64,000 nt of DNA from NCBI RefSeq assembly GCF_022045235.1, contig NW_027266280.1, positions 1,488,001 to 1,552,000 on the forward strand, read 5' to 3'. The DNA comes from Haliotis cracherodii (lineage: Eukaryota). The notes below the pieces were generated by a model that saw nothing but the letters and a program-made list of their open reading frames with translations, ran no database searches and was not told the DNA's origin. Positions 1 through 64,000 of the stretch are shown here, in pieces. The position numbers and the translations under genes are program-made. Each line of letters starts with the position of its first letter. Positions within the stretch are counted from its first letter, which is position 1.

Positions 1-499
1 TGACGTCCAGAGGGACATTTGTTAGTTTGTGTTTCACATGGCCATCACAGTGGCGTCAAACACAACTCACTCACTCACTCACTCACTCACTCACATCGCC
101 ATCAGGCTAAAACATTTGATTGCATTGTCTCTAATTAAATGAATGAGTTTGTTGTTACACCTCTTATAGCAATATTCCAGCACAATACCGGACACTAACC
201 ATAGACTTCGAACCCCGTCTTTAAGTTCCAGTTCTTTGACTACTATGCTAATTGTATTGGCTGCTACTAATTAAAACGCACATTCATGTGCGTTCAAAGC
301 CTAATGATAGACCTCCAACTTCAGCGCTTGTCACAATTATTTGGTTGAAGTGTTGGTTCTTTTAAATTACTTCCTTAGAAGCTAAGAATTCAAAACTAGT
401 AATAAACCTTCACGAAGTATGAAAGGCAGATTCAAATTTAAAGTGACTAGAGAGAAACAGTTCAAAACGTATGTAATTCCACTTCACCCAAGGCGCCGA

Positions 500-735
500 A
501 AGTCGCTGTACAGAGTTGCGTCCCCCGGGCACGCAAGAAACCTATGATCGTGGGTTCGAATCCCGGTCCTCCCCATTTATGTTTCCAGGTTTGTCAGCAC
601 CATACCCGTGATAGCGGGTTTCACCAAAGTTGTAAACGTCTAAGACCTGCATCACTTTGGGCTCTCCTCCGGAACCAAGCTGACACGCCGGGATATAACT
701 GAAATACTGCTGGAAGCGCGTTGTACTCACTCACA
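500..735 (+). mobile_element. Degenerate tRNA-derived SINE (family also at ~6790-6950, ~21105-21200, ~24340-24500)
   Basis: B-box GGGTTCGAATCCC, shared body caccaaagtKgtaaacgtctRagacctgcatc, 3' gatataactgaaatactg and (CACT)n tail. Confidence 0.55.
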
Positions 736-1286
736 GACTCCACCTCTCAAAAAGATATATTGTTAAAATTCAGAACATAATTTCTCCAGGATCAGACCCT
801 GCAAGGAGAAGAAATCCTGTCTCACATTTTCGCACTTTTTGAATATTTAGCTTTTTTTCAAAGGGCAAGAGAGTGTCCCTTACATTACTTCAAAGTCACA
901 CCATGTTAAATTCATTATGGAGATAAACTGTTGAAATGTGACATTTGTCAATTAGTCCACAGATGTATGGACAAATATAAGTAATATGATTGACAAGTGG
1001 TATTATTGGATCGGGCTGATTTGAGGGATGACGATCCAGGTCATGCTGACATACCATGGATATCCATGTTGTGTACGGATATTAATACAGGTTTACGCAC
1101 AGGTCACAAATCAGATTAAGTTATGCAACGTCAGTCGCGGAAAGTCCTGGGATGGGTTTCGTGTTGTACTGTCCAGTGGCTAAAGTTACCTGTAGCTAGA
1201 AGTTGACAAACTGGCAAACGACTCCTATTACATAAACATTGACATCAATGTTAGTGATTGAAAATATCACATGGTATATATATATA

Positions 1287-1439
1287 GTAATGATTAATTA
1301 AGTGGAGTAAGATTGAACACACAGTTTTAATTGGCTAGCGCTTTCAACTCGTACCACGTACGAGTCTCTTCAGGCCATAACTGACTAACGGACATGTTAT
1401 TACAATATTGTGCCTGAGAGTTAGAGCTTTACTGTGCTT
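1287..1439 (-). mobile_element. Probable solo terminal repeat of a Penelope-like retroelement inserted in a (TA)n tract
   Basis: About 150 bp containing the hammerhead and an ATTAAA signal, bounded by (TA)n runs at ~1275-1286 and ~1440-1453. Confidence 0.5.
1332..1377 (-). ncRNA. Minimal type I hammerhead ribozyme (Penelope-like element terminal-repeat type)
   Basis: Minus strand reads UGGC-CUGAAGA-GACUCGUAC/GUG/GUACGAGUU-GAAA-GCGC-UA-GCCA-AUUAAA. This gives stem I UGGC/GCCA, an intact CUGANGA core, a 9-bp stem II (basal G-U), GAAA, a palindromic AGCGCU stem III and a CUA cleavage triplet. Confidence 0.8.
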
Positions 1440-2094
1440 TATATATATATATACCCGATGTCATATCTATACTGATGAAAGTCGTTTGCAAAGACTTACC
1501 AAACATTACATCATAATGCTTGAAGCGGCCCATCAAGGTCGACTTCATTGTCGTAAGTCGAACGTGGCGAATATTCTTCTCGTATCTTGCTTGTGCAGTG
1601 CAGCTCACACGCGGTCGCGTGGGGAGTGACATACATTCAGCAGTTGCTAGTTGCAAGTATTCCACCATCAACAACGTTTCTACATTGAAAAGTATTATAC
1701 AAAAGTATATGTCCAAACGTAAAGGAGGATTTTGTTATATAATCATGATATGATAATTGTTGTTTTTCTTATTTCTTTGATTCAGTTAAGAGAGATCTTT
1801 GGTATTTCATGTTATCGGGTAATATCCGTGGTCATAAACTGGCGGCCAAAAGAAACTTTACCGTAGTTTTAAATCACTCTAGTTTAAAAACTACAAAAGA
1901 TAGATGCATGAAGTAAAACGTATTGAAAAGATCGAAATCTCAACGAAATCAACACTTAAAATGACAGTCATACATGTGGCATCTGATATTGGCGTGACAG
2001 TTGCCCGAACTGAGGTTGGGTAGCAAACACCAGCTTTCAACGTAATGAACAAAGGGTACACACATCTAAAATCGCTCAAGTTCAATGACACGTC

Positions 2095-2890
2095 ACATTA
2101 ATAGCGTGTGTGACTACTGCCTTCAACAAAACACGCAAAGACAATCCGGCGCACAGAAAACGTCTGCCGTCTGATGATGTCTAATGGGATACGCCGCCAT
2201 TCTTCTTGGAGGTCCTGGTCCATTTCTTGTCGGTTGGCTGGAGGATGTGGTCGCTGTCGAACACGACGATCCATGACATCCCAGAGATGTACTATGGGGG
2301 ACATGTCTGGGGAGGCATCACGTTGACGATGTTGGCTGTATGGGGTCGAACCATGTCATGCTGATAAAGGACACCACGTGGCAGCTGTTGTAGAAATGGT
2401 GGGACAATCGGACGAAAAATGTCATCCATGTGACGCTGAGCTGTCAAATTTCAGTAAACGATGACCAGTGGTGTCTCCTGCCGTCCTCCACACACCATAA
2501 CACCATACGGCACGACCTCCCGAACGCAACATGCCGCCGTTCGTTCTCCGTTAAACACAGTCTTCCATCAGCTCTAAACAGACAAAACCGGCTTTCATCA
2601 GTGAAGACAACCCTCTACCAGTGACGTCACAGACGTACAGTCCGGGCCCATCTAAATCTCTGGCGACGATGTTGCTCTGTCAACAACTGTCCTCTGTAAG
2701 GTCTGGCCACTGTCTGTCGTCTAACCATATGCCCTAAGGGCATTCGTCGTGGATGACGTCACTGCGAGGTATCGATTCCGGAGATGCGAAGTACACAAGT
2801 ACAAGTCTTCATTGGGCGTAGTTACCCTGGGTCTGCCTGTTCTTGGCCTGTCTCATCTCTGACCGATCTGTCTGTAACGTTGCATCAGGT
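2095..2890 (-). mobile_element. Decayed Tc1/mariner transposase fragment
   Basis: ORF 2098-2304 SPIVHLWDVMDRRVR...EEWRRIP...HTRY matches the Tc1 SPDLNPIEHLW...GGHTRY C-terminus. Upstream VFTDESRF motif (revcomp of ccggctttcatcagtgaagac). Frameshifted. Confidence 0.85.
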
Positions 2891-2898
2891 TTGCATCA

Positions 2899-3174
2899 TG
2901 TGATTTAGATCATGTTGGCAGGAAAACTTAGATTTATTATGTTAAAAATATTTTGTTTAGCTCTGGATTGGGATGCCCAAGGGAATTCCAGAACGTTGAT
3001 AGTAAAGAACCTTTTCTGAATTAATTTTCATCAGGCATGAATGATTGTTATGTGCAGTCTATCAAACACTGCGTATGTACCGAGCCTAAGGGGCGGCGGG
3101 GTGGCCTAGTGGCTAAACAAAATATTTTTAACATAATAAATCTAAGTTTTCCTGCCAACATGATCTAAATCACA
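2899..3174. repeat. 63-bp perfect inverted repeat (2899-2961 / 3112-3174)
   Basis: tgtgatttagatcatgttggcaggaaaacttagatttattatgttaaaaatattttgtttagc and its exact reverse complement. Confidence 0.85.
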
Positions 3175-3851
3175 CGACATAATATAGCACTGTTTTGGGT
3201 ATCTAACCTCCGGCAGCTTCAAAAAGTTCAATCAGTATTAAACAACTCTTAATGGGGAACCAACAAACATGTAATTCCTGCCACATTCAGCTGAAACGGC
3301 AACATTTGTACAGTTATAACTTATACGCAACACATACGTGCAAAGCTTCACCTGAAACTGTTCGACATCTGCCCATATCTGAAATCCCCATACTTCGCTT
3401 TATTTGAACATCAAACATTTCAAATAAAAGCTGATACCGGAGAATCTCATATATTCTACGTTTGGTTGCCAAAAACTGGAGATATTGCTTTATTTGCCCT
3501 TTTTCACAAGAGTTTTTTACTGTTCATGATATTTTGAAATTATTAACCTTCTATCACCAACATCCCAGGCTTCATGCTGCTTTTACTAACCACCTTTCTG
3601 TTAAACCTCATATTTGACAAAATTGAGCGAATGTCATTCTTTCTCTATCTACAAACTGATGACAGAATCAGAATTAGACACAGACCATCTGCATTCAAGA
3701 ACAAATACATTTCCAAAACACCAGACCAATAAATGGCAAAAAGTGAAAAACACGTGCCGCTTGGGTAACCGAAACTACTCTTGCAATAAGGTATATAAAT
3801 TATATGGACGGCATGTCAGACACTCACACCGATAAAAAAAAACACCACAGA

Positions 3852-4030
3852 AATGCCACGACTGAGACTCGAACAGTGCGAGCGGGCCCTGGGTATGATA
3901 CATTGCTAAAACTTTCGGTTGCTCCCGTGTTGGTGTAGCTAACCTGATGCAACGTTACAGATAGATCGGGAAGAGATAAGACAGGCCAAGAACAGGCAGA
4001 ACCCGGGTAACTACGCCCAATGAAGACTAT
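3852..4030 (+). mobile_element. Tc1 transposase 5' (HTH) fragment, inverted relative to 2800-2890
   Basis: MPRLRLEQCERALGM start. agacaggccaagaacaggcagaacccgggtaactacgcccaatgaagact is the near reverse complement of ~2803-2855. Confidence 0.7.
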
Positions 4031-4267
4031 GTGTGACGCCCATTTACGGTGTCCCCCGCCGTGCTATTGCTGGAATAGTGCTGAAAGCGACGTAAAACCA
4101 TACTCACTCACGACTGTGTCTTATGTGTTAGAGTTACGGCGCGGGATCACCTTATTATGAATACTGGATGACGCATGGAGTAATCAGACAGTCAGTTTTG
4201 TGTAATATTGTTGAAGATGAATTTCGTTGTATAAATGAATGTCCACTATATAACGATTTGCATCATA

Positions 4268-5290
4268 TATAGTCTGCAAAAAAAGAAAAGCAAAAGTGAT
4301 TTTAGATCTATATTTTATGTATCATATAAATAATCAACAGATGGTAAGCGATGGTAGAATAGGCCCATATCATTGTCATTGACCAAGGCTCCATATGGCG
4401 CACAATGAACAGTATATTTTGAAGGTAAAGATCATCTGTTCTCAATATCTTGTATGGCCTCCATTAGAGTCCAAAACTGATTGGCGTCGTGGTCCCATGG
4501 AAGTAATCAGATCCCGAGTTGTGACCGGGGAATGTCCACCCACTCTGCCTTCCAACTGTCGGAGGTTCTGTGCATGTCGCTGACGTGCTCGCAGGCGTTG
4601 ATTCAGTGCATCCCATAAATGTTAGATTGGGTTTGAATCTGGAGACCTGGAGGGCCACAGCAGCAACAGGATGTGGTGATTCCTACAAACGACTGTTGTC
4701 AGTCTTCACGTATGAGGCCGGGCGTTGTTTTGTTGGAAAATGACGTTTGCTAAGGACGTGTGGTCGAAGGATCTCATCCGTTGTGCCGTTAAATTCTCCA
4801 GACCTTACACAAAGTCTGTGTCCAACAGTGTAGGAGGGGCGGTCGGGTAGCCTTGTGGTTAAAGCGTACGCTCGTCACGCCGAAGACCCGGGTTCGATTC
4901 CCGACATGGGTACAATGTGTGAAGCCCATTTCTTGTGTCCCCCGCCGTGATATTGCTGGAATATTGCTAAAAGCGACGTAAAACCATACTCACTCACTCA
5001 CTCACCAGTGTAGGAGATGGCTGCCCCCCTCATCACGCTACCACCACCAAATCTGTCCACTTCCTGTATGCAGTCTCGTGCATAACGTTCCCCACGACGC
5101 CTGTAATCACGATGTCTACCATCCGCACGGCGAAGCGTAAACTGTAACTCGTCACTAAACCAAACTTGTCTCCTTCGCAGTTGTGGCCATATTACTGTTT
5201 GCAGGCGGCCGAAGGCTTTGTTGCGTTGGGCTTCCGTCAGTCGTGGCATGTTTGGGCGTGATGTAAGATTGTGATGGTATGCAGATGTAG
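4268..5290 (-). mobile_element. Decayed Tc1/mariner element with nested SINE
   Basis: ORF 4998-5249 MPRLTEAQRNKAFGRLQ...WFSDE...RRRGERY...GGGSVM. C-terminal GGHTRY* near 4443-4461. TIR-like tagtctgcaaaaaaagaaa at ~4270. Confidence 0.85.
4837..5005 (+). mobile_element. Full-length tRNA-derived SINE (family A) with TSD
   Basis: A-box TAGCCTTGTGG, B-box GGTTCGATTCC, (CACT)n tail. TSD cagtgtaggag at 4826-4836 and 5006-5016. Confidence 0.92.
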
Positions 5291-5386
5291 ACCCAGTGCT
5301 TATACGAAATAAAACTGATTGGTGGATTGATTGTTAGTAGTGGTGGCATTCATCGGAGTAGTACAAGCAATTCCGATAATAGTAGG

Positions 5387-6060
5387 GAGTGAATGAGTAT
5401 GATTTACGCCGCTTTTAGCAGTTTTCCGGGACTGTGACGGCGAGGGACACCAGAAAAGACCTTCACACATTGCACCCATGTGGGGAATCGAACCCGGGTC
5501 TTCGGCGTAATGAGCGAACGCTTTACCCAGCAGGCTACCCCACCAACCCAGCAGTGGTAGTGGTAGTAGTAGTTGTTTGTTTGTCAATAGTATTTAATCT
5601 ATAAAGGTGGTGGTCTCTAAATAATCAAGTCTGGACCAGACAATCCAGTGATTTGACATCATCAGTCCACGCATTTAGGATGATGACATGCATCAACCAA
5701 GTCAGGGAGCCTGACCACCCGATCCCGTTAGTCGCCTCTTACCACAAGTAATATAGGTAATGAACGGCTGGAATGTTTCTTTCCAATTACCAAGAAGAGT
5801 ATATAGTCTGGTGTCCTAGTAAAATGAACGAAGAACTTAGTAAAAATGTTGAATATCACTTTGTTAACCAAAGACATTGGCTTAACACATCGCACCACTG
5901 TGGGGAATCGAACCCGGGTCTTCGGCGTAATGAGCGAACGCTTTACCCAGCAGGCCACCCCACCAACCCGGTAGTAGTAGTAGTTGTTTGTTTGTCTGTA
6001 GTATTCAATCTATATGACGGCGGTCTCTATGGTCCAAACAATTCCATGATTGTCATCATG
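5387..6060 (-). mobile_element. Cluster of SINE family A and family B copies, partly tandemly duplicated
   Basis: Family A copy ~5387-5545, family B fragment ~5575-5745, and a repeat of the A-head/B-tail junction at ~5880-6060. Confidence 0.75.
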
Positions 6061-6063
6061 AAC

Positions 6064-6101
<38 letters not shown>
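6064..6101. repeat. (TAG)n microsatellite
   Basis: Direct reading. Confidence 0.95.
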
Positions 6102-6102
<1 letters not shown>

Positions 6103-6959
6103 GCCGACACAGCGCTGACGCGACAGACATCTGAGAGAGTCGAGTGAATGAACAACGTCCAACGCTGCGCCTCACAGCGAGAGCTATTAATGTCACGTGA
6201 CCAGAGGAATGCGGAAGTTGGATCAGAGAAGCGTGAAGCACGATCCCGACCGCACGAGCAGGCTGGGGTTTTGTGACTGGGACACATCGGTCATGCACAA
6301 CAAGGGAGCATGGCGACCAGGAGCTCAAATTTCAGGCTTGACGTCACAATGAGAGAGTGAAGCGTCACATCGTGTGGTCGGTCCTCACTTCTCTGTGGTG
6401 AACGTGTGTGTCCTGCTTGAATTGGGTATTTCCCTGCCCCGTCATTGATCTAGCATGTTGTATTAATAGATTAGTACAAGCGGAAGTAACGATAAAAATA
6501 GACGCGTATTTGGACAAGTCAAAGAATTATGAAGCACAATTACCATCGTACCAATAGCTGCTTGTGGGCGAGGAGGGGACGACAGGGGGAGCTGGTGTTT
6601 ATGACGCGGCTGTGAACAGTATCAGTTGTATCACGGCGTGTGAGGTGGGGTGGGTGGAAGTGATTCAGGCCTAACACCTTTGGCATTTTTGGTGACACCC
6701 ACGAGTGCTTTATCGTGCTGACAAACATGGAAACAATCGGGGGAGGGAGGAGGGAGTCGATTGGATATCGTAAGCGTAAGATTCTGGTACGCCTAAGGGA
6801 CGCAACTCTGCACAGCGAATTGCAGTGACTTCGTCGAGTGTATGACTCCGGGTTTTCCTCCCACATCTAGCTGACACACCGTGATATAATTGAAATACTG
6901 TTGAAAGCGGCGTTTAACCAAATTAACTCACTCCCTCACTCATCACTCATTCATTCCAA

Positions 6960-6960
<1 letters not shown>

Positions 6961-7008
<48 letters not shown>

Positions 7009-7048
7009 CACTACCTCACTCACTCACTCACTCACTCACTCACTCGCT
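6961..7048. repeat. (CA)n plus (CACT)n microsatellite
   Basis: Direct reading. Confidence 0.9.
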
Positions 7049-7599
7049 CATTCCAAACAAGTAGATCAGACAGTTTTGGAAGAAAAACATTTCACTTCTC
7101 AAAGTTTTTATTCGTTCAACATCCAACTGGGCATTTGTACGAAAGTACAAAATGCACTCAATGCACTCTAATGCATTAACCGTACAGAACAGGAAAACTA
7201 CGGTTTTTAAGAACATGACAAAACGGCCTCGTGTATTACCCGCAGTATTACATGTTATAAACATTATCTCTTGTTAACAGATATATGGTCATGGAGTTCA
7301 ATATATAGTTAATAGACATTATATACATTAAAATAATAGACATATCGCTCTAGAATCACATGGGAATAATAACTTAATAAACATGTAGAAAGACACACAA
7401 ATATTAAATAACGTATATTATTAATGTGTCAAATATCATCGGTCCAATATTTCAAATAAATCAAATGAGTACGATAAATGAAACATGCGCAGCGTGAATG
7501 TCATGATATGGCGGGAATACACTGAAACTCCCTCACAGCGGGCAAAAGGCGCCTACTCTCTGCATGAAGTGATTCGTTTTGTTTTGTTTGTTGTGGCTT

Positions 7600-7727
7600 A
7601 ACCTGCATCAACCAAGTCAGCGAGCCTGACCACCCGATCCCGTTAGTCGCCTCTTACGACAAGCATAGTCGCCTTTAACGGCAAGCATGGGTTGCTGAAG
7701 ACCTATTCTACCGCGGATCTTCACGGA
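7600..7727 (-). mobile_element. SINE family B fragment in the predicted 3' UTR of IL-17 copy 1
   Basis: tgcatcaaccaagtcagcgagcctgaccacccgatcccgttagtcgcc...tcttcacgg, near identical to 18577-18700. Confidence 0.85.
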
Positions 7728-8066
7728 TCCTGAGTTAATCAAATGCGGCATGATAGATGTGGGAATTGCACGACACGGCCGACAAACATGTCCTTCAGAG
7801 TAAAATACAAAACGTATAATGCTGACAGGGGATAAAATTATCACATCCAACTCCATAGAAGGCTATGGAAAACAAAAGTGAAGTACTCAGTCGACGAAGA
7901 ACACAAGGTCTGCAACATTTGTCCATTGTCAACGTAAACCTGTACAAATAAATACCAGCCATTAACTGACTTAATCGATGTTTCCAAACACTGGAATGAG
8001 TATCGTGGCTGGAACGTATACATATATGCTAACAACATAATCACGTGGAATGGGTTTGCCTGTATA

Positions 8067-8714
8067 TTATTTTGTGCATGGATAGTCGCCACACATCAGG
8101 GTACGGGAAATGCCGCTCGAACTAGACTGACTAAGATTTAACGTCGCTATGCGACGGTTAGCGCACGTGCATCCAACATAGTGAGCGATAGTTTTAGGTT
8201 TGTATTTGTAAAATCCATTTCCACAGCCAATTTCTTCTAAAACTCGGATTTGAGTGGAAACTCTCTCGCACTGCTTTTGGTTATTGTCAACGCATTTCTC
8301 ACACTTACACACGGCCTGGGGGATGGCACTTGGGTAGTGACCGGCGGGGAGACGGGTGACGTTGTAGTACCAGGGACAGAGGGACCTCATCCACAGGGGG
8401 TCCTGAGGGTCGTCACTGACGCTGCTGGGACAGGTGGTACCTCTGTAGTAGTTCTCGCTGTCGAATACCTGGTCCGTGTTCAGTTCTGTGTGGAGGTACG
8501 GCCTTATGCCTTCTCGGACATGGCGGAAGTAGAGCGACGTGTCGGCGTTCTTGTTGAGACTTTGGAAGAGTTGGTTGATATCTTGAGGTGGTTGACAGTT
8601 GGCGGCGTGACGACGTTGACTTATCACGTCGTCCCAGTGTGTGGCCACAGGTAACGCTGACACAAGAGTTTTGTAGACAAGGATTTGCATGAACACCAAA
8701 CGCAGCAACATCAT
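8067..8714 (-). CDS. IL17: Interleukin-17 family cytokine, copy 1 (divergent paralog, single exon)
   Basis: Signal peptide MMLLRLVFMQILVYKTLVSA|LP. IL-17 motifs RSLCPWYY, YPSAIPQAVC, CERVSTQIRVL and YVGCTC. Start placed at ATG 8714 by alignment to paralogs; an in-frame ATG also exists at 8747. Confidence 0.92.
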   Translation of the reverse strand: MMLLRLVFMQILVYKTLVSALPVATHWDDVISQRRHAANCQPPQDINQLFQSLNKNADTSLYFRHVREGIRPYLHTELNTDQVFDSENYYRGTTCPSSVSDDPQDPLWMRSLCPWYYNVTRLPAGHYPSAIPQAVCKCEKCVDNNQKQCERVSTQIRVLEEIGCGNGFYKYKPKTIAHYVGCTCANRRIATLNLSQSSSSGISRTLMCGDYPCTK

Positions 8715-8795
8715 GGAAGAATCGCCGTATTTCGATGTCTGATACATATTGGTGATCAACAAATGCGAACTGTCCTAGTCTATCCAGGCCGCGCT

Positions 8796-8826
8796 CTTAT
8801 ATAACTACTGTATTACAAAATCCCCT
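8796..8826 (-). promoter_or_regulatory. TATA box and kB-like site of IL-17 copy 1
   Basis: Minus strand GGGGATTTTGTAAT...TTATATAAG about 85 bp upstream of ATG 8714. The kB match is imperfect. Confidence 0.55.
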
Positions 8827-9294
8827 TCCACAACAGCATTCCAAAAATAGATGTTTTTTGCGGATGAGTTATCATTCGCGCACGGAGCTGTATCTCGTGA
8901 CTGGAAAACGTTAATTAGGCGCACACAGTTCATCAACATTGCAACACTGAGAGTTTGTTCTTATAGGGTTGTGTTTCCAAACTGTCGTACATGTGGCAAT
9001 AGTGTTGTCTTGGAATACGTTGTCTGCAACATTTTCTGCAATACATTTCTGCAATTATTTTATGATGTGAAAGTTAAAGTATAATGTTATGATTCATTGT
9101 GCAACATTGTAAGACAATTTACAGAAATGCCCATGGCTCTCTTGAATTGAACGAAACATTTTATATCGTACGGGGAACCAACATCCCGGGGTATTTATTT
9201 TAGGGACACTGATATATCTTGATACATATCGTACGGGCATCAATATATCATGGTGAATGTCGTACAGGCACAATATATCAGGATATAATTCTTA

Positions 9295-9810
9295 CGGGTA
9301 CCAATATACCATGGTATACATTGTGTGGGTACTAATATATCATGGTATAAATCGTGTGGGTACCAATATATCATGGTATACATCGTGTGGGTACTAATAT
9401 ATCATGGTATACATCGTGTGGGTACCAATATATCACGGTATACATTGTGTGGGTACCAATATATCATGGTATACATCGTGTGGGTACTAATATATCATGG
9501 TATACATTGTGTGGGTACTAATATATCATGGTATACATCGTGTGGGTACCAATATATCATGGTATACATTGTGTGGGTACCAGTATATCATGGTATACAT
9601 CGTGTGGGTACTAATATATCATGGTATACATTATGTGGGTACTAATATATCATGGTCTACATCGTGTGGGTACCAATATATCACGGAATACATTGTGTGG
9701 GTACCAATATATCACGGTATACATTGTGTGGGTACTAATATATCATGGTATACATTGTGTGGGTACCAGCATATCATGGTATACATCGTGTGGGTACCAA
9801 TGTATCATGA
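9295..9810. repeat. 31-bp minisatellite (ggtatacatYgtgtgggtacYaatatatcat)
   Basis: About 16 tandem units. Source of spurious ORFs 9325-10076. Confidence 0.95.
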
Positions 9811-10755
9811 AATGGATCATGTTGGCACCAACGATACGGTTATTTTTTAATATATCAAAATCACATCAGCACCAAAATAGTTATCAGGACAGTCTCTGTC
9901 CTGACGATATTCCTCTCTATTTCCTGAATGAAGTCACATCATGTCGGGGAGACATTTTTATTTATAATACCAGTTACATGATATGCCTCCAGTCATCGTT
10001 ATATTTAACAACTGGGGTATTGCAGATGTCAATACCTATAAGTAGAACGTATAATTTCGTTCAACTTTGGAAATAAAACAGTTAATGATTTAAAGAAACA
10101 ATCTGAAATAGTTTGTGCGAGTTTCTCATAATCGTTTATTGGTTATTCAGTACAAATCCAGTGACGCGTATATTTTAGATTATCCAAGATGAGGTTTAAT
10201 AATCACTCCATATCATGTCATGTAAGTTTGTATAGAACTTCAAGATAATTACTTTGATCACACAGATCAATGTATTTACGTTCACAAAAAGGATAAAAGT
10301 GTACATTAATCGTCAACCGATATTCATGACTTCATGAAATAAATAACTGCACCAGGATCTTTATCGCGTACGACGTCAGAAAGGGGCGAGATGATAGAAG
10401 ACGGCACCAAGTTCCGTCCACCCCTAGTGCATGCACATCCTAGACAACGTTTGTTTGCTTGTTGCGACAACGCGTAACATGATAGGAAACTTTCTGAGGG
10501 TTTGGAAAGATATTTTAGGGATACCTTTTCACAGATCCTTTTGGTTATACTTACATTGGGCTATGACGTAGAGACAAGCCCTTGAAATGACTTAAATGGT
10601 TTGCGCTCCGTTAGCTCTGTATATCAAGGGCGTCAAGTGCCGCAGTGGAGCTTACAGTCCCGAGACAGCAATGGTGACACACTCATGCTGGTGTATTGTT
10701 TTCTAAGTAAAACTCAATCTATCCAAGCAAAATAGCTATTTGTCTTCAATTTCAA

Positions 10756-12180
10756 ATTACCACGTGCTTTACGTGTCAATATTTTATTACGTGCTTTACG
10801 TGTTACTTTATTACCTCTTGCGTTACGTGTCACTGTATTGCCACGTGCTTTACGTGTCACTGTATTACCATGTGATTTACGTGTCAATATTTTACCACTT
10901 GCGTTACGTGTTAATATTTTACCACTTGCGTTACGTGTCAATATTTTACCACTTGCATTACGTGTTACTGTATTGCCACGTGCTGTACGTGTCACTGTAT
11001 TGCTACGTGCTGTACGTGTCACTGTATTACCACATGCTTTACGTGTCAATATTTTACCACTTGCGTTACGTGTCACTGTATTACCACGTGCTTTACGTGT
11101 CAATATTTTACCACGTGCTTTACGTGTTACTTTATTACCACTTGCGTTACGTGTCACTGTATTGCCACGTGCTTTACGTGTCACTGTGTTACCACGTGCT
11201 TTACGTGTCAATATTTTACCACTTGCGTTACGTGTCAATGTATTACCATGTGATTTACGTGTCAATATTTTACCACTTGCGTTACGTGTTAATATTTTAC
11301 CACTTGCGTTACGTGTCAATATTTTACCACTTGCATTACGTGTCACTGTATTACCACGTGTTGTACGTGTCACTGTATTACCACGTGTTGTACGTGTCAC
11401 TGTATTACCACGTGCTGTACGTGTCACTGTATTGCCACGTGTTGTACGTGTCACTGTATTACCACGTGTTGTACGTGTCACTGTATTACCACGTGTTGTA
11501 GGTGTCACTGTATTGCCACGTGTTGTACGTGTCACTGTATTACCACGTGTTGTAGGTGTCACTGTATTACCACTTGCGTTACGTGTCACTGTATTACCAC
11601 GTGCTGTACGTGTCACTGTATTACCACGTGTTGTAGGTGTCACTGTATTGCCACGTGTTGTAGGTGTCACTGTATTGCCACGTGCTGTACGTGTCACTGT
11701 ATTACCATGTGTTGTACGTGTCACTGTATTACCACGTGTTGTACGTGTCACTGTATTGCCACGTGCTGTACGTGTCAATGTATTACCACGTGCTGTACGT
11801 GTCACTGTATTACCACGTGCTGTACGTGTCACTGTATTACCACGTGTTGTACGTGTCACTGTATTACCACGTGTTGTATGTGTCACTGTATTACCACGTG
11901 TTGTACGTGTCACTGTATTGCCACGTGTTGTACGTGTCACTGTATTACCACGTGTTGTACTTGTCACTGTATTACCACTTGCGTTACGTGTCACTGTATT
12001 ACCACGTGCTGTACGTGTCACTGTATTGCCACGTGTTGTACGTGTCACTGTATTGCCACGTGTTGTACGTGTCACTGTATTGCCACGTGTTGTGGGTGTC
12101 ACTGTATTGCCACGTGTTGTACGTGTCACTGTATTACCACGTGCTGTACGTGTCGCTGTATTACCACGTTTTACTGTGTT
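10756..12180. repeat. 27-bp minisatellite (ccacgtgttgtacgtgtcactgtatta)
   Basis: About 52 units. The unit length is divisible by 3, which creates long spurious ORFs. Confidence 0.96.
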
Positions 12181-12894
12181 TGCCGCACGTAGTAACACAT
12201 GTTTTACTGTTACCTACCGCCGTGTGTCGGGTGACGGGTCAACATGGAATGTCTTGGATTGGTGGGAGACGGGTGACACGTACTGATAGAGATCATAGGA
12301 CTCGACTGATGCTTCACAATTGACGAGAACCGGATGTGCGTCATTGCCTCCCAGAGTGAGACTGTCGGGATTAAACTGTGTGACCCGACCCCCTGGGGAT
12401 AGCTCCAACCAAGATAACCAGTAAAGGCGTCACTCGTTGTTTTTTTACCACTGAAAACATCTATAATAATTCCTAATAGTTAATGACTTATCACGATCTG
12501 TGGGTCTGATTCAGTGGCAACCGGATGTTCCGTGTAGAATCTGTTTGCCCACTGCATAGGCCTTCCTACGGAAACATAGCATCTGAGAGGGCCATGCTCC
12601 ACTCGTCCAATAAAAATTATTTGGATTTTGTGGATGAATATAAATATCTTAGTATTTAATTCCAAAGCAATAATTGATGTTCTAAAATTCTTAGCAAGCA
12701 ACGGAAGCAAAAAATGAATGTATTTATCTTACGAGAATTTTTCATCCCCAAACACTATTAAAAAAACAAATATGTTACAACTCCAGCAATTATGTAACTG
12801 CCATAAGATATCTGTCCAAACGAAACTATGTTAATTTGTTAACATTATGATAAAAATTGTAAAAGCTCCCGATTAACCTCTGTCCATCGAAATA

Positions 12895-14947
12895 TAGCCA
12901 TATCATCCTAGAGTATAGCCATACCACCCTACTGTATAACCAGCCATACCAACCTGATGTATAACCAGCCATACTACCCTGGTGTATAACCAGCCATACC
13001 ACTCTGGAGTACAACCAGCCATACCATCCTGATGTATAACCAGCCATACCACCCTGGTGTATAACCAGCCATACCACCCTTGTGTATAACCAGCCATACC
13101 ACCCTGGTGTATAACCAGCCATACCACCCTTGTGTATAACCAGCCATACCACCCTGGTGTATAACCAGCCATACTACCCTGGTGTATACCAGCCATACCA
13201 CCCTTGTGTATAACCAGCCATACTACCCTGGTGTATAACCAGCCATACTACCCTGGTGTATAACCAGCCATACCACCCTGGAGTATAACCAGCCATACCA
13301 CCCTGGAGTATAACCAGCCATACCACCCTGGAGTATAACCAGCCATACTACCCTGGTGTATAACAAGCCATACTACCCTGGTGTATAACCAGCCATACCA
13401 CCCTTGTGTATAACCAGCCATATCACCCTGATGTATAACCAGCCATACTACCCTGGTGTATAACCAGCCATACCACCCTTGTGTATAACCAGCCATACCA
13501 CCCTGGTGTATAACCAGCCATACTACCCTTGTGTATAACCAGCCATACCACCCTGGTGTATAACCAGCCATACCACCCTTGTGTATAACCAGCCATACCA
13601 CCCTTGTGTATAACCAGCCATACCACCCTTGTGTATAACCAGCCATACTACCCTTGTGTATAACCAGCCATACCACCCTGGAGTATAACCAGCCATACCA
13701 CCCTTGTGTATAACCAGCCATACCACCCGTGTGTATAACCAGCCATACTACCCTGGTGTATAACCAGCCATACCACCCTTGTGTATAACCAGCCATACTC
13801 TACTGGTGTATAACCAGCCATACCACCCTGGTGTATAACCAGCCATACCACCCTGGAGTATAACCAGCCATACCACCCTGGAGTATAACCAGCCATACCA
13901 CCCTTGTGTATAACCAGCCATACCACCCTTGTGTATAACCAGCCATACTACCCTGGAGTATAACCAGCCTTACTACCCTGGAGTATAACCAGCCATACTA
14001 CCCTGGTGTATAACCAGCCATACTACCCTTGTGTATAACCAGCCATACCACCCTGGTGTATAACCAGCCATACCACCCTTGTGTATAACCAGCCATACCA
14101 CCCTTGTGTATAACCAGCCATACCACCCTTGTGTATAACCAGCCATACTACCCTTGTGTATAACCAGCCATACCACCCTGGAGTATAACCAGCCATACCA
14201 CCCTTGTGTATAACCAGCCATACCACCCTTGTGTATAACCAGCCATACTACCCTGGTGTATAACCAGCCATACCACCCTTGTGTATAACCAGCCATACTA
14301 CCCTGGTGTATAACCAGCCATACCACCCTGGTGTATAACCAGCCATACCACCCTGGAGTATAACCAGCCATACCACCCTGGAGTATAACCAGCCATACCA
14401 CCCTTGTGTATAACCAGCCATACCACCCTTGTGTATAACCAGCCATACTACCCTGGAGTATAACCAGCCTTACTACCCTGGAGTATAACCAGCCATACTA
14501 CCCTGGTGTATAACCAGCCATACTACCCTGGAGTATAACCAGCCATACTACCCTGGTGTATAACCAGCCATACTACCCTGGAGTATAACCAGCCTTACTA
14601 CCCTGGAGTATAACCAGCCATACCACCCTGGTGTATAACCAGCCATACTACCCTGGAGTATAACCAGCCATACCACCCTTGTGTATAACCAGCCATACCA
14701 CCCTTGTGTATAACCAGCCATACCACCCTGGTGTATAACCAGCCATACTACCCTGGTGTATAACCAGCCATACCACCCTTGTGTATAGCCAGCCATACCA
14801 CCCTTGTGTATAACCAGCCATACCACCCTGGTGTATAACCAGCCATACCACCCTGGTTTATAACCAGCCATACTACCCTGGTGTATAACCAGCCATACCA
14901 CCCTTGTGTATAACCAGCCATACCACCCTGGAGTATAACCAGCCATA
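12895..14947. repeat. 25-bp minisatellite (ataaccagccatacYaccctKgWgt)
   Basis: About 80 highly similar tandem units. Confidence 0.97.
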
Positions 14948-16526
14948 TCGGCTATAATTTTGCTATTTTATCCCCAAAAGTGGGAACAAATGTTATTATG
15001 TATTTTAATTTATAATATACTAACTGATTCATAACTAGACACCAGAACGATATATTCTCGCCGACATGAACATAGGTCTTTACAAATGGTTTTAAACAGA
15101 ATCAATAAACCTTTGCCTCCACCAGTGACACACTTGTCATCGCACGAATCGTTTCTCCAGAAATATGCCTAAAAGGAATAGTTTGTTGGCATTGGTGAAA
15201 ATAATGAATAGTTTCTTTTGTGGAAAATACCCAAAGGTCCCATTTTTTTGTTAATGGTGAAAATGAATAGATTGTTTTATGATTCTCGGTATATTATCCC
15301 ACCCCATACACATCAAATTGATGCTCCCTAAATAAAGAACAGATTTTACCCTGGCCACCGCCAGACACATTGAATGTGGAGCCCCCGATCTGTGTACCTA
15401 TACTGAGTACAGTGGACCTCAGGTAGTCTGGACACTCCACATTCCGGGCGATGAAGTTTGAACGTCTGAACCAGTTGAAAGCGACGTAAATCTATGTTTT
15501 GTTACCCCGGAAACTTGTCAACCCGAACAGGGAACGATACAGTCCGGATTGACGGGGTGTCCTGTCTCAGCGGATCCCTGTCATTCGGCACCACCTATTG
15601 TCACACCCCGGGGTTTTCCAGCGTGGAATGATGTCATCCTCTGTGTATTCCGTTAGGATGGGGTTTGCTATTTGTTTATATTTATTTAACAATATTATAT
15701 GTCTATGAATAAATTTATCATGTAATTGTGATCACAATTTCAAGAAATTATGTAGGTGGGGCGTGCGCATCACACGTCCCCTGAAATCTCGGTATTGACA
15801 ACGTGTCATTGATGACGTTAACTGTATGTCCTGTTATCACCCGGGCGCATCCGCTATTGCATCAGTGGAGCTGTTTCTCCGGACATGGAAGGACCCGCTT
15901 GTAATTCCTGGGCCAGCGCCAGCGTCCACTGAGAGACGTGGGTTACTGTACGCGTCGTCCCTCTCAACGGCTGACGGGAAACTGAAGCACAATCGTTCAT
16001 TGAGCTTTATGAGGTTGGATTGCGGTCAAGGTTTTCAACTGTTTCCTGGTGGCTGCATGGCCCGTTACACTGACACTTGAAAATGAGCGGCCCCGAGCAT
16101 GAATGTAGGTCGACAATGACAACAATGCGTAGAACAAAGAACACATATAACCGTTTCTTTGTTTCTGTTTGTTAGTTTAACGCCGCACTTGCTTGTTGTT
16201 GTTTGTTTGTAGATTAACGCCGCACGTGGGGTTGGAGTGAAAGGGGTAAACATAGAGAATAGTAGCGGAGTGTTTTCGTGACGTAATACATGTTAGGAAT
16301 AGAATTTGAGAAGCACTCCCTAATCTGAATATCCAATCGAACATTGTTACACGGTATCTTCGCACGAATGCGAATTGCGGTGCACTTTGTAGTTTGTTTT
16401 GTTTGAGTTTGTGTAAGGGATTGTTAAGGGGCTTGTAAAAAGCTCAGCTGACATGATTGGTGAACAGATTTACAGACGACGTCGAACTGTAGCGGACACT
16501 GGGTCAGAACCCAACGAGATACGCCA

Positions 16527-16904
16527 ACAGCGCATCACATGTTATAAAATTAGCATAATGTATGTGAGATACATGATAAGTCTGTGACTTTTGCTTGTGA
16601 ATGATGTATTATAATTGTTTCTTCTTTGATAGGCATTTATAAGTTGGAGTACTAAGTAAGGATAAGAATGTATGGATGAACAACTTCTTTATTACAATTA
16701 TGAGCGACTTGCTTCATAACAGTGTTAGAACCTTCACCGAAACGTCGCTCTTAATTGTAATAAAGAAGTTGTTCATCCATAAATTCTTATCCTTACCTAT
16801 TATAATTGTGTTTATATATATGTTATTATTTATAGTAGACAGTAGAATGTTTACAGACTTATCGCACATACATTATGCTAATATTATAAAATGTGATGCG
16901 CTGT
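16527..16904. repeat. Nested inverted-repeat (foldback) element
   Basis: Outer arms ~16527-16571 / ~16860-16904. Inner arms ~16653-16708 / ~16744-16799. Confidence 0.8.
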
Positions 16905-16999
16905 CGGTAAATATATATATGGATAGTGAACCATGTGTAAGATGTAAGATGTAAGATGTAAGATGCATGGGCGGATACAGCTTTTTTGAAAAGGGGGAT

Positions 17000-18385
17000 G
17001 CACAATAAAGACCTATTTATTGTCTTTGGTGGTAATTTATAGAGAAATAAAAAAAATCGAAATAAAAAGGGAGTTTAGGGTTTATTGGCAGCTTGTTTGT
17101 TGTACTTTAATATTTAAATGCGACCAAGTAGGCCTGTTTTTATTAGATATATGCCTAGTGCTTTAAAGGTTTGTAAGTCATTTAGGGGATTTAGTACCGT
17201 TGCTAGTGTCATTTGATTGTTGCAATTTAGTGTGGATTGGAGCGTTGTTCTGTGTTGCTGGTAATGTGTGCAATATAGTATTACGTGTTCAGGCGTTTCT
17301 TTTAAGTTGCAGTGGGGGCATTTACCGGTTTGGTGTTTTTTTTAATTTGGTGTGGCCTGTTTGTAGTTTAGTTATTACTCTGTCAATTTTTTTGGTATCA
17401 TGATGGATTGTTGTTTTTTTAGTGGCTTTTGTAGCAGGTGTTTTAGTTTGCAATCAGATTTCAGATAGTTATTTTGCCACTTTTTGAAGATTTTCTTCTT
17501 TGTAATACTTTTAATTTCGTTTTTTTTTTATATTGGTAGGTTGATGTTTACTTCTTCTAATTTTAGTGCTGATTTGGCTGCTTTGTCTGCGTGTTCGTTG
17601 CCAAACACTCCGACATGGGCAGGGATCCAAACTATTTCTATGTCTTTACCTAGTTTACGTAGATTGTTGGCGCTTTTAATTATCTGTTGTATTAGTTTGG
17701 GGCGCTTTTTTTGTGTTTTTGTTTTTTATGGCCTGGAGTCTACTTAATGAGTCTGAAAGGATTAGGGTTTTTTGGTGTCTATTTATTTGATCGCTGTGCA
17801 GGGCTGTTACTATCCCCATTAATTCGGCTGTGAAAATTGATTGATTATTTGGGAGCCTATTGGATTGTGTTTCTTTTTGGGGTTTGTTGATATGGATGCC
17901 GAATCCTGTGCGTTTTGAGCTCGGGTCAAAGGACCCGTCTGTGTAAATGTGACACCAGTTTGGCCATTTTTCGTGAATGTATGCTAGTGTGATGGATTTA
18001 GCGGTATTTGGATCAGTTTCTTTATTTAGTCTGGTGGAGAGAGATATGTCGATTTGGGGGGTTTGGAGTTTGGGTGTGAAGGTATTATTTGGGGCTGTGT
18101 TTAACTGTATATTATTTAGGTTGTGTGTATTTAGGTAATTTATTATGTGTTGAGAGATTGGTGTTAATTGAGGGTTTTTGCGAGCTAGAGCTTGGAGTCT
18201 GGGGCTTGTTATTTTTAAGGATCTGTTGGATTTGTTGGTTTTGTTGGGTTGAGGCCCAGTAATTTATTAGATGTTAGATGTTCTCGGCGTAGATTCAGGG
18301 GTATTTCGCCTGTTGGTGCCTGTAGCGATATGCGCGGCGTGCCCTGCCATGCTGAGTGCGTTCGATGTATAGACTGTGTGCATGG
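17000..18385 (-). mobile_element. 5'-truncated non-LTR retrotransposon (I/Nimb-like LINE) with RNase H domain, decayed
   Basis: Minus-strand translation gives WCHIYTDGS, IFTAELMGI, ILSDSLS and IEIVWIPAHVGVFGNEHADKAAKSA (RNase H), plus the connector ISLQAPTGEIPLNLRR. Possible (CATCTTA)n tail at ~16936-16965. Confidence 0.88.
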
Positions 18386-18432
18386 CGAGAATAAAATATA
18401 CCGGAAACTAACATTTCTGTTGTCTACATTTG

Positions 18433-18702
18433 GTTGGTTGGTAGGTTTGTTGTTTAACGCCGCACTCAGCAATATTCCAGCTATATGACGGCGGTCTGTA
18501 AATAATCGAGTCTGAACCAGACAATCCAGTGATTAATATTATGAGCATCGATCCACGCAATTGGGATCGATGACATGCATCAACCAAGTCAGCGAGCCTG
18601 ACCACCCGATCCCGTTAGTCGCCTTTTACGACAAGCATAGTCACCTTTTAAGGCAAGCATGGGTTGCTGAAGACCTATTCTACCCCGGAATCTTCACGGG
18701 TC
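18433..18702 (-). mobile_element. SINE family B copy with TSD
   Basis: TSD tgtctacatttg at 18421-18432 and 18703-18714, (CAAC)n tail, and multiple homologs in the window. Confidence 0.9.
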
Positions 18703-19315
18703 TGTCTACATTTGAGACGACCCTACCCAAGCGCAAGGCTTAGCTTGCGAAAACATAATAACCTCTCGTTGTTTAAGTCAATTGGACAGGAGAGAAATTC
18801 GCAGGAAGGTGACAGAAAAAAGAGTACCATGTTGTTACACCCGAAACAAAAGTCGCCGTCCTGCGAATGAGCCGTTGTACGTTATGCAATAGATGTCTCA
18901 GGAAGAAGCCTTCGCATTGGTGTATGGAGCTCACTAAAAGTAGGTCCTTCTTAGTGATCCAGTTTGCTTTCTTATCAGATCAAGAATCACGTGTAGAGAT
19001 TTCCTTAAGTACAACAGCGACCGGGTACAAAACTAGAACATTTATATCGCGCAGGGGCAAGAACATGGTACATATCATTCTTTTGCATTGGAGTGTTCAT
19101 GATTTCCGATCTCACACCAAGTTTATCGGTTTTTGGGGAAGGGTTCTAAACATTCTACCTGATACCAATTTCATAGATCTGTCGCATCGATGCCACTGTC
19201 CATGATGTGATACAGGAGAATCTGACAGAATCCGGCCACAGCTGACAGCAGCGGAAACAGAGAGGTCTCTGAAATGTGAGGCGTGCTATCTGGTGTCGCC
19301 CCTCCAGGGCTCAGT

Positions 19316-19670
19316 GACCGCCTCCGTGGTCTAGTGGTAGAGCATCCGACTTGAGAGCGGAAGGTCCGGGGTTCGATCCCTGACCGCGTCATACCAAAAG
19401 ACGTTAAAAGATGGTACTTGTTGTTACCCTGTCTGGCGCTCGGCATTAAGGGGCTAAAACAAGGACTGGTCGGCTCGGAGTCAGTATACTGTGTCTGAGT
19501 GGGGTATTCATGTTAAACTGCGGCATGGTATCTCAGTGAGCTAGCACTATAAATCGGCATCAGTCCGAACTAGTACAAGAAGCCACACAAACACACACAC
19601 GTACATGCACGTCGCTACATAAGTGCAATAATCTTGGACGCGACGTTAAACACCATTTCACCCCACCTCA
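19316..19670 (+). mobile_element. Full-length tRNA-derived SINE of the Meta-domain (MetaSINE-like) type with 15-bp TSD
   Basis: A-box TGGTCTAGTGG and B-box GGTTCGATCCC. Central gtcataccaaaagacgttaaaagatggtac...gctcggcattaagg resembles the molluscan Meta domain (from recall, not a search). TSD cctccagggctcagt at 19301-19315 and 19671-19685. A 3' fragment recurs at ~52095-52220. Confidence 0.88.
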
Positions 19671-20001
19671 CCTCCAGGGCTCAGTATTGTTTGAACAGGG
19701 AAAATGGAAGGAACATGACCGTTGCGCCATATTACAACATCCGGTGAGTCCATTTAATCACGTTCCTGCACCGGTCGCACAAGGCAACAACCTCGCTATC
19801 TGCCTGTCACTCTTATGACACCACTTCCTTCTGGGCAGATTCAAGTGTTTTCACTCCAGTACGGGGAGAGCGCGCGCACAGCTTGTGGACAGGAAGTCAT
19901 CTTATTTCAGAAGTCGTTTTCAGTAGACATAAGCTGACCTTACTTCATGTACTGTCGCTAAGACAAACATTTGTTAAGTATTAATTTGTATAAACAGGAA
20001 A

Positions 20002-20880
20002 GGTATGTGGTATGTCGTCCATGAAGTAAGTGGTATGTAGTATGTCGTCCATGAAGTATGTGGTATGCAGTATGTCGTCCATGAAGTATGTGGTATGTAG
20101 TATGTCGTCTATGATGTATGTAGTATTTCGTCCCAGAAGTATGTAGTATGTCGTCCATGAAGTATGTAGTATGTTGTGTATGAAGTATGTGGTATGTCGT
20201 CCATGAAGTATGTAGTATTTCGTCCATGAAGTATGTAGTATGTCCTCCATTAAGTATGTAGTATGTCGTGTATGACGTATGTGGTATGGCGTCCATGAAG
20301 TATGTAGAATGTGGTCCATGAAATATGTGGTATGTAGTCTGTCGTCCATGAAGTATGTAGTATATCGTCAATGATGTATGTAGTATGACGTGTATGAAGT
20401 ATGTGGTATGTCGTCCATGAAGTATGTGGTATGTCGTCCATGAAGTATGTAGAATGTCGTCCATGAAGTATGTAGTATGTCGTCCAAGAAGTATGTAGTA
20501 TGTCGTCCATGAAGTATGTAGTATGTCGTCCATGAAGTATGTAGTATGTCGTCCATGAAGTATGTAGAATGTCGTCCATGAAGTGTGTAGTTTGACGTAC
20601 ATGAAGTACGTAGTATGTCGTCCATGAAGTATGTAGACTGTCGCCCATGAAGTATGTAGTATGTCGTCTATGAAGTATGTAGTTTGTCGTCCATGAATTA
20701 TGTAGTATGTCGTCTATGAAGTATGTAGTTTGTCGTCCATGAAGTATGTAGAATGTCGTCCATGAAGTATTTTTTTTCGTCTATGAAGTATGTGGTATGT
20801 CGTCCAAGAAGTATGTAGAATGTCGTCTATGAAGTATGTAGTATGTCGTCAATGAAGTATGTAGTTTGTCATCCTTGAAG
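20002..20880. repeat. ~23-bp minisatellite (gtatgtagtatgtcgtccatgaa)
   Basis: Tandem units. Source of ORFs 19958-20648. Confidence 0.95.
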
Positions 20881-23596
20881 AATTTGTTTCTGTTCAATAT
20901 TTGACATGCTGATACTGACATACAGAAAACGAAATCGATGATCCAATAACATGTTTTCTGACTGTTCCTTGCTACTTGTTACTTTTGAACTCTTTCAACT
21001 ATCTTTTTTCCTGCCTCAAATCAGATCATGTGAGCCAGCGTGTTTGGCCATCTGGAGGAACAGTCCGTTTTTCGTTGCCATCGGTGCTTTCTTGGATGCT
21101 TTCCACGTGCTCACCAAAGTGGTAAACGTCTGAGACCTGCATCCCTTCGAGCTTTCCTCTCCCATTGAGCTGACGTGCCATGATATAACTAGGATACTGT
21201 TCACTATTACTGTACCTACTCCGATGGTCCCCAGGAGGTCATCGAATCTGCAATGCTTTAGTCTGTAGTTGAGGAAAGGGATCTTTTTGTAGAAATGAAC
21301 ATAAAACATTAACGGAACTATTGTCATACAAGAGTTACCTTCCCTCAAATTGTCACCCGTTATCGTAAGTGTCTGGCCCGTACACAAACTGTTGACTTCC
21401 CACTTACGTTAGTTCCACACTGACAAGGCAAAATAATGACAGATGGTCATTTATGGAGTTAATACCGCCGACTCGTCAATCGAGACTGGTCGTTTCGCAA
21501 AGCGCCGTTTTTCTTACTTGACCAGCGTGTAATCCTTCGCCCTAACAGTAGTCTCGTAGCTTTCGAGAATAGTTGATTTTGTATATAATCATATCCAAAT
21601 GTTTGGTAAAGAAGTTTAGTGGCCGCTAATAGTTTTTTGCCAAATTTATTGTTTGTGTGTATTATTTAGATTTTTTTTAAATTTTCAAAGTCGAATCTAC
21701 TTCGCAATTACAAGGGCTGGTGAAACGTCCCTGCGTGTCAGGTAGGGAGAATTTACTTTTTAAGGTTTTACATTAGTAATGATAAAAAAATTATAACTTT
21801 CCGGTAGACAACTGCACGAAATGTATTTAATAGATACTAAAAATATCTCCTTTCCCCGTCTCTCGTTGAGAGAAACAAGATATTTCACTCGATACGCGGA
21901 ATATCCTCCATTTGCTCATAGGAAACGGGCATTGCAGAAAGAATTTAACATTGACACATTACTGATATCTCATACATGACGACATTTCTACGGACATACA
22001 CCCTAGACAAGAGCATATTTGTCCTTGTCAACAGGACAGTACTATCAGCTGCTGTAGACGTCAACAGAAATACTCGATGTGCGCAATAGACTTATGGAAA
22101 ATATAACAACATGGATGACTGATGTTTATAATTACTGTCAACATCATAACGATTCATATAAATATGGAATACACTGGTTCTAACTCACTACATTGTCTAA
22201 CGATCTTCGTGAGATTTATTTTGAAGTCACGAAATTAAATTTTAAAAATATTATTACGGTTCCCTTATTCAATGCCATGCGTAAAGTTCAATTATCTAAA
22301 TTGATTCCTTTTTGTTCTTTCTTTCCCACAAAATAATTCAAAGAGGATAATTGGATTTTATTCATGAGACACGCGGACACAAAGCAAGGAAGGAGAAGAG
22401 GGAAGGACATAGCACCACGCGCCTGATGTTTGTGTTCTCACGAGCACAGGACATGGGCGTATTTCGGCGTTCATGTTATTTCTAAAGCTTTTGTCAAATT
22501 CTACTTCATGTTCCGGATTCCGAACCAAAGACTCAAATTACTGTGTAGTCTGAGTTCCTGATCGACACATTTTGAGAAACAGAAGTAGGAAGTTGGACGT
22601 TTATATCCACATTCTGGTAATGAAGTGTTACGCAAATGTGTTCAGTACGTGGTTGCGTAAGAGGGATGTAACGTTAGTTCCGAGTGACGCGTCTGTTTGG
22701 CAAGCTAGCAAGTTTAATTTGAGTTGTTCGAACTCCATTTGTGTGATCTTTTAACTCAAATAAATGACAGTTGCTGATCACTTCAGATACACAAATACAA
22801 TGTCTCCGTTTCACACAGGTCACTGACAACAGCATCTAAATAATGTCTCTGTTCACACATGGCACTGACTACAACATCTACACAACGTCTCTGAACCAAG
22901 TCAGCTCCCTTTCTTCCTGATTTGTTTCTTTATGCATATGAACCGGAGTTTTTGCTCGGAATGGCAAAGTCAAAAGAAAGTAATTTGGCCAAGACGTTTA
23001 ACTGAAGCTTCAGATATACCGATGATCATGTAGCCAATTCAGTAACTCGCCTGAACCAGAAATATGGGAGGCCAGTGGGACCCGTCTGTTTCATACACTC
23101 TCCACAAGCCTGTATGACAAGAGCTATGACTTCAGCAATCCAATAGTCAACTTTACTTTATGTCAATATTTCAGCAGCTCCAGTCTTTTGCTCTAACTTC
23201 TGAGATACGAGTATGCTCTGTCTATGAATATTTGAAAGAGCGTCATACAACTACATATTGTTTCATCAAGGTTACAACTTTCAAGGGCTCGCGGTAAACG
23301 TGTGAAGGGCATTTCCAAATTTGACGCATCAGGGACTAAAGTTATTTGCCTTTGCATGTGTTTGTGTTATGTCCGTTTTGACGTGTATGGTATGCTACCG
23401 TGTGTTTTCAGGTGAAAAGTTTACTTGCCTTTGCATGTGTTTGTGTTATGTCCGTTTTGACGTGTATGGTAAGCTGCCGTGTGTTTTCAGGTGAAAAGTT
23501 TACTTGCCTTTGCATGTGTTTGTGACGGATGACACCTGTGGGGCAGGATACGCTCACTTTCCGATGTCCATATTCTCCTTGATTATTGTTAAAAGG

Positions 23597-23740
23597 NNNN
23601 NNNNNNNNNNNNNNNNNNNNNNNNNNNNNNNNNNNNNNNNNNNNNNNNNNNNNNNNNNNNNNNNNNNNNNNNNNNNNNNNNNNNNNNNNNNNNNNNNNNN
23701 NNNNNNNNNNNNNNNNNNNNNNNNNNNNNNNNNNNNNNNN
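23597..23740. other. Assembly gap (144 N)
   Basis: Run of N, preceded by an ~80-bp tandem duplication at ~23341-23522. Confidence 1.
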
Positions 23741-24531
23741 CATAAATCGATATTTTGATAGCGAAGAAATTAAATAATCATAAGTTATATATGGTAAATC
23801 AGATAATAAAGATTGTCACTGAAATAAGTATGAACCTTGAGTTTAATATCTAGGGTTTTTTAAAAATTCTTTCTTGATGAAAACAAACTTACGTTATAAA
23901 TCTCTACCAAATTCCCCGAAACCGACACTCATCTGTTCAACGCCATCACGCTATTGTCATATGTATGACGTCATTGAAAAGTCAAAATAGAACAAATGAG
24001 AATATCTCTATTGAATCTCAATACCCACTGTCCACGTTATATTAATTAAGTATACACGCTTGAAGTACAATCCCAGTGAACAATTATTATTACGTAATGT
24101 TTTTGTCTTTTTTATATTTCAGGATTACCAATATGCTAGCACTATTTCGGTAACCTGACGTCACGTGTCATTTCATAATGTGGATACTAACTAATTAGGG
24201 ATGGATCAATTATTAAATGGGAGGGGTGGAGTGGAGGGGAAGGGGGGTAGATCGGTGAGACTGGTCTTAGGACTGTAGGAGAGACTGTATCATATTTGAC
24301 TAACGCGCTACCCACCCTCTTCTTTGTGACATGTTTTCACCGCGTGTAATCTTGTTGTGGCAATAACACTCGAAGTGATGAAGGTCTCAAACGTTTACTA
24401 CTTTAGTGAAACCCACGGGTATGGTCCTAGAAACATAATCATGATCATCGGTTTCTGTCACACCTAAGGGACGCAACTCCATACAGCGAATTGTGGCGAA
24501 GAATGCTACCCCACGGCTCGTGTCCCCTTAA

Positions 24532-24680
24532 GGGGTGATCGGGTAGCCTATTGGTTAAAACGTTCGCTCGTCACACCGAAGAGACTGGTTGATTCCCTAC
24601 ATGGGTACATTTCGTTCAAGTCCCCCGTCGTGATATTGCTGGAATATTGCTAAAAGCGGCCTAAAACCATACTCACTCAC
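24532..24680 (+). mobile_element. Degenerate SINE family A
   Basis: gggtagcctattggttaaaacgttcgctcgtcacaccgaag...gctggaatattgctaaaagcggc...actcactcac. Confidence 0.85.
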
Positions 24681-25127
24681 GCACGTGACGCAGAGGATAC
24701 CCGGATGAGATTAATCCAAGCAACGCCGGGAATGCGTTTTTTACTTCATCACTTGATGTAATTCCGTGATTGCGTGGCAATATCCTGGCAATATATTTAA
24801 AAAAGCTGCAATCAAAATCCCCTTTGAATCCCATGTATGCCTATGGCCTCATTATCGAATACAGAAAGGGGAGGTGGGGGCACTTGCCCCTCCTTGTTGG
24901 AGAAAAGAAATTTCACACTTGTGGAGTGAACTGACAGGAAGCATACAATAATATAATGACTCAGTTATTGAACGCGCATTGCCAAATCACAAAAAGCCCC
25001 CATCCCTTTCCAGATGGTTGTATCCATGCTTAGAGCTAAATCTAACCCTCATCGTGTCCTGTTGGAGAGTCCGCGATTATGCAAGTCTCTTAACTTCCAT
25101 GGAATTATACGTGTATCAAGATAAATA

Positions 25128-25302
25128 CAGTAAACTACGGTTATAACGAACTCAAAGGGACTACTATTTTTAGTTCGTTATAACCGTAGTTCGTTATAAG
25201 CATATATACAGCATAACTACAGCAAATAGTCGGGACTAAAAAGTAAGCTCGTTATATCCGTCAGTTCGTTATAAGCGTGTTCGTTATAACCGTAGTTTAC
25301 TG
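25128..25302. mobile_element. 175-bp MITE of the Tc1/pogo type
   Basis: Perfect 24-bp TIRs CAGTAAACTACGGTTATAACGAAC, TA TSD at 25126-25127 and 25303-25304, and internal gttcgttataa repeats. Confidence 0.9.
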
Positions 25303-25884
25303 TATATGATTGTGGTCTGGCAGTTTCATAGTAACGCCCAGAATTGTTGAAAATGTACGAACTCGGTGCAAAGAGAATCTGGCGATACAGGGGCAACAGG
25401 TTCTACTTCCACTTCACTATTGCCCTCAGTGTTATGTAACAAGTGCAATAAGCCGGGTTGATCGACTGAAGGGATTGTTTGACGGTGTTCTGTTACCCCC
25501 TGCTTGGTCGAGGGGACGCCGATGGGGTGTTATTAACGCCAAGGGGTTTGTTTCACTGTTGATCGACTGAAGGGATTGTTTGTCGGTGTTCTGTAACCCT
25601 CTGTTTGGTCGAGGGGACGCCGATGGGGTGTTATCATCTAGTGGGTTATACCATGTTTACGTTGCAAGTTGTGACATCAGTGATTTCACAAAATGCCTGA
25701 AAATAACCACAAACATTTCACTGTAATCACTGATATCTAAGATGTAAGACAAATAATTAATTGTATTTCAGAGACCGCAATAACCTTTTTCTTCAAAGAG
25801 ACGCATCATTAATAATTGATATTTTGACATTTTAAATGGACGGATTCGTTTCAGCTTGTTGATCTAGTCTCCTCACACTCTCTC

Positions 25885-26080
25885 ACCCCAACCTCACCCA
25901 ACCTCACCCAACCTCACCTAGCCTCACCCAACCTACCCAACCTCACACCAAACCTCACCCCAATCTCACACCTAACCTTACCCCAACTTCACCCCAACCT
26001 CACCTCACCCCAACTTCACCCAACCTCACACCTAACCTCACCTAACCTCACCCAACCTCGCCCCACCCTCACCTCATCCA
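25885..26080. repeat. (CCTCACCCAA)n-like low-complexity repeat
   Basis: Direct reading. Confidence 0.85.
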
Positions 26081-27866
26081 CATCTCATTCTCAACCCATT
26101 CCTAACATAATCCCTCCCTATTCCCACTCAAATCTCGCCCTAACCTCGCCCCATTTCATATCCATTTTACAAACATTACAAGGTGCATCACTGATTATTG
26201 TTAACCTGTTTCCGACCTGCGTAAATCGATCCAAAATATCCCCAGAAACATGCCGGTGACCTCGTGCCCCCTTGTAACTGAAACACCTCATGAGTCAGAT
26301 TTGACTTAATGAGTGACCCCAAGTAGAATAGGGGCGCAGGGGATGTTCGTAACACAATGGCAAAATCCATGACAGGGTGATATTTTAATTAGGAATATCT
26401 GCCGGGCGTGGATATATTTTAAACAATACTAGTCAGTGATAGCGTGATATTTTGGTTCAGTGTTTTCGAACTTTCTATTAAACTGTATGACTAAAACTGG
26501 AAAAACCCAAGTCAGGTGCCAGTAAACCACAGTCTTGTTATGTTATCTTGGGATATCGTAGCTGGGGCGCTACCCACGTCCTCCTCCGTGATGGTAATGA
26601 AATGTTACCGAATATTTATCTCCATAAACTAACATAATGACGTGCAGGAAAGATATCTCACAACCCCACTTCATCAAGTTAACGTCCTTATTTCACTGCC
26701 CCAACTTCAACTATTAAGCAATAAGATTAATTCATTTAACAGGATGATACTCAGGCAGATATCAAATATCATAACAGGGGATTCATATTTATTGATTTTC
26801 CGATAACGTTCTGAGAAATTGTCCTGTTGATACACCACGATTGCATCGGCGCCCACGGGCTCAGCTATATGAGATGTGTGGATCTTACACCGCATTTGTG
26901 TTATTGGATTGTAAATATCCTGTATTAGGAACATACATTGTCTTTAGTGAGCCTTCGGGTATCACGATTGTGGGGCGTATTTCAGCTATCAAAAATCTGG
27001 AGCAGGTTTCAGAAATGACAAATGTGGAGTACATTTCAGAAACATGTATCACACATGAGGTGTATACTTCAGATATCACAAATGGCGTGAATATTTCAGA
27101 GATCGCATATTTTAGATATCACACGAGGAGCATATTTCAGATATCACAAATATGGAGCGAGTTGCAGGTATCACACGTATACAACTCAGATATGGCAGTG
27201 TAGATTAGATATAAAACATCAGCATGTTATCTGGTGTCAAGAGAAGGTAGCACTGAGATACCACATTCAAAGACTACGCAATTGAGATACCAACATAAGA
27301 GGACACTATTTGATACATCACTTGAATATATATCGGAACTTTTAACATATGTTATGTGTTCAGTAATTTCAATGATTCATCATCTTAAAGAGCAACAATT
27401 TAGATGCCACTTTTCTGGGAGATATAATTCAGAAAAAAACAAAAGGGGTAGAAGTGAGATTTACCATTTTGGAGATATAACTAGGATATTATTTTTTGGA
27501 AGAGTGGTATGGTTTTAGACCGCTTTAGTAATATTTCAGCAATATCACGGTGTATATTTCAGATATTACAAATGGCGTGAATATTTCAGAGATCGCATAT
27601 TTTAGATATCACACGAGGAGTATATTCTTCATATTTTGTACCCATGTCGGAATCAAACCCGGGTCTTCGGCGTGATGAGCGGACACCGCAGCCACTAGAC
27701 ACCCACCTTCCACTGTTTGGAAGAGCTAAATGAGGTTTTTTAAAGAAATATCACTTTATGAACATCTCTGGGAAGGTATTAGATAGGTTTCCCAATACAT
27801 GTCTGATTATTCGAGCTTAAACCGGAGGTTGAATTATCGTTAAACACCCTATATACAACTTTGACG

Positions 27867-28110
27867 TCTCATTGTTATAATGTTTATTTTCACGGAAGGA
27901 CTAGTGGCTAAGATATACACGCCATCATAGTGGATACAAACACATATACGAGTGAAATGGTATGAATGTGGAACACACGTGTAAAATTCCCCGCCAGCCA
28001 TCGTGTAATAGGAGGGGAATTTCTGTGTAGTTTGCAAGATATAATAGCAGCAAAGCTACCAACCCTTCATTCACAAGGAACTATAAAAGCTGGGCTTGCT
28101 TAGATCTACT
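27867..28110 (+). promoter_or_regulatory. Putative orphan promoter homologous to the copy-1 promoter (two kB-like sites, TATAAAAG)
   Basis: AAAATTCCCC 27983-27992, GGGGAATTTC 28014-28023 and TATAAAAG 28082-28089. Two short blocks align to the copy-1 promoter. Confidence 0.4.
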
Positions 28111-28790
28111 GATGTAAGAAACCCAGCGACCAATCGCATTACCGACCTGTCAGTGGGGACGGATATAAACTTCCGGGTTCTCATGCGGAGACGACACTTC
28201 ACTATAACGCTTTATCGCAAATACACCATAGAAAATGTAATCAAAGATGAAAATAAGAATTCACTTAGTAATTAATATAAGTTATAGCAATGATCATTCA
28301 TATAAGTGATCAATGACAATGTAACTTTGATGCCATTAATTAACGTTATAACGGGGTTAACCCTCGCCCCAAACGTGTCACCTCACAGGCGATCATGTAA
28401 ATGTTTAAAGAGACAGTAAACCAATTTTTCTAATTTATTAAGAGCAGATTTGCTCTCTTTTTTCACTTTTAAGTCTTGAACAGCATTATTATTATGCCGG
28501 GGATATAATATTATCATTACTATTTCTGAGGTTGCTATTTTGTGAAGGTGACACTTTTTGAACGATCGCAATAGGGATAAGTGCTGACGTATTCCGGTAT
28601 GTTAATTGCAAATCCGTCCACGCGTTCGTGTGTTCGGAATCAATTATATTTGGGATTGTTCAGATGATAGTCAAATTGCAAAGTTACTGTACGCATTGTC
28701 CATCTCTTCAGGAGAACAGACCTGTCACGGAAATACAATAATGGGTAGCCACGTCACCCCACACATAAGCTGATATGTATTATTATCGCA

Positions 28791-28824
28791 GGGAAACCCC
28801 ACCGGATTTCTTCGTGTATATAAA
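28791..28824 (+). promoter_or_regulatory. kB + ETS-like + TATA core promoter of IL-17 copy 2
   Basis: GGGAAACCCC (28791-28800, fits GGGRNWYYCC), ACCGGATTT (28801-28809) and TATATAAA (28817-28824), about 110 bp before the ATG. Confidence 0.75.
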
Positions 28825-28926
28825 CCGCTAGTTAACCGACAGTCAATCACTAAGGAAAACATCAAGCGTTTGCTGTAAACCAATCTTCTTCAGTGAACAT
28901 TCTTGATTCCAAAATCGATTTCCAAC

Positions 28927-29565
28927 ATGATTTATGAGCTGTGTGTTCTGATCTGCGTAGGGATCCTCTCTGCGTCCGCTCTACCTGTCAACGACGCCTG
29001 GAAACACGTGGTCAGACAACGTCGTAACGCTGCCAACTGTCAACCACCTCAAGATATCAACCAACTCTTCCAAAGTCTCAACGCCAACACCGACACCTCC
29101 ATCTTTCTTCGTTACGCTCAGGGTGCCAGACCGGGGTCATATTTACACAACGAGCTGAACACCGACCAGGTTTTCGACAGTTCCAACCTCGGAGGCATCA
29201 CCTGTCCCAGCAGCGTCAGTGACGACCCTCAGGACCCCCTGTGGATGAGGTCCCTCTGTCCCTGGTACTACAACGTCACCTATCTGCCCGCCGGTCACTA
29301 CCCAAGAGCCATCCCCCAGGCCGTGTGTAAGTGTGACAAATGCGTTGACAATAACCAAAACCAGTGCGAGAGAGTTTCCACTCAAATCCGAGTTTTAGAA
29401 GAAACTGGCTGTGAAAATGGTTTCTTTATCTACAAGCCAAAAATCGTCACCCATTTCGTTGGGTGCACTTGTGCCAAACGCCGGACAACAACAGTAGGCT
29501 CGAACACCGCCCCAACAGCATCAGACAGTGGAAGCAATTGTGGGGACTTTGGATGTGCCTCCTAA
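28927..29565 (+). CDS. IL17: Interleukin-17 family cytokine, copy 2 (212 aa, single exon)
   Basis: Signal peptide MIYELCVLICVGILSASA|LP; motifs RSLCPWYYNVT, YPRAIPQAVC, IRVL and FVGCTC. True ATG at 28927 rather than the TTG at 28903. Confidence 0.95.
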   Translation: MIYELCVLICVGILSASALPVNDAWKHVVRQRRNAANCQPPQDINQLFQSLNANTDTSIFLRYAQGARPGSYLHNELNTDQVFDSSNLGGITCPSSVSDDPQDPLWMRSLCPWYYNVTYLPAGHYPRAIPQAVCKCDKCVDNNQNQCERVSTQIRVLEETGCENGFFIYKPKIVTHFVGCTCAKRRTTTVGSNTAPTASDSGSNCGDFGCAS

Positions 29566-29760
29566 ACGAGAAACTCGTAGACGATGTCGCAAATTGATGG
29601 TGTCGTTTTCTAATGGAACATTTCCAGTGAGGAAATACCGTGTTAGTCAGTGTCTGACAACCATGTACGTAGATATTCGTTTGTTCAAAAGCTGCATTTC
29701 CGTCCATTTATGAAATGCCTAATGTCTTCATACATCATGACATTAACTCAATCCATTTTC

Positions 29761-30028
29761 ATTTATTTATTTATAAGTTATTGTATATGCTTAATTTATA
29801 ATGTGTGAATTTTGAAGATTTACAAGTTTGCATTTTTTGACATGTGTATATTGTATTATGTATTTTCAACGCATCAAGTTGAAAGTTGAACTGACATCTC
29901 TGTGAACGTTCAGATATTGCCCAAATATATATTATTGCTCAAGGTCGATATCCAATGCCATTCCATTCACCTAACGTATGTATATTTGTTTTGTTATTGT
30001 TATTGTTATTGCTGACACGTTGAATAAA
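29761..30028 (+). promoter_or_regulatory. AU-rich element and poly(A) signal of copy 2 3' UTR
   Basis: ATTTATTTATTTA at 29761-29773. AATAAA at 30023-30028, with the equivalent position conserved in copies 3 (36296) and 6 (57092). Confidence 0.65.
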
Positions 30029-30449
30029 TATTGTTTTCAAAAAGAGAGTATTTCCTTTTCCGTCACTGTCCGGTAGAGGATCCAAGAATCCTGTTAGTAT
30101 GTGGGAGACTGTGTTTTCTGCTTCGTCTTTCTCGGTAGAGGCTCCAAGAATCCTGTGACTGGGCCATGACTTTGATTCATAAACACATGCCAATGGTATG
30201 TTCGGAGTCGTACAACGATCTCTGCTTTTAGCTGTGATATCTGATGATAGTAAAATAATGTTGTCCCTTTTGTTCCAATAGCCCGGGCGCCACATTGTTA
30301 CATCTGCATATCTAATGGGCCAAGTGCTAAATTGTGAAAATCCATTAGATCTCTGCTCGTGTACCACCATTAAGATCTCGTTGTGAGTAATGTCACGTCA
30401 CAATTGATTCGAACTATGAGCCGAATGTCTGCTGATGCAGTGAAGCTGA

Positions 30450-30703
30450 TTTTGTTTGTTTGTTAAATTGTTTGTTGTTAAACGGCGAACTCAGCAATAA
30501 CCCAGCTATAAGACGGCGGTCGTAAATCATCAACTCTGGACCAGACAATCCAGTGAGTGACATCATGAGCATCCATCCACACCATTGGGATCGATGACAA
30601 GCATCAACCAAGTCAGCGAGCCTGACCACCCGATCCCGTTTGTCGCCTCGTACGACAAGCATAGTCACCTTTTAAGGCAAGCATGGGTTGCTGAAGACCT
30701 ATT
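30450..30703 (-). mobile_element. SINE family B
   Basis: Homologous to 18433-18702. Confidence 0.85.
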
Positions 30704-31034
30704 ATAGCTGAAGCTAATTATCAGATTGATCTCTGTGGGTAATGATACATTCCTTCAAAGTCTCTAAGTTCATAAAAATAGCTTCGTATTACTCAGACAG
30801 GCGGACGGACGGAAAGACAGATATACATACGGACGAACAGACAGACAGACAGATGTTTATATTCCGTGGCTTTGTGGCCCAGAGTACAACCAAACGAACA
30901 AAACATAGGTGTGGTCACGTGACTGATAGCACATTTGCTAAATTAACAACTCTTAGCAATTGCAATCTGGTAAAGTCCAGTTCAAATCGGCTGGCCACGG
31001 ATTGCCATTCCGATAAATATAATCATGAACAAAT

Positions 31035-32100
31035 GTTCATAACAACAACGTTCATGTACACGCCTTGTTATAGCCTTCATAAGCCAGTCACATAACAACA
31101 ATGTTCATGCAAACACCGTGTTATAGCCTTCATAAGCCAGTCACATAACAACAATGTTCATGCAAACGCCTTGTTATAGCCTTCATAAGCCAGTCACATA
31201 ACAACAACGTTCATGTACACACTTTGTTATAGCCTTCATAAGCCAGTCACATAACAACAACGTTTATGTACACGCCTTGTTATAGCCTTCATTAGCCAGC
31301 CACATAACAACAACGTTCATGTACACGCCTTGTTATATCTTTCAACAGCCAGTCACATAACAACAACGTTCATTCATACGCCGTGTTATAGCCTTCATTA
31401 GCCAGTCACATAACAACAACGTTCATGTACACGCCTTGTTATAGCCTTCATAAGCCAGTCACATAACAACAACGTTTATGTACACGCCTTGTTATAACCT
31501 TCATTAGCCAGTCACATAACAACAACGTTCATTCATACGCCGTGTTATAGCCTTCATTAGCCAGTCACATAACAACAACGTTTATGTACACGCCTTGTTA
31601 TAGCCTTCATTAGCCAGTCACATAACAACAACGTTCATGTACACGCCTTGTTATATCTTTCAACAGCCAGTCACATAACAACAACGTTCATTCATACGCC
31701 GTGTTATAGCCTTCATTAGCCAGTCACATAACGACAACGTTCATTCATACGCCGTGTTATAGCCTTCATAAGCCAGTCACATAACAACAACGATCATTCA
31801 TATGCCGTGTTATAGCCTTCATAAGCCAGTCACATAACAACAACGTTCATTCATACGCCGTGTTATAGCCTTCATAAGCCAGTCACATAACAACAACGTT
31901 CATTCATATGCCGTGTTATAGCCTTCATAAACCAGTCACATAACAACAACGTTCATTCATACGCCGTGTTATAGCCTTCATTAGCCAGTCACATAACAAC
32001 AACGTTCATGTACACGCCGTGTTATAGCCTTCATTAGCCAGTCACATAACAACAACGTTCATGTACACACTTTGTTATAACCTTCATTAGCTAGTCATAT
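31035..32100. repeat. 53-bp minisatellite (cataacaacaacgttcatgtacacgccttgttatagccttcataagccagtca)
   Basis: About 20 tandem units. Confidence 0.95.
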
Positions 32101-33175
32101 AAAAACGTTAACCTCGCTCTGATGTTTCACAGCACCAACCTTTCTCCATCAAATAGATAACGAAAACTGTGTGACAATGTGGACACGACGTTGAAATTAC
32201 GCCCTCTTTTGAGATTATTTGGACTGTTATGTTGCAGTGTATTTTATTGTTGATCAGTGATTGTAACTGTGTTACATTGTCTCTGCTGAAATCCGGTGGA
32301 CACTCATTGCATTGCATTTGAACAGTGATTCTACCATGACATTGAAGAATGCTTGATTCTGATTGGTTAAAAAGAGGTTTCCTTTTAGCTACGGAAACCC
32401 CTTTTAAATATATTTAGCCTTTTCACACAAAAAATGTGTGCATGAGTGCATTGATATCCAACATACTGATTCATTAAAAGATAGCTGCACATCGACTGAT
32501 TTTATTATTTACTGGGGGTAATTGCTAACTAACTAAAAAGACTACACATGTAAAACAAATAGTAAAATGTTGATTCATTACGTTTTTTGCAGAAATATAT
32601 TTGTTTAGTATTTCTCTATACTATTTCTACCATCTGTCACCCCTGCAAACGAAATGGCATTTTCGATTTCCAAGAAATGACTTGGTTGGTCCAAACAGTG
32701 CACAACAAGTTGTGATGAAATAAATACATCTATTCTTGGACTAAGATTGGAGGGTTATTTGAGAACTTCTTTTTAAAAAAATATGTGTTTTGAACACTTA
32801 TTTTTTAACTACTCATGATTATGGGTATTTTAATGTTGAACTTTATTAATATTTGTTACACATATTACCTCTGACCACTTTTTCGGAATGTTCTAAGATT
32901 GCGAACCTGTATACCTGTGTTGTTACCCGTTGCAAGAGAGCACCGTTTTCAAAACGTTGTTGCCGTCATGGAAGAATGGAAATGTGTTTTGAAATTTGCT
33001 TTAGTCCCACTGTAGAGTAAACACCTCTTATTTATCACTTAATTAGTTATCAGGAATGTAGTAGTTGTTGGTTGGTTTCACACTAAATTCGTTTACGTAC
33101 AGATTTCTGGGTTAACATATTGTTTCAATTTTGGAATCAACACGTAACAATTGTAACAACTCTATTATATGACTC

Positions 33176-33902
33176 AGCAACGCTATAGAACAACCACGAT
33201 AAGATAGCACAGTAGCCAGCCCCCTTCATTGTGGTACCCAACAACGCTATAGAAGAACCACGATAAGATAGCACAGTAGCCAGCCCCCTTCATTGTGGGA
33301 CAGAACAACGCTATAGAAGAACCACGATAAGATAGCACAGTAGCCAGCCACCTCCATTGTGGGACAGAACAACGCTATAGAAGAACCAGGATAAAATAGC
33401 ACAGTAGCCAGCCCCCTTCATTGTGGGACAGAAGAACACTATAGAAGAACCAGGATAAAATAGCACAGTAGCCAGTCCCCTTCATTGTGGGACAGAACAA
33501 CGCTATAGAAGAACCACGATAAGATAGCAGAGTAGCCAGCCACCTTCATTGTGGGACAGAACAACGCTATAGAAGAACCAGGATAAAATAGCACAGTAGC
33601 CAGCCCCCTTCATTGTGGGACAGAACAATGCTATAGAATAACCACTATACAATAGCACAGTAGCCAGCCCCCTTCATTGTGGGACAGAACAATGCTATAG
33701 AAGAACCACTATACAATAGCACAGTAGCCAGCCCCCTTCATTGTGGGACAGAACAATGCTATAGAATAACCACTATACAATAGCACAGTAGCCAGCCCCC
33801 TTCATTGTGGGACAGAACAATGCTATAGAAGAACCACTATACAATAGCACAGTAGCCAGCCACCTTCATTGTGGGACAGAACAATGCTATAGAAGAACCA
33901 CT
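33176..33902. repeat. 64-bp minisatellite (aacaacgctatagaagaaccac...agcacagtagccagcccccttcattgtgggacag), array 1
   Basis: About 11 units. The same family occurs at 48850-50780, 53936-54730 and 63930-64000. Confidence 0.95.
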
Positions 33903-34946
33903 GGGTGGGTCAGTAGGTCAGTGTACGTGTCAGAGGTCTCCTTACATCAACCATAGGTCCGGCTTGGAAGCCCGATTTATGCAGAAGACTGACAATATTC
34001 ACTTCATAGATACAGGCGAAGCTTGCATCTGACAAAGTATAATTTTCTGAAAAAGGTGGGTCAGTAGGTAAGTGTACGCGTCAGAGGTCTTCTTACGTCA
34101 ACACTAGGTTCGGTTTGGAAGCCTGAATGCGCTCTACAAGCTGATGGAAAACAGGCCTGGTCCGTACGTGGAATCTGACTCAAACTGGTGTACATGATTA
34201 CAGATCGAGAGCTGCCTCCCTTAGCTGGCAGCATCCGCTGTTCGTTGGTTCGAATCCAAGATTCGCCCAGAAATATCTTCCCTGGTCTGTCAGCACCAGA
34301 CCCAGGCTCGTGCAGTACACAGTTACAACCTGCGTCACTCACACGAGAAAATCAACAACCAATCACATGACCGGCCAAAAGGCACGGATATTAGTTTCCG
34401 GGTGTTTATTGGTGACTGCACTTCGTTATAACACTTGTCGGAAAATATCTGATGAAATGTTGTCAAATATGTATATAGGAAAATATGGAGGATAAACCTA
34501 AATTACATAACTATTCGTCCATCTACGTTCTTAATAAACAATTAAAATATGACTCTAAAATATGATTAACGTTATAACGAGGTACGCACATACACTTCAA
34601 GACTAGCTTGAAAGTTTCATTCAGAATATGAATATGTTACATGACTTAGTGTCAACAAACACAAATTTTATAGTTCTGAGGATAATTGTTATAAATGTCT
34701 GGACAACGTTTATGTTTTTATTTTTTGTATATTCTCAATTCAGATCCTCATTGACAAATCCTTCATCCATCCACGCGTTCGTGGGTTTCTGTTCAACTTT
34801 CCATGGGATTATTTGAGATGATGGTCTTGCTGCTAAGTATCTTCATGCCTGGGCAACCAAGAGGAACAATAACGGAAATACATCAGTGAGTAGCTACCTC
34901 ATCCCACATGTTACGCTGAAAGTGCGACGAATGTATATTTAGCCGA

Positions 34947-34980
34947 GGGACACCCCACCGGATTTGTTAGTGTATATAAT
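34947..34980 (+). promoter_or_regulatory. kB + ETS-like + TATA core promoter of IL-17 copy 3
   Basis: GGGACACCCC 34947-34956, ACCGGATTT 34957-34965 and TATATAAT 34973-34980, with the same spacing as copy 2. Confidence 0.72.
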
Positions 34981-35101
34981 GTGCCATCACTTGTTGACAG
35001 ACAGACCACACTCCACCGTCAGGCACAACATCAAGCGTTTGCTGTTCACAGATCATTTCCCACTTCAGTGAAAGTTTAAGTTAAAGTACTCAATTTCCAA
35101 C

Positions 35102-35740
35102 ATGATTTATGAGCTGTGTGTTCTGATCTGCGTAGGGATCCTCTCTGCGTCCGCTCTACCTGTCAACGACGCCTGGAAACACGTGGTCAGACAACGTCGT
35201 AACGCTGCCAACTGTCAACCACCTCAAGATATCAACCAACTCTTCCAAAGTCTCAACGCCAACACCGACACCTCCATCTTTCTTCGTAACGCTCAGGGTG
35301 CCAGACCGGGGTCATATTTACACAGCGAGCTGAACACCGACCAGGTGTTCGACAGTTCCCACCTCGGAGGCATCACCTGTCCCAGCAGCGTCAGTGACGA
35401 CCCTCAGGACCCCCTGTGGATGAGGTCCCTCTGTCCCTGGTACTACAATGTCACCGATCTGCCCGCCGGTCACTACCCAAGTGCCATCCCCCAGGCCGTG
35501 TGTAAGTGTGACAAATGCGTTGACAATAACCAAAACCAGTGCGAGAGAGTTTCCACTCAAATCCGAGTTTTAGAAAAAACTGGCTGTGAAAATGGTTTCT
35601 TTATCTACAAGCCCAAAATCGTCACCCATTTCGTTGGGTGCACTTGTGCCAAACGCCGGACACCAACAGTAGGTTCGAACACCGCCCCAACAGCATCAGA
35701 CAGTGAAAGCAGTTGTGGGGATTATGGATGTGCCCCCTAA
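35102..35740 (+). CDS. IL17: Interleukin-17 family cytokine, copy 3 (212 aa)
   Basis: Intact ORF with signal peptide and all IL-17 cystine-knot motifs. Differs from copy 6 at three residues. Confidence 0.95.
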   Translation: MIYELCVLICVGILSASALPVNDAWKHVVRQRRNAANCQPPQDINQLFQSLNANTDTSIFLRNAQGARPGSYLHSELNTDQVFDSSHLGGITCPSSVSDDPQDPLWMRSLCPWYYNVTDLPAGHYPSAIPQAVCKCDKCVDNNQNQCERVSTQIRVLEKTGCENGFFIYKPKIVTHFVGCTCAKRRTPTVGSNTAPTASDSESSCGDYGCAP

Positions 35741-37669
35741 ACGAGAGACTCGTAGACGATGTCGCCAATTGATGGTGTCATTTTCCAATGGACTTTTTCC
35801 AGTGAGGAAATACCGTGTTAGTCAGTGTCTGACAACTATCCCGTTTAGGTAGAAATGTGTTGTACAAAAGCTGCATTTCCGTCCATGTATGAAATGCCTT
35901 ATTTCTTCATACATCACCACGACATTAATTCAGTCCATTTCATTTATTTATTGTATGTGCTTAATCTATTAGAAATGCAATGTGTTTATTGTGATATTTA
36001 TTGTTTACAACGCATCAAGTTGAATGTTAAACTAATATCACCACACATTAATTGAATCCATTTCTATTTACATATTCATAAATTATTGTGTATGTTATAC
36101 TTATTGTGAATGTGTGGATTTTGCATGTTTACAGTGATGCATTTATTGCATTATTATTATGATATTATATTGTTTTTACAACGCATCAGCTTAAAACTTG
36201 GACTGATGTCTGTATGAATGTTTGTTTATTGCTCAAACACATGTTCATTCCATTTACCTAACTTATATACTTTTAGATTGTTATTTTTATTGTTGAATAA
36301 ATATTGTTTTCTATGAGAGAGTTTTTCCTTCTCCGTCACTGTCCGGTAGTGGACCTTAGCATCATGTTAGTATATCGGAGACTGCCATCAGCCACTAGTC
36401 ACATAAATTCCATTATTTGCATCAATCGCGCAGTCGTTTTTTCCAAAACCAATGCATACTTGCCCTGTGGGACCATTCTGACGTCATTATGATTGATGTG
36501 ACGTTATATACTTGTCACGTCACAATAGATTTGTGCATACGCGTAGAGGTCACGCCACGGGCCAATTGTCACACAGGATTACCTAACCTCAGAGTAAAGA
36601 TGCAATCATTGACTGTGTCATTAGTTTTTAAATCTAGCTGGCTGATCGCCTTTTTATGAAAAGACATATCATTGCACCGGCTAGTCATGACAATATTTGA
36701 TGTGGATGTTTAGAATGCTGCTTGTAATAGGCGTGGTATGAGGTGGCGATCAGATGATAGCGTGTTTTACCACATGTGATAAAGCTGTTCTCTGGGTTAC
36801 TCCGCCATATTCCAGCTTTATGACGGTTGTCTATAAATAATCAAATCTGGGCCAGATAATTCAGTGACTGACATCGTGAGCATCGACCTACGTAATTGGG
36901 ATACGATGACATGCATCAACCAAGTCAGTGAACCTGACCACCCGATCAGTCAATGTGTAAAATGATGGAAACTTTCACTTAGGCAATTTACAAACAGCCC
37001 AATTATTTCAGGCATTTTTCAATTATTTTTCTATGTATTATATTATAATAACAAATTCCAGGCCTTTTATGCTCTATTTCATCACCCAGAAAAAGAAAAC
37101 GAAAGTCAACATATATTTTATTTATTTTTGTGTTATATTACTTTAGTAAAATATGTTGCTGAAGATCAATTCTAACCCGGATCTTCACGGGTATGTTCTC
37201 CCTAACATAAATAGAGATGGGGTTACTTGTATGATGGCGACTTCACATGTTACACGCATTTAGTGATGAAATAATAAAATTTGTAAATATATAATCTATA
37301 CTTAACTCACGCGAAAAAACATGTTTATTTATATATATTTGTCATATAACAGAAATTTCAGCAAGGTTACAAACTGACCAAATTTAAGCCTTGGCTGTAA
37401 GATATAGCTGCCTCGATACTTAGCGAGACAGAACAACCGCTGCATGAACAACCGCTGCATGAAGAACGCCGAGGCACATGTAGGTCAGCGTGGACGTCAG
37501 AGATGTGCTTACGTTAAACAGAGATCCGGGTTCGAATCCTGACTCATTCTGGCGACTGGCGTTATAGATATCGCAGCTGCTTGTATGTTTAGACTTTATT
37601 AGCTACAATAAATTAACTAAACTTCTACCTGTGCGTTTCTTTTTTTGAGGAGTGAATATATTGAGGAAG

Positions 37670-38130
37670 TGTATATGTATATATAGCGTGCACAGAGTAC
37701 ATGTTTATGTCTATATATGGTGTCCAGAGTACGTGTATTTGTCTATATGTATATAGGGTGTACAGAGTATGTGTATATGTGTATATAGGGTGTACAGAGT
37801 ATGTGTATATGTATATATAGGTGTACAGAGTATGTGTATATGTATATATAGGGTGTACAGAGTATGTGTATATGTATATAGGGTGTACAGAGTATGTGTA
37901 TATGTGTATATAGGGTGTACAGAGTATGTGTATATGTCTATGTATATATAGGTGTACAGAGTATGTGTATATGTATATATAGGGTTACAGAGTGTGTGTA
38001 TATGTATATATAGGGTGTACAGAACATGTGTATATGTGTATATAGGGTTACAGAGTGTGTGTATATGTATATATAGGGTGTACAGAGTATGTGTATATGT
38101 GTATATAGGGTTACAGAGTGTGTGTATATA
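37670..38130. repeat. ~30-32-bp GT/AT-rich minisatellite (gtatgtgtatatgtatatagggtgtacaga)
   Basis: Tandem units. Recurs at ~38630-38700 and ~52315-52533. Confidence 0.9.
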
Positions 38131-40284
38131 GAGAATACTACACTCGTTCTCGTTAGATACCATTTTTACGAAACGAGCGGACTTTCTATGGTATCCGCTT
38201 ATCCTTACTTTAAATCAAATTGAGAGTTGTGAAAGTGGTCGGGTGCGTCAGGCTCATGGGGACTCTCGCTCTATTGATCGGTAGTCGTACATTGTAAATG
38301 GATATAGCTCGATTATATAATGTCTGTAGAAGCTCTATGCGTAACTTATATATAATGCAAACCGAATTTGATGCGTGTGACTATTTTGTTTGGTTTTATA
38401 AAGTGTTTGTAAATATCTCTCGTTCTCTTTAATTTCTTCAGTTCTGCCTTGTACTGGCAAAATGAATAACGTCTCGCGATTTTTTATGAATGAAAAAAGT
38501 AGTCCCGGTGTGACAGAGGTCACGGTTATCCAATCAAAACGAATAAAACAAGGTCAACCTTGTACGACACACGTGTGACGTACGGATTTAGTATCTTACC
38601 ACCTGTATCTTCACCACGTGGGTAATAAATGTATATATAGGGTGTACAGAGCATGTGTATATGTGTATATAGGGTTACAGAGTATGTGTATATGTATATA
38701 CAGTGCTGGCGACTTCAACTTCCCCCACCACAGTTCAACGTAGCCCCTCTTCCCTCTCTGTCACGTCTAGCTGTTCATCCCATCAAATTGATAGTAGACG
38801 CCATAGATAAACGAGATGTCATCGTACAGCCTGTGATACACTAGGAAGTGGAACACGCCATGACTTGTCGATTTTGTAAAGCTGAATATATAACACACTA
38901 GATACTTTATGTTAATGACCTTCCGCCTTGAGAAATGTTGTGATGAAATTACAATGTAACATACTTAGAACAGAGGACACGTATATTTTGAGAGCTAGCA
39001 GCACCTACAAGTCATTAAGGGACTGGTGATTTATTAGGGGGTGGGGGAGGCGATGATATTAAGCAGTTTATAAAAAATGACATCGAAAGGGAGACCCCAT
39101 GATAACATGATATAAAAAATGACATCGAAAGGGAGACCCCATGATAACATGATAGTTGTATTTTTAGTTTGCAAATTTGAACATTATTTAGGGACTGGTC
39201 GTTTAACGGAGTAAGGGGGTTACATAAAAATATGATACAGCCCTAAGACCAATTACTCCCCCCCCTCCCCTTCATACGACACACACTAACACTACTAACA
39301 CTATACTACATGACACGCCCCTAACCTCGGGGAGGACTTCATGGGGAGGGGAAAGGATGGGAAACACACCAAGGCATTCTAAATACTTCAGTCACACCCT
39401 TGTCTACTTTACTAGAGGTAGTTTGCTCCTCATTTCGAAGTGTTATGTACGTGCGATCTTCACTCATGAAAGAAAACATTCAAAGATATTGCGAGGTAAG
39501 GCGGCTTCTGCTGCAATCCCCACACCTTTGTCTTCGCTTGGGAAGAGTATAAAATAATATTTGTGTGTGTGTGATTGTGATTATGTGTGTGTGTGTGTGT
39601 GGTTAGCTACTTTACACTCAGTTCTAGTTATTTATTGCTTCATCGAGACGATACCAACCTGTTTTTGCCTTTTTAGTGATACCATTATGTAAATAGATCT
39701 CGCAATTCTAAAACTCTTTCAACACCCTCATACTAAAAATAGCACCACGAAGACTAAAATATCTCTTATAGAATCGATTGCTCAAAGCGCATCGTGTGTG
39801 TGAGCACAAACCACGGTTACGTCAGAGTCAAAAGTAGGTCACCCGTATTCCTCATTCCCATGGACTCTGCATTGCTCACCAGGGGAACAAGGAAGTAGCA
39901 GCGAAGTGGCAAAAACTCTTCAAGAATCTGATTGGCTGTTCTCGGCCGGCTCACACGAAACTGATTGGATCATTTCACATGGTAACATGGAGTGAGTTCA
40001 TTCATGAAATCTGCCTTGATCGCGCTTCTCTGTTACATCCTCCGGAAGGATGCACTAGCCATCGCCATTCGTGTCTCGTTCACACTGATAAATGAATTAA
40101 AATCCATATTTAAAGAGGGACTATCATCCGACAAATTTGCAGGCCTGTCAGGTTTGATTCAAGTCGTTAAATGACAAACAAGATTCTGTGTCTCCCCACT
40201 GAAAAGTCATGTTCCCGATCCGACCATTACTTAATGATTACATTGACCACACGGCTACATTGGCTCAGTTTCTATCAGTGCATT

Positions 40285-40810
40285 AACAACAACGTCTAGG
40301 TAATATCAGTCTACACAGAGCACTCATAACAACGTCTAGACAATCTCGCAGTTTCACACAGAGCTCTAATAACAACATCTAGGTAATCTCACAGTTTCAC
40401 ACAGAGCACTATTAACAACGTCTAGACAATCACACAGTTACACACAGAGCACTAATAACAACGTCTAGGTAATCTCACAGTTTCACACAGAGCACTAATA
40501 ACAACGTCTAGACAATGTCAAAGTTTCACACAGAGCACTAATAACAACGTCTAGACAATCTCACAGTTTCACACAGAGCACTAATAACAACGTCTAGACA
40601 ATCACACAGTTTCACACAGATCACTAATAACAACGTCAAGACTGTCACAGTTTCACACAGAGCACTAATAACAACGTCTAGACAATCTCACAGTTTCACA
40701 CAGATCACTAATAACAACGTCAAGACAATCACACAGTTTCACACAGATGACTAATAACAACGTCTAGACAATGTCACAGTTTCACACAGAACACTCATTA
40801 CAAAGTCTAG
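40285..40810. repeat. 43-bp minisatellite (aataacaacgtctagacaatctcacagtttcacacagagcact)
   Basis: About 12 units. Confidence 0.93.
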
Positions 40811-42212
40811 ACATCACATCTACTGTCTGCTGACATCACATCCACCGTCAGCTAACATCACATCTACCGTCAGCTACCATCACATCTACTGTCAGCTAAC
40901 ATCACATCTACCGTCAGCTACCATCACATCTACTGTCAGCTAACATCACATCTACCGTCAGCTGACATCACATCTACCGTCAGCTGACATCACATCTACT
41001 GTCAGCTAACATCACATCTACTGTCAGCTACCATCACATCTACTGTCAGCTACCATCACATCTACTGTCAGCTACCATCACATCTACCGTCAGCTACCAT
41101 CACATCTACTGTCAGCTAACATCACATCTACTGTCAGCTAACATCACATCTACCGTCAGCTGACATCACATCTACTCTCATCTGACATCACATCTACAGT
41201 CAGCTACCATAACATCTACCGTCAGCTAAAAATTCCATCTTCTATCAGCTAACATCACATCTATCGTCAGCTAAAAATTCCATCTTCTGTCAGCTAACAT
41301 CACATCTACTGTCAGCTAACATCACATCTACCGTCAGCTGACATCACATCTACCGTCAGTTGACATCACATCTACCGTCAGCTGACATCACATCTACTCT
41401 CATCTGACATCACATCTACTGTCAGCTACCATCACATCTACCGTCAGCTACCATCACATCTACTGTCAGCTGACATCACATCTACCGTCAGCTACCATCA
41501 CATCTACCGTCAGCTACCATCACATCTACCGTCAGCTACCATCACATCTACTGTCAGCTACCATCACATCTACCGTCAGCTACCATCACATCTACTGTCA
41601 GCTAACATCACATCTACCGTCAGCTGACATCACATCTACTGTCAGCTACCATCACATCTACCGTCAGCTACCATCACATCTACTGTCAGCTGACATCACA
41701 TCTTCCGTCAGTTTACATCACATCTTCCCTCAGCTGACATCACATCTTCCCTCAGCTGACATCACATCTTCCGTCAGTTTACATCACATCTACCGTCAGC
41801 TACCATCACATCTACCGTCAGCTACCATCACATCTACCGTCAGCTACCATCACATCTTCCCTCAGCTGACATCACATCTACTGTCAGCTGACATCACATC
41901 TACCGTCAGCTACCATCACATCTTCCCTCAGCTGACATCACATCTACCGTCAGCTACCATCACATCTTCCCTCAGCTACCATCACATCTACTGTCAGCTA
42001 CCATCACATCTTCCCTCAGCTACCATCACATCTACTGTCAGCTACCATCACATCTTCCCTCAGCTGACATCACATCTTCCCTCAGCTGACATCACATCTT
42101 CCGTCAGTTTACATCACATCTACCGTCAGCTACCAACACATCTACCGTCAGCTGACATCACATCTACCATCAGTTTACATCACATCTTCCGTCAGTTTAC
42201 ATCACATCTACC
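40811..42212. repeat. 22-bp minisatellite (catcacatctacYgtcagctRM)
   Basis: About 63 units. A shorter array recurs at ~52534-52928. Confidence 0.95.
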
Positions 42213-42475
42213 CAAGATGACATCACAATCCATAGATGAAATTCGTTCTTTGTATAGAAAATACATATGAAATTTACCGATGCGTTCACAATTTTAGCTC
42301 AGTGTTAACGTGCATAAAAACTTATTTTTTCTGTACAAATACAGAGAAATGTCTCAAGTCGGGATTGCGTTGGGAGAACACACACAGCGCAGAACATCAA
42401 CTGTGATCAGCTTCACACACGGCCATTCTTGAATTAGATAGAAAATAATGTCAACACATGGCTTCTGTACTAATG

Positions 42476-42646
42476 AGTGAGTGAGTGAGTGAGTTTGGTT
42501 TTACGCCGCTTTTAGCAATATTCCAGCAATATCACGGCGGGGGACACCAGAAATGGACTTCACACATTGTATCCATGTCGGGAATCGAACCCGGGTCTTC
42601 GGCGTGACGAGCGAACGCTTTGACCACTAGGCTACCCGACCGCCCC
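42476..42646 (-). mobile_element. Full-length SINE family A with TSD
   Basis: Reverse complement of the 4837-5005 family. TSD tctgtactaatg at 42464-42475 and 42647-42658. Confidence 0.92.
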
Positions 42647-42792
42647 TCTGTACTAATGGCTACCTTGACATCAACACCTACACCATCACCAACAACTACT
42701 CAGATGAGGTGGCCAGGCTCGGTGAATTGGGTGATTGCGTGTCCACGACAATGTACAGGCTGACTTTCCAAGCTGGACTATTCATGAGGTCA

Positions 42793-43423
42793 CGTGATCC
42801 TACGACTACGAGTAACACTACTGTTACTACAATCAGTATACTACAACGTGATCCTACAACTACAAGCAACACTACTGTTACTACAATCAGTTTACTACAA
42901 CGTGATCCTACAACTACGAGCAACACTACTGTTACTATAATCAGTATACTACAACGTGATCCTACAACTACGAGCAACACTACTGTTACTACAATCAGTA
43001 TACTACAACGTGATCCTTCGACTGAAAGTAACACTACTGTTACTACAATCAGTATACTACAACATGATCCTACAACTACGAGCAACACTACTCTTACTAC
43101 AATCAGTATACTACAACGTGATCCTACAACTACGAGCAACACTACTGTTCTTACAATCAGTATACTACAACGTGATCCTTCGACTGAGAGTAACACTACT
43201 GTTACTACAATCAGTATACTACAACGTGATCCTTCGACTGAGGGTAACACTACTGTTACTACAATCAGTATACTACAACGTGATCCTACAACTACAAGCA
43301 ACACTACTGTTACTACAATCAATATACTACAACGTGATCCTTCGACTGAGAGTAACACTACTGTTACTACAATCAGTATACGACAACACGATCCTACGAC
43401 TACGAGTAACACTACTGCTACTA
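42793..43423. repeat. 54-bp minisatellite (18-codon unit, TTVTTISILQRDPTTTSN frame)
   Basis: About 11.5 units. A remnant resumes after the Tc1 element at ~44845-44905. Confidence 0.93.
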
Positions 43424-44842
43424 TACTGAGCCAGAAAAGAAAAGTCACCATGGATAGATATATGAGAAACCTTATATGTACAAACACTGTTAACATACTT
43501 TGAGACATATTAGAAAGATGAAACTTGGCTAAACTGATCAAGGTTGAAATTAAAGTGTCAAATGTTTTTAAAGAAAAACAGAACACTAGTCTCTGAGAAA
43601 ATGGCATCACAAGTCAGTATCTTGTGTGTCCGCCATGTGCATTGATGACGGCCGTGCAACGTCGATACATGGAATGGATGAGGCGGTTTATGAAAGCCAT
43701 AGGCACTTGAGCCCACGCTCTGGGGAAAGCCTGACGCAGTTCAGGTGCAGTTGTCGGCCTTGGTCGGACGTCATTCAGCCGTCAGATGCTCAATGGGATT
43801 TAAATTGGGACTCAGGGCAGGCCACTGCATGATTCTGATGCCATTCTGCTGGAGGAAGTCTCTTGTTCTCGCAGTGTGGGCACGGGCGTTATCGTGTTGA
43901 AACTCGTGGTTGCGGCGACGTGCCAAATGGGGTATGGCTAGTGGTCTCAAGCCTTGATTAATGTACCGAGCTGCTGCGAAACCATTGCTTCTCCCTGGGC
44001 CGATGTTCTGGAAGACCACAGGGCCGACCCAACAACACAAGCATCCGAATATCGTTCACCACGGCGTCGCAAGAGTCTCTCTGTCATGTGCTGTTGAGAT
44101 ACAGTAACGGCTGTCGTCTGAAAAGAGGACTCTTCTCCACTGCTGGTGGCACCAATGCTGGTGCTGTGTTGCCCACTGAAAACGGTCCCGGCGATGAGAT
44201 GTGGTATCAGAATGGGTCCTCGGTATGGCCTGTGACAGAGGAAGTGTCTGCTCGTCAATCGTCGACCGACGGTATCCGCACTAATGTGTCGCTGGTGTGT
44301 CCCCATGGTCTGTCGAGCAGTTTCCGCAGCAGTAACAAAGAGATCATGAAGATTCTGTCGCACAATCTGACGATCCTGACGTAGGTTGGTGACCCTTGGT
44401 CTTCCACTACGTAGTCGGTCATCTGTAGTGTTGGTGGTCTGGTACCGTTGCTGGAGCCTGTATATGGTCCTTTCGTGGACGTGAAATGCATTGGCTACTT
44501 GCCGGGCGGTTTGTCCAGCTTGCAATCGTCCAACGGCTTGGTGTCACTGATTTCTTGTCAATCTTGGCATGTGGTAGCAATTCAATAACGAATAAATGTT
44601 ATCCGATCCGGGCGGATTTTTATAGGGCAAGAAACTGGGGAACGCATGTGCATGGGGTTACCATGGCCGTTGCCGTGATGCGTTTGGGCGATCGGTTTTA
44701 TTGTCATCGGCTTTGTTTTTTATCATGAAATTTATTTTTTCCGGTCAGGGTAATGTTAAATTTTAGAAACTTTGACAAACATTACCAAGATATTTAAACG
44801 ACAACTTTTCATGCAATGTTACGTTTCTTTTGCAGTTCAGTA
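43424..44842 (-). mobile_element. Near full-length decayed Tc1/mariner element inserted in the 54-bp minisatellite
   Basis: Transposase remnants MPRLTRNQ*HQAVGRLQAG (ATG 44570), RSGRPRVT, FQHDNARAHTAR, WPALSPNLNPIEHL and GGHTRY*. Imperfect TIRs TACTGAGCCAGAAAAGAAAAGTCAC / TACTGAACTGCAAAAGAAACGTAAC. Confidence 0.9.
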
Positions 44843-46567
44843 AATAATCAGTATACTACAAAGCGATCCTATGAGTAACACTACTGCTACCACAATCAGT
44901 ATGCGTCAAACCTTTGGGTTATTGATAAACATACTGGTATTACTATCACAACAGCCACTAGAGAGCTCTTCACCTACAACCACTTAGCTGCTGTTACATA
45001 TGGGGCTTCCACAGATGAAGTATTGCACAAGAGCCGACACTCCACTCGAGACGCTGCTTCCGTACAGCTGGAGATAACATCCCATTACACGCGTGTCAAT
45101 TGCCTAACTGCTGGTGTTTGTTGCTTAACGTTGTTTCCACACTACACACGGACATGTGTTAGGTACTGATGCATTTCAAGTGAGAGGATTTCATAATAAA
45201 CAATATTTTTTTCTAGCCATACAATATTTAATTATCTGAATGATACCATGCATCGACGTGCTCATACAGCCATTGAATATGCACAATAAATGATAGTTTT
45301 AATATTTTAGTAATATTATTTTTATTCTTTTCTTCCTATACAAAATCACAAATGTTACCTGTATTGACTGAAGAGTTCCAATGGGGTGTTTTCAAAAGAT
45401 GTACTTGCTGTACTCCATGGCTATTAATGATTTACTGTTTTCATGCAGAATTTATTCCCGGGGGATTTATATAATCATAATATTTACAAAATCTTTTCTG
45501 CCAAAATATTTTTCGTGTTGGTGCGTGCTCCACTTTGGGTATATCTTTACACCTTTAGTCTGTGAGTATTACACTGACCATCGTAAGGGTCACTGAATGT
45601 CATTAAGTTCATATGGGAATCGCTTGTGACGATGATATAAATATATGCAACTATGTCACCATGACCTACTTTTGATGTCCTTCTCTGCCTATGAAATAAA
45701 CATCGGCACGTTTAATAACCAATCAAACAGGCGTGCAACAAACGTTGTTTCATGTATCACTAAACAAGATTTATATCCAATAAAGATAAACCAGAGTCCG
45801 CTGACAGGCTTGTATATCAATCGGTCTGTGTATGCTCGTCAGCTTGTCACTTCCTTTACACCCACACAGGTAAACACTGACGAGTCTGTTGTGCCGGGAT
45901 GAGTCTGTGATATCACGACAATCATAATGACGTCGTAATGGTCATAGAGGGCCACAGCATTTTGCGGAATTTTACGACCTTAATGATCCTGAACATAATT
46001 CTTTGTGACCAACCGCTTGTTGGTGTCATTGTCAGACATCTTTATCAGAGTGCTTGCCTTGGTTTGTGTCAAAAGGGACAGAGAATTTGATTATATAAAT
46101 GATTTCATAACATGTATCAAAAAGGACAAGGTCAGGTTTGTTGTCCTGGATACGTCTGAGGCTGTATACGGGCCTATTCCAAAGAATTTTATTGCATCAT
46201 TTTCCAAGATAGACCTCTGAGTCAAAACCACAAGCATGGCCAAAAAGGTAGTTAACTTACTCAGCCACGCCATCATGTCGCTTAAGATAATGTGTTTGTG
46301 TCAGAGCTGGACATCCACGGGCGGTTTCTTTTAATTCATTGCATAAACTATATTTCGTGTTTATATTTTGATGTAAAATCACACTTTGACGGTTTCGAGT
46401 GGGGAGTGACTGGGCCTGAGCAGCATACTTGAGTCAGGCCTCACCTGGAAAAGCCGAGTATCATCAGTTTTTGATGGAGTCGTTAAGGTGGTAACCAGGT
46501 GTCTGTGTGTCTGTCAATCTGGACAGTCACCAAAATACACAGATGAGCCAGCATTGCAGTAATAGTA

Positions 46568-46591
46568 ACCGGATTTGTTGGTGTATATAAA
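46568..46591 (+). promoter_or_regulatory. ETS-like + TATA promoter of copy 4 (no adjacent kB site)
   Basis: ACCGGATTT 46568-46576 and TATATAAA 46584-46591. The same arrangement occurs at 53030-53053 for copy 5. Confidence 0.6.
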
Positions 46592-46697
46592 TGTATCACA
46601 AGTAACTGACAGACAGACCACTTCAATCAAACATCAAGCGTTTGCTTAACATCTGTGCAATTTCTACTGTCTTCTGTTTCACCAACTTTTTTCCATC

Positions 46698-47180
46698 ATG
46701 ATTTATGAGCTGTGTGTTCTGGTGTGCGTAGGGATCCTCTCTGCGTCCGCTCTACCTGTCAACGACGCCTGGAAACACGTGGTCAGACAACGTCGTAACG
46801 CTGCCAACTGTCAACCACCTCAAGATATCAACCAACTCTTCCAAAGTCTCAACGCCAACACCGACACCTCCATCTTTCTTCGTTACGCTCAGGGTGCCAG
46901 ACCGGGGTCATATTTACACAACGAGCTGAACACCGACCAGGTTTTCGACAGTTCCAACCTCGGAGGCATCACCTGTCCCAGCAGCGTCAGTGACGACCCT
47001 CAGGACCCCCTGTGGATGAGGTCCCTCTGTCCCTGGTACTACAACGTCACCGATCTGCCCGCCGGTCACTACCCAAGTGCCATCCAGGACGCGGTGTGTA
47101 GGTGTGTGAGGTGTGTTGACAACGCCAGAGCCAGGTGCGAGAGAGTTTCCACTCAAATCCGAGTTTTAGAAGAAAAGTGA
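46698..47180 (+). pseudogene. IL17: IL-17 copy 4, C-terminally truncated (160 aa) by a LINE tail
   Basis: Homology stops at 47175 after IRVLEE, followed by (GTGA)n. Lacks the terminal VGCTC cysteines. The missing 3' part was not seen elsewhere nearby. Confidence 0.8.
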
Positions 47181-48405
47181 GTGTGAGTGAGTGAGTGAGT
47201 GAGTGAGTGAGTGAGTGCGTTCGTGCGTGCGTGCGTGCGTGCGTGCTGTTCGTGCTTGTGTTCGTGGGTGCGTTCGTTCGTGCGTGCGTTCGTGCGTGCG
47301 TGCGTGCGTTCGTTATGTCACTTCGGCAATATATCAGCCACATATTTTTAATACATATATATAAACTAATAAAATCCTGTCAGCGATGGACATTAGATTA
47401 ATCGATGGATTACTAGAAAATCACAGATAAATATTTAAAACTAGCATACAAGTATAAAATGATATCACTATAAGTAACGGTACAATATAAAAAAGGGCAA
47501 AAGATCGCCAGCAGCATGAGTCATTGCTGAAGGTAGATCACCATGCTCGGGTCCATGGGGACTTACAGTATTTTTGCTCCCTGCATGGACCCCCAGCCGG
47601 ATTTACATCATCACTTCCCTGTTGGCGATTAATGACAAGTTTACACAGTTAAATGAACATATATACTACGATTAAAAAATTGTGGTGAAAAAAAAATTAC
47701 TTTGAATGACGTGGTCTGACAAAACCTCTCTGGGGAACAATCATTTTACACTACTTCAACCCCCATCAAGGTTAACAAGTTTCTCTCTACCAATTCTAAA
47801 ATATTTACTTATTACAAAACATCTAATTCAAAATTTATTTAATAATTCTATTTCTTTTAAAAAAACAATAATTAAATGAGAACTTACCTGATACAAAAGA
47901 TCCTTGAGCAATGAAATAGTCATCCCTTGTGATGGAAAAATCAATACAGTCAAGCAGGACATGCTTGACTGTGATTCTTTCATCACAAAGGATGCAGAAT
48001 GGTGGATCCTCACATTTTAACAAATATTCATATGTATATCGAGAATGGCCAATACGACATTGTCTTAATACGACTTCTTCAAATCTGGACTGACGACCCA
48101 AGTAGGTATAACCAATATTTGTTTTTATTGCATGTAATTTATTTATAGCCACTTGGGTGTCCAACTTCTTCTGCATGAGATCTCTGATGTAACATCTAAG
48201 GACAGGTATATAATCAGTGTAGGGCATAAGAAGTGGTGTCACAGATTGGTTGAGTGCTGCCTTAGTAGCAGCATCAGCCATTGTGTTACCAACGATCCCA
48301 ACATGGCAACAGAAGCAACAAAAGACGATGTCGTGATGGCCAGTTGCAAGATGATTGTGTAATTCAATTATTTCTAGTAAATCTGGATGCTGACATGACA
48401 TATTT
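47176..48405 (-). mobile_element. 5'-truncated I/Nimb-like LINE (RNase H C-terminus, CCHC finger, 3' UTR, (CACT)n tail)
   Basis: ORF 47835-48401 contains HVGIVGNTMADAATKAAL, RIGHSRYT and CILCDERITVKHVLLDC. A microsatellite tail abuts IL-17 copy 4. Confidence 0.85.
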
Positions 48406-48849
48406 TATATATTCTAGAGCAGTTGATATGTCCTTTGATTCAGCTGTAAAGAGTGAATGAGTGAGTGAGTGAGTGAGCCACCTTCAGCAATATTCCAACA
48501 ATAACACGTCATCACGTATTGTACACAGGAGGGCAATCTAACCTAGGACTTCCGCGTAAAAGAGAACTGTTTACCCACTTACTGCAGGGAAAAACACGTA
48601 TACACCTATGTTTGATGGTGGCTAAAAAATGAAAAAAACATGAAATGGTTATTCGATGGTGATGTATTTGATAAAAGTGTCACAATTGTGTTTGGACCTT
48701 AAGTTTGCGATGTTTCAGCGACTGTTTACAGACGAGTCATTTTGTTTTTTTAGACACTTTGGTTTAATCCTATTTTCACGATTTTTCTATTTTTCGCAGG
48801 CCAGTTAATACGTCAACTCATTCTAGTTTCTTCCTTTTCATATGTTTGA

Positions 48850-50782
48850 ACCATATAGAAGAACCACTTTCAGATAGCACAGCAGCCGGCCCCCTTCATT
48901 GAGGGACAGAACAACGCTATAGAAGAACCACTATATAATAGCACAGTAGCCAGCCCCCTTCATTGTCGGACACAACAACGCTATAGAATAACCACCATAA
49001 ACTAGCACAGTAGCCAGCCCCCTTCGTTGTGGGACAGAACAACGCTATAGAATAACCACGACAAAATAACACAGTAGCCAGCCACCTCCATTGTCGGACA
49101 GAACAACGCTATAGAATAACCACTATACAATAGCACAGTAGCCAGTCCCCTTCGTTGTGGTTCAGAACAACGCTATAGAATAACCACTATACAATAGCAC
49201 AGTAGCCAGTCCCCTTCGTTGTGGTTCAGAACAACGCTATAGAATAACCACTATACAATAGCACAGTAGCCAGTCCCCTTCGTTGTGGTTCAGAACAACG
49301 CTATAGAATAACCACTATACAATAGCACAGTAGCCAGTCCCCTTCGTTGTGGTTCAGAACAACGCTATAGAATAACCACTATACAATAGCACAGTAGCCA
49401 GTCCCCTTCGTTGTGGTTCAGAACAACGCTATAGAATAACCACTATATAATAGCACAGTAGCCAGTCCCCTTCATTGTGGGACAGAACAACGCTATAGAA
49501 GAACCACTATACAATAGCACAGTAGCCAGTCCCCTTCGTTGTGGTTCAGAACAACGCTATAGAAGAACCACCATAAAATAGCACAGTAGCCAGCCACTTC
49601 ATTGTGTGACCCAACACGGCTATAGAAGAACCACTTTCAGATAGCACAGTCGCCAGCCCCCTTCATTGTGGGACAGAACAACGCTATAGAATAACCACTA
49701 TACAATAGCACAGTAGCCAGCCACTTCATTGTGTGACCCAACACGGCTATAGAAGAACCACTTTCAGATAGCACAGTAGCCAACCCCCATCGTTGTGGGA
49801 CAGAACAACGCTATAGAACAACCACCATAAAATAGCACAGTAGCCAGCCACTTCATTGTGTGACCCAACACGGCTATAGAAGAACCACTTTCAGATAGCA
49901 CAGTAGCCAGCTCCCTTCATTGTGTTACCGAACAACACTGTAGAATAACCACTATACAGTAGCAGAGTAGCCAGCCCCCTTCATTGTGGGACCGAACAAC
50001 ACTGTAGAACAACCACTATACAATAGCACAGTAGCCAGCCCCCTTCATTGTGTGACCCAACAAGGCTATAGAAGAACCACCATAAAATAGCACAGTAGCC
50101 AGCCACTTCATTGTGGGACAGAACAACGCCATAGAACAACCACCATAAAATAGCACAGTAGCCAGACCGTTCATTGTGTGACCCAACAAGGCTATAGAAG
50201 AACCACTATCAAATAGCACAGTAGCCAGCTCCCTTCATTGTGGGACAGAACAAAGCTATTGCCACCTTCATTGTGTGACCCAACAACGCCATAGAACAAC
50301 CGCGATAACATAGCACAGTAGCCAGCCCCCTTCATTGTTGGACAGAACAACGCCATAGAACAACCACCATAAAATAGCACTGTAGCCAGCCCCTTCATTG
50401 TTGGACAGAACAATGCTATAGAAGAACCACCATAAACTAATACAGTAGCCAGCCCCCTTCATTGTTGGACAGAACAACGCCATAGAACAACCACCATAAA
50501 ATAGCACTGTAGCCAGCCACTTCATTGTGTGACCCAACAAGGCTATAGAAGAACCAATATCAAATAGCACAGTAACCAGCTCCCTTCATTGTGGGACAGA
50601 ACAAAGCTATTGCCCCCTTCATTGTGTGACCCAACAACGCCATAGAACAACCGCGATAACATAGCACAGTAGCCAGCCCCCTTCATTGTTGGACAGAACA
50701 ACGCTATAGAATAACCACTATACAATAGCACAGTAGCCAGTCCCCTTCATTGTTGGACAGAACAATGCTATAGAGCAACCTC
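48850..50782. repeat. 64-bp minisatellite, array 2
   Basis: About 30 units, followed by the same unique flank as arrays 1 and 3. Confidence 0.95.
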
Positions 50783-52533
50783 TGGGTGGGTCAGTAGGTC
50801 AGTGTACGCGTCAGAGGTCTTCTAACATCAACACTAGGTCCGGTTTTGAAGCCTGATTCATGCAGAAGACTGACAATATTCACTTATTCGATACAGGCGA
50901 AGCTTGCATCTGACAAAGTATAATTTTCTGAAAAAGGCTGAATGCGCTCTGCAAGCAGATGGAATACAGGCCTGGTCCGTACGTGGAATCAGTCACATGT
51001 TCCTAAAAGGGCTTTGACTAAAACTGATGTACATGATTACAGATCGAGAGTTGCCTCCCTTAGCTGGCAGTATCCGCTGTTCGTTGGTTCGAATTTAGAA
51101 AAGTAGGGAAACTAATAATACCAGCACTTTTATCGATGGCTGGGCAGTGCATAGATCTTTTGGATTTGGTGACTTTAGATACTGATGGAAAGACAATCAA
51201 CTCCAGTTGCATGTTATACAATTTGGTTACACTGTGTGATGAAATAAAGACGTTGTAACACTTTTGATACAATGTATACGTTTTTGAAACAGCGACGTCA
51301 TCACAGTGCGGCACTGTGCGTATGCAGGCTGACTGACGTCCAGGCACTATGAGGGTTAAGACCGACATATTCCAGCTATATGACCGTGGTCTATAAATAA
51401 TCAAATCTGGACCAGATAATCCAGTGACTGACATCATGAGCATCGATCTACGTAACTGGGATACGATGACATGCATTAGTAAAGTCAGTGAACCTGACCA
51501 CCCGATCCCGTCAGTGGCTTCTTACGACACGAATATTTGCAAGCATGGGTTTATGAAGATGGAAAAGACATTCGCGCCAACAGGCAGGGGTAATTCACTT
51601 TCATCCGAAGGTGTACCAGTTCCAACCCGGAACTTCACGGGTATGTTCTTCCTAACATAAATAGAGATGGGGTTACTTGTATGATGGCGACTTCACATCT
51701 ATTACGCATTTAGTGATGAAATAATAAAATTTGTAAATATATAATCTATACTTAACTCACGCGAAAAAAACATGTTTATTTATATATATTTGTCATATAA
51801 CAGAAATTTCAGCACGGTTACAAACTGACCAAATTTAAGCCTTGGCTGTAACATATAGCTGTCATACTTAGCGAGACAGAACAACCGCTGCATGAACAAC
51901 CGCTGCATGAAGAACGCCGAGGCACATGTAGGTCAGCTTGGACGTTAGAGATGTGCTTACGTTAAACAGAGATCCGGGTTCGAATCCTGACTCATTCTGG
52001 CTATTGACGTTATATATATCGCAGCTGCTTGTATTCACAATAGGTTTTCTATTAGCTTGTAAGGTACATCTCGTAATTAAGTGAAAATTTATCGGTCTGA
52101 ATGGGGTATTCATGCTAAACTGAGGCATAGTATTCCAGTGGTCTAGCACTATAACATCAGCACTAGTCCGTACTGGTATAAATAATCTGGAAAGCGACGT
52201 TAACACTTTTATCTCACCTCATCTACATATAAAAATGAGGAAGTTTGAGGAAGTGTATAGACCCCCCCCACCCCCCACCCCACCCCCACCCCCCCCCCCA
52301 CCCCACCCCACCCCTATAGGGTGTACAAAGTATGTGTATATGTATATATATGGTGTACAGAGTATGTGTATGTGTTTACATAGGGTGTACAAAGTATGTG
52401 TATGTGGTTATTTAGGGTGTACAGAGTATATGTATATGTGTATATAGGGTGTGCAGAGTATTTGTATGTGTTTATATAGGGTTACAGGGTATGTGTATAT
52501 GTGTATATAGTGTGTACAGAGTATGTGTATATG

Positions 52534-52928
52534 TCAGCTTACATCACATCTAACGTCAACTAACATCACATCCACTGTCAGTTGACATCACATCTACCGT
52601 CAGTTGACATCACATCTACTTTCAGCTAACATCACATCTACTGTCAGCTAACATCACATCTACCGTCAGTTGACATCACATCCACCGTCAGCTGACATCA
52701 CATCTACCGTCAGCTGACATCACATCTACCGTCAGTTGACATCACATCTACCGTCAGTTGACATCACATCTACTGTCAGCTAACATCACATCTACTGTCA
52801 GCTAACATCACATCTACCGTCAGTTGACATCACATGCACCGTCAGCTGACATCACATCTACCGTCAGCTGACATCACATCTACCGTCAGTTGACATCACA
52901 TCTACCGTCAGCTGACATATCATCTACC
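52534..52928. repeat. 22-bp minisatellite, second array
   Basis: Same unit as 40811-42212. Confidence 0.93.
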
Positions 52929-53166
52929 CAAGCAGGAGAGAGAAAGCCTTCTGTTTCACTTTTCAGGCCAGCTGACTTATCCAAGCGAAGGACTCTTTGG
53001 CCACGTCAGCCAGCATTGCAGTAATAGTAACCGGATTTGTTGGTGTATATAAATGTATCACAAGTAACTGACAGATAGACCACTTCAATCAAACATCAAG
53101 CGTTTGCTTAACATCTGTGCAATTTCTACTAAAGTGTGCATTCTGTTTCACCAACTTTTTTCCATC

Positions 53167-53538
53167 ATGATTTATGAGCTGTGTGTTCTGATGTGCGTAG
53201 GGATCCTCTCTGCGTCCGCTCTACCTGTCAACGACACTTGGAAACACGTGGTCAGACAACGTCGTAACGCTGCCAACTGTCAACCACCTCAAGATATCAA
53301 CCAACTCTTCCAAAGTCTCAACGCCAACACCGACACCTCCATCTTTCTTCGTAACGCTCAGGGTGCCAGACCGGGGTCATATTTACACAACGAGCTGAAC
53401 ACCGACCAGGTGTTCGACAGTTCCCACCTCGGAGGCATCACCTGTCCCAGCAGCGTCAGTGACGACCCTCAGGACCCCCTGTGGTCTTCACGTATCGTAC
53501 CCAGGTGGGGAATCGAACCTAAAGTATTAGATACGTAA
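53167..53538 (+). pseudogene. IL17: IL-17 copy 5, truncated after DPLW by a junction into a SINE fragment
   Basis: ATG at 53167. Homology ends at 53484, then cttcacgtatcgtacccaggtggggaatcgaacc (antisense SINE A). The whole cystine-knot core is lost. Confidence 0.88.
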
Positions 53539-53687
53539 TGTCCTTCCATCACGAGCCAGTTGTGAGGTACTACAGTTTCTTTTGTCACTTTGAATAAATG
53601 TTGATTTCTAGACGAAAGCCTTCCTACTTCGTTCATGTTCAGTAGAAGATATGAGAGTACCCATTCATTACTCGGACTTTATGTGAT

Positions 53688-53812
53688 TGAATGATTGATA
53701 GGATTTGATTAATTGATAAGATTTGATTGATTGATAGGACTTGACTGATTGATAGAACTTGACTGATTGATAGGACTTGATTGACTGATTGATAAGACTT
53801 GATTGATAAGAC

Positions 53813-53843
<31 letters not shown>
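53688..53843. repeat. (GATT)n-derived low-complexity repeat
   Basis: Direct reading. Confidence 0.85.
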
Positions 53844-53844
<1 letters not shown>

Positions 53845-53935
53845 AATGTTTTTGATACGGGTATCACAACTGTGTTTGGACATTAAAGTTGGAATGTCTC
53901 GGCGACTGTTTACAGACGAGCAACTTTTTGTAATA

Positions 53936-54730
53936 CTTCATTGTGTGACCCAACAACGCCATAGAAGAAGCACTATCTAATTGCACAGTAGCCAGCCTGT
54001 CCACGATTTGACCCAACAACGTTATAGAGGAACTACTATCAGTAGCCAGCCACCTTCATTGTGGGACAGAGCAACGCTATAGAGGAACTACTATCAAATA
54101 GCACAGTAGCCAGCCCCCTTCATTGTGGGGCCCTACAACGCTATAGAACAACCACTATATAATAGCACAGTAGCCAGCCCCCTTCATTGTGTGACCAAAC
54201 AACACTATAGAACAACCACTATATAATAGCACAGTAGCCAGCCCCCTTCATTGTGTGACCAAACAACACTATAGAACAACCACTATATAATAGCACAGTA
54301 GCCAGCCCCCTTCATTGTTGGACAGAACAATGCTATAGAACAACCACTATATAATAGCACAGTAGCCAGCCCCCTTCATTGTGTGACCAAACAACACTAT
54401 AGAACAACCACTATATAATAGCACAGTAGCCAGCCCCCTTCATTGTTGGACAGAACAATGCTATAGAACAACCACTATATAATAGCACAGTAGCCAGCCC
54501 CCTTCATTGTTGGACAGAACAATGCTATAGAACAACCACTATACAATAGCACAGTAGCCAGCCCCCTTCATTGTGTGACCAAACAACACTATAGAACAAC
54601 CACTATATAATAGCACAGTAGCCAGCCCCCTTCATTGTTGGACAGAACGATGCTATAGAACAACCACTATATAATAGCACAGTAGCCAGTCCCCTTCATT
54701 GTTGGACAGAACGATGCTATAGAACAACCT
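53936..54730. repeat. 64-bp minisatellite, array 3
   Basis: Same family as arrays 1 and 2. Confidence 0.93.
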
Positions 54731-55706
54731 CTGGGTGGGTCAGTAGGTCAGTGTACGCGTCAGAGGTCTTCTTACATCAACACTAGGTCCGGTTTTGAAG
54801 CCTGATTCATGCAGAAGACTGACAATATTCACTTATTCGATACAGGCGAAGCTTGCATCTGACAAAGTATAATTTTCTGAAAAAGGCTGAATGCGCTCTG
54901 CAAGCTGATGGAAAACAGGCCTTGTCCGTATGTGGAATCAGTCACATGTTCCCAAAAGGGCTCTGACTAAAACTGGTCTTCATGATTACAGATCGAGAGT
55001 TGCCTCCCTTAGCTGGCAGTATCCGCTGTTCGTTGGTTCGAATCCAAGATTCGCCCAGAAATATCCTCCCTGGTCTGTCAGCACCAGACCCAGGCTCGTA
55101 CAGTACACAGTTACAACCTGCGTCACTCACACGAGAAAATCAACAACCAATCACATGATCGGCCAAAAGGCACGGATATTTGTTTCCGGGTGCTTAATTG
55201 TGAGGGCACTTCGTTATAACACTTGTCAGAAAATATCTGATGAAATGTTGTCAAATACAAAGATAGGAAAATATGGAGGATAATCCGAAACTACATCACT
55301 ATACGTACATGTACATCCTCAACAAACATAAAATATGACTACAACAATCAGCGTTATAACGAAGTACACATGTGCACTTCAAGACGAGCGTGTCAGTTTC
55401 ATTCAGAATACGGATTTCTTAACATAGTCAGCAAACACAAATGCTTATATGTACAGAGGGTTGATGTTTTTGTGACTTCGTTAATGAATATTCCCAATAC
55501 TGATCGTCATTGACAAATTCCTCCATCCGTCCACGCGTTCGTGGGTTTCTAATCAACTTTCCATGGGATTATTTGAGATGATGGTCTTGCTACAAAGTAT
55601 CTTCATGCCTGGGCAACCAAGAGGAACAATAACGGAAATACATCAGTGAGTAGCTACCTCATCCCACATGTTACGCTGAAAGTGCGACAAATGTATATTT
55701 AGCCGA

Positions 55707-55740
55707 GGGACACCCCACCGGATTTGTTAGTGTATATAAT
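55707..55740 (+). promoter_or_regulatory. kB + ETS-like + TATA core promoter of copy 6 (mirror 62919-62952 on minus for copy 7)
   Basis: GGGACACCCC-ACCGGATTT-...-TATATAAT, identical to copy 3. Confidence 0.72.
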
Positions 55741-55861
55741 GTGCCATCACTTGTTGACAGACAGACCACACTCCACCGTCAGGCAAAACATCAAACGTTT
55801 GCTGTTCACAGATCATTTCCCACTTCAGTGAAAGTTTAAGTTAAAGTACTCGATTTCCAAC

Positions 55862-56500
55862 ATGATTTATGAGCTGTGTGTTCTGATCTGCGTAGGGATC
55901 CTCTCTGCGTCCGCTCTTCCTGTCAACGACGCCTGGAAACACGTGGTCAGACAACGTCGTAACGCTGCCAACTGTCAACCACCTCAAGATATCAACCAAC
56001 TCTTCCAAAGTCTCAACGCCAACACCGACACCTCCATCTTTCTTCGTAACGCTCAGGGTGCCAGACCGGGGTCATATTTACACAGCGAGCTGAACACCGA
56101 CCAGGTGTTCGACAGTTCCCACCTCGGAGGCATCACCTGTCCCAGCAGCGTCAGTGACGACCCTCAGGACCCCCTGTGGATGAGGTCCCTCTGTCCCTGG
56201 TACTACAACGTCACCGATCTGCCCGCCGGTCACTACCCAAGTGCCATCCCCCAGGCCGTGTGTAAGTGTGACAAATGCGTTGACAATAACCAAAACCAGT
56301 GCGAGAGAGTTTCCACTCAAATCCGAGTTTTAGAAGAAACTGGCTGTGAAAATGGTTTCTTTATCTACAAGCCCAAAATCGTCACCCATTTCGTTGGGTG
56401 CACTTGTGCCAAACGCCGCACACCAAAAGTAGGTTCGAACACCGCCCCAACAGCATCAGACAGTGAAAACAGTTGTGGGGATTATGGATGTGCCCCCTAA
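55862..56500 (+). CDS. IL17: Interleukin-17 family cytokine, copy 6 (212 aa)
   Basis: Intact ORF with signal peptide and IL-17 motifs. Confidence 0.95.
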   Translation: MIYELCVLICVGILSASALPVNDAWKHVVRQRRNAANCQPPQDINQLFQSLNANTDTSIFLRNAQGARPGSYLHSELNTDQVFDSSHLGGITCPSSVSDDPQDPLWMRSLCPWYYNVTDLPAGHYPSAIPQAVCKCDKCVDNNQNQCERVSTQIRVLEETGCENGFFIYKPKIVTHFVGCTCAKRRTPKVGSNTAPTASDSENSCGDYGCAP

Positions 56501-57203
56501 ACGAGAGACTCGTAGACGATGTCGCCAATTGATGGTGTCATTTTCCAATGGACTTTTTCCAGTGAGGAAATACCGTGTTAGTCAGTGTCTGACAACTATC
56601 CCGTTTAGGTAGAAAGGTTTTCTACAAAAGCTGCATTTCCGTCCATGTATGGAATGCCTTATTTCTTCATACATCACCACGACATTAATTCAGTCCATTT
56701 CATTTATTTATTGTATGTCTTAATTTATTAGAAATGTGTGTATTTTGAATATTTACAATTATGCATTTATTGCAATGTGTTTATTGTGATATTTATTGTT
56801 TACAACGCATCAAGTTGAATGTTGAACTAATATCACCACACATTAATTAAATCCATTTCTATTTACATATTCATAAATTATTGTGTATGTTATACTTATT
56901 GTGAATGTGTGGATTTCTACAGTGATGCATTTATTGCATTATTATTATGATATTATATTGTTTTTACAACGCATCAGCTTAAAACTTGGACCGATGTCTG
57001 TATGAATGTTTGTTTATTGCTCAAACACATGTTCATTCCATTCACCCAATTTATATACGTTTAGGTTGTTATTTTTATTGTTGACATGTTGAATAAATAT
57101 TGTTTTCTAAGAGAGAGTTTTTCCTTCTCCGCCACTGTCCGGTAGAGGATCCAAGAATTCTGTTAGTATATAGGAGACTTCCATCAGCCACTAACCACAT
57201 ACA

Positions 57204-57421
57204 AATATACCATTGCCAAGTCGATGTCTTTCCAAACTGACGCCATTTTTATTTATGTGACGTCACATACTCGACGCGTCACTACAGATAGCAGTAGAGC
57301 ATCGTACATGTCAATATACCATTGCCAAGTCGATGTCTTTCCAAACTGACGCCATTTTTATTTATGTGACGTCACATTCTCGACGCGTCACTACAGATAG
57401 CAGTAGAGCATCGTACATGTC
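57204..57421. repeat. 109-bp tandem duplication containing a TGACGTCA palindrome
   Basis: Units 57204-57312 and 57313-57421. tatgtgacgtcacata at 57254-57269. Confidence 0.85.
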
Positions 57422-58078
57422 TCACAGGAAGGATGTACGGGTTGTTAATATATAAATATAATGGGTTGGTTTTTCGGCAGGATAAAGCCAACGGATAAAA
57501 ACGATATCGGTTGGGGTCATATGCAAATATCACAGAGCAAGTAGGGACTACTTTCAGTGTTGATAAACAAACATGGCGTCGCCCTTGTCATTCGGCAATC
57601 GACTCAGAATTAACCGTCGGCAATCTGGAGACACTACTGGGATAATTGCTATCATTGTCAAGGGAATAGTCTAATATACTGAATAACAGTGTCTAACTGT
57701 GACGTAGCTTAGACATTTTGTGTTTTGGCTGCTTTGGAGATATAAATTGCGAACACAATTTAACGAGGACACGAGCCAAGCGGGATCAGTCTCAATATCT
57801 GTTCTTGTAGACCTCTACGACTTAGAACCTTTTCCCAATTTAACCAAAAAGCTGGATTTGGCCGAAATATGTTCGAATTGTCTGTACATCTGACTTTGAA
57901 CATTGTAACGTTATGACAGGACAAGCAGACTCGTAACAAACGTGACGTCTCATAGACCAGGGTTAGAATATTTTCCCTTTGATAAAGGACAGTTATCCTT
58001 GCGGGCGGGCCAATGGATTGCCGCGAAAGGCAAGTAGAAACAACATATGTAGGCAATTGTTACTTTGCCTGTGTATAG

Positions 58079-58183
58079 GTTAGACCACGAGGACCCAGTG
58101 TCTAATCGTTGAAATGGTTATTTAAACCACCTGGTTTAATCAACCATTTCAACGATTAGACACTGGGGTCCGAGTGGTCTAAC
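58079..58183. mobile_element. 105-bp hairpin/MITE-like element (mirror 60476-60580)
   Basis: gttagaccac...ttaaacc-acct-ggtttaa...gtggtctaac, ~50-bp arms with a 4-nt loop. Confidence 0.75.
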
Positions 58184-58707
58184 ATATTTAAACCATATCC
58201 AACATTTATGGCACCTAAAATTCTTAAGAAACATTGTTTTGTTTAAGATATTTTGAAGATATTCAGGAACTCTATGCTCAGCTGTGAGAACACTGTGTGA
58301 GTCGGCCCTGCGTGAAGCACGTGAAATGTGTTCCCCGAGCCTTTTGCACGTGCCACTCGCACTTTGCCGATTTGGGTTATGAAATGCATGTCACGGGGCA
58401 GGTATACCATTCATTTTGGACCAACTCGAGCACATTTATCAATCAACTAAATAGTACTTGCCCATGTTGATGGGCCTATTATGAGTAAATGTAGCCCTGA
58501 TCAAGATAATAGTAAATTTTTTTCTATCTGTTCGTTTCGTTGAACGAAAAGCTACAAAATCACAAGTACTGTACAAATACTAGAATGCATAGAGTAACAT
58601 ATTGTATAAAAGTTGCATAAAACACATATCGCAATTCATAAAGGAATAAGCAATTGGTACTGATGTAAGTAAATATCTAGTTGTTAATTTCATACCCTAT
58701 CTCCCAT

Positions 58708-58779
58708 GTCGCCGTGGCAGAAGACTACATTCGTTAGCCTTCAGTGCGGACTTCTCGGGTTCGAATCCCGCTGGTGACA
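58708..58779 (+). other. tRNA-like element / pseudo-tRNA (mirror 59880-59951 minus)
   Basis: 7-bp acceptor stem GTCGCCG/TGGTGAC, T-arm CGGG-TTCGAAT-CCCG and downstream TTTTT. D and anticodon arms pair poorly. Confidence 0.45.
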
Positions 58780-59020
58780 AACGTTTTTCATAAAATTGTT
58801 CTATCATCAAGACAAAAGATAGAGGAAAAAAGAAGTTCCGTCATTGCCAAGTGGTGTTCAACTAACAATTCAGTTAGTTAAACCTCGGTCAAAGACAAAG
58901 CAGCCATTGTTCAAATATTGTTACGCCACTGTCTGAGAAACACGTTTCAGTTGGAACAATATTGACTGTTATAACTGTCCGACTAAAGAATAACCGACCT
59001 TGTGACGTACTCTATACATG

Positions 59021-59117
59021 TATTAGCGAGTCTGACCACCCGATCCCGTTAGTCGACAAGCAGGGTCGCCTTTTACATGTGTTGCTGAACACCTATTCAA
59101 ACCCGGATCTTCACGGG
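59021..59117 (-). mobile_element. SINE family B fragment at the inner palindrome junction
   Basis: agcgagtctgaccacccgatcccgttagtcg...cccggatcttcacggg. Confidence 0.8.
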
Positions 59118-62100
59118 TTGAAAACGCAGATTGTTTTATTGTGAAGTAAAACATACTCCAATGCATTTTTTCAGTGAACAGTTGAACCTTTTTTATATAA
59201 ATGTACGCGAAAGATTTCATAATATTCTATAAATAACAAGAACTACCGCAATGTTTTATAACAACAAAACTCCACCGACAAATCCATGAATTTCAATAAC
59301 TGTGAGTCATACAAGTGTCTGTTCACCCTTCAAGTAATCACACTGAGATTCTGTCAGCGGTCCGAAGACAAATGGAGAACCTCACCCAAATGTATTTTGA
59401 CATCAACAAAAGCCGATAAATACAGGTTGTCTCGCGAGTGCGTTTTGGGATGGTAAAAATCCTGTATTAGTAAAAAAACAGTGTATTTAGCGAGCCTTGG
59501 GCTAATACAGGATATTTACCATCCCAAAACACACAAGGGTGATAATGTCTTTCCTAAATTCTGTGAGCGAAAAATGTTCTCATCTCCCACAAACATTACC
59601 TAACCATTGCAAGTTTTCCTGGAATATGCGCATTAATACATGTATAGAGTACGTCACAAGGTCGGTTATTCTTTAGTCGGACAGTTATAACAGTCAATAT
59701 TGTTCCAACTGAAACGTGTTTCTCAGACAGTGGCGTAACAATATTTGAACAATGGCTGCTTTGTCTTTGACCGAGGTTTAACTAACTGAATTGTTAGTTG
59801 AACACCACTTGGCAATGACGGAACTTCTTTTTTCCTCTATCTTTTGTCTTGATGATAGAACAATTTTATGAAAAACGTTTGTCACCAGCGGGATTCGAAC
59901 CCGAGAAGTCCGCACTGAAGGCTAACGAATGTAGTCTTCTGCCACGGCGACATGGGAGATAGGGTATGAAATTAACAACTAGATATTTACTTACATCAGT
60001 ACCAATTGCTTATTCCTTTATGAATTGCGATATGTGTTTTATGCAACTTTTATACAATATGTTACTCTATGCATTCTAGTATTTGTACAGTACTTGTGAT
60101 TTTGTAGCTTTTCGTTCAACGAAACGAACAGATAGAAAAAAATTTACTATTATCTTGATCAGGGCTACATTTACTCATAATAGGCCCATCAACATGGGCA
60201 AGTACTATTTAGTTGATTGATAAATGTGCTCGAGTTGGTCCAAAATGAATGGTATACCTGCCCCGTGACATGCATTTCATAACCCAAATCGGCAAAGTGC
60301 GAGTGGCACGTGCAAAAGGCTCGGGGAACACATTTCACGTGCTTCACGCAGGGCCGACTCACACAGTGTTCTCACAGCTGAGCATAGAGTTCCTGAATAT
60401 CTTCAAAATATCTTAAACAAAACAATGTTTCTTAAGAATTTTAGGTGCCATAAATGTTGGATATGGTTTAAATATGTTAGACCACTCGGACCCCAGTGTC
60501 TAATCGTTGAAATGGTTGATTAAACCAGGTGGTTTAAATAACCATTTCAACGATTAGACACTGGGTCCTCGTGGTCTAACCTATACACAGGCAAAGTAAC
60601 AATTGCCTACATATGTTGTTTCTACTTGCCTTTCGCGGCAATCCATTGGCCCGCCCGCAAGGATAACTGTCCTTTATCAAAGGGAAAATATTCTAACCCT
60701 GGTCTATGAGACGTCACGTTTGTTACGAGTCTGCTTGTCCTGTCATAACGTTACAATGTTCAAAGTCAGATGTACAGACAATTCGAACATATTTCGGCCA
60801 AATCCAGCTTTTTGGTTAAATTGGGAAAAGGTTCTAAGTCGTAGAGGTCTACAAGAACAGATATTGAGACTGATCCCGCTTGGCTCGTGTCCTCGTTAAA
60901 TTGTGTTCGCAATTTATATCTCCAAAGCAGCCAAAACACAAAATGTCTAAGCTACGTCACAGTTAGACACTGTTATTCAGTATATTAGACTATTCCCTTG
61001 ACAATGATAGCAATTATCCCAGTAGTGTCTCCAGATTGCCGACGGTTAATTCTGAGTCGATTGCCGAATGACAAGGGCGACGCCATGTTTGTTTATCAAC
61101 ACTGAAAGTAGTCCCTACTTGCTCTGTGATATTTGCATATGACCCCAACCGATATCGTTTTTATCCGTTGGCTTTATCCTGCCGAAAAACCAACCCATTA
61201 TATTTATATATTAACAACCCGTACATCCTTCCTGTGAGACATGTACGATGCTCTACTGCTATCTGTAGTGACGCGTCGAGAATGTGACGTCACATAAATA
61301 AAAATGGCGTCAGTTTGGAAAGACATCGACTTGGCAATGGTATATTGACATGTACGATGCTCTACTGCTATCTGTAGTGACGCGTCGAGTATGTGACGTC
61401 ACATAAATAAAAATGGCGTCAGTTTGGAAAGACATCGACTTGGCAATGGTATATTTGTATGTGGTTAGTGGCTGATGGAAGTCTCCTATATACTAACAGA
61501 ATTCTTGGATCCTCTACCGGACAGTGGCGGAGAAGGAAAAACTCTCTCTTAGAAAACAATATTTATTCAACATGTCAACAATAAAAATAACAACCTAAAC
61601 GTATATAAATTGGGTGAATGGAATGAACATGTGTTTGAGCAATAAACAAACATTCATACAGACATCGGTCCAAGTTTTAAGCTGATGCGTTGTAAAAACA
61701 ATATAATATCATAATAATAATGCAATAAATGCATCACTGTAGAAATCCACACATTCACAATAAGTATAACATACACAATAATTTATGAATATGTAAATAG
61801 AAATGGATTTAATTAATGTGTGGTGATATTAGTTCAACATTCAACTTGATGCGTTGTAAACAATAAATATCACAATAAACACATTGCAATAAATGCATAA
61901 TTGTAAATATTCAAAATACACACATTTCTAATAAATTAAGACATACAATAAATAAATGAAATGGACTGAATTAATGTCGTGGTGATGTATGAAGAAATAA
62001 GGCATTCCATACATGGACGGAAATGCAGCTTTTGTAGAAAACCTTTCTACCTAAACGGGATAGTTGTCAGACACTGACTAACACGGTATTTCCTCACTGG

Positions 62101-62158
62101 AAAAAGTCCATTGGAAAATGACACCATCAATTGGCGACATCGTCTACGAGTCTCTCGT

Positions 62159-62797
62159 TTAGGGGGCACATCCATAATCCCCACAACTGTTTTCACTGTC
62201 TGATGCTGTTGGGGCGGTGTTCGAACCTACTTTTGGTGTGCGGCGTTTGGCACAAGTGCACCCAACGAAATGGGTGACGATTTTGGGCTTGTAGATAAAG
62301 AAACCATTTTCACAGCCAGTTTCTTCTAAAACTCGGATTTGAGTGGAAACTCTCTCGCACTGGTTTTGGTTATTGTCAACGCATTTGTCACACTTACACA
62401 CGGCCTGGGGGATGGCACTTGGGTAGTGACCGGCGGGCAGATCGGTGACGTTGTAGTACCAGGGACAGAGGGACCTCATCCACAGGGGGTCCTGAGGGTC
62501 GTCACTGACGCTGCTGGGACAGGTGATGCCTCCGAGGTGGGAACTGTCGAACACCTGGTCGGTGTTCAGCTCGCTGTGTAAATATGACCCCGGTCTGGCA
62601 CCCTGAGCGTTACGAAGAAAGATGGAGGTGTCGGTGTTGGCGTTGAGACTTTGGAAGAGTTGGTTGATATCTTGAGGTGGTTGACAGTTGGCAGCGTTAC
62701 GACGTTGTCTGACCACGTGTTTCCAGGCGTCGTTGACAGGAAGAGCGGACGCAGAGAGGATCCCTACGCAGATCAGAACACACAGCTCATAAATCAT
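62159..62797 (-). CDS. IL17: Interleukin-17 family cytokine, copy 7 (protein identical to copy 6)
   Basis: Mirror of 55862-56500 in the palindrome. Confidence 0.92.
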   Translation of the reverse strand: MIYELCVLICVGILSASALPVNDAWKHVVRQRRNAANCQPPQDINQLFQSLNANTDTSIFLRNAQGARPGSYLHSELNTDQVFDSSHLGGITCPSSVSDDPQDPLWMRSLCPWYYNVTDLPAGHYPSAIPQAVCKCDKCVDNNQNQCERVSTQIRVLEETGCENGFFIYKPKIVTHFVGCTCAKRRTPKVGSNTAPTASDSENSCGDYGCAP

Positions 62798-64000
62798 GTT
62801 GGAAATCGAGTACTTTAACTTAAACTTTCACTGAAGTGGGAAATGATCTGTGAACAGCAAACGTTTGATGTTTTGCCTGACGGTGGAGTGTGGTCTGTCT
62901 GTCAACAAGTGATGGCACATTATATACACTAACAAATCCGGTGGGGTGTCCCTCGGCTAAATATACATTTGTCGCACTTTCAGCGTAACATGTGGGATGA
63001 GGTAGCTACTCACTGATGTATTTCCGTTATTGTTCCTCTTGGTTGCCCAGGCATGAAGATACTTTGTAGCAAGACCATCATCTCAAATAATCCCATGGAA
63101 AGTTGATTAGAAACCCACGAACGCGTGGACGGATGGAGGAATTTGTCAATGACGATCAGTATTGGGAATATTCATTAACGAAGTCACAAAAACATCAACC
63201 CTCTGTACATATAAGCATTTGTGTTTGCTGACTATGTTAAGAAATCCGTATTCTGAATGAAACTGACACGCTCGTCTTGAAGTGCACATGTGTACTTCGT
63301 TATAACGCTGATTGTTGTAGTCATATTTTATGTTTGTTGAGGATGTACATGTACGTATAGTAATGTAGTTTCGGATTATCCTCCATATTTTCCTATCTTT
63401 GTATTTGACAACATTTCATCAGATATTTTCTGACAAGTGTTATAACGAAGTGCCCTCACAATTAAGCACCCGGAAACAAATATCCGTGCCTTTTGGCCGA
63501 TCATGTGATTGGTTGTTGATTTTCTCGTGTGAGTGACGCAGGTTGTAACTGTGTACTGTACGAGCCTGGGTCTGGTGCTGACAGACCAGGGAGGATATTT
63601 CTGGGCGAATCTTGGATTCGAACCAACGAACAGCGGATACTGCCAGCTAAGGGAGGCAACTCTCGATCTGTAATCATGAAGACCAGTTTTAGTCAGAGCC
63701 CTTTTGGGAACATGTGACTGATTCCACATACGGACAAGGCCTGTTTTCCATCAGCTTGCAGAGCGCATTCAGCCTTTTTCAGAAAATTATACTTTGTCAG
63801 ATGCAAGCTTCGCCTGTATCGAATAAGTGAATATTGTCAGTCTTCTGCATGAATCAGGCTTCAAAACCGGACCTAGTGTTGATGTAAGAAGACCTCTGAC
63901 GCGTACACTGACCTACTGACCCACCCAGAGGTTGTTCTATAGCATCGTTCTGTCCAACAATGAAGGGGACTGGCTACTGTGCTATTATATAGTGGTTGTT

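What the first reader, a model, noticed from the sequence alone, without database searches (positions are those of the whole stretch)
8067..62797. Seven-copy single-exon IL-17 cluster undergoing birth-and-death evolution
Seen: five intact and two truncated IL-17 genes within 55 kb, in both orientations. Each intact copy has an uninterrupted CDS, and all have a TATA box ~85-130 bp before the ATG, so they are probably intronless. Known: IL-17 expansions occur in oysters, mussels, cephalopods and sea urchins. Inference: a lineage-specific, still-turning-over immediate-early cytokine array with probable copy-number variation between individuals.
Basis: partly seen in the sequence, partly recalled or inferred. 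Interest (0 to 1): 0.75.

Follow-up and report, generated by a model that had tools for sequence, protein, structure and literature searches.

The report
Abalone IL-17 cytokine gene array
This is a real cluster of interleukin-17-like immune signalling genes in an abalone genome, part of a much larger array, whose copies are duplicated, broken and copy-corrected against each other; the genes are already annotated publicly, so it is a solid but fairly ordinary case.

Summary
The window carries seven IL-17-like ORFs, five intact and two truncated. Six of the seven pass Pfam PF06083. Each has a TATA element 92-129 bp upstream of the ATG. The N gap lies in intergenic DNA and touches no gene.

The genome is a Haliotis (abalone), by protein matches. 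The seven genes are a small part of a ~436-kb IL-17 array on contig C17. The genome has at least 44 IL17-domain matches.

Copies c6 and c7 sit in the arms of a ~7.9-kb palindrome whose inner 4.37 kb differ by one base. Independent short-read contigs bridge one spacer junction only.

"Birth-and-death" is only half the story. Similarity between some paralogs is confined almost exactly to the CDS, and c1 is a mosaic, which points to gene conversion. The subfamily is also multi-copy in three other Haliotis species.

RNA-like contigs from two sister species lie collinear on the gene, supporting a single-exon CDS. Copy-number variation and immediate-early induction remain untested. Public annotation already holds these proteins: a new member of a known kind.

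The parts
8067..8714 (-). c1: intact, divergent IL-17 paralog (215 aa). It has old orthologues in other Haliotis species and carries two tracts of about 95-98% identity to c6
   Evidence: PF06083 E 9.8e-12; dS 0.56-0.84 against the others, dN/dS about 0.3
28927..29565 (+). c2: intact IL-17 gene (212 aa)
35102..35740 (+). c3: intact IL-17 gene (212 aa). Its unit 33151-36405 is about 93% identical to the c6 unit
46698..47180 (+). c4: truncated copy (160 aa). Homology ends at about 47175-47186 in a (GTGA)n/(GTGC)n microsatellite. It has a divergent 51-nt patch
   Evidence: (partial domain, 26 bits)
53167..53538 (+). c5: truncated copy, 97% identical to the 5' part of c4. Homology ends at about 53484 and tRNA-like/SINE-like sequence follows
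   Evidence: (no domain)
55862..56500 (+). c6: intact IL-17 gene in the left palindrome arm. RNA-like contigs from two sister species lie collinear on it
62159..62797 (-). c7: intact IL-17 gene in the right palindrome arm, protein identical to c6
51092..59025 (+). Left palindrome arm, containing c5, a 64-bp minisatellite and c6
59026..59633 (.). Palindrome spacer (608 bp), partly high-copy repeat sequence, with an internal hairpin at 59438-59534
59634..64000 (-). Right palindrome arm. It continues beyond the window to about 67951 and contains c7 and a mirror copy of c5
   Evidence: the X1 contig 59508-59800 bridges this junction with 0 differences
55707..55739 (+). c6 core promoter: kB-like GGGACACCCCAC (55707-55718) and GTGTATATAA (55730-55739). 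The same pair lies at 28791-28823 (c2), 34947-34979 (c3) and 62920-62952(-) (c7). c4 and c5 have the TATA only (46581-46590, 53043-53052)
   Evidence: (4 hits against 0.51 expected)
56501..57097 (+). c6 3'UTR, with 9 ATTTA motifs and an AATAAA at 57092-57097. RNA-like contig cover ends at 56985-57064
23597..23740 (.). Assembly gap, intergenic
47835..48401 (-). Tail of the long ORF of a high-copy element (inferred non-LTR retrotransposon), about 650 bp beyond the c4 break
   Evidence: 6972 first-look candidates; many frames of about 1230 aa

Best explanation
The window holds part of a large tandem array of single-exon genes for secreted IL-17-family cystine-knot cytokines in an abalone (Haliotis) genome.

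Protein. Each intact gene encodes a hydrophobic signal peptide, a short N-terminal segment ending in R-Q-R-R, an N-terminal extension, and an IL-17 domain. The domain has the invertebrate-type third knot disulfide. A short tail with two more cysteines follows.

Regulation. The genes have a compact promoter with a kB-like element about 12 bp upstream of a TATA box. They have an AU-rich 3'UTR.

Inferred function. The proteins are inducible pro-inflammatory or mucosal-defence cytokines. They would act as dimers on SEFIR-domain IL-17 receptors, which this genome encodes, and so feed back on Rel/NF-kB.

Evolution. Three processes act together. (1) Segmental duplication of a two-gene unit, plus formation of a ~7.9-kb palindrome. 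(2) Gene conversion, which keeps the coding sequences of otherwise diverged paralogs nearly identical. (3) Decay by truncation and frameshift.

Shown here: family membership, fold, anatomy, array size, palindrome structure, conversion footprints, and collinear RNA-like contigs in sister species.

Inferred: secretion, receptor use, kB control, inducibility, mRNA instability.
For: Family and fold:
- PF06083 is over the cut-off in 6 of 7 copies.
- A profile of 26 paralogs and orthologues hits human IL-17A, IL-17F and IL-25 chains at E about 1e-13. The four canonical Cys align, and Cys stands at the two positions that are Ser in human IL-17A/F. The abstract of PMC4517768 describes this as the invertebrate state.
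- The AF2 core has pLDDT 87-94. All listed top Foldseek PDB matches are IL-17A, IL-17F or IL-25, with probability 1.00.

Protein anatomy:
- The N-terminus is hydrophobic, with KD 1.8-2.9 over residues 1-21.

Pathway partners in this genome:
- 10 SEFIR matches and 2 Rel-homology genes.

Promoter and 3'UTR:
- TATA at -92 to -129 in 9 of 9 subfamily copies. A kB-like site in c2, c3, c6, c7 and c8.
- The 12-mer is found 4 times in 64 kb, all at promoters, against 0.51 expected. It is kept in c8 although that promoter is otherwise 30-55% identical.
- ATTTA enrichment: c6 has 9, reached by 10 of 2000 shuffles; c2 has 6, reached by 51 of 2000.

Transcription:
- RNA-like contigs of two other species cover 55498/55617 to 56985/57064 collinearly. 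Depth is 0 at 57164-57310, where the DNA runs do have cover.

Array size:
- 44 PF06083 matches: 21 on C17 between 1.12 and 1.56 Mb, and 13 on C3 between 0.59 and 0.72 Mb.

Gene conversion:
- dS among c2-c8 is 0.014-0.10, while the flanks cannot be aligned. Sliding-window identity shows sharp tract boundaries.

Sharing with other species:
-.
Against: - No RNA run of the same species held the gene. X23 and X24 have next to none of its words.
- The RNA evidence is cross-species. It comes from contigs guessed to be RNA, which cannot show transcript ends.
- One X16 contig starts 116 bp upstream of the TATA, so the TATA may not mark the only start site.
- ATTTA enrichment is not significant for c1, c3 and c8.
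- The kB assignment rests on a recalled consensus. It is absent from c1, c4 and c5.
- dN/dS among the young copies (0.27-1.0) rests on 3-26 changes and says little.
- Grouping of copies by species in the tree has only moderate support (88/78, 89/95) on very short branches.
- The left spacer junction of the palindrome was not bridged by any listed contig.
Confidence: 0.8

Rival explanations
1. Pure birth-and-death. Near-identical copies are simply very young duplicates, older ones drift apart or die, and there is no sequence exchange between paralogs.
For: Truncated and frameshifted copies exist. The c3 and c6 units are similar over about 3.2 kb including flanks, and the palindrome arms over 7.9 kb. 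Both are true segmental duplications.
Against: c6 and c8 are 95-100% identical only from ATG to stop, with promoter and 3' flank at 30-55%. c6 and c2 show CDS 96-100% against 5' flank 55-70%. c1 has two 95-98% tracts inside a 45-65% background. dS of 0.04-0.07 cannot be reconciled with flanks that do not align.
Confidence: 0.1
2. The c6/c7 palindrome (with c5 and its mirror) is an assembly artefact, either a fold-back or two haplotypes joined head to head. On that reading the window really holds six copies.
For: The inner 4367 bp differ by one base. The outer differences (0.65% substitutions and VNTR length changes) look like allelic differences. The left junction 59025/59026 lies in a very high-copy repeat and is not bridged by any listed contig.
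Against: There is no N gap at the junctions. The spacer is 608 bp of ordinary sequence. A 308-nt contig of run X1 crosses the spacer/right-arm junction with 0 differences, and X5 reaches 25 nt into the spacer. The arms have different outer contexts. Mean word depth of unique arm contigs is about 2.5-3.3 times that of the spacer contig in two runs from different studies: X1 14-23 against 7.8, X5 49-87 against 19.9. The tool warns that such depths are not copy numbers, so this is only a hint.
Confidence: 0.2
3. The genes are not primarily immune cytokines. They would be hormone-like or neuro-endocrine IL-17-domain signals, in the manner of crustacean CFSH, made from a processed precursor.
For: A conserved R-x-R-R site follows the signal peptide in 25 of 46 paralog ORFs. 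The neighbouring paralog has nine 13-residue propeptide-like repeats bounded by RR or GK. PMC10418988 (passages) states that CFSH carries an IL-17 domain in its mature peptide.
Against: The promoter has a kB-like site and the 3'UTR is AU-rich, as in cytokine genes. Molluscan IL-17 expansions are linked to immune response in PMC8353272 (passages). A paper on an H. rufescens IL-17 under Vibrio challenge is cited in the reference list of PMC11087794; its title only was seen, the paper itself was not read.
Confidence: 0.12
4. Most copies are haplotigs or collapsed/expanded assembly duplicates rather than paralogs.
For: Abalone genomes are heterozygous (general knowledge). c6 and c7 are identical.
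Against: c1-c5 differ from each other by 3-14% in DNA. They have different flanks, repeats and breakpoints, and lie in tandem on one gap-free stretch. Sister species also have 4-6 distinct proteins of this subfamily.
Confidence: 0.03

Closest known systems
Expanded tandem IL-17 arrays of marine bivalves, octopus and sea urchin (Saco et al. 2021, PMC8353272; Huang et al. 2015, PMC4517768; passages read)
   Same: PF06083 domain. Many paralogs in tandem on one scaffold. Invertebrate-type extra knot cysteines. Variable, often low, intron number. Homologues found only in close relatives.
   Different: The host is a gastropod. PMC8353272 reports that the gastropods it studied (Biomphalaria 8, Aplysia 4) lack expansion, whereas this genome has at least 44 domain matches. 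The CDS here is single-exon, whereas two exons is the commonest form in mussel. Gene-conversion tracts and a gene-bearing palindrome are documented here. I did not find either described for IL-17 in the library. The supplementary tables of PMC8353272, which hold gene structures, could not be seen.
RefSeq 'interleukin 17-like protein' models of Haliotis rufescens, H. rubra and H. asinina
   Same: 87-98% identical 212-aa proteins. Several distinct copies per species on one contig. The window's own c1, c2, c3, c4 and c6/c7, and c8 beyond the window, are present in the public protein sets as exact sequences.
   Different: Those are bare gene models. The array architecture, palindrome, conversion and pseudogene structure are not part of the annotation.
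Human IL-17A, IL-17F and IL-25 (PDB 8dyf, 5n92, 7uwk and others)
   Same: Cystine-knot fold (Foldseek probability 1.00, TM to target up to 0.71). Four canonical Cys align, as do the 'PW' and 'VGCTC' motifs.
   Different: About 22-27% identity. Human IL-17A/F has Ser at the two positions that are Cys here. Vertebrate genes mostly have two introns (PMC4517768). There is an extra N-terminal extension, an RQRR site and a C-terminal CGDYGC tail.
Crustacean female sex hormone (CFSH)
   Same: An IL-17 domain lies in the mature part of a larger precursor (PMC10418988 passages). A precursor-related peptide and a dibasic cleavage site are recalled only; I found no passage on them.
   Different: CFSH is an arthropod eyestalk hormone. 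No sequence comparison was made here. The promoter and UTR features here look cytokine-like.
Gene-bearing palindromes with arm-to-arm gene conversion, such as primate sex-chromosome ampliconic palindromes (recalled knowledge)
   Same: Inverted arms with a unique spacer, about 99.98% arm identity, and genes carried in the arms.
   Different: The arms are far smaller (7.9 kb). The setting is an invertebrate immune-gene array on an unassigned contig. Reality in the genome is only partly verified.

Membership tests
IL-17 cytokine family (Pfam PF06083) | Profile match above the curated gathering score | tested here: met
   6 of 7 window copies score 26-46 bits against a cut-off of 24. c5 is cut before the domain.
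IL-17 cytokine family (Pfam PF06083) | Four canonical cystine-knot cysteines (C-x-...-C and C-x-C in strands 2 and 4) | tested here: met
   C134, C139, C180 and C182 of c6 align to the Cys of human IL-17A/F. They are invariant or at least 90% conserved in 26 sequences.
IL-17 cytokine family (Pfam PF06083) | Invertebrate state: a third knot disulfide where vertebrates have two Ser | tested here: met
   C111 ('CPW') and C147 ('QCERV') align to Ser in human chains. The feature is described in the abstract of PMC4517768.
IL-17 cytokine family (Pfam PF06083) | IL-17 fold | tested here: met
   AF2 model with mean pLDDT 74 and core 87-94. All listed top Foldseek PDB hits are IL-17A, IL-17F or IL-25.
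IL-17 cytokine family (Pfam PF06083) | Secreted: N-terminal signal peptide | tested here: inconclusive
   Hydrophobic stretch at residues 1-21 by the Kyte-Doolittle scale, followed by SASA/LP, and a model helix at 2-16. No signal-peptide predictor was available.
IL-17 cytokine family (Pfam PF06083) | Signals as a dimer through SEFIR-domain IL-17 receptors | not testable with these tools
   The genome has 10 SEFIR (PF08357) matches. Binding was not tested.
Birth-and-death multigene family | New copies arise by duplication and some copies become pseudogenes | tested here: met
   Segmental duplicates and a palindrome. c4, c5 and the mirror of c5 are truncated, and c8 is frameshifted.
Birth-and-death multigene family | Paralogs evolve independently: they group by orthologue across species and show no conversion | tested here: not met
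   c1 groups with H. rubra and H. asinina orthologues (97/96). The core copies group by species instead: own c3/c6/c7/c8 at 88/78, H. asinina x4 at 100/97. The conversion tracts have sharp boundaries.
Intronless (single-exon) gene | Transcript collinear with genomic DNA | tested here: met
   Contigs of X15 and X16 (guessed RNA, sister species) tile 55498/55617-56985/57064 without a GT..AG joint. The only shared joint (56677>56799) has CA..TG ends. An intron further 5' is not excluded. No RNA of the same species was available.
Immediate-early gene | Rapid induction without new protein synthesis | not testable with these tools
   Only promoter and UTR motifs are available.
Genomic palindrome | Inverted arms around a spacer, present in the organism and not only in the assembly | tested here: inconclusive
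   The structure is in the assembly. The right junction is bridged by an X1 contig. The left junction is not bridged in any listed piece. Word depth of the arms is about 2.5-3.3 times that of the spacer, which is only a hint.

The most novel reading that the evidence does not exclude
The array encodes pro-cytokines rather than plain IL-17s. A conserved R-x-R-R site, about 10-15 residues after the signal peptide and directly before the first conserved Cys, would be cut by a furin-type convertase. That would release a short conserved propeptide together with the mature IL-17.

In the paralog just left of the window this propeptide has been amplified to nine dibasic-flanked 13-residue units. One gene would then yield a cytokine plus a set of small peptides. 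This would link IL-17s to their furin-processed cystine-knot relatives and to CFSH-type precursors.

Gene conversion and the palindrome would serve to keep several identical, kB-driven copies for high-dose, rapid output.
Probability: 0.3. Interest if true: 0.6.

Novelty: new member of a known kind. Interest (0 to 1): 0.35.

Why it matters
IL-17 expansions are a hallmark of bivalve, cephalopod and echinoderm innate immunity. The comparative survey I read (PMC8353272, passages) found no expansion in the gastropods it sampled, and linked expansion to filter feeding.

An abalone with at least 44 IL-17-domain loci in two large arrays is a counter-example. It shifts that ecological explanation towards marine life in general, or towards lineage history.

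The array is also a compact natural example of duplication, CDS-limited gene conversion, palindrome formation and decay acting together on an immune gene family. This matters for anyone using paralog-specific SNPs, read depth or trees to study these genes. Conversion will mislead orthology calls and dating.

For abalone aquaculture and conservation, the intact kB/TATA-driven copies are candidate markers of inflammatory response.

Tried and rejected
- Single-sequence phmmer of c6 against PDB gave 0 hits at E<=1. A 26-sequence profile was needed.
- Pfam gave nothing for ORF 47835-48401. Its nature as the tail of a high-copy element with frames of about 1230 aa came from a genome-wide search. "Non-LTR retrotransposon" is my inference.
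- Retrocopy origin of the intronless genes was considered and rejected. The copies share upstream TATA and kB promoters. No A-run follows the AATAAA (sequence).
- The haplotig explanation for c1-c5 was rejected.
- Is the furin-type site general to IL-17s? Only 10 of 149 representative relatives carry R-x-[KR]-R within 8 residues before a Cys N-terminal to the knot. A shuffle control that was not matched for position gave 7 of 149. The feature therefore belongs to a subset. All 10 real cases sit at the homologous place.
- I looked for a statement on CFSH precursor cleavage in PMC11087794 and PMC10418988 and found none. That point stays recalled.
- Searches for abalone IL-17 expansion, intronless molluscan IL-17, furin processing and gene conversion returned no paper on these points. 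The library lacks most subscription journals, and the supplements are closed.
- The left palindrome junction could not be checked. It lies in a repeat with word depth of about 2e5, and only the longest pieces are listed.
- A recount gives 21 and 13.
- The gap was checked, not first.

Full report
OBSERVATION

- Intact: c1 8067-8714(-), c2 28927-29565(+), c3 35102-35740(+), c6 55862-56500(+), c7 62159-62797(-).
- Truncated: c4 46698-47180(+) and c5 53167-53538(+).

Pfam IL17 (PF06083) is passed by 6 of 7 copies. c5 ends before the domain. The copies are 55-71% identical to c1 and much closer among themselves. c6 and c7 encode the same protein.

A TATA[AT]A[AT] element lies 92-129 bp upstream of every ATG. 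The exact 10-mer GTGTATATAA occurs six times in the window, each time upstream of one of c2-c7.

THE GAP

The only N run, 23597-23740, lies in intergenic sequence. A 79-bp tandem repeat is on its left and AT-rich DNA on its right. It is 14.8 kb from c1 and 5.2 kb from c2. No IL-17 similarity lies between 17984 and 28927. It breaks no frame. What depends on it is only the linkage, spacing and relative orientation of c1 against the other six.

WHOSE GENOME, AND HOW BIG IS THE ARRAY

The nearest named proteins are "interleukin 17-like protein" of Haliotis rufescens (98%) and H. rubra (87%). The exact protein of a neighbouring copy is listed under a Haliotis species name, on a contig of the same length as C17. 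So this is an abalone genome.

The window is G000:C17:1488001-1552000. A six-frame search with PF06083 finds 44 matches above the curated cut-off, which is a lower bound:
- 21 on C17 between 1.12 and 1.56 Mb
- 13 on C3 between 0.59 and 0.72 Mb
- 3 elsewhere on C3
- 2 on C1 and 2 on C7
- one each on C5, C56 and C34

The window's subfamily itself has nine loci. The two extra ones lie just right of the window. One is a mirror copy of c5 at about 65190-65528(-). The other is c8 at about 69440-70024(-).

Most C17 members are complete single ORFs that start with a hydrophobic leader. Many C3 members are not, and probably have an upstream exon.

A genome-wide tree shows the same pattern of identical or near-identical neighbours in other parts of the C17 array. 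Three copies with a 5.3-kb period are 99.1-99.7% identical over the 3.2-kb loci compared.

WHAT THE PROTEINS ARE

A profile of 26 paralogs and orthologues (A2) hits human IL-17A, IL-17F and IL-25 chains at E about 1e-13. The alignment places C134, C139, C180 and C182 of c6 on the four canonical cysteines. It places C111 ("CPW") and C147 on the two positions that are serine in human IL-17A/F. The abstract of PMC4517768 (passages) describes this as the invertebrate state.

The AlphaFold2 model has a confident beta core, with pLDDT 87-94 over residues 91-180. Every listed top Foldseek match in the PDB is IL-17A, IL-17F or IL-25, with probability 1.00.

Residues 1-21 are hydrophobic, and R-Q-R-R follows at residues 30-33.

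The genome encodes 10 SEFIR-domain matches and two Rel-homology genes, so the canonical partners exist. Secretion, dimerisation and receptor use are inferred.

GENE ANATOMY AND EXPRESSION

Upstream of c2, c3, c6, c7 and c8, a GGGRNNYYCC element lies 12 bp before the TATA motif. I recall this as the Rel/NF-kB consensus. The 12-mer GGGRNNYYCCAC occurs four times in the window, all at these promoters, against 0.51 expected. It survives in c8 although that promoter is otherwise at background similarity, which is a phylogenetic footprint. c1, c4 and c5 lack it.

The 600 nt after the stop are AT-rich and carry ATTTA motifs:
- c6 has 9, reached by 10 of 2000 shuffles.
- c2 has 6, reached by 51 of 2000.
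- c3 has 6, reached by 172 of 2000.
- c1 and c8 are not enriched.

An AATAAA lies at 57092.

In my one read-laying run I used two runs guessed to be RNA, from two other species (X15, X16). Their total contig size is transcriptome-like. They tile 55498/55617 to 56985/57064 collinearly, at 0-3 differences in the CDS pieces. Their depth falls to zero at 57164-57310, where both DNA runs have cover. No joint with GT..AG ends lies in the gene. This supports a single-exon CDS and UTRs.

There are caveats. The evidence is cross-species and comes from contigs, so ends and levels are not shown. One X16 contig begins 116 bp upstream of the TATA. Two RNA-like runs of the same species hold next to none of the words, which fits low basal expression but proves nothing.

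HOW THE ARRAY EVOLVES

(a) Duplication. c3 and c6 sit in units that are about 93% identical over about 3.2 kb. Each unit runs from a 64-bp minisatellite through the gene to its 3' flank.

Comparison of longer stretches shows a two-gene unit. Its order is: minisatellite, a "gene X" (the c3/c6/c7/c8 type, with the kB-like site), a 32-bp repeat, a 22-bp repeat, then a "gene Y" (the c4/c5 type, without the kB-like site). All three gene-Y copies are truncated.

(b) Palindrome. 51092-59025 and 67951-59634 are inverted copies around a 608-bp spacer.
- The inner 4367 bp differ at one base (55297).
- Further out the arms differ mainly in tandem-repeat length.
- The outer 1.8 kb differ by 12 substitutions and 4 gaps.

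Contigs from two DNA runs of different studies match the arm with no differences. One X1 contig bridges the spacer/right-arm junction (59508-59800). X5 reaches 25 nt into the spacer. The left junction lies in a very high-copy repeat and is not bridged in the listed pieces.

Mean word depth of arm contigs is about 2.5-3.3 times that of the spacer contig. The tool warns against reading depth as copy number. I take the palindrome as probably real (about 0.8), not proven.

(c) Gene conversion. Among c2-c8, dS is 0.014-0.10, while the flanks mostly fail to align. Sliding windows show the following:
- c6/c8 are 95-100% identical from the ATG to the stop and 30-55% outside.
- c6/c2 are 96-100% in the CDS, 55-70% upstream and 75-90% downstream.
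- c6/c1 show two tracts of 95-98% (about +90 to +150 and +270 to +470) in a 45-65% background.

This is concerted evolution, not just recent birth.

It also explains the protein tree. c1 groups with H. rubra and H. asinina orthologues (97/96). The core copies group by species: this genome's c3/c6/c7/c8 at 88/78, and four H. asinina copies at 100/97. Sister species carry 4-6 distinct proteins of the subfamily, so the multi-copy state is genus-wide.

(d) Decay.
- c4 loses homology at about 47175 in a (GTGA)n/(GTGC)n microsatellite. The tail of a high-copy element with frames of about 1230 aa lies about 650 bp beyond.
- c5 loses homology at about 53484 and continues into tRNA-like sequence.
- c8 has a one-base gap near codon 187 that shifts the frame and removes the C-terminal cysteine pair.

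dN/dS against c1 is about 0.3, which indicates purifying selection. Among the young copies there are too few changes to say.

COMPARISON WITH WHAT IS KNOWN

Tandem IL-17 expansions are described for mussel, oyster, scallop, octopus and sea urchin (PMC8353272 and PMC4517768, passages). PMC8353272 states that the gastropods it studied (Biomphalaria 8, Aplysia 4) lack expansion, and relates expansion to marine filter feeding. An abalone with at least 44 domain loci is a counter-example.

I found no paper in the library on an abalone IL-17 array, on its intron state, on conversion among IL-17 paralogs, or on furin processing of invertebrate IL-17. Subscription journals and supplements were not visible.

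[quoted passage not shown] The paper itself was not seen.

The window's own proteins (c1, c2, c3, c4, c6/c7), and c8 beyond the window, already exist as exact sequences in public protein sets. The genes themselves are therefore known. What is added here is the architecture and the mode of evolution.

VERDICT

This is a real feature and a secure IL-17 family member. The array is far larger than seven copies. It is shared across Haliotis. It is shaped as much by gene conversion as by birth and death.

Copy-number variation and immediate-early behaviour are untested. Novelty: a new member of a known kind. Interest is moderate to low (0.35).

The boldest reading still open is that these are furin-processed pro-IL-17s. 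The neighbouring paralog has amplified the propeptide nine-fold.

Noticed in passing
G000:C17:1486714-1487589(-), that is 411-1286 bp left of the window start (L014/L033): A 291-aa IL-17 paralog. Between the signal peptide and the first conserved Cys it has nine tandem 13-residue units of the type DSLMDFGNAMTRR. Each ends in RR or GK, like a multi-copy peptide precursor fused to an IL-17 domain.
   Followed up: partly
window c2-c7, residues 30-33 (e.g. 55949-55960); paralogs across C17 and C3:28.18 Mb: An R-x-R-R furin-type motif (RQRR, RARR, RVRR, RLRR, RERR) lies about 10-15 residues after the signal peptide and 4-5 residues before the first conserved Cys. It is present in 25 of 46 IL-17 ORFs of this genome. 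c1 has SQRR. Outside the genus only 10 of 149 representative relatives show it, all at the homologous position.
   Followed up: partly
window 47085-47135 (c4): The divergent patch of c4 (…AVCRCVRCVDNARARC…) shares its R/A states with a separate orthologue group of H. rubra and H. asinina (P0006, P0005). That group has no intact counterpart in this genome. c4/c5 may be the remnant of that lineage, with its 5' part overwritten by conversion.
   Followed up: partly
window 57458-57751, 58928-59221, 59369-59662: Very high-copy repeats, with summed contig word depth up to about 2e5 in the DNA runs. One of them straddles the inner end of the palindrome arm and the spacer. Its first 30 bases recur at several other places in the window. 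A repeat may have mediated palindrome formation.
   Followed up: no
window 59438-59534: A 33-bp inverted repeat (94% complementary) inside the palindrome spacer. A related sequence lies at 26885-26959.
   Followed up: no
window 47835-48401(-): A 188-aa ORF with no Pfam hit. It is the C-terminal end of an element with 6972 first-look candidates in the genome, many with open frames of about 1230 aa. It is probably the tail of a non-LTR retrotransposon ORF2.
   Followed up: partly
window 43947-44525(-): An ORF with weak helix-turn-helix and Tc3-transposase-type matches, all below the Pfam cut-offs except HTH_28. It lies in the extra DNA that separates c3 from c4.
   Followed up: no
window 9271-9809, 10756-12169, 12917-14947, 20033-20880, 31038-32106, 33178-33901, 40276-42212, 42792-43423, 48854-50780, 52315-52928, 54040-54729: Minisatellites of 22-64 bp units fill a large share of the intergenic DNA. 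They create the long spurious ORFs. The 64-bp array keeps its place about 1.1-1.9 kb upstream of c3 and c6, and it differs in length between the palindrome arms.
   Followed up: partly
G000:C3:28181277-28181870(-) and 28190065-28190658(+) (L011, L010): A second inverted pair of IL-17 genes (197 aa). They are 99.1% identical over only 804 bp (promoter plus CDS), with little similarity beyond. This is another likely conversion or micro-duplication case.
   Followed up: partly
window 55617-55925: A contig of the RNA-like run X16 begins 116 bp upstream of the TATA box of c6. Possible explanations are an upstream start site, read-through, or DNA in that run.
   Followed up: no

What the first reader, a model, noticed from the sequence alone, without database searches (positions are those of the whole stretch)
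54659..64000. Gene-bearing palindrome: two identical IL-17 genes tail-to-tail on arms of at least 4.37 kb
Seen: arms 54659-59025 and 59634-64000 are reverse complements around a 608-bp unique spacer. I noticed a single mismatch (55297/63362), and the right arm runs off the window. The left arm ends exactly at a SINE-B fragment. Known: such palindromes (e.g. on sex chromosomes) are maintained by arm-to-arm gene conversion and can flip their spacer. Inference: a very recent foldback duplication or a conversion-maintained dosage amplifier for an immune cytokine. Read-through of the convergent genes could also form long dsRNA. An assembly or chimeric-read artefact is a real alternative, although the unique spacer and the SNP argue against it.
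Basis: partly seen in the sequence, partly recalled or inferred. Interest (0 to 1): 0.75.

Follow-up and report, generated by a model that had tools for sequence, protein, structure and literature searches.

The report
Abalone IL-17 gene palindrome, 8-kb arms
In an abalone genome, an 8-kb piece at the end of a cluster of IL-17 immune-signal genes was copied backwards next to itself, giving two identical tail-to-tail genes; this looks like a real but fairly ordinary kind of gene duplication.

Summary
The inverted repeat sits at the stated coordinates, with 1 mismatch in 4,367 bases and a 608-bp spacer. Each arm carries an intact 212-aa IL-17 gene, and the two genes are tail-to-tail.

Sequence beyond the window shows the arms are longer: 51092-59025 (7,934 bp) against 59634-67951 (8,318 bp). 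They are 99.79% identical, and the indels lie at or next to tandem or simple repeats.

The genome is an abalone (Haliotis). The locus closes a cluster of 23 IL-17 loci.

New here is the direction of copying. Both ends of the right arm lie inside interspersed repeats that run on intact past the arm. The left arm carries only truncated pieces of those repeats. It joins its flanks at a 3-bp microhomology and at a truncated SINE-like element. So the left arm is the derived copy, made by a fold-back or template-switch inverted duplication.

The differences cluster in the outermost 1.2 kb, and the inner 3.7 kb has none. This hints at later arm-to-arm gene conversion.

Contigs from two independent runs hold the spacer and the spacer/right-arm junction. 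They give arm depth of roughly 2-3 times spacer depth. The two new junctions could not be bridged.

An assembly artefact is unlikely. A dosage-amplifier or dsRNA role is unsupported. This is a new member of a known kind, of modest interest.

The parts
51092..59025 (+). Left arm of the palindrome (7,934 bp). This is the derived, inverted copy.
   Evidence: BLAST and MAFFT alignment against the reverse complement of 59634-67951: 7,908 aligned columns, 17 substitutions, 3 indel events. Both of its ends carry truncated pieces of interspersed repeats.
59026..59633 (.). Spacer of 608 bp. It consists of a SINE-like 3' fragment, about 300 bp with no other copy found in the genome, and the first 215 bp of a ~325-bp repeat.
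   Evidence: A contig covering 59033-59531 is present with 0 differences in run X1 and 1 difference in run X5.
59634..64000 (-). Right arm, the ancestral template. It continues beyond the window to composite position 67951 (G000:C17:1555951) and is 8,318 bp in all.
   Evidence: Both of its boundaries lie inside repeat copies that continue intact outside the arm.
55862..56500 (+). Intact IL-17 gene, left copy (212 aa plus stop, one open frame).
   Evidence: ORF. Pfam IL17 match. 98% identical over its full length to a 212-aa Haliotis rufescens 'interleukin 17-like protein'. Conserved cysteines.
62159..62797 (-). Intact IL-17 gene, right copy, identical to the left one.
   Evidence: G000:C17:1550162-1550797, minus strand, 100%. 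There is no arm difference inside 55298-59025.
53167..53505 (+). Truncated IL-17 fragment (matches residues 1-113) in the outer half of the left arm. Its mirror copy lies beyond the window at composite 65190-65528.
   Evidence: 92% identity over residues 1-113, at both places. No Pfam domain found.
51092..51094 (.). Outer new junction J1: 3-bp microhomology (AAT) between the truncated IL-17-unit flank and the start of the inverted copy.
   Evidence: The flank is identical to the paralogous unit at 45 of 45 positions up to 51094. Arm homology starts at 51092.
51092..51359 (-). Truncated 268-bp piece of a ~935-bp interspersed repeat. The full copy lies at composite 67684-68616 and spans the outer end of the right arm.
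   Evidence: 40 of 45 non-self matches run across the boundary position; 7 of 7 aligned copies are contiguous there.
58919..59025 (-). Truncated 107-bp end piece of the ~325-bp interspersed repeat, at the inner end of the left arm.
59419..59740 (+). The ~325-bp interspersed repeat copy that runs unbroken across the spacer/right-arm boundary 59633|59634.
   Evidence: 8 of 8 other copies are contiguous across this point.
59026..59117 (+). 5'-truncated 3' piece of a ~300-bp SINE-like element. It starts exactly at the inner new junction J2 (59025|59026).
   Evidence: the 30-mer 59026-59055 has 1,767 exact copies in the genome; alignment of 10 copies; hundreds of reads diverge exactly before 59026 and after 59055.
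58068..58918 (.). ~850-bp interspersed repeat inside the arm. Its mirror copy is at 59741-60591.
   Evidence: many copies genome-wide at 82-92% identity over query positions 3410-4260.
52533..52928 (.). 22-bp minisatellite. It is 374 bp longer in the right arm.
54040..54729 (.). 64-bp tandem array upstream of the IL-17 gene.
   Evidence: Mirrored units beyond the window end are seen.
55297..55297 (.). The only arm-to-arm mismatch inside the window (its partner is 63362), 565 bp upstream of the ATG.
   Evidence: In runs X1 and X5 a 454-bp contig (55129-55582) runs unbranched through this site with the left-arm letter.

Best explanation
This is a real inverted segmental duplication (a palindrome) at the distal end of a tandem IL-17 cytokine gene cluster in an abalone (Haliotis) genome.

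How it formed. An 8-kb segment holding one intact IL-17 gene, one truncated IL-17 fragment, several minisatellites and transposon copies was copied in reverse orientation. The copy was joined in 608 bp away from its template. The right arm plus the spacer is the ancestral sequence, and the left arm is the copy.

The junctions. The copied tract began and ended inside two transposon copies. Its two new junctions are non-homologous. One (J1) has a 3-bp microhomology with a neighbouring IL-17 unit that it cut off. The other (J2) lies inside a SINE-like element, with 0-1 bp of overlap.

Likely mechanism. This is the signature of a break or stalled fork repaired in one of two ways. Either the end folded back and primed on its own strand, with the spacer being the loop, or there were two microhomology-mediated template switches. 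Which of the two cannot be told here.

Afterwards. The arms gained a few substitutions and minisatellite length changes. The inner 6-7 kb was probably re-homogenised by arm-to-arm gene conversion.

Net effect. There are two identical convergent IL-17 genes. That is one more copy of an already multi-copy paralogue. The structure is also prone to recombination.

Shown: the anatomy, the direction of copying, and the microhomology. Inferred: the repair pathway, the gene conversion, and any functional effect.
For: Geometry:
- Searches give arms of 7,934 and 8,318 bp, 99.79% identical over 7,908 aligned columns.
- The three indels (26, 374 and 36 bp) lie at or next to tandem or simple repeats.
- Both outer ends are sharp.

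Gene content:
- Pfam IL17 match.
- 98% identity to a Haliotis rufescens IL-17-like protein.
- 23 distinct IL-17 places on C17 between 1.169 and 1.558 Mb (27 of the 30 matches are on C17, and 4 of those are second pieces of one gene).

Direction of copying:
- The ~325-bp repeat is contiguous across 59633|59634 in 8 of 8 other copies.
- The ~935-bp repeat is contiguous across 67951|67952 in 40 of 45 non-self matches and in 7 of 7 aligned copies.
- The left arm holds only the 107-bp and 268-bp end pieces of these repeats.
- The right flank stays collinear with a paralogous unit.

Junctions:
- J1 has an AAT overlap, and the flank is 45/45 identical to the unit upstream region.
- J2 starts a 5'-truncated SINE-like piece.

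Not a single-molecule artefact:
- The arms differ by 17 substitutions and three indels.
- In the repeat part, 3 of 4 differences are derived on the left arm and 1 on the right.

Independent runs:
- The spacer contig is present in X1 and X5, which come from two studies.
- A contig joins the spacer to the right arm in both runs.
- Six non-coding arm contigs average depth 18.9 against 10.8 for the spacer in X1, and 68.5 against 19.9 in X5.

Gene conversion hint:
- 9 of 10 non-repeat substitutions lie in the outermost 1,223 bp and 1 in the other 5,028 bp (Fisher P = 3e-6). The inner 3,728 bp has none.
Against: - Neither new junction was seen bridged by independent reads. J1 (51091|51092) lay outside the stretch I laid.
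- At J2 (59025|59026) contigs break, because 59026-55 is a 30-mer with 1,767 genomic copies. No bridging record was among those listed, and 7,597 records were not shown.
- The tool itself warns that contig depth is not a copy number.
- The two runs give different ratios (about 1.75 and about 3.4).
- The raw-read run X21 gave nothing usable: about 1 in 100 of it was read, and all 484 laid reads fitted only partly.
- Four of the nine outer substitutions sit next to a 26-bp indel in a simple stretch and may be one event.
- The clustering of differences could instead come from a primary assembly that mixes two haplotypes, or from error-prone repair synthesis.
- No RNA evidence was found.
Confidence: 0.75

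Rival explanations
1. Assembly artefact. A fold-back chimeric read, or an inverted misjoin of the two haplotypes, created a false second arm. The real genome would then hold one arm only.
For: - The inner 3.7 kb of the arms is identical.
- The two new junctions J1 and J2 are not confirmed by independent reads.
- The one mismatch inside the window is not seen as a branch in X1 or X5.
- An arm divergence of about 0.2% is in the range of allelic variation.
Against: - A chimeric molecule would give identical arms and no 608-bp spacer with a stretch found nowhere else. The arms differ by 17 substitutions and by indels of 26, 374 and 36 bp.
- A haplotype misjoin would need two false joins placed inside repeats, one of them with a 3-bp microhomology. 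It would also give arm depth equal to spacer depth, but the arms are deeper in both X1 and X5.
- There is no gap near the palindrome. The only N run in the window is 23597-23740.
Confidence: 0.1
2. The palindrome is kept by selection as a conversion-maintained dosage amplifier for an immune cytokine, with a spacer that can flip.
For: - Both gene copies are intact and identical, with about 1.1 kb of upstream sequence between each gene and the 64-bp array, and more beyond.
- The differences avoid the inner arms.
- Arm depth is raised in two individuals.
- Arm identity above 99% matches what is reported for conversion-maintained primate palindromes (PMC8327919, passages read).
Against: - The cluster already has 23 IL-17 places, and one paralogue (35102-35737) is 99% identical in protein. 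The dosage gain is therefore small.
- The event also removed the rest of a neighbouring unit.
- The structure is probably young, so identity needs no selection.
- There are no expression data.
- Spacer orientation was not tested.
Confidence: 0.15
3. A source of dsRNA or small RNA. Read-through of the convergent genes across the spacer yields long double-stranded RNA.
For: The convergent orientation and the identical arms would allow it in principle.
Against: - The stop codons are 5.66 kb apart.
- ATTAAA lies at 56846 and AATAAA at 57092, which are 346 and 592 nt after the stop.
- No listed holder of the stretch is an RNA run, and two RNA-like runs of the same organism hold next to none of its words.
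Confidence: 0.03

Closest known systems
Large sex-chromosome palindromes of primates and mice (human Y P1-P8; 26 human X palindromes)
   Same: - Inverted arms more than 99% identical around a spacer with a part found nowhere else.
- Protein-coding gene family members sit in the arms.
- Differences are distributed as if arm-to-arm conversion acts.
- The spacer length (608 bp) is inside the reported range of 77 bp to 358 kb (PMC8327919, passages read).
   Different: - Much smaller: the arms are 7.9 and 8.3 kb, at the lower limit of the 8-kb criterion.
- It lies in a mollusc, on a contig not known to be sex-linked, and inside a tandem immune-gene array.
- It is probably young.
- Gene conversion and conservation between species are not shown.
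Fold-back inverted duplications with a normal-copy spacer (Hermetz et al. 2014, PMC3907307; abstract read)
   Same: - An inverted copy next to its template, separated by a spacer present once.
- Non-homologous junctions with little or no microhomology.
- The spacer can be read as the fold-back loop.
   Different: - The human cases are megabase-scale, mostly terminal, tied to terminal deletions or translocations, and pass through dicentric chromosomes.
- This one is 8 kb, interstitial, and closed by a second junction with 3-bp microhomology.
- The short inverted sequence expected at the spacer boundary cannot be seen here.
Tandem IL-17 gene expansions of marine invertebrates (Saco et al. 2021, PMC8353272; passages read)
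   Same: Many IL-17 genes lie side by side, with near-identical paralogues. Here there are 23 places within 0.39 Mb of C17.
   Different: - That paper reports head-to-tail tandem repeats. A word search of its main text found no use of 'inverted'.
- It states that the two gastropods it analysed (Biomphalaria, Aplysia) lack the expansion. This abalone has it.
Template-switch rearrangements (FoSTeS/MMBIR, DUP-TRP/INV-DUP). Recalled from general knowledge; no paper on them was read here.
   Same: An inverted copied segment, a deletion of intervening sequence, and junctions with 0-3 bp of microhomology.
   Different: - There is no triplicated segment.
- No pre-existing inverted repeat can be shown to have mediated the switch.

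Membership tests
Large palindrome (criteria of Jackson et al. 2021, PMC8327919) | Inverted repeat arms longer than 8 kb | tested here: inconclusive
   The left arm is 7,934 bp and the right arm 8,318 bp. One is just under the limit and one just over.
Large palindrome (criteria of Jackson et al. 2021, PMC8327919) | Arm-to-arm nucleotide identity above 99% | tested here: met
   99.79% over 7,908 aligned columns.
Large palindrome (criteria of Jackson et al. 2021, PMC8327919) | Less than 500 kb between the arms | tested here: met
   608 bp.
Large palindrome (conversion-maintained) | Ongoing arm-to-arm gene conversion | tested here: inconclusive
   9 of 10 non-repeat substitutions lie in the outermost 1.2 kb and none in the inner 3.7 kb. 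Other causes are possible. No population data were available.
Fold-back inverted duplication (Hermetz et al. 2014) | A normal-copy spacer between the inverted and non-inverted copies | tested here: met
   No other copy of 59118-59415 was found in the assembly (only 40 of 3,053 candidates were scored). The spacer contig is shallower than the arm contigs in X1 and X5.
Fold-back inverted duplication (Hermetz et al. 2014) | Short inverted sequence at the boundary of the spacer and the duplication | not testable with these tools
   Any such bases would now read as the innermost bases of the arms. At most 1 base (A at 59025) could also come from the SINE-like element.
Fold-back inverted duplication (Hermetz et al. 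2014) | An adjacent terminal deletion, translocation or ring | tested here: not met
   The structure is interstitial, at 1.54 Mb of a 10.8-Mb contig, and closed by a second junction. So it works like a fold-back event but is not a member of that clinical class.
IL-17 cytokine family (Pfam PF06083) | IL-17 domain above the curated score | tested here: met
   43 bits against a cut-off of 24, residues 109-183.
IL-17 cytokine family (Pfam PF06083) | Conserved cysteines of the C-terminal domain | tested here: met
   Invariant C111, C134, C136, C139, C147, C162, C180 and C182 among 7 abalone sequences. That these form the knot is an inference.
IL-17 cytokine family (Pfam PF06083) | A secreted cytokine that signals through an IL-17 receptor | not testable with these tools
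   A hydrophobic N-terminus is seen by eye. No signal-peptide tool or assay was available.

The most novel reading that the evidence does not exclude
The palindrome is specific to this abalone species and still active. Arm-to-arm conversion keeps its inner arms identical. Its 8-kb inverted arms make the end of the IL-17 cluster a hot spot for spacer inversion and copy-number change between individuals. Run X5 shows about 3.4 times spacer depth against about 1.75 times in X1. The related organism B shows no clear excess in three of five non-coding arm contigs. That would make it a rare autosomal, immune-gene counterpart of sex-chromosome palindromes, in an invertebrate.
Probability: 0.2. Interest if true: 0.5.

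Novelty: new member of a known kind. Interest (0 to 1): 0.3.

Why it matters
The locus shows at base resolution how an invertebrate immune gene cluster gains an inverted copy. Both breakpoints fall inside transposon copies, so template and copy can be told apart without an outgroup. One junction carries a 3-bp microhomology.

If the skew in differences reflects gene conversion, this is a small autosomal palindrome that behaves like the large sex-chromosome ones. For abalone immunity the practical point is modest: one more identical copy of an already multi-copy IL-17 paralogue, in a structure prone to further rearrangement.

Short-read mapping and gene counts at this locus need care, because the two arms collapse onto each other.

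Tried and rejected
**Raw reads.** Only about 1 in 100 of run X21 was read. All 484 laid reads fitted only partly and came from two very abundant repeat pieces near 57524 and 59026-59055. The run gave no usable depth and no junction evidence.

**Bridging the new junctions.** Bridging J2 (59025|59026) with Logan contigs was not resolved. Contigs break at the 30-mer that has 1,767 genomic copies, and no bridging record was listed.

**Organism B, run X10.** Whether the related organism has the duplication stayed inconclusive. Three arm contigs have depth 10.3-16.4 and two others have 26 and 55.9. Spacer pieces have 11.4-21.

**Rfam.** A search on two full copies of the SINE-like element and on the left arm gave 0 matches. 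The label 'SINE-B' is therefore unverified.

**RNA.** No RNA holder was found, so expression and the dsRNA idea could not be tested.

**Earlier notes of the scan.** Only a note on another IL-17 copy in this window and two first-reader notes of palindromes elsewhere in this genome came up. None was checked.

**Literature.** I found no paper on an IL-17 palindrome or on an abalone IL-17 cluster. Supplementary files were not opened, so Supplementary Table ST2 of PMC8353272 (gene structure and context) might bear on orientation in other species.

**Considered and rejected:**
- Two independent transposon insertions as the origin of the inner arm ends. The left copy is a truncated end piece.
- The left arm as the template. 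Both right-arm boundaries lie inside intact repeats.
- Homology-driven gene conversion between older inverted paralogues as the origin. Both new junctions lack homology.
Full report
**1. The observation**

The repeat finder reports arms 54659-59025 and 59634-64000, 4,367 nt each, with 608 nt between them. A base-by-base comparison finds one mismatch in 4,367, at 55297/63362. The spacer matches its own reverse complement at 27% of positions, which is chance level.

Each arm carries a 212-aa open frame, at 55862-56500 on the + strand with its mirror image at 62159-62797 on the - strand. The frame matches Pfam IL17 at E 6e-11, with 43 bits against a cut-off of 24. The two genes are identical and convergent.

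**2. True extent**

The window is G000:C17:1488001-1552000 of a 1.18-Gb genome in 80 contigs. I fetched the sequence beyond the window. With it, the arms are 51092-59025 (7,934 bp) and 59634-67951 (8,318 bp, counted on from the window's coordinates).

A global alignment gives 7,908 aligned columns, 17 substitutions (99.79% identity) and three indel events:
- 26 bp in a simple stretch;
- 374 bp in a 22-bp minisatellite;
- 36 bp in an 18-bp repeat.

An earlier alignment with other settings placed some of these differences slightly differently. Outside 51092 and 67951 the similarity drops at once to chance. It lies inside a 64-bp tandem array.

**3. Organism and surroundings**

The protein is 98% identical over its whole length to a 212-aa 'interleukin 17-like protein' of Haliotis rufescens. 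The other named hits are from H. rubra and H. asinina (10 proteins with E <= 0.001 among 48 candidates). The genome is therefore an abalone.

A six-frame search of the genome gives 30 matches. Of these, 27 are on C17 between 1.169 and 1.558 Mb, and 3 are on C3. Four of the C17 matches are second pieces of one gene, which leaves 23 distinct places.

In and just beyond the window the copies run as follows:
- On the + strand: 28927; 35102; 46698 (a TGA inside); 53167 (truncated); 55862.
- On the - strand: 62162; 65190 (truncated); 69440 (a TAG inside).

No further match lies to the right, so the palindrome closes the cluster. Saco et al. describe tandem IL-17 expansions in marine bivalves, an octopus and a sea urchin. 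They state that the two gastropods they analysed lacked the expansion (PMC8353272, passages read).

**4. Which arm is the copy**

*Inner boundary of the right arm.* The last 215 bp of the spacer and the first 107 bp of the right arm (59419-59740) form one copy of an interspersed repeat with many copies at 72-81% identity. In 8 of 8 other copies that I aligned, the sequence is contiguous across the point matching 59633|59634. The left arm holds only the 107-bp end piece (58919-59025).

*Outer boundary of the right arm.* The right flank is collinear with a paralogous unit (35088-37586), except for an extra 1,022 bp at 67682-68703. That extra piece is a ~935-bp interspersed repeat at 67684-68616. 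Forty of 45 non-self matches run across the position matching 67951|67952, as do 7 of 7 aligned copies. The left arm holds only 268 bp of it (51092-51359).

Both right-arm boundaries are therefore ordinary, unbroken sequence, and both left-arm ends are breakpoints. The right arm plus spacer is ancestral, and the left arm is the derived inverted copy. I regard this as shown.

**5. The new junctions**

*J1 (outer).* The left flank is identical at 45 of 45 positions to the upstream region of an IL-17 unit (54999-55043), up to 51094. Arm homology begins at 51092. Three bases (AAT) are shared, which is a microhomology. By comparison with the unit in the arm, that unit's gene would lie about 0.8 kb further on. 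The event therefore cut off a neighbouring unit.

*J2 (inner).* The spacer starts exactly at 59026 with the 3' part (to about 59117) of a ~300-bp SINE-like element. The 5' ~165 bp of that element is missing. The 30-mer 59026-59055 occurs 1,767 times in the genome, against 0 for the reversed control. At most one base (A at 59025) could belong to either side.

Some ancestral sequence between J1 and J2 was lost. This fits two routes:
- A broken end folded back and primed on its own strand 608 nt away, copied 8 kb, and was then joined to the other end.
- Two microhomology-mediated template switches occurred at a fork.

Hermetz et al. describe the fold-back route and its normal-copy spacer for large human duplications (PMC3907307, abstract read). 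I cannot tell the two routes apart.

**6. After the duplication**

Of 10 substitutions outside tandem repeats, 9 lie in the outermost 1,223 bp and 1 in the remaining 5,028 bp (Fisher P = 3e-6). The inner 3,728 bp has none. Four of the nine sit beside the 26-bp indel and may be one event.

In the ~935-bp repeat part, 3 of 4 differences are derived on the left arm and 1 on the right, judged against 7 other copies.

My preferred reading is arm-to-arm gene conversion that re-homogenised the inner arms, at about 45%. The alternatives are error-prone repair synthesis towards the end of the copied tract, or an assembly that mixes two haplotypes.

Pieces from the related organism B that passed the 95% filter differ from the window by 33 letters in 1,635. 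That is about 2% and a lower bound. The outer-arm divergence of 0.5-0.7% therefore suggests an origin after the two organisms split.

**7. Independent reads**

Runs of organism A from three studies hold 0.63-0.81 of the sampled words. Runs of organism B hold 0.34-0.36. No holder is on record as RNA.

I laid 54800-59760 on X1 and X5 (contigs, two studies), X21 (raw reads) and X10 (organism B). The results for my reading:
- A contig covering 59033-59531 is present with 0 differences in X1 and 1 difference in X5.
- In both runs one contig joins the spacer's right end to the arm. It is reported as a joint on opposite strands, 58898 to 59760, with 127 letters fitting both sides and 51 or 48 letters beyond.
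- In X1, six non-coding arm contigs have depths 14.8, 19.8, 27, 22.1, 16.2 and 13.3, against 10.8 for the spacer.
- In X5, the depths are 69.3, 59.1, 86.5, 97, 50 and 49.1, against 19.9 for the spacer.

The results against my reading, or neutral:
- The tool warns that such depth is not a copy number.
- The two ratios differ.
- X21 was useless.
- A 454-bp contig runs unbranched through 55297 with the left-arm letter in both runs. The one in-window mismatch is therefore private to the assembled individual or a consensus error.
- Organism B is inconclusive. Arm contigs have depths 10.3, 13.5, 16.4, 26 and 55.9, against 11.4-21 for spacer pieces.

**8. Is it an artefact?**

A chimeric molecule would give identical arms and no spacer containing sequence found nowhere else. 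A haplotype misjoin would need two false joins inside repeats, one with a 3-bp microhomology, and would give equal depth for arms and spacer.

The arms differ in minisatellite length and in 17 bases. The arms are deeper than the spacer in two independent runs. No gap lies nearer than 23597-23740. I put an artefact at about 0.1.

**9. Function**

The duplicated gene is intact, and its cysteines are invariant among seven abalone sequences. It is only one extra copy of a paralogue that also exists at 35102 (99% identical protein) and 28927 (95%). A dosage-amplifier role is therefore not supported.

For dsRNA, transcripts would have to read through 5.66 kb, past ATTAAA at 56846 and AATAAA at 57092. 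No RNA data bear on this.

**10. Comparison with known kinds**

By the criteria used for primate X palindromes (arms over 8 kb, identity over 99%; PMC8327919, passages read), this structure sits at the lower size limit. It meets the identity and spacer criteria.

It works like a fold-back inverted duplication. It is not a member of the clinical class, because it is interstitial and small.

I found no paper on an IL-17 palindrome or on an abalone IL-17 cluster.

**11. Verdict**

This is a real, probably species-specific, 8-kb-arm inverted duplication at the end of an abalone IL-17 cluster. The direction of copying and the junctions are resolved. There is a hint of gene conversion. It is a new member of a known kind, of modest interest.

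Noticed in passing
G000:C3:28181247-28182049 and 28189885-28190688 (L046, L047): A second inverted IL-17 pair, this one head-to-head. Only 804 bp around the coding sequence is repeated, at 99.1% identity, with 7.8 kb between the copies. The flanks are unrelated. This looks like gene conversion or a small duplication limited to the gene.
   Followed up: partly
G000:C17:1169154-1558024: There are 23 distinct IL-17 places within 0.39 Mb, with several changes of orientation. The one comparative paper I read reports no such expansion in the two gastropods it analysed (PMC8353272).
   Followed up: partly
window 33178-33901, 48854-50780, 54040-54729: A 64-bp tandem array recurs upstream of IL-17 units. 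Its copy number varies from about 11 to 22 or more. Its role is unknown.
   Followed up: no
window 59026-59055 and genome-wide: A ~300-bp SINE-like element. One 30-mer from it has 849 forward and 918 reverse exact copies in the genome. Two full copies gave no Rfam match.
   Followed up: partly
window 57456-57621: Another very abundant repeat piece inside the arm. Summed contig depth reaches 48,225 in X1 and 158,136 in X5, and loose ends start behind 57524.
   Followed up: no
window 59636-59645 (mirror 59014-59023): A self-complementary 10-mer (ATACATGTAT) sits 2 nt from the inner end of each arm. The other copies of the ~325-bp repeat read differently there. A role in the rearrangement is not shown.
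   Followed up: no
window 46698-47180; composite 69353-70038 (G000:C17:1557353-1558038): Two IL-17 pseudogene copies flank the palindrome region. One has an in-frame TGA and the other an in-frame TAG.
   Followed up: no
window 58075-58187: The ~850-bp interspersed repeat in the arm begins with a 113-bp stretch that matches itself on the opposite strand at 88%.
   Followed up: no
other pieces of the same genome: First-stage readers noted a ~31.6-kb 'fossil palindrome' and a ~37-kb imperfect palindrome elsewhere in this genome. Inverted duplications may be common in it.
   Followed up: no
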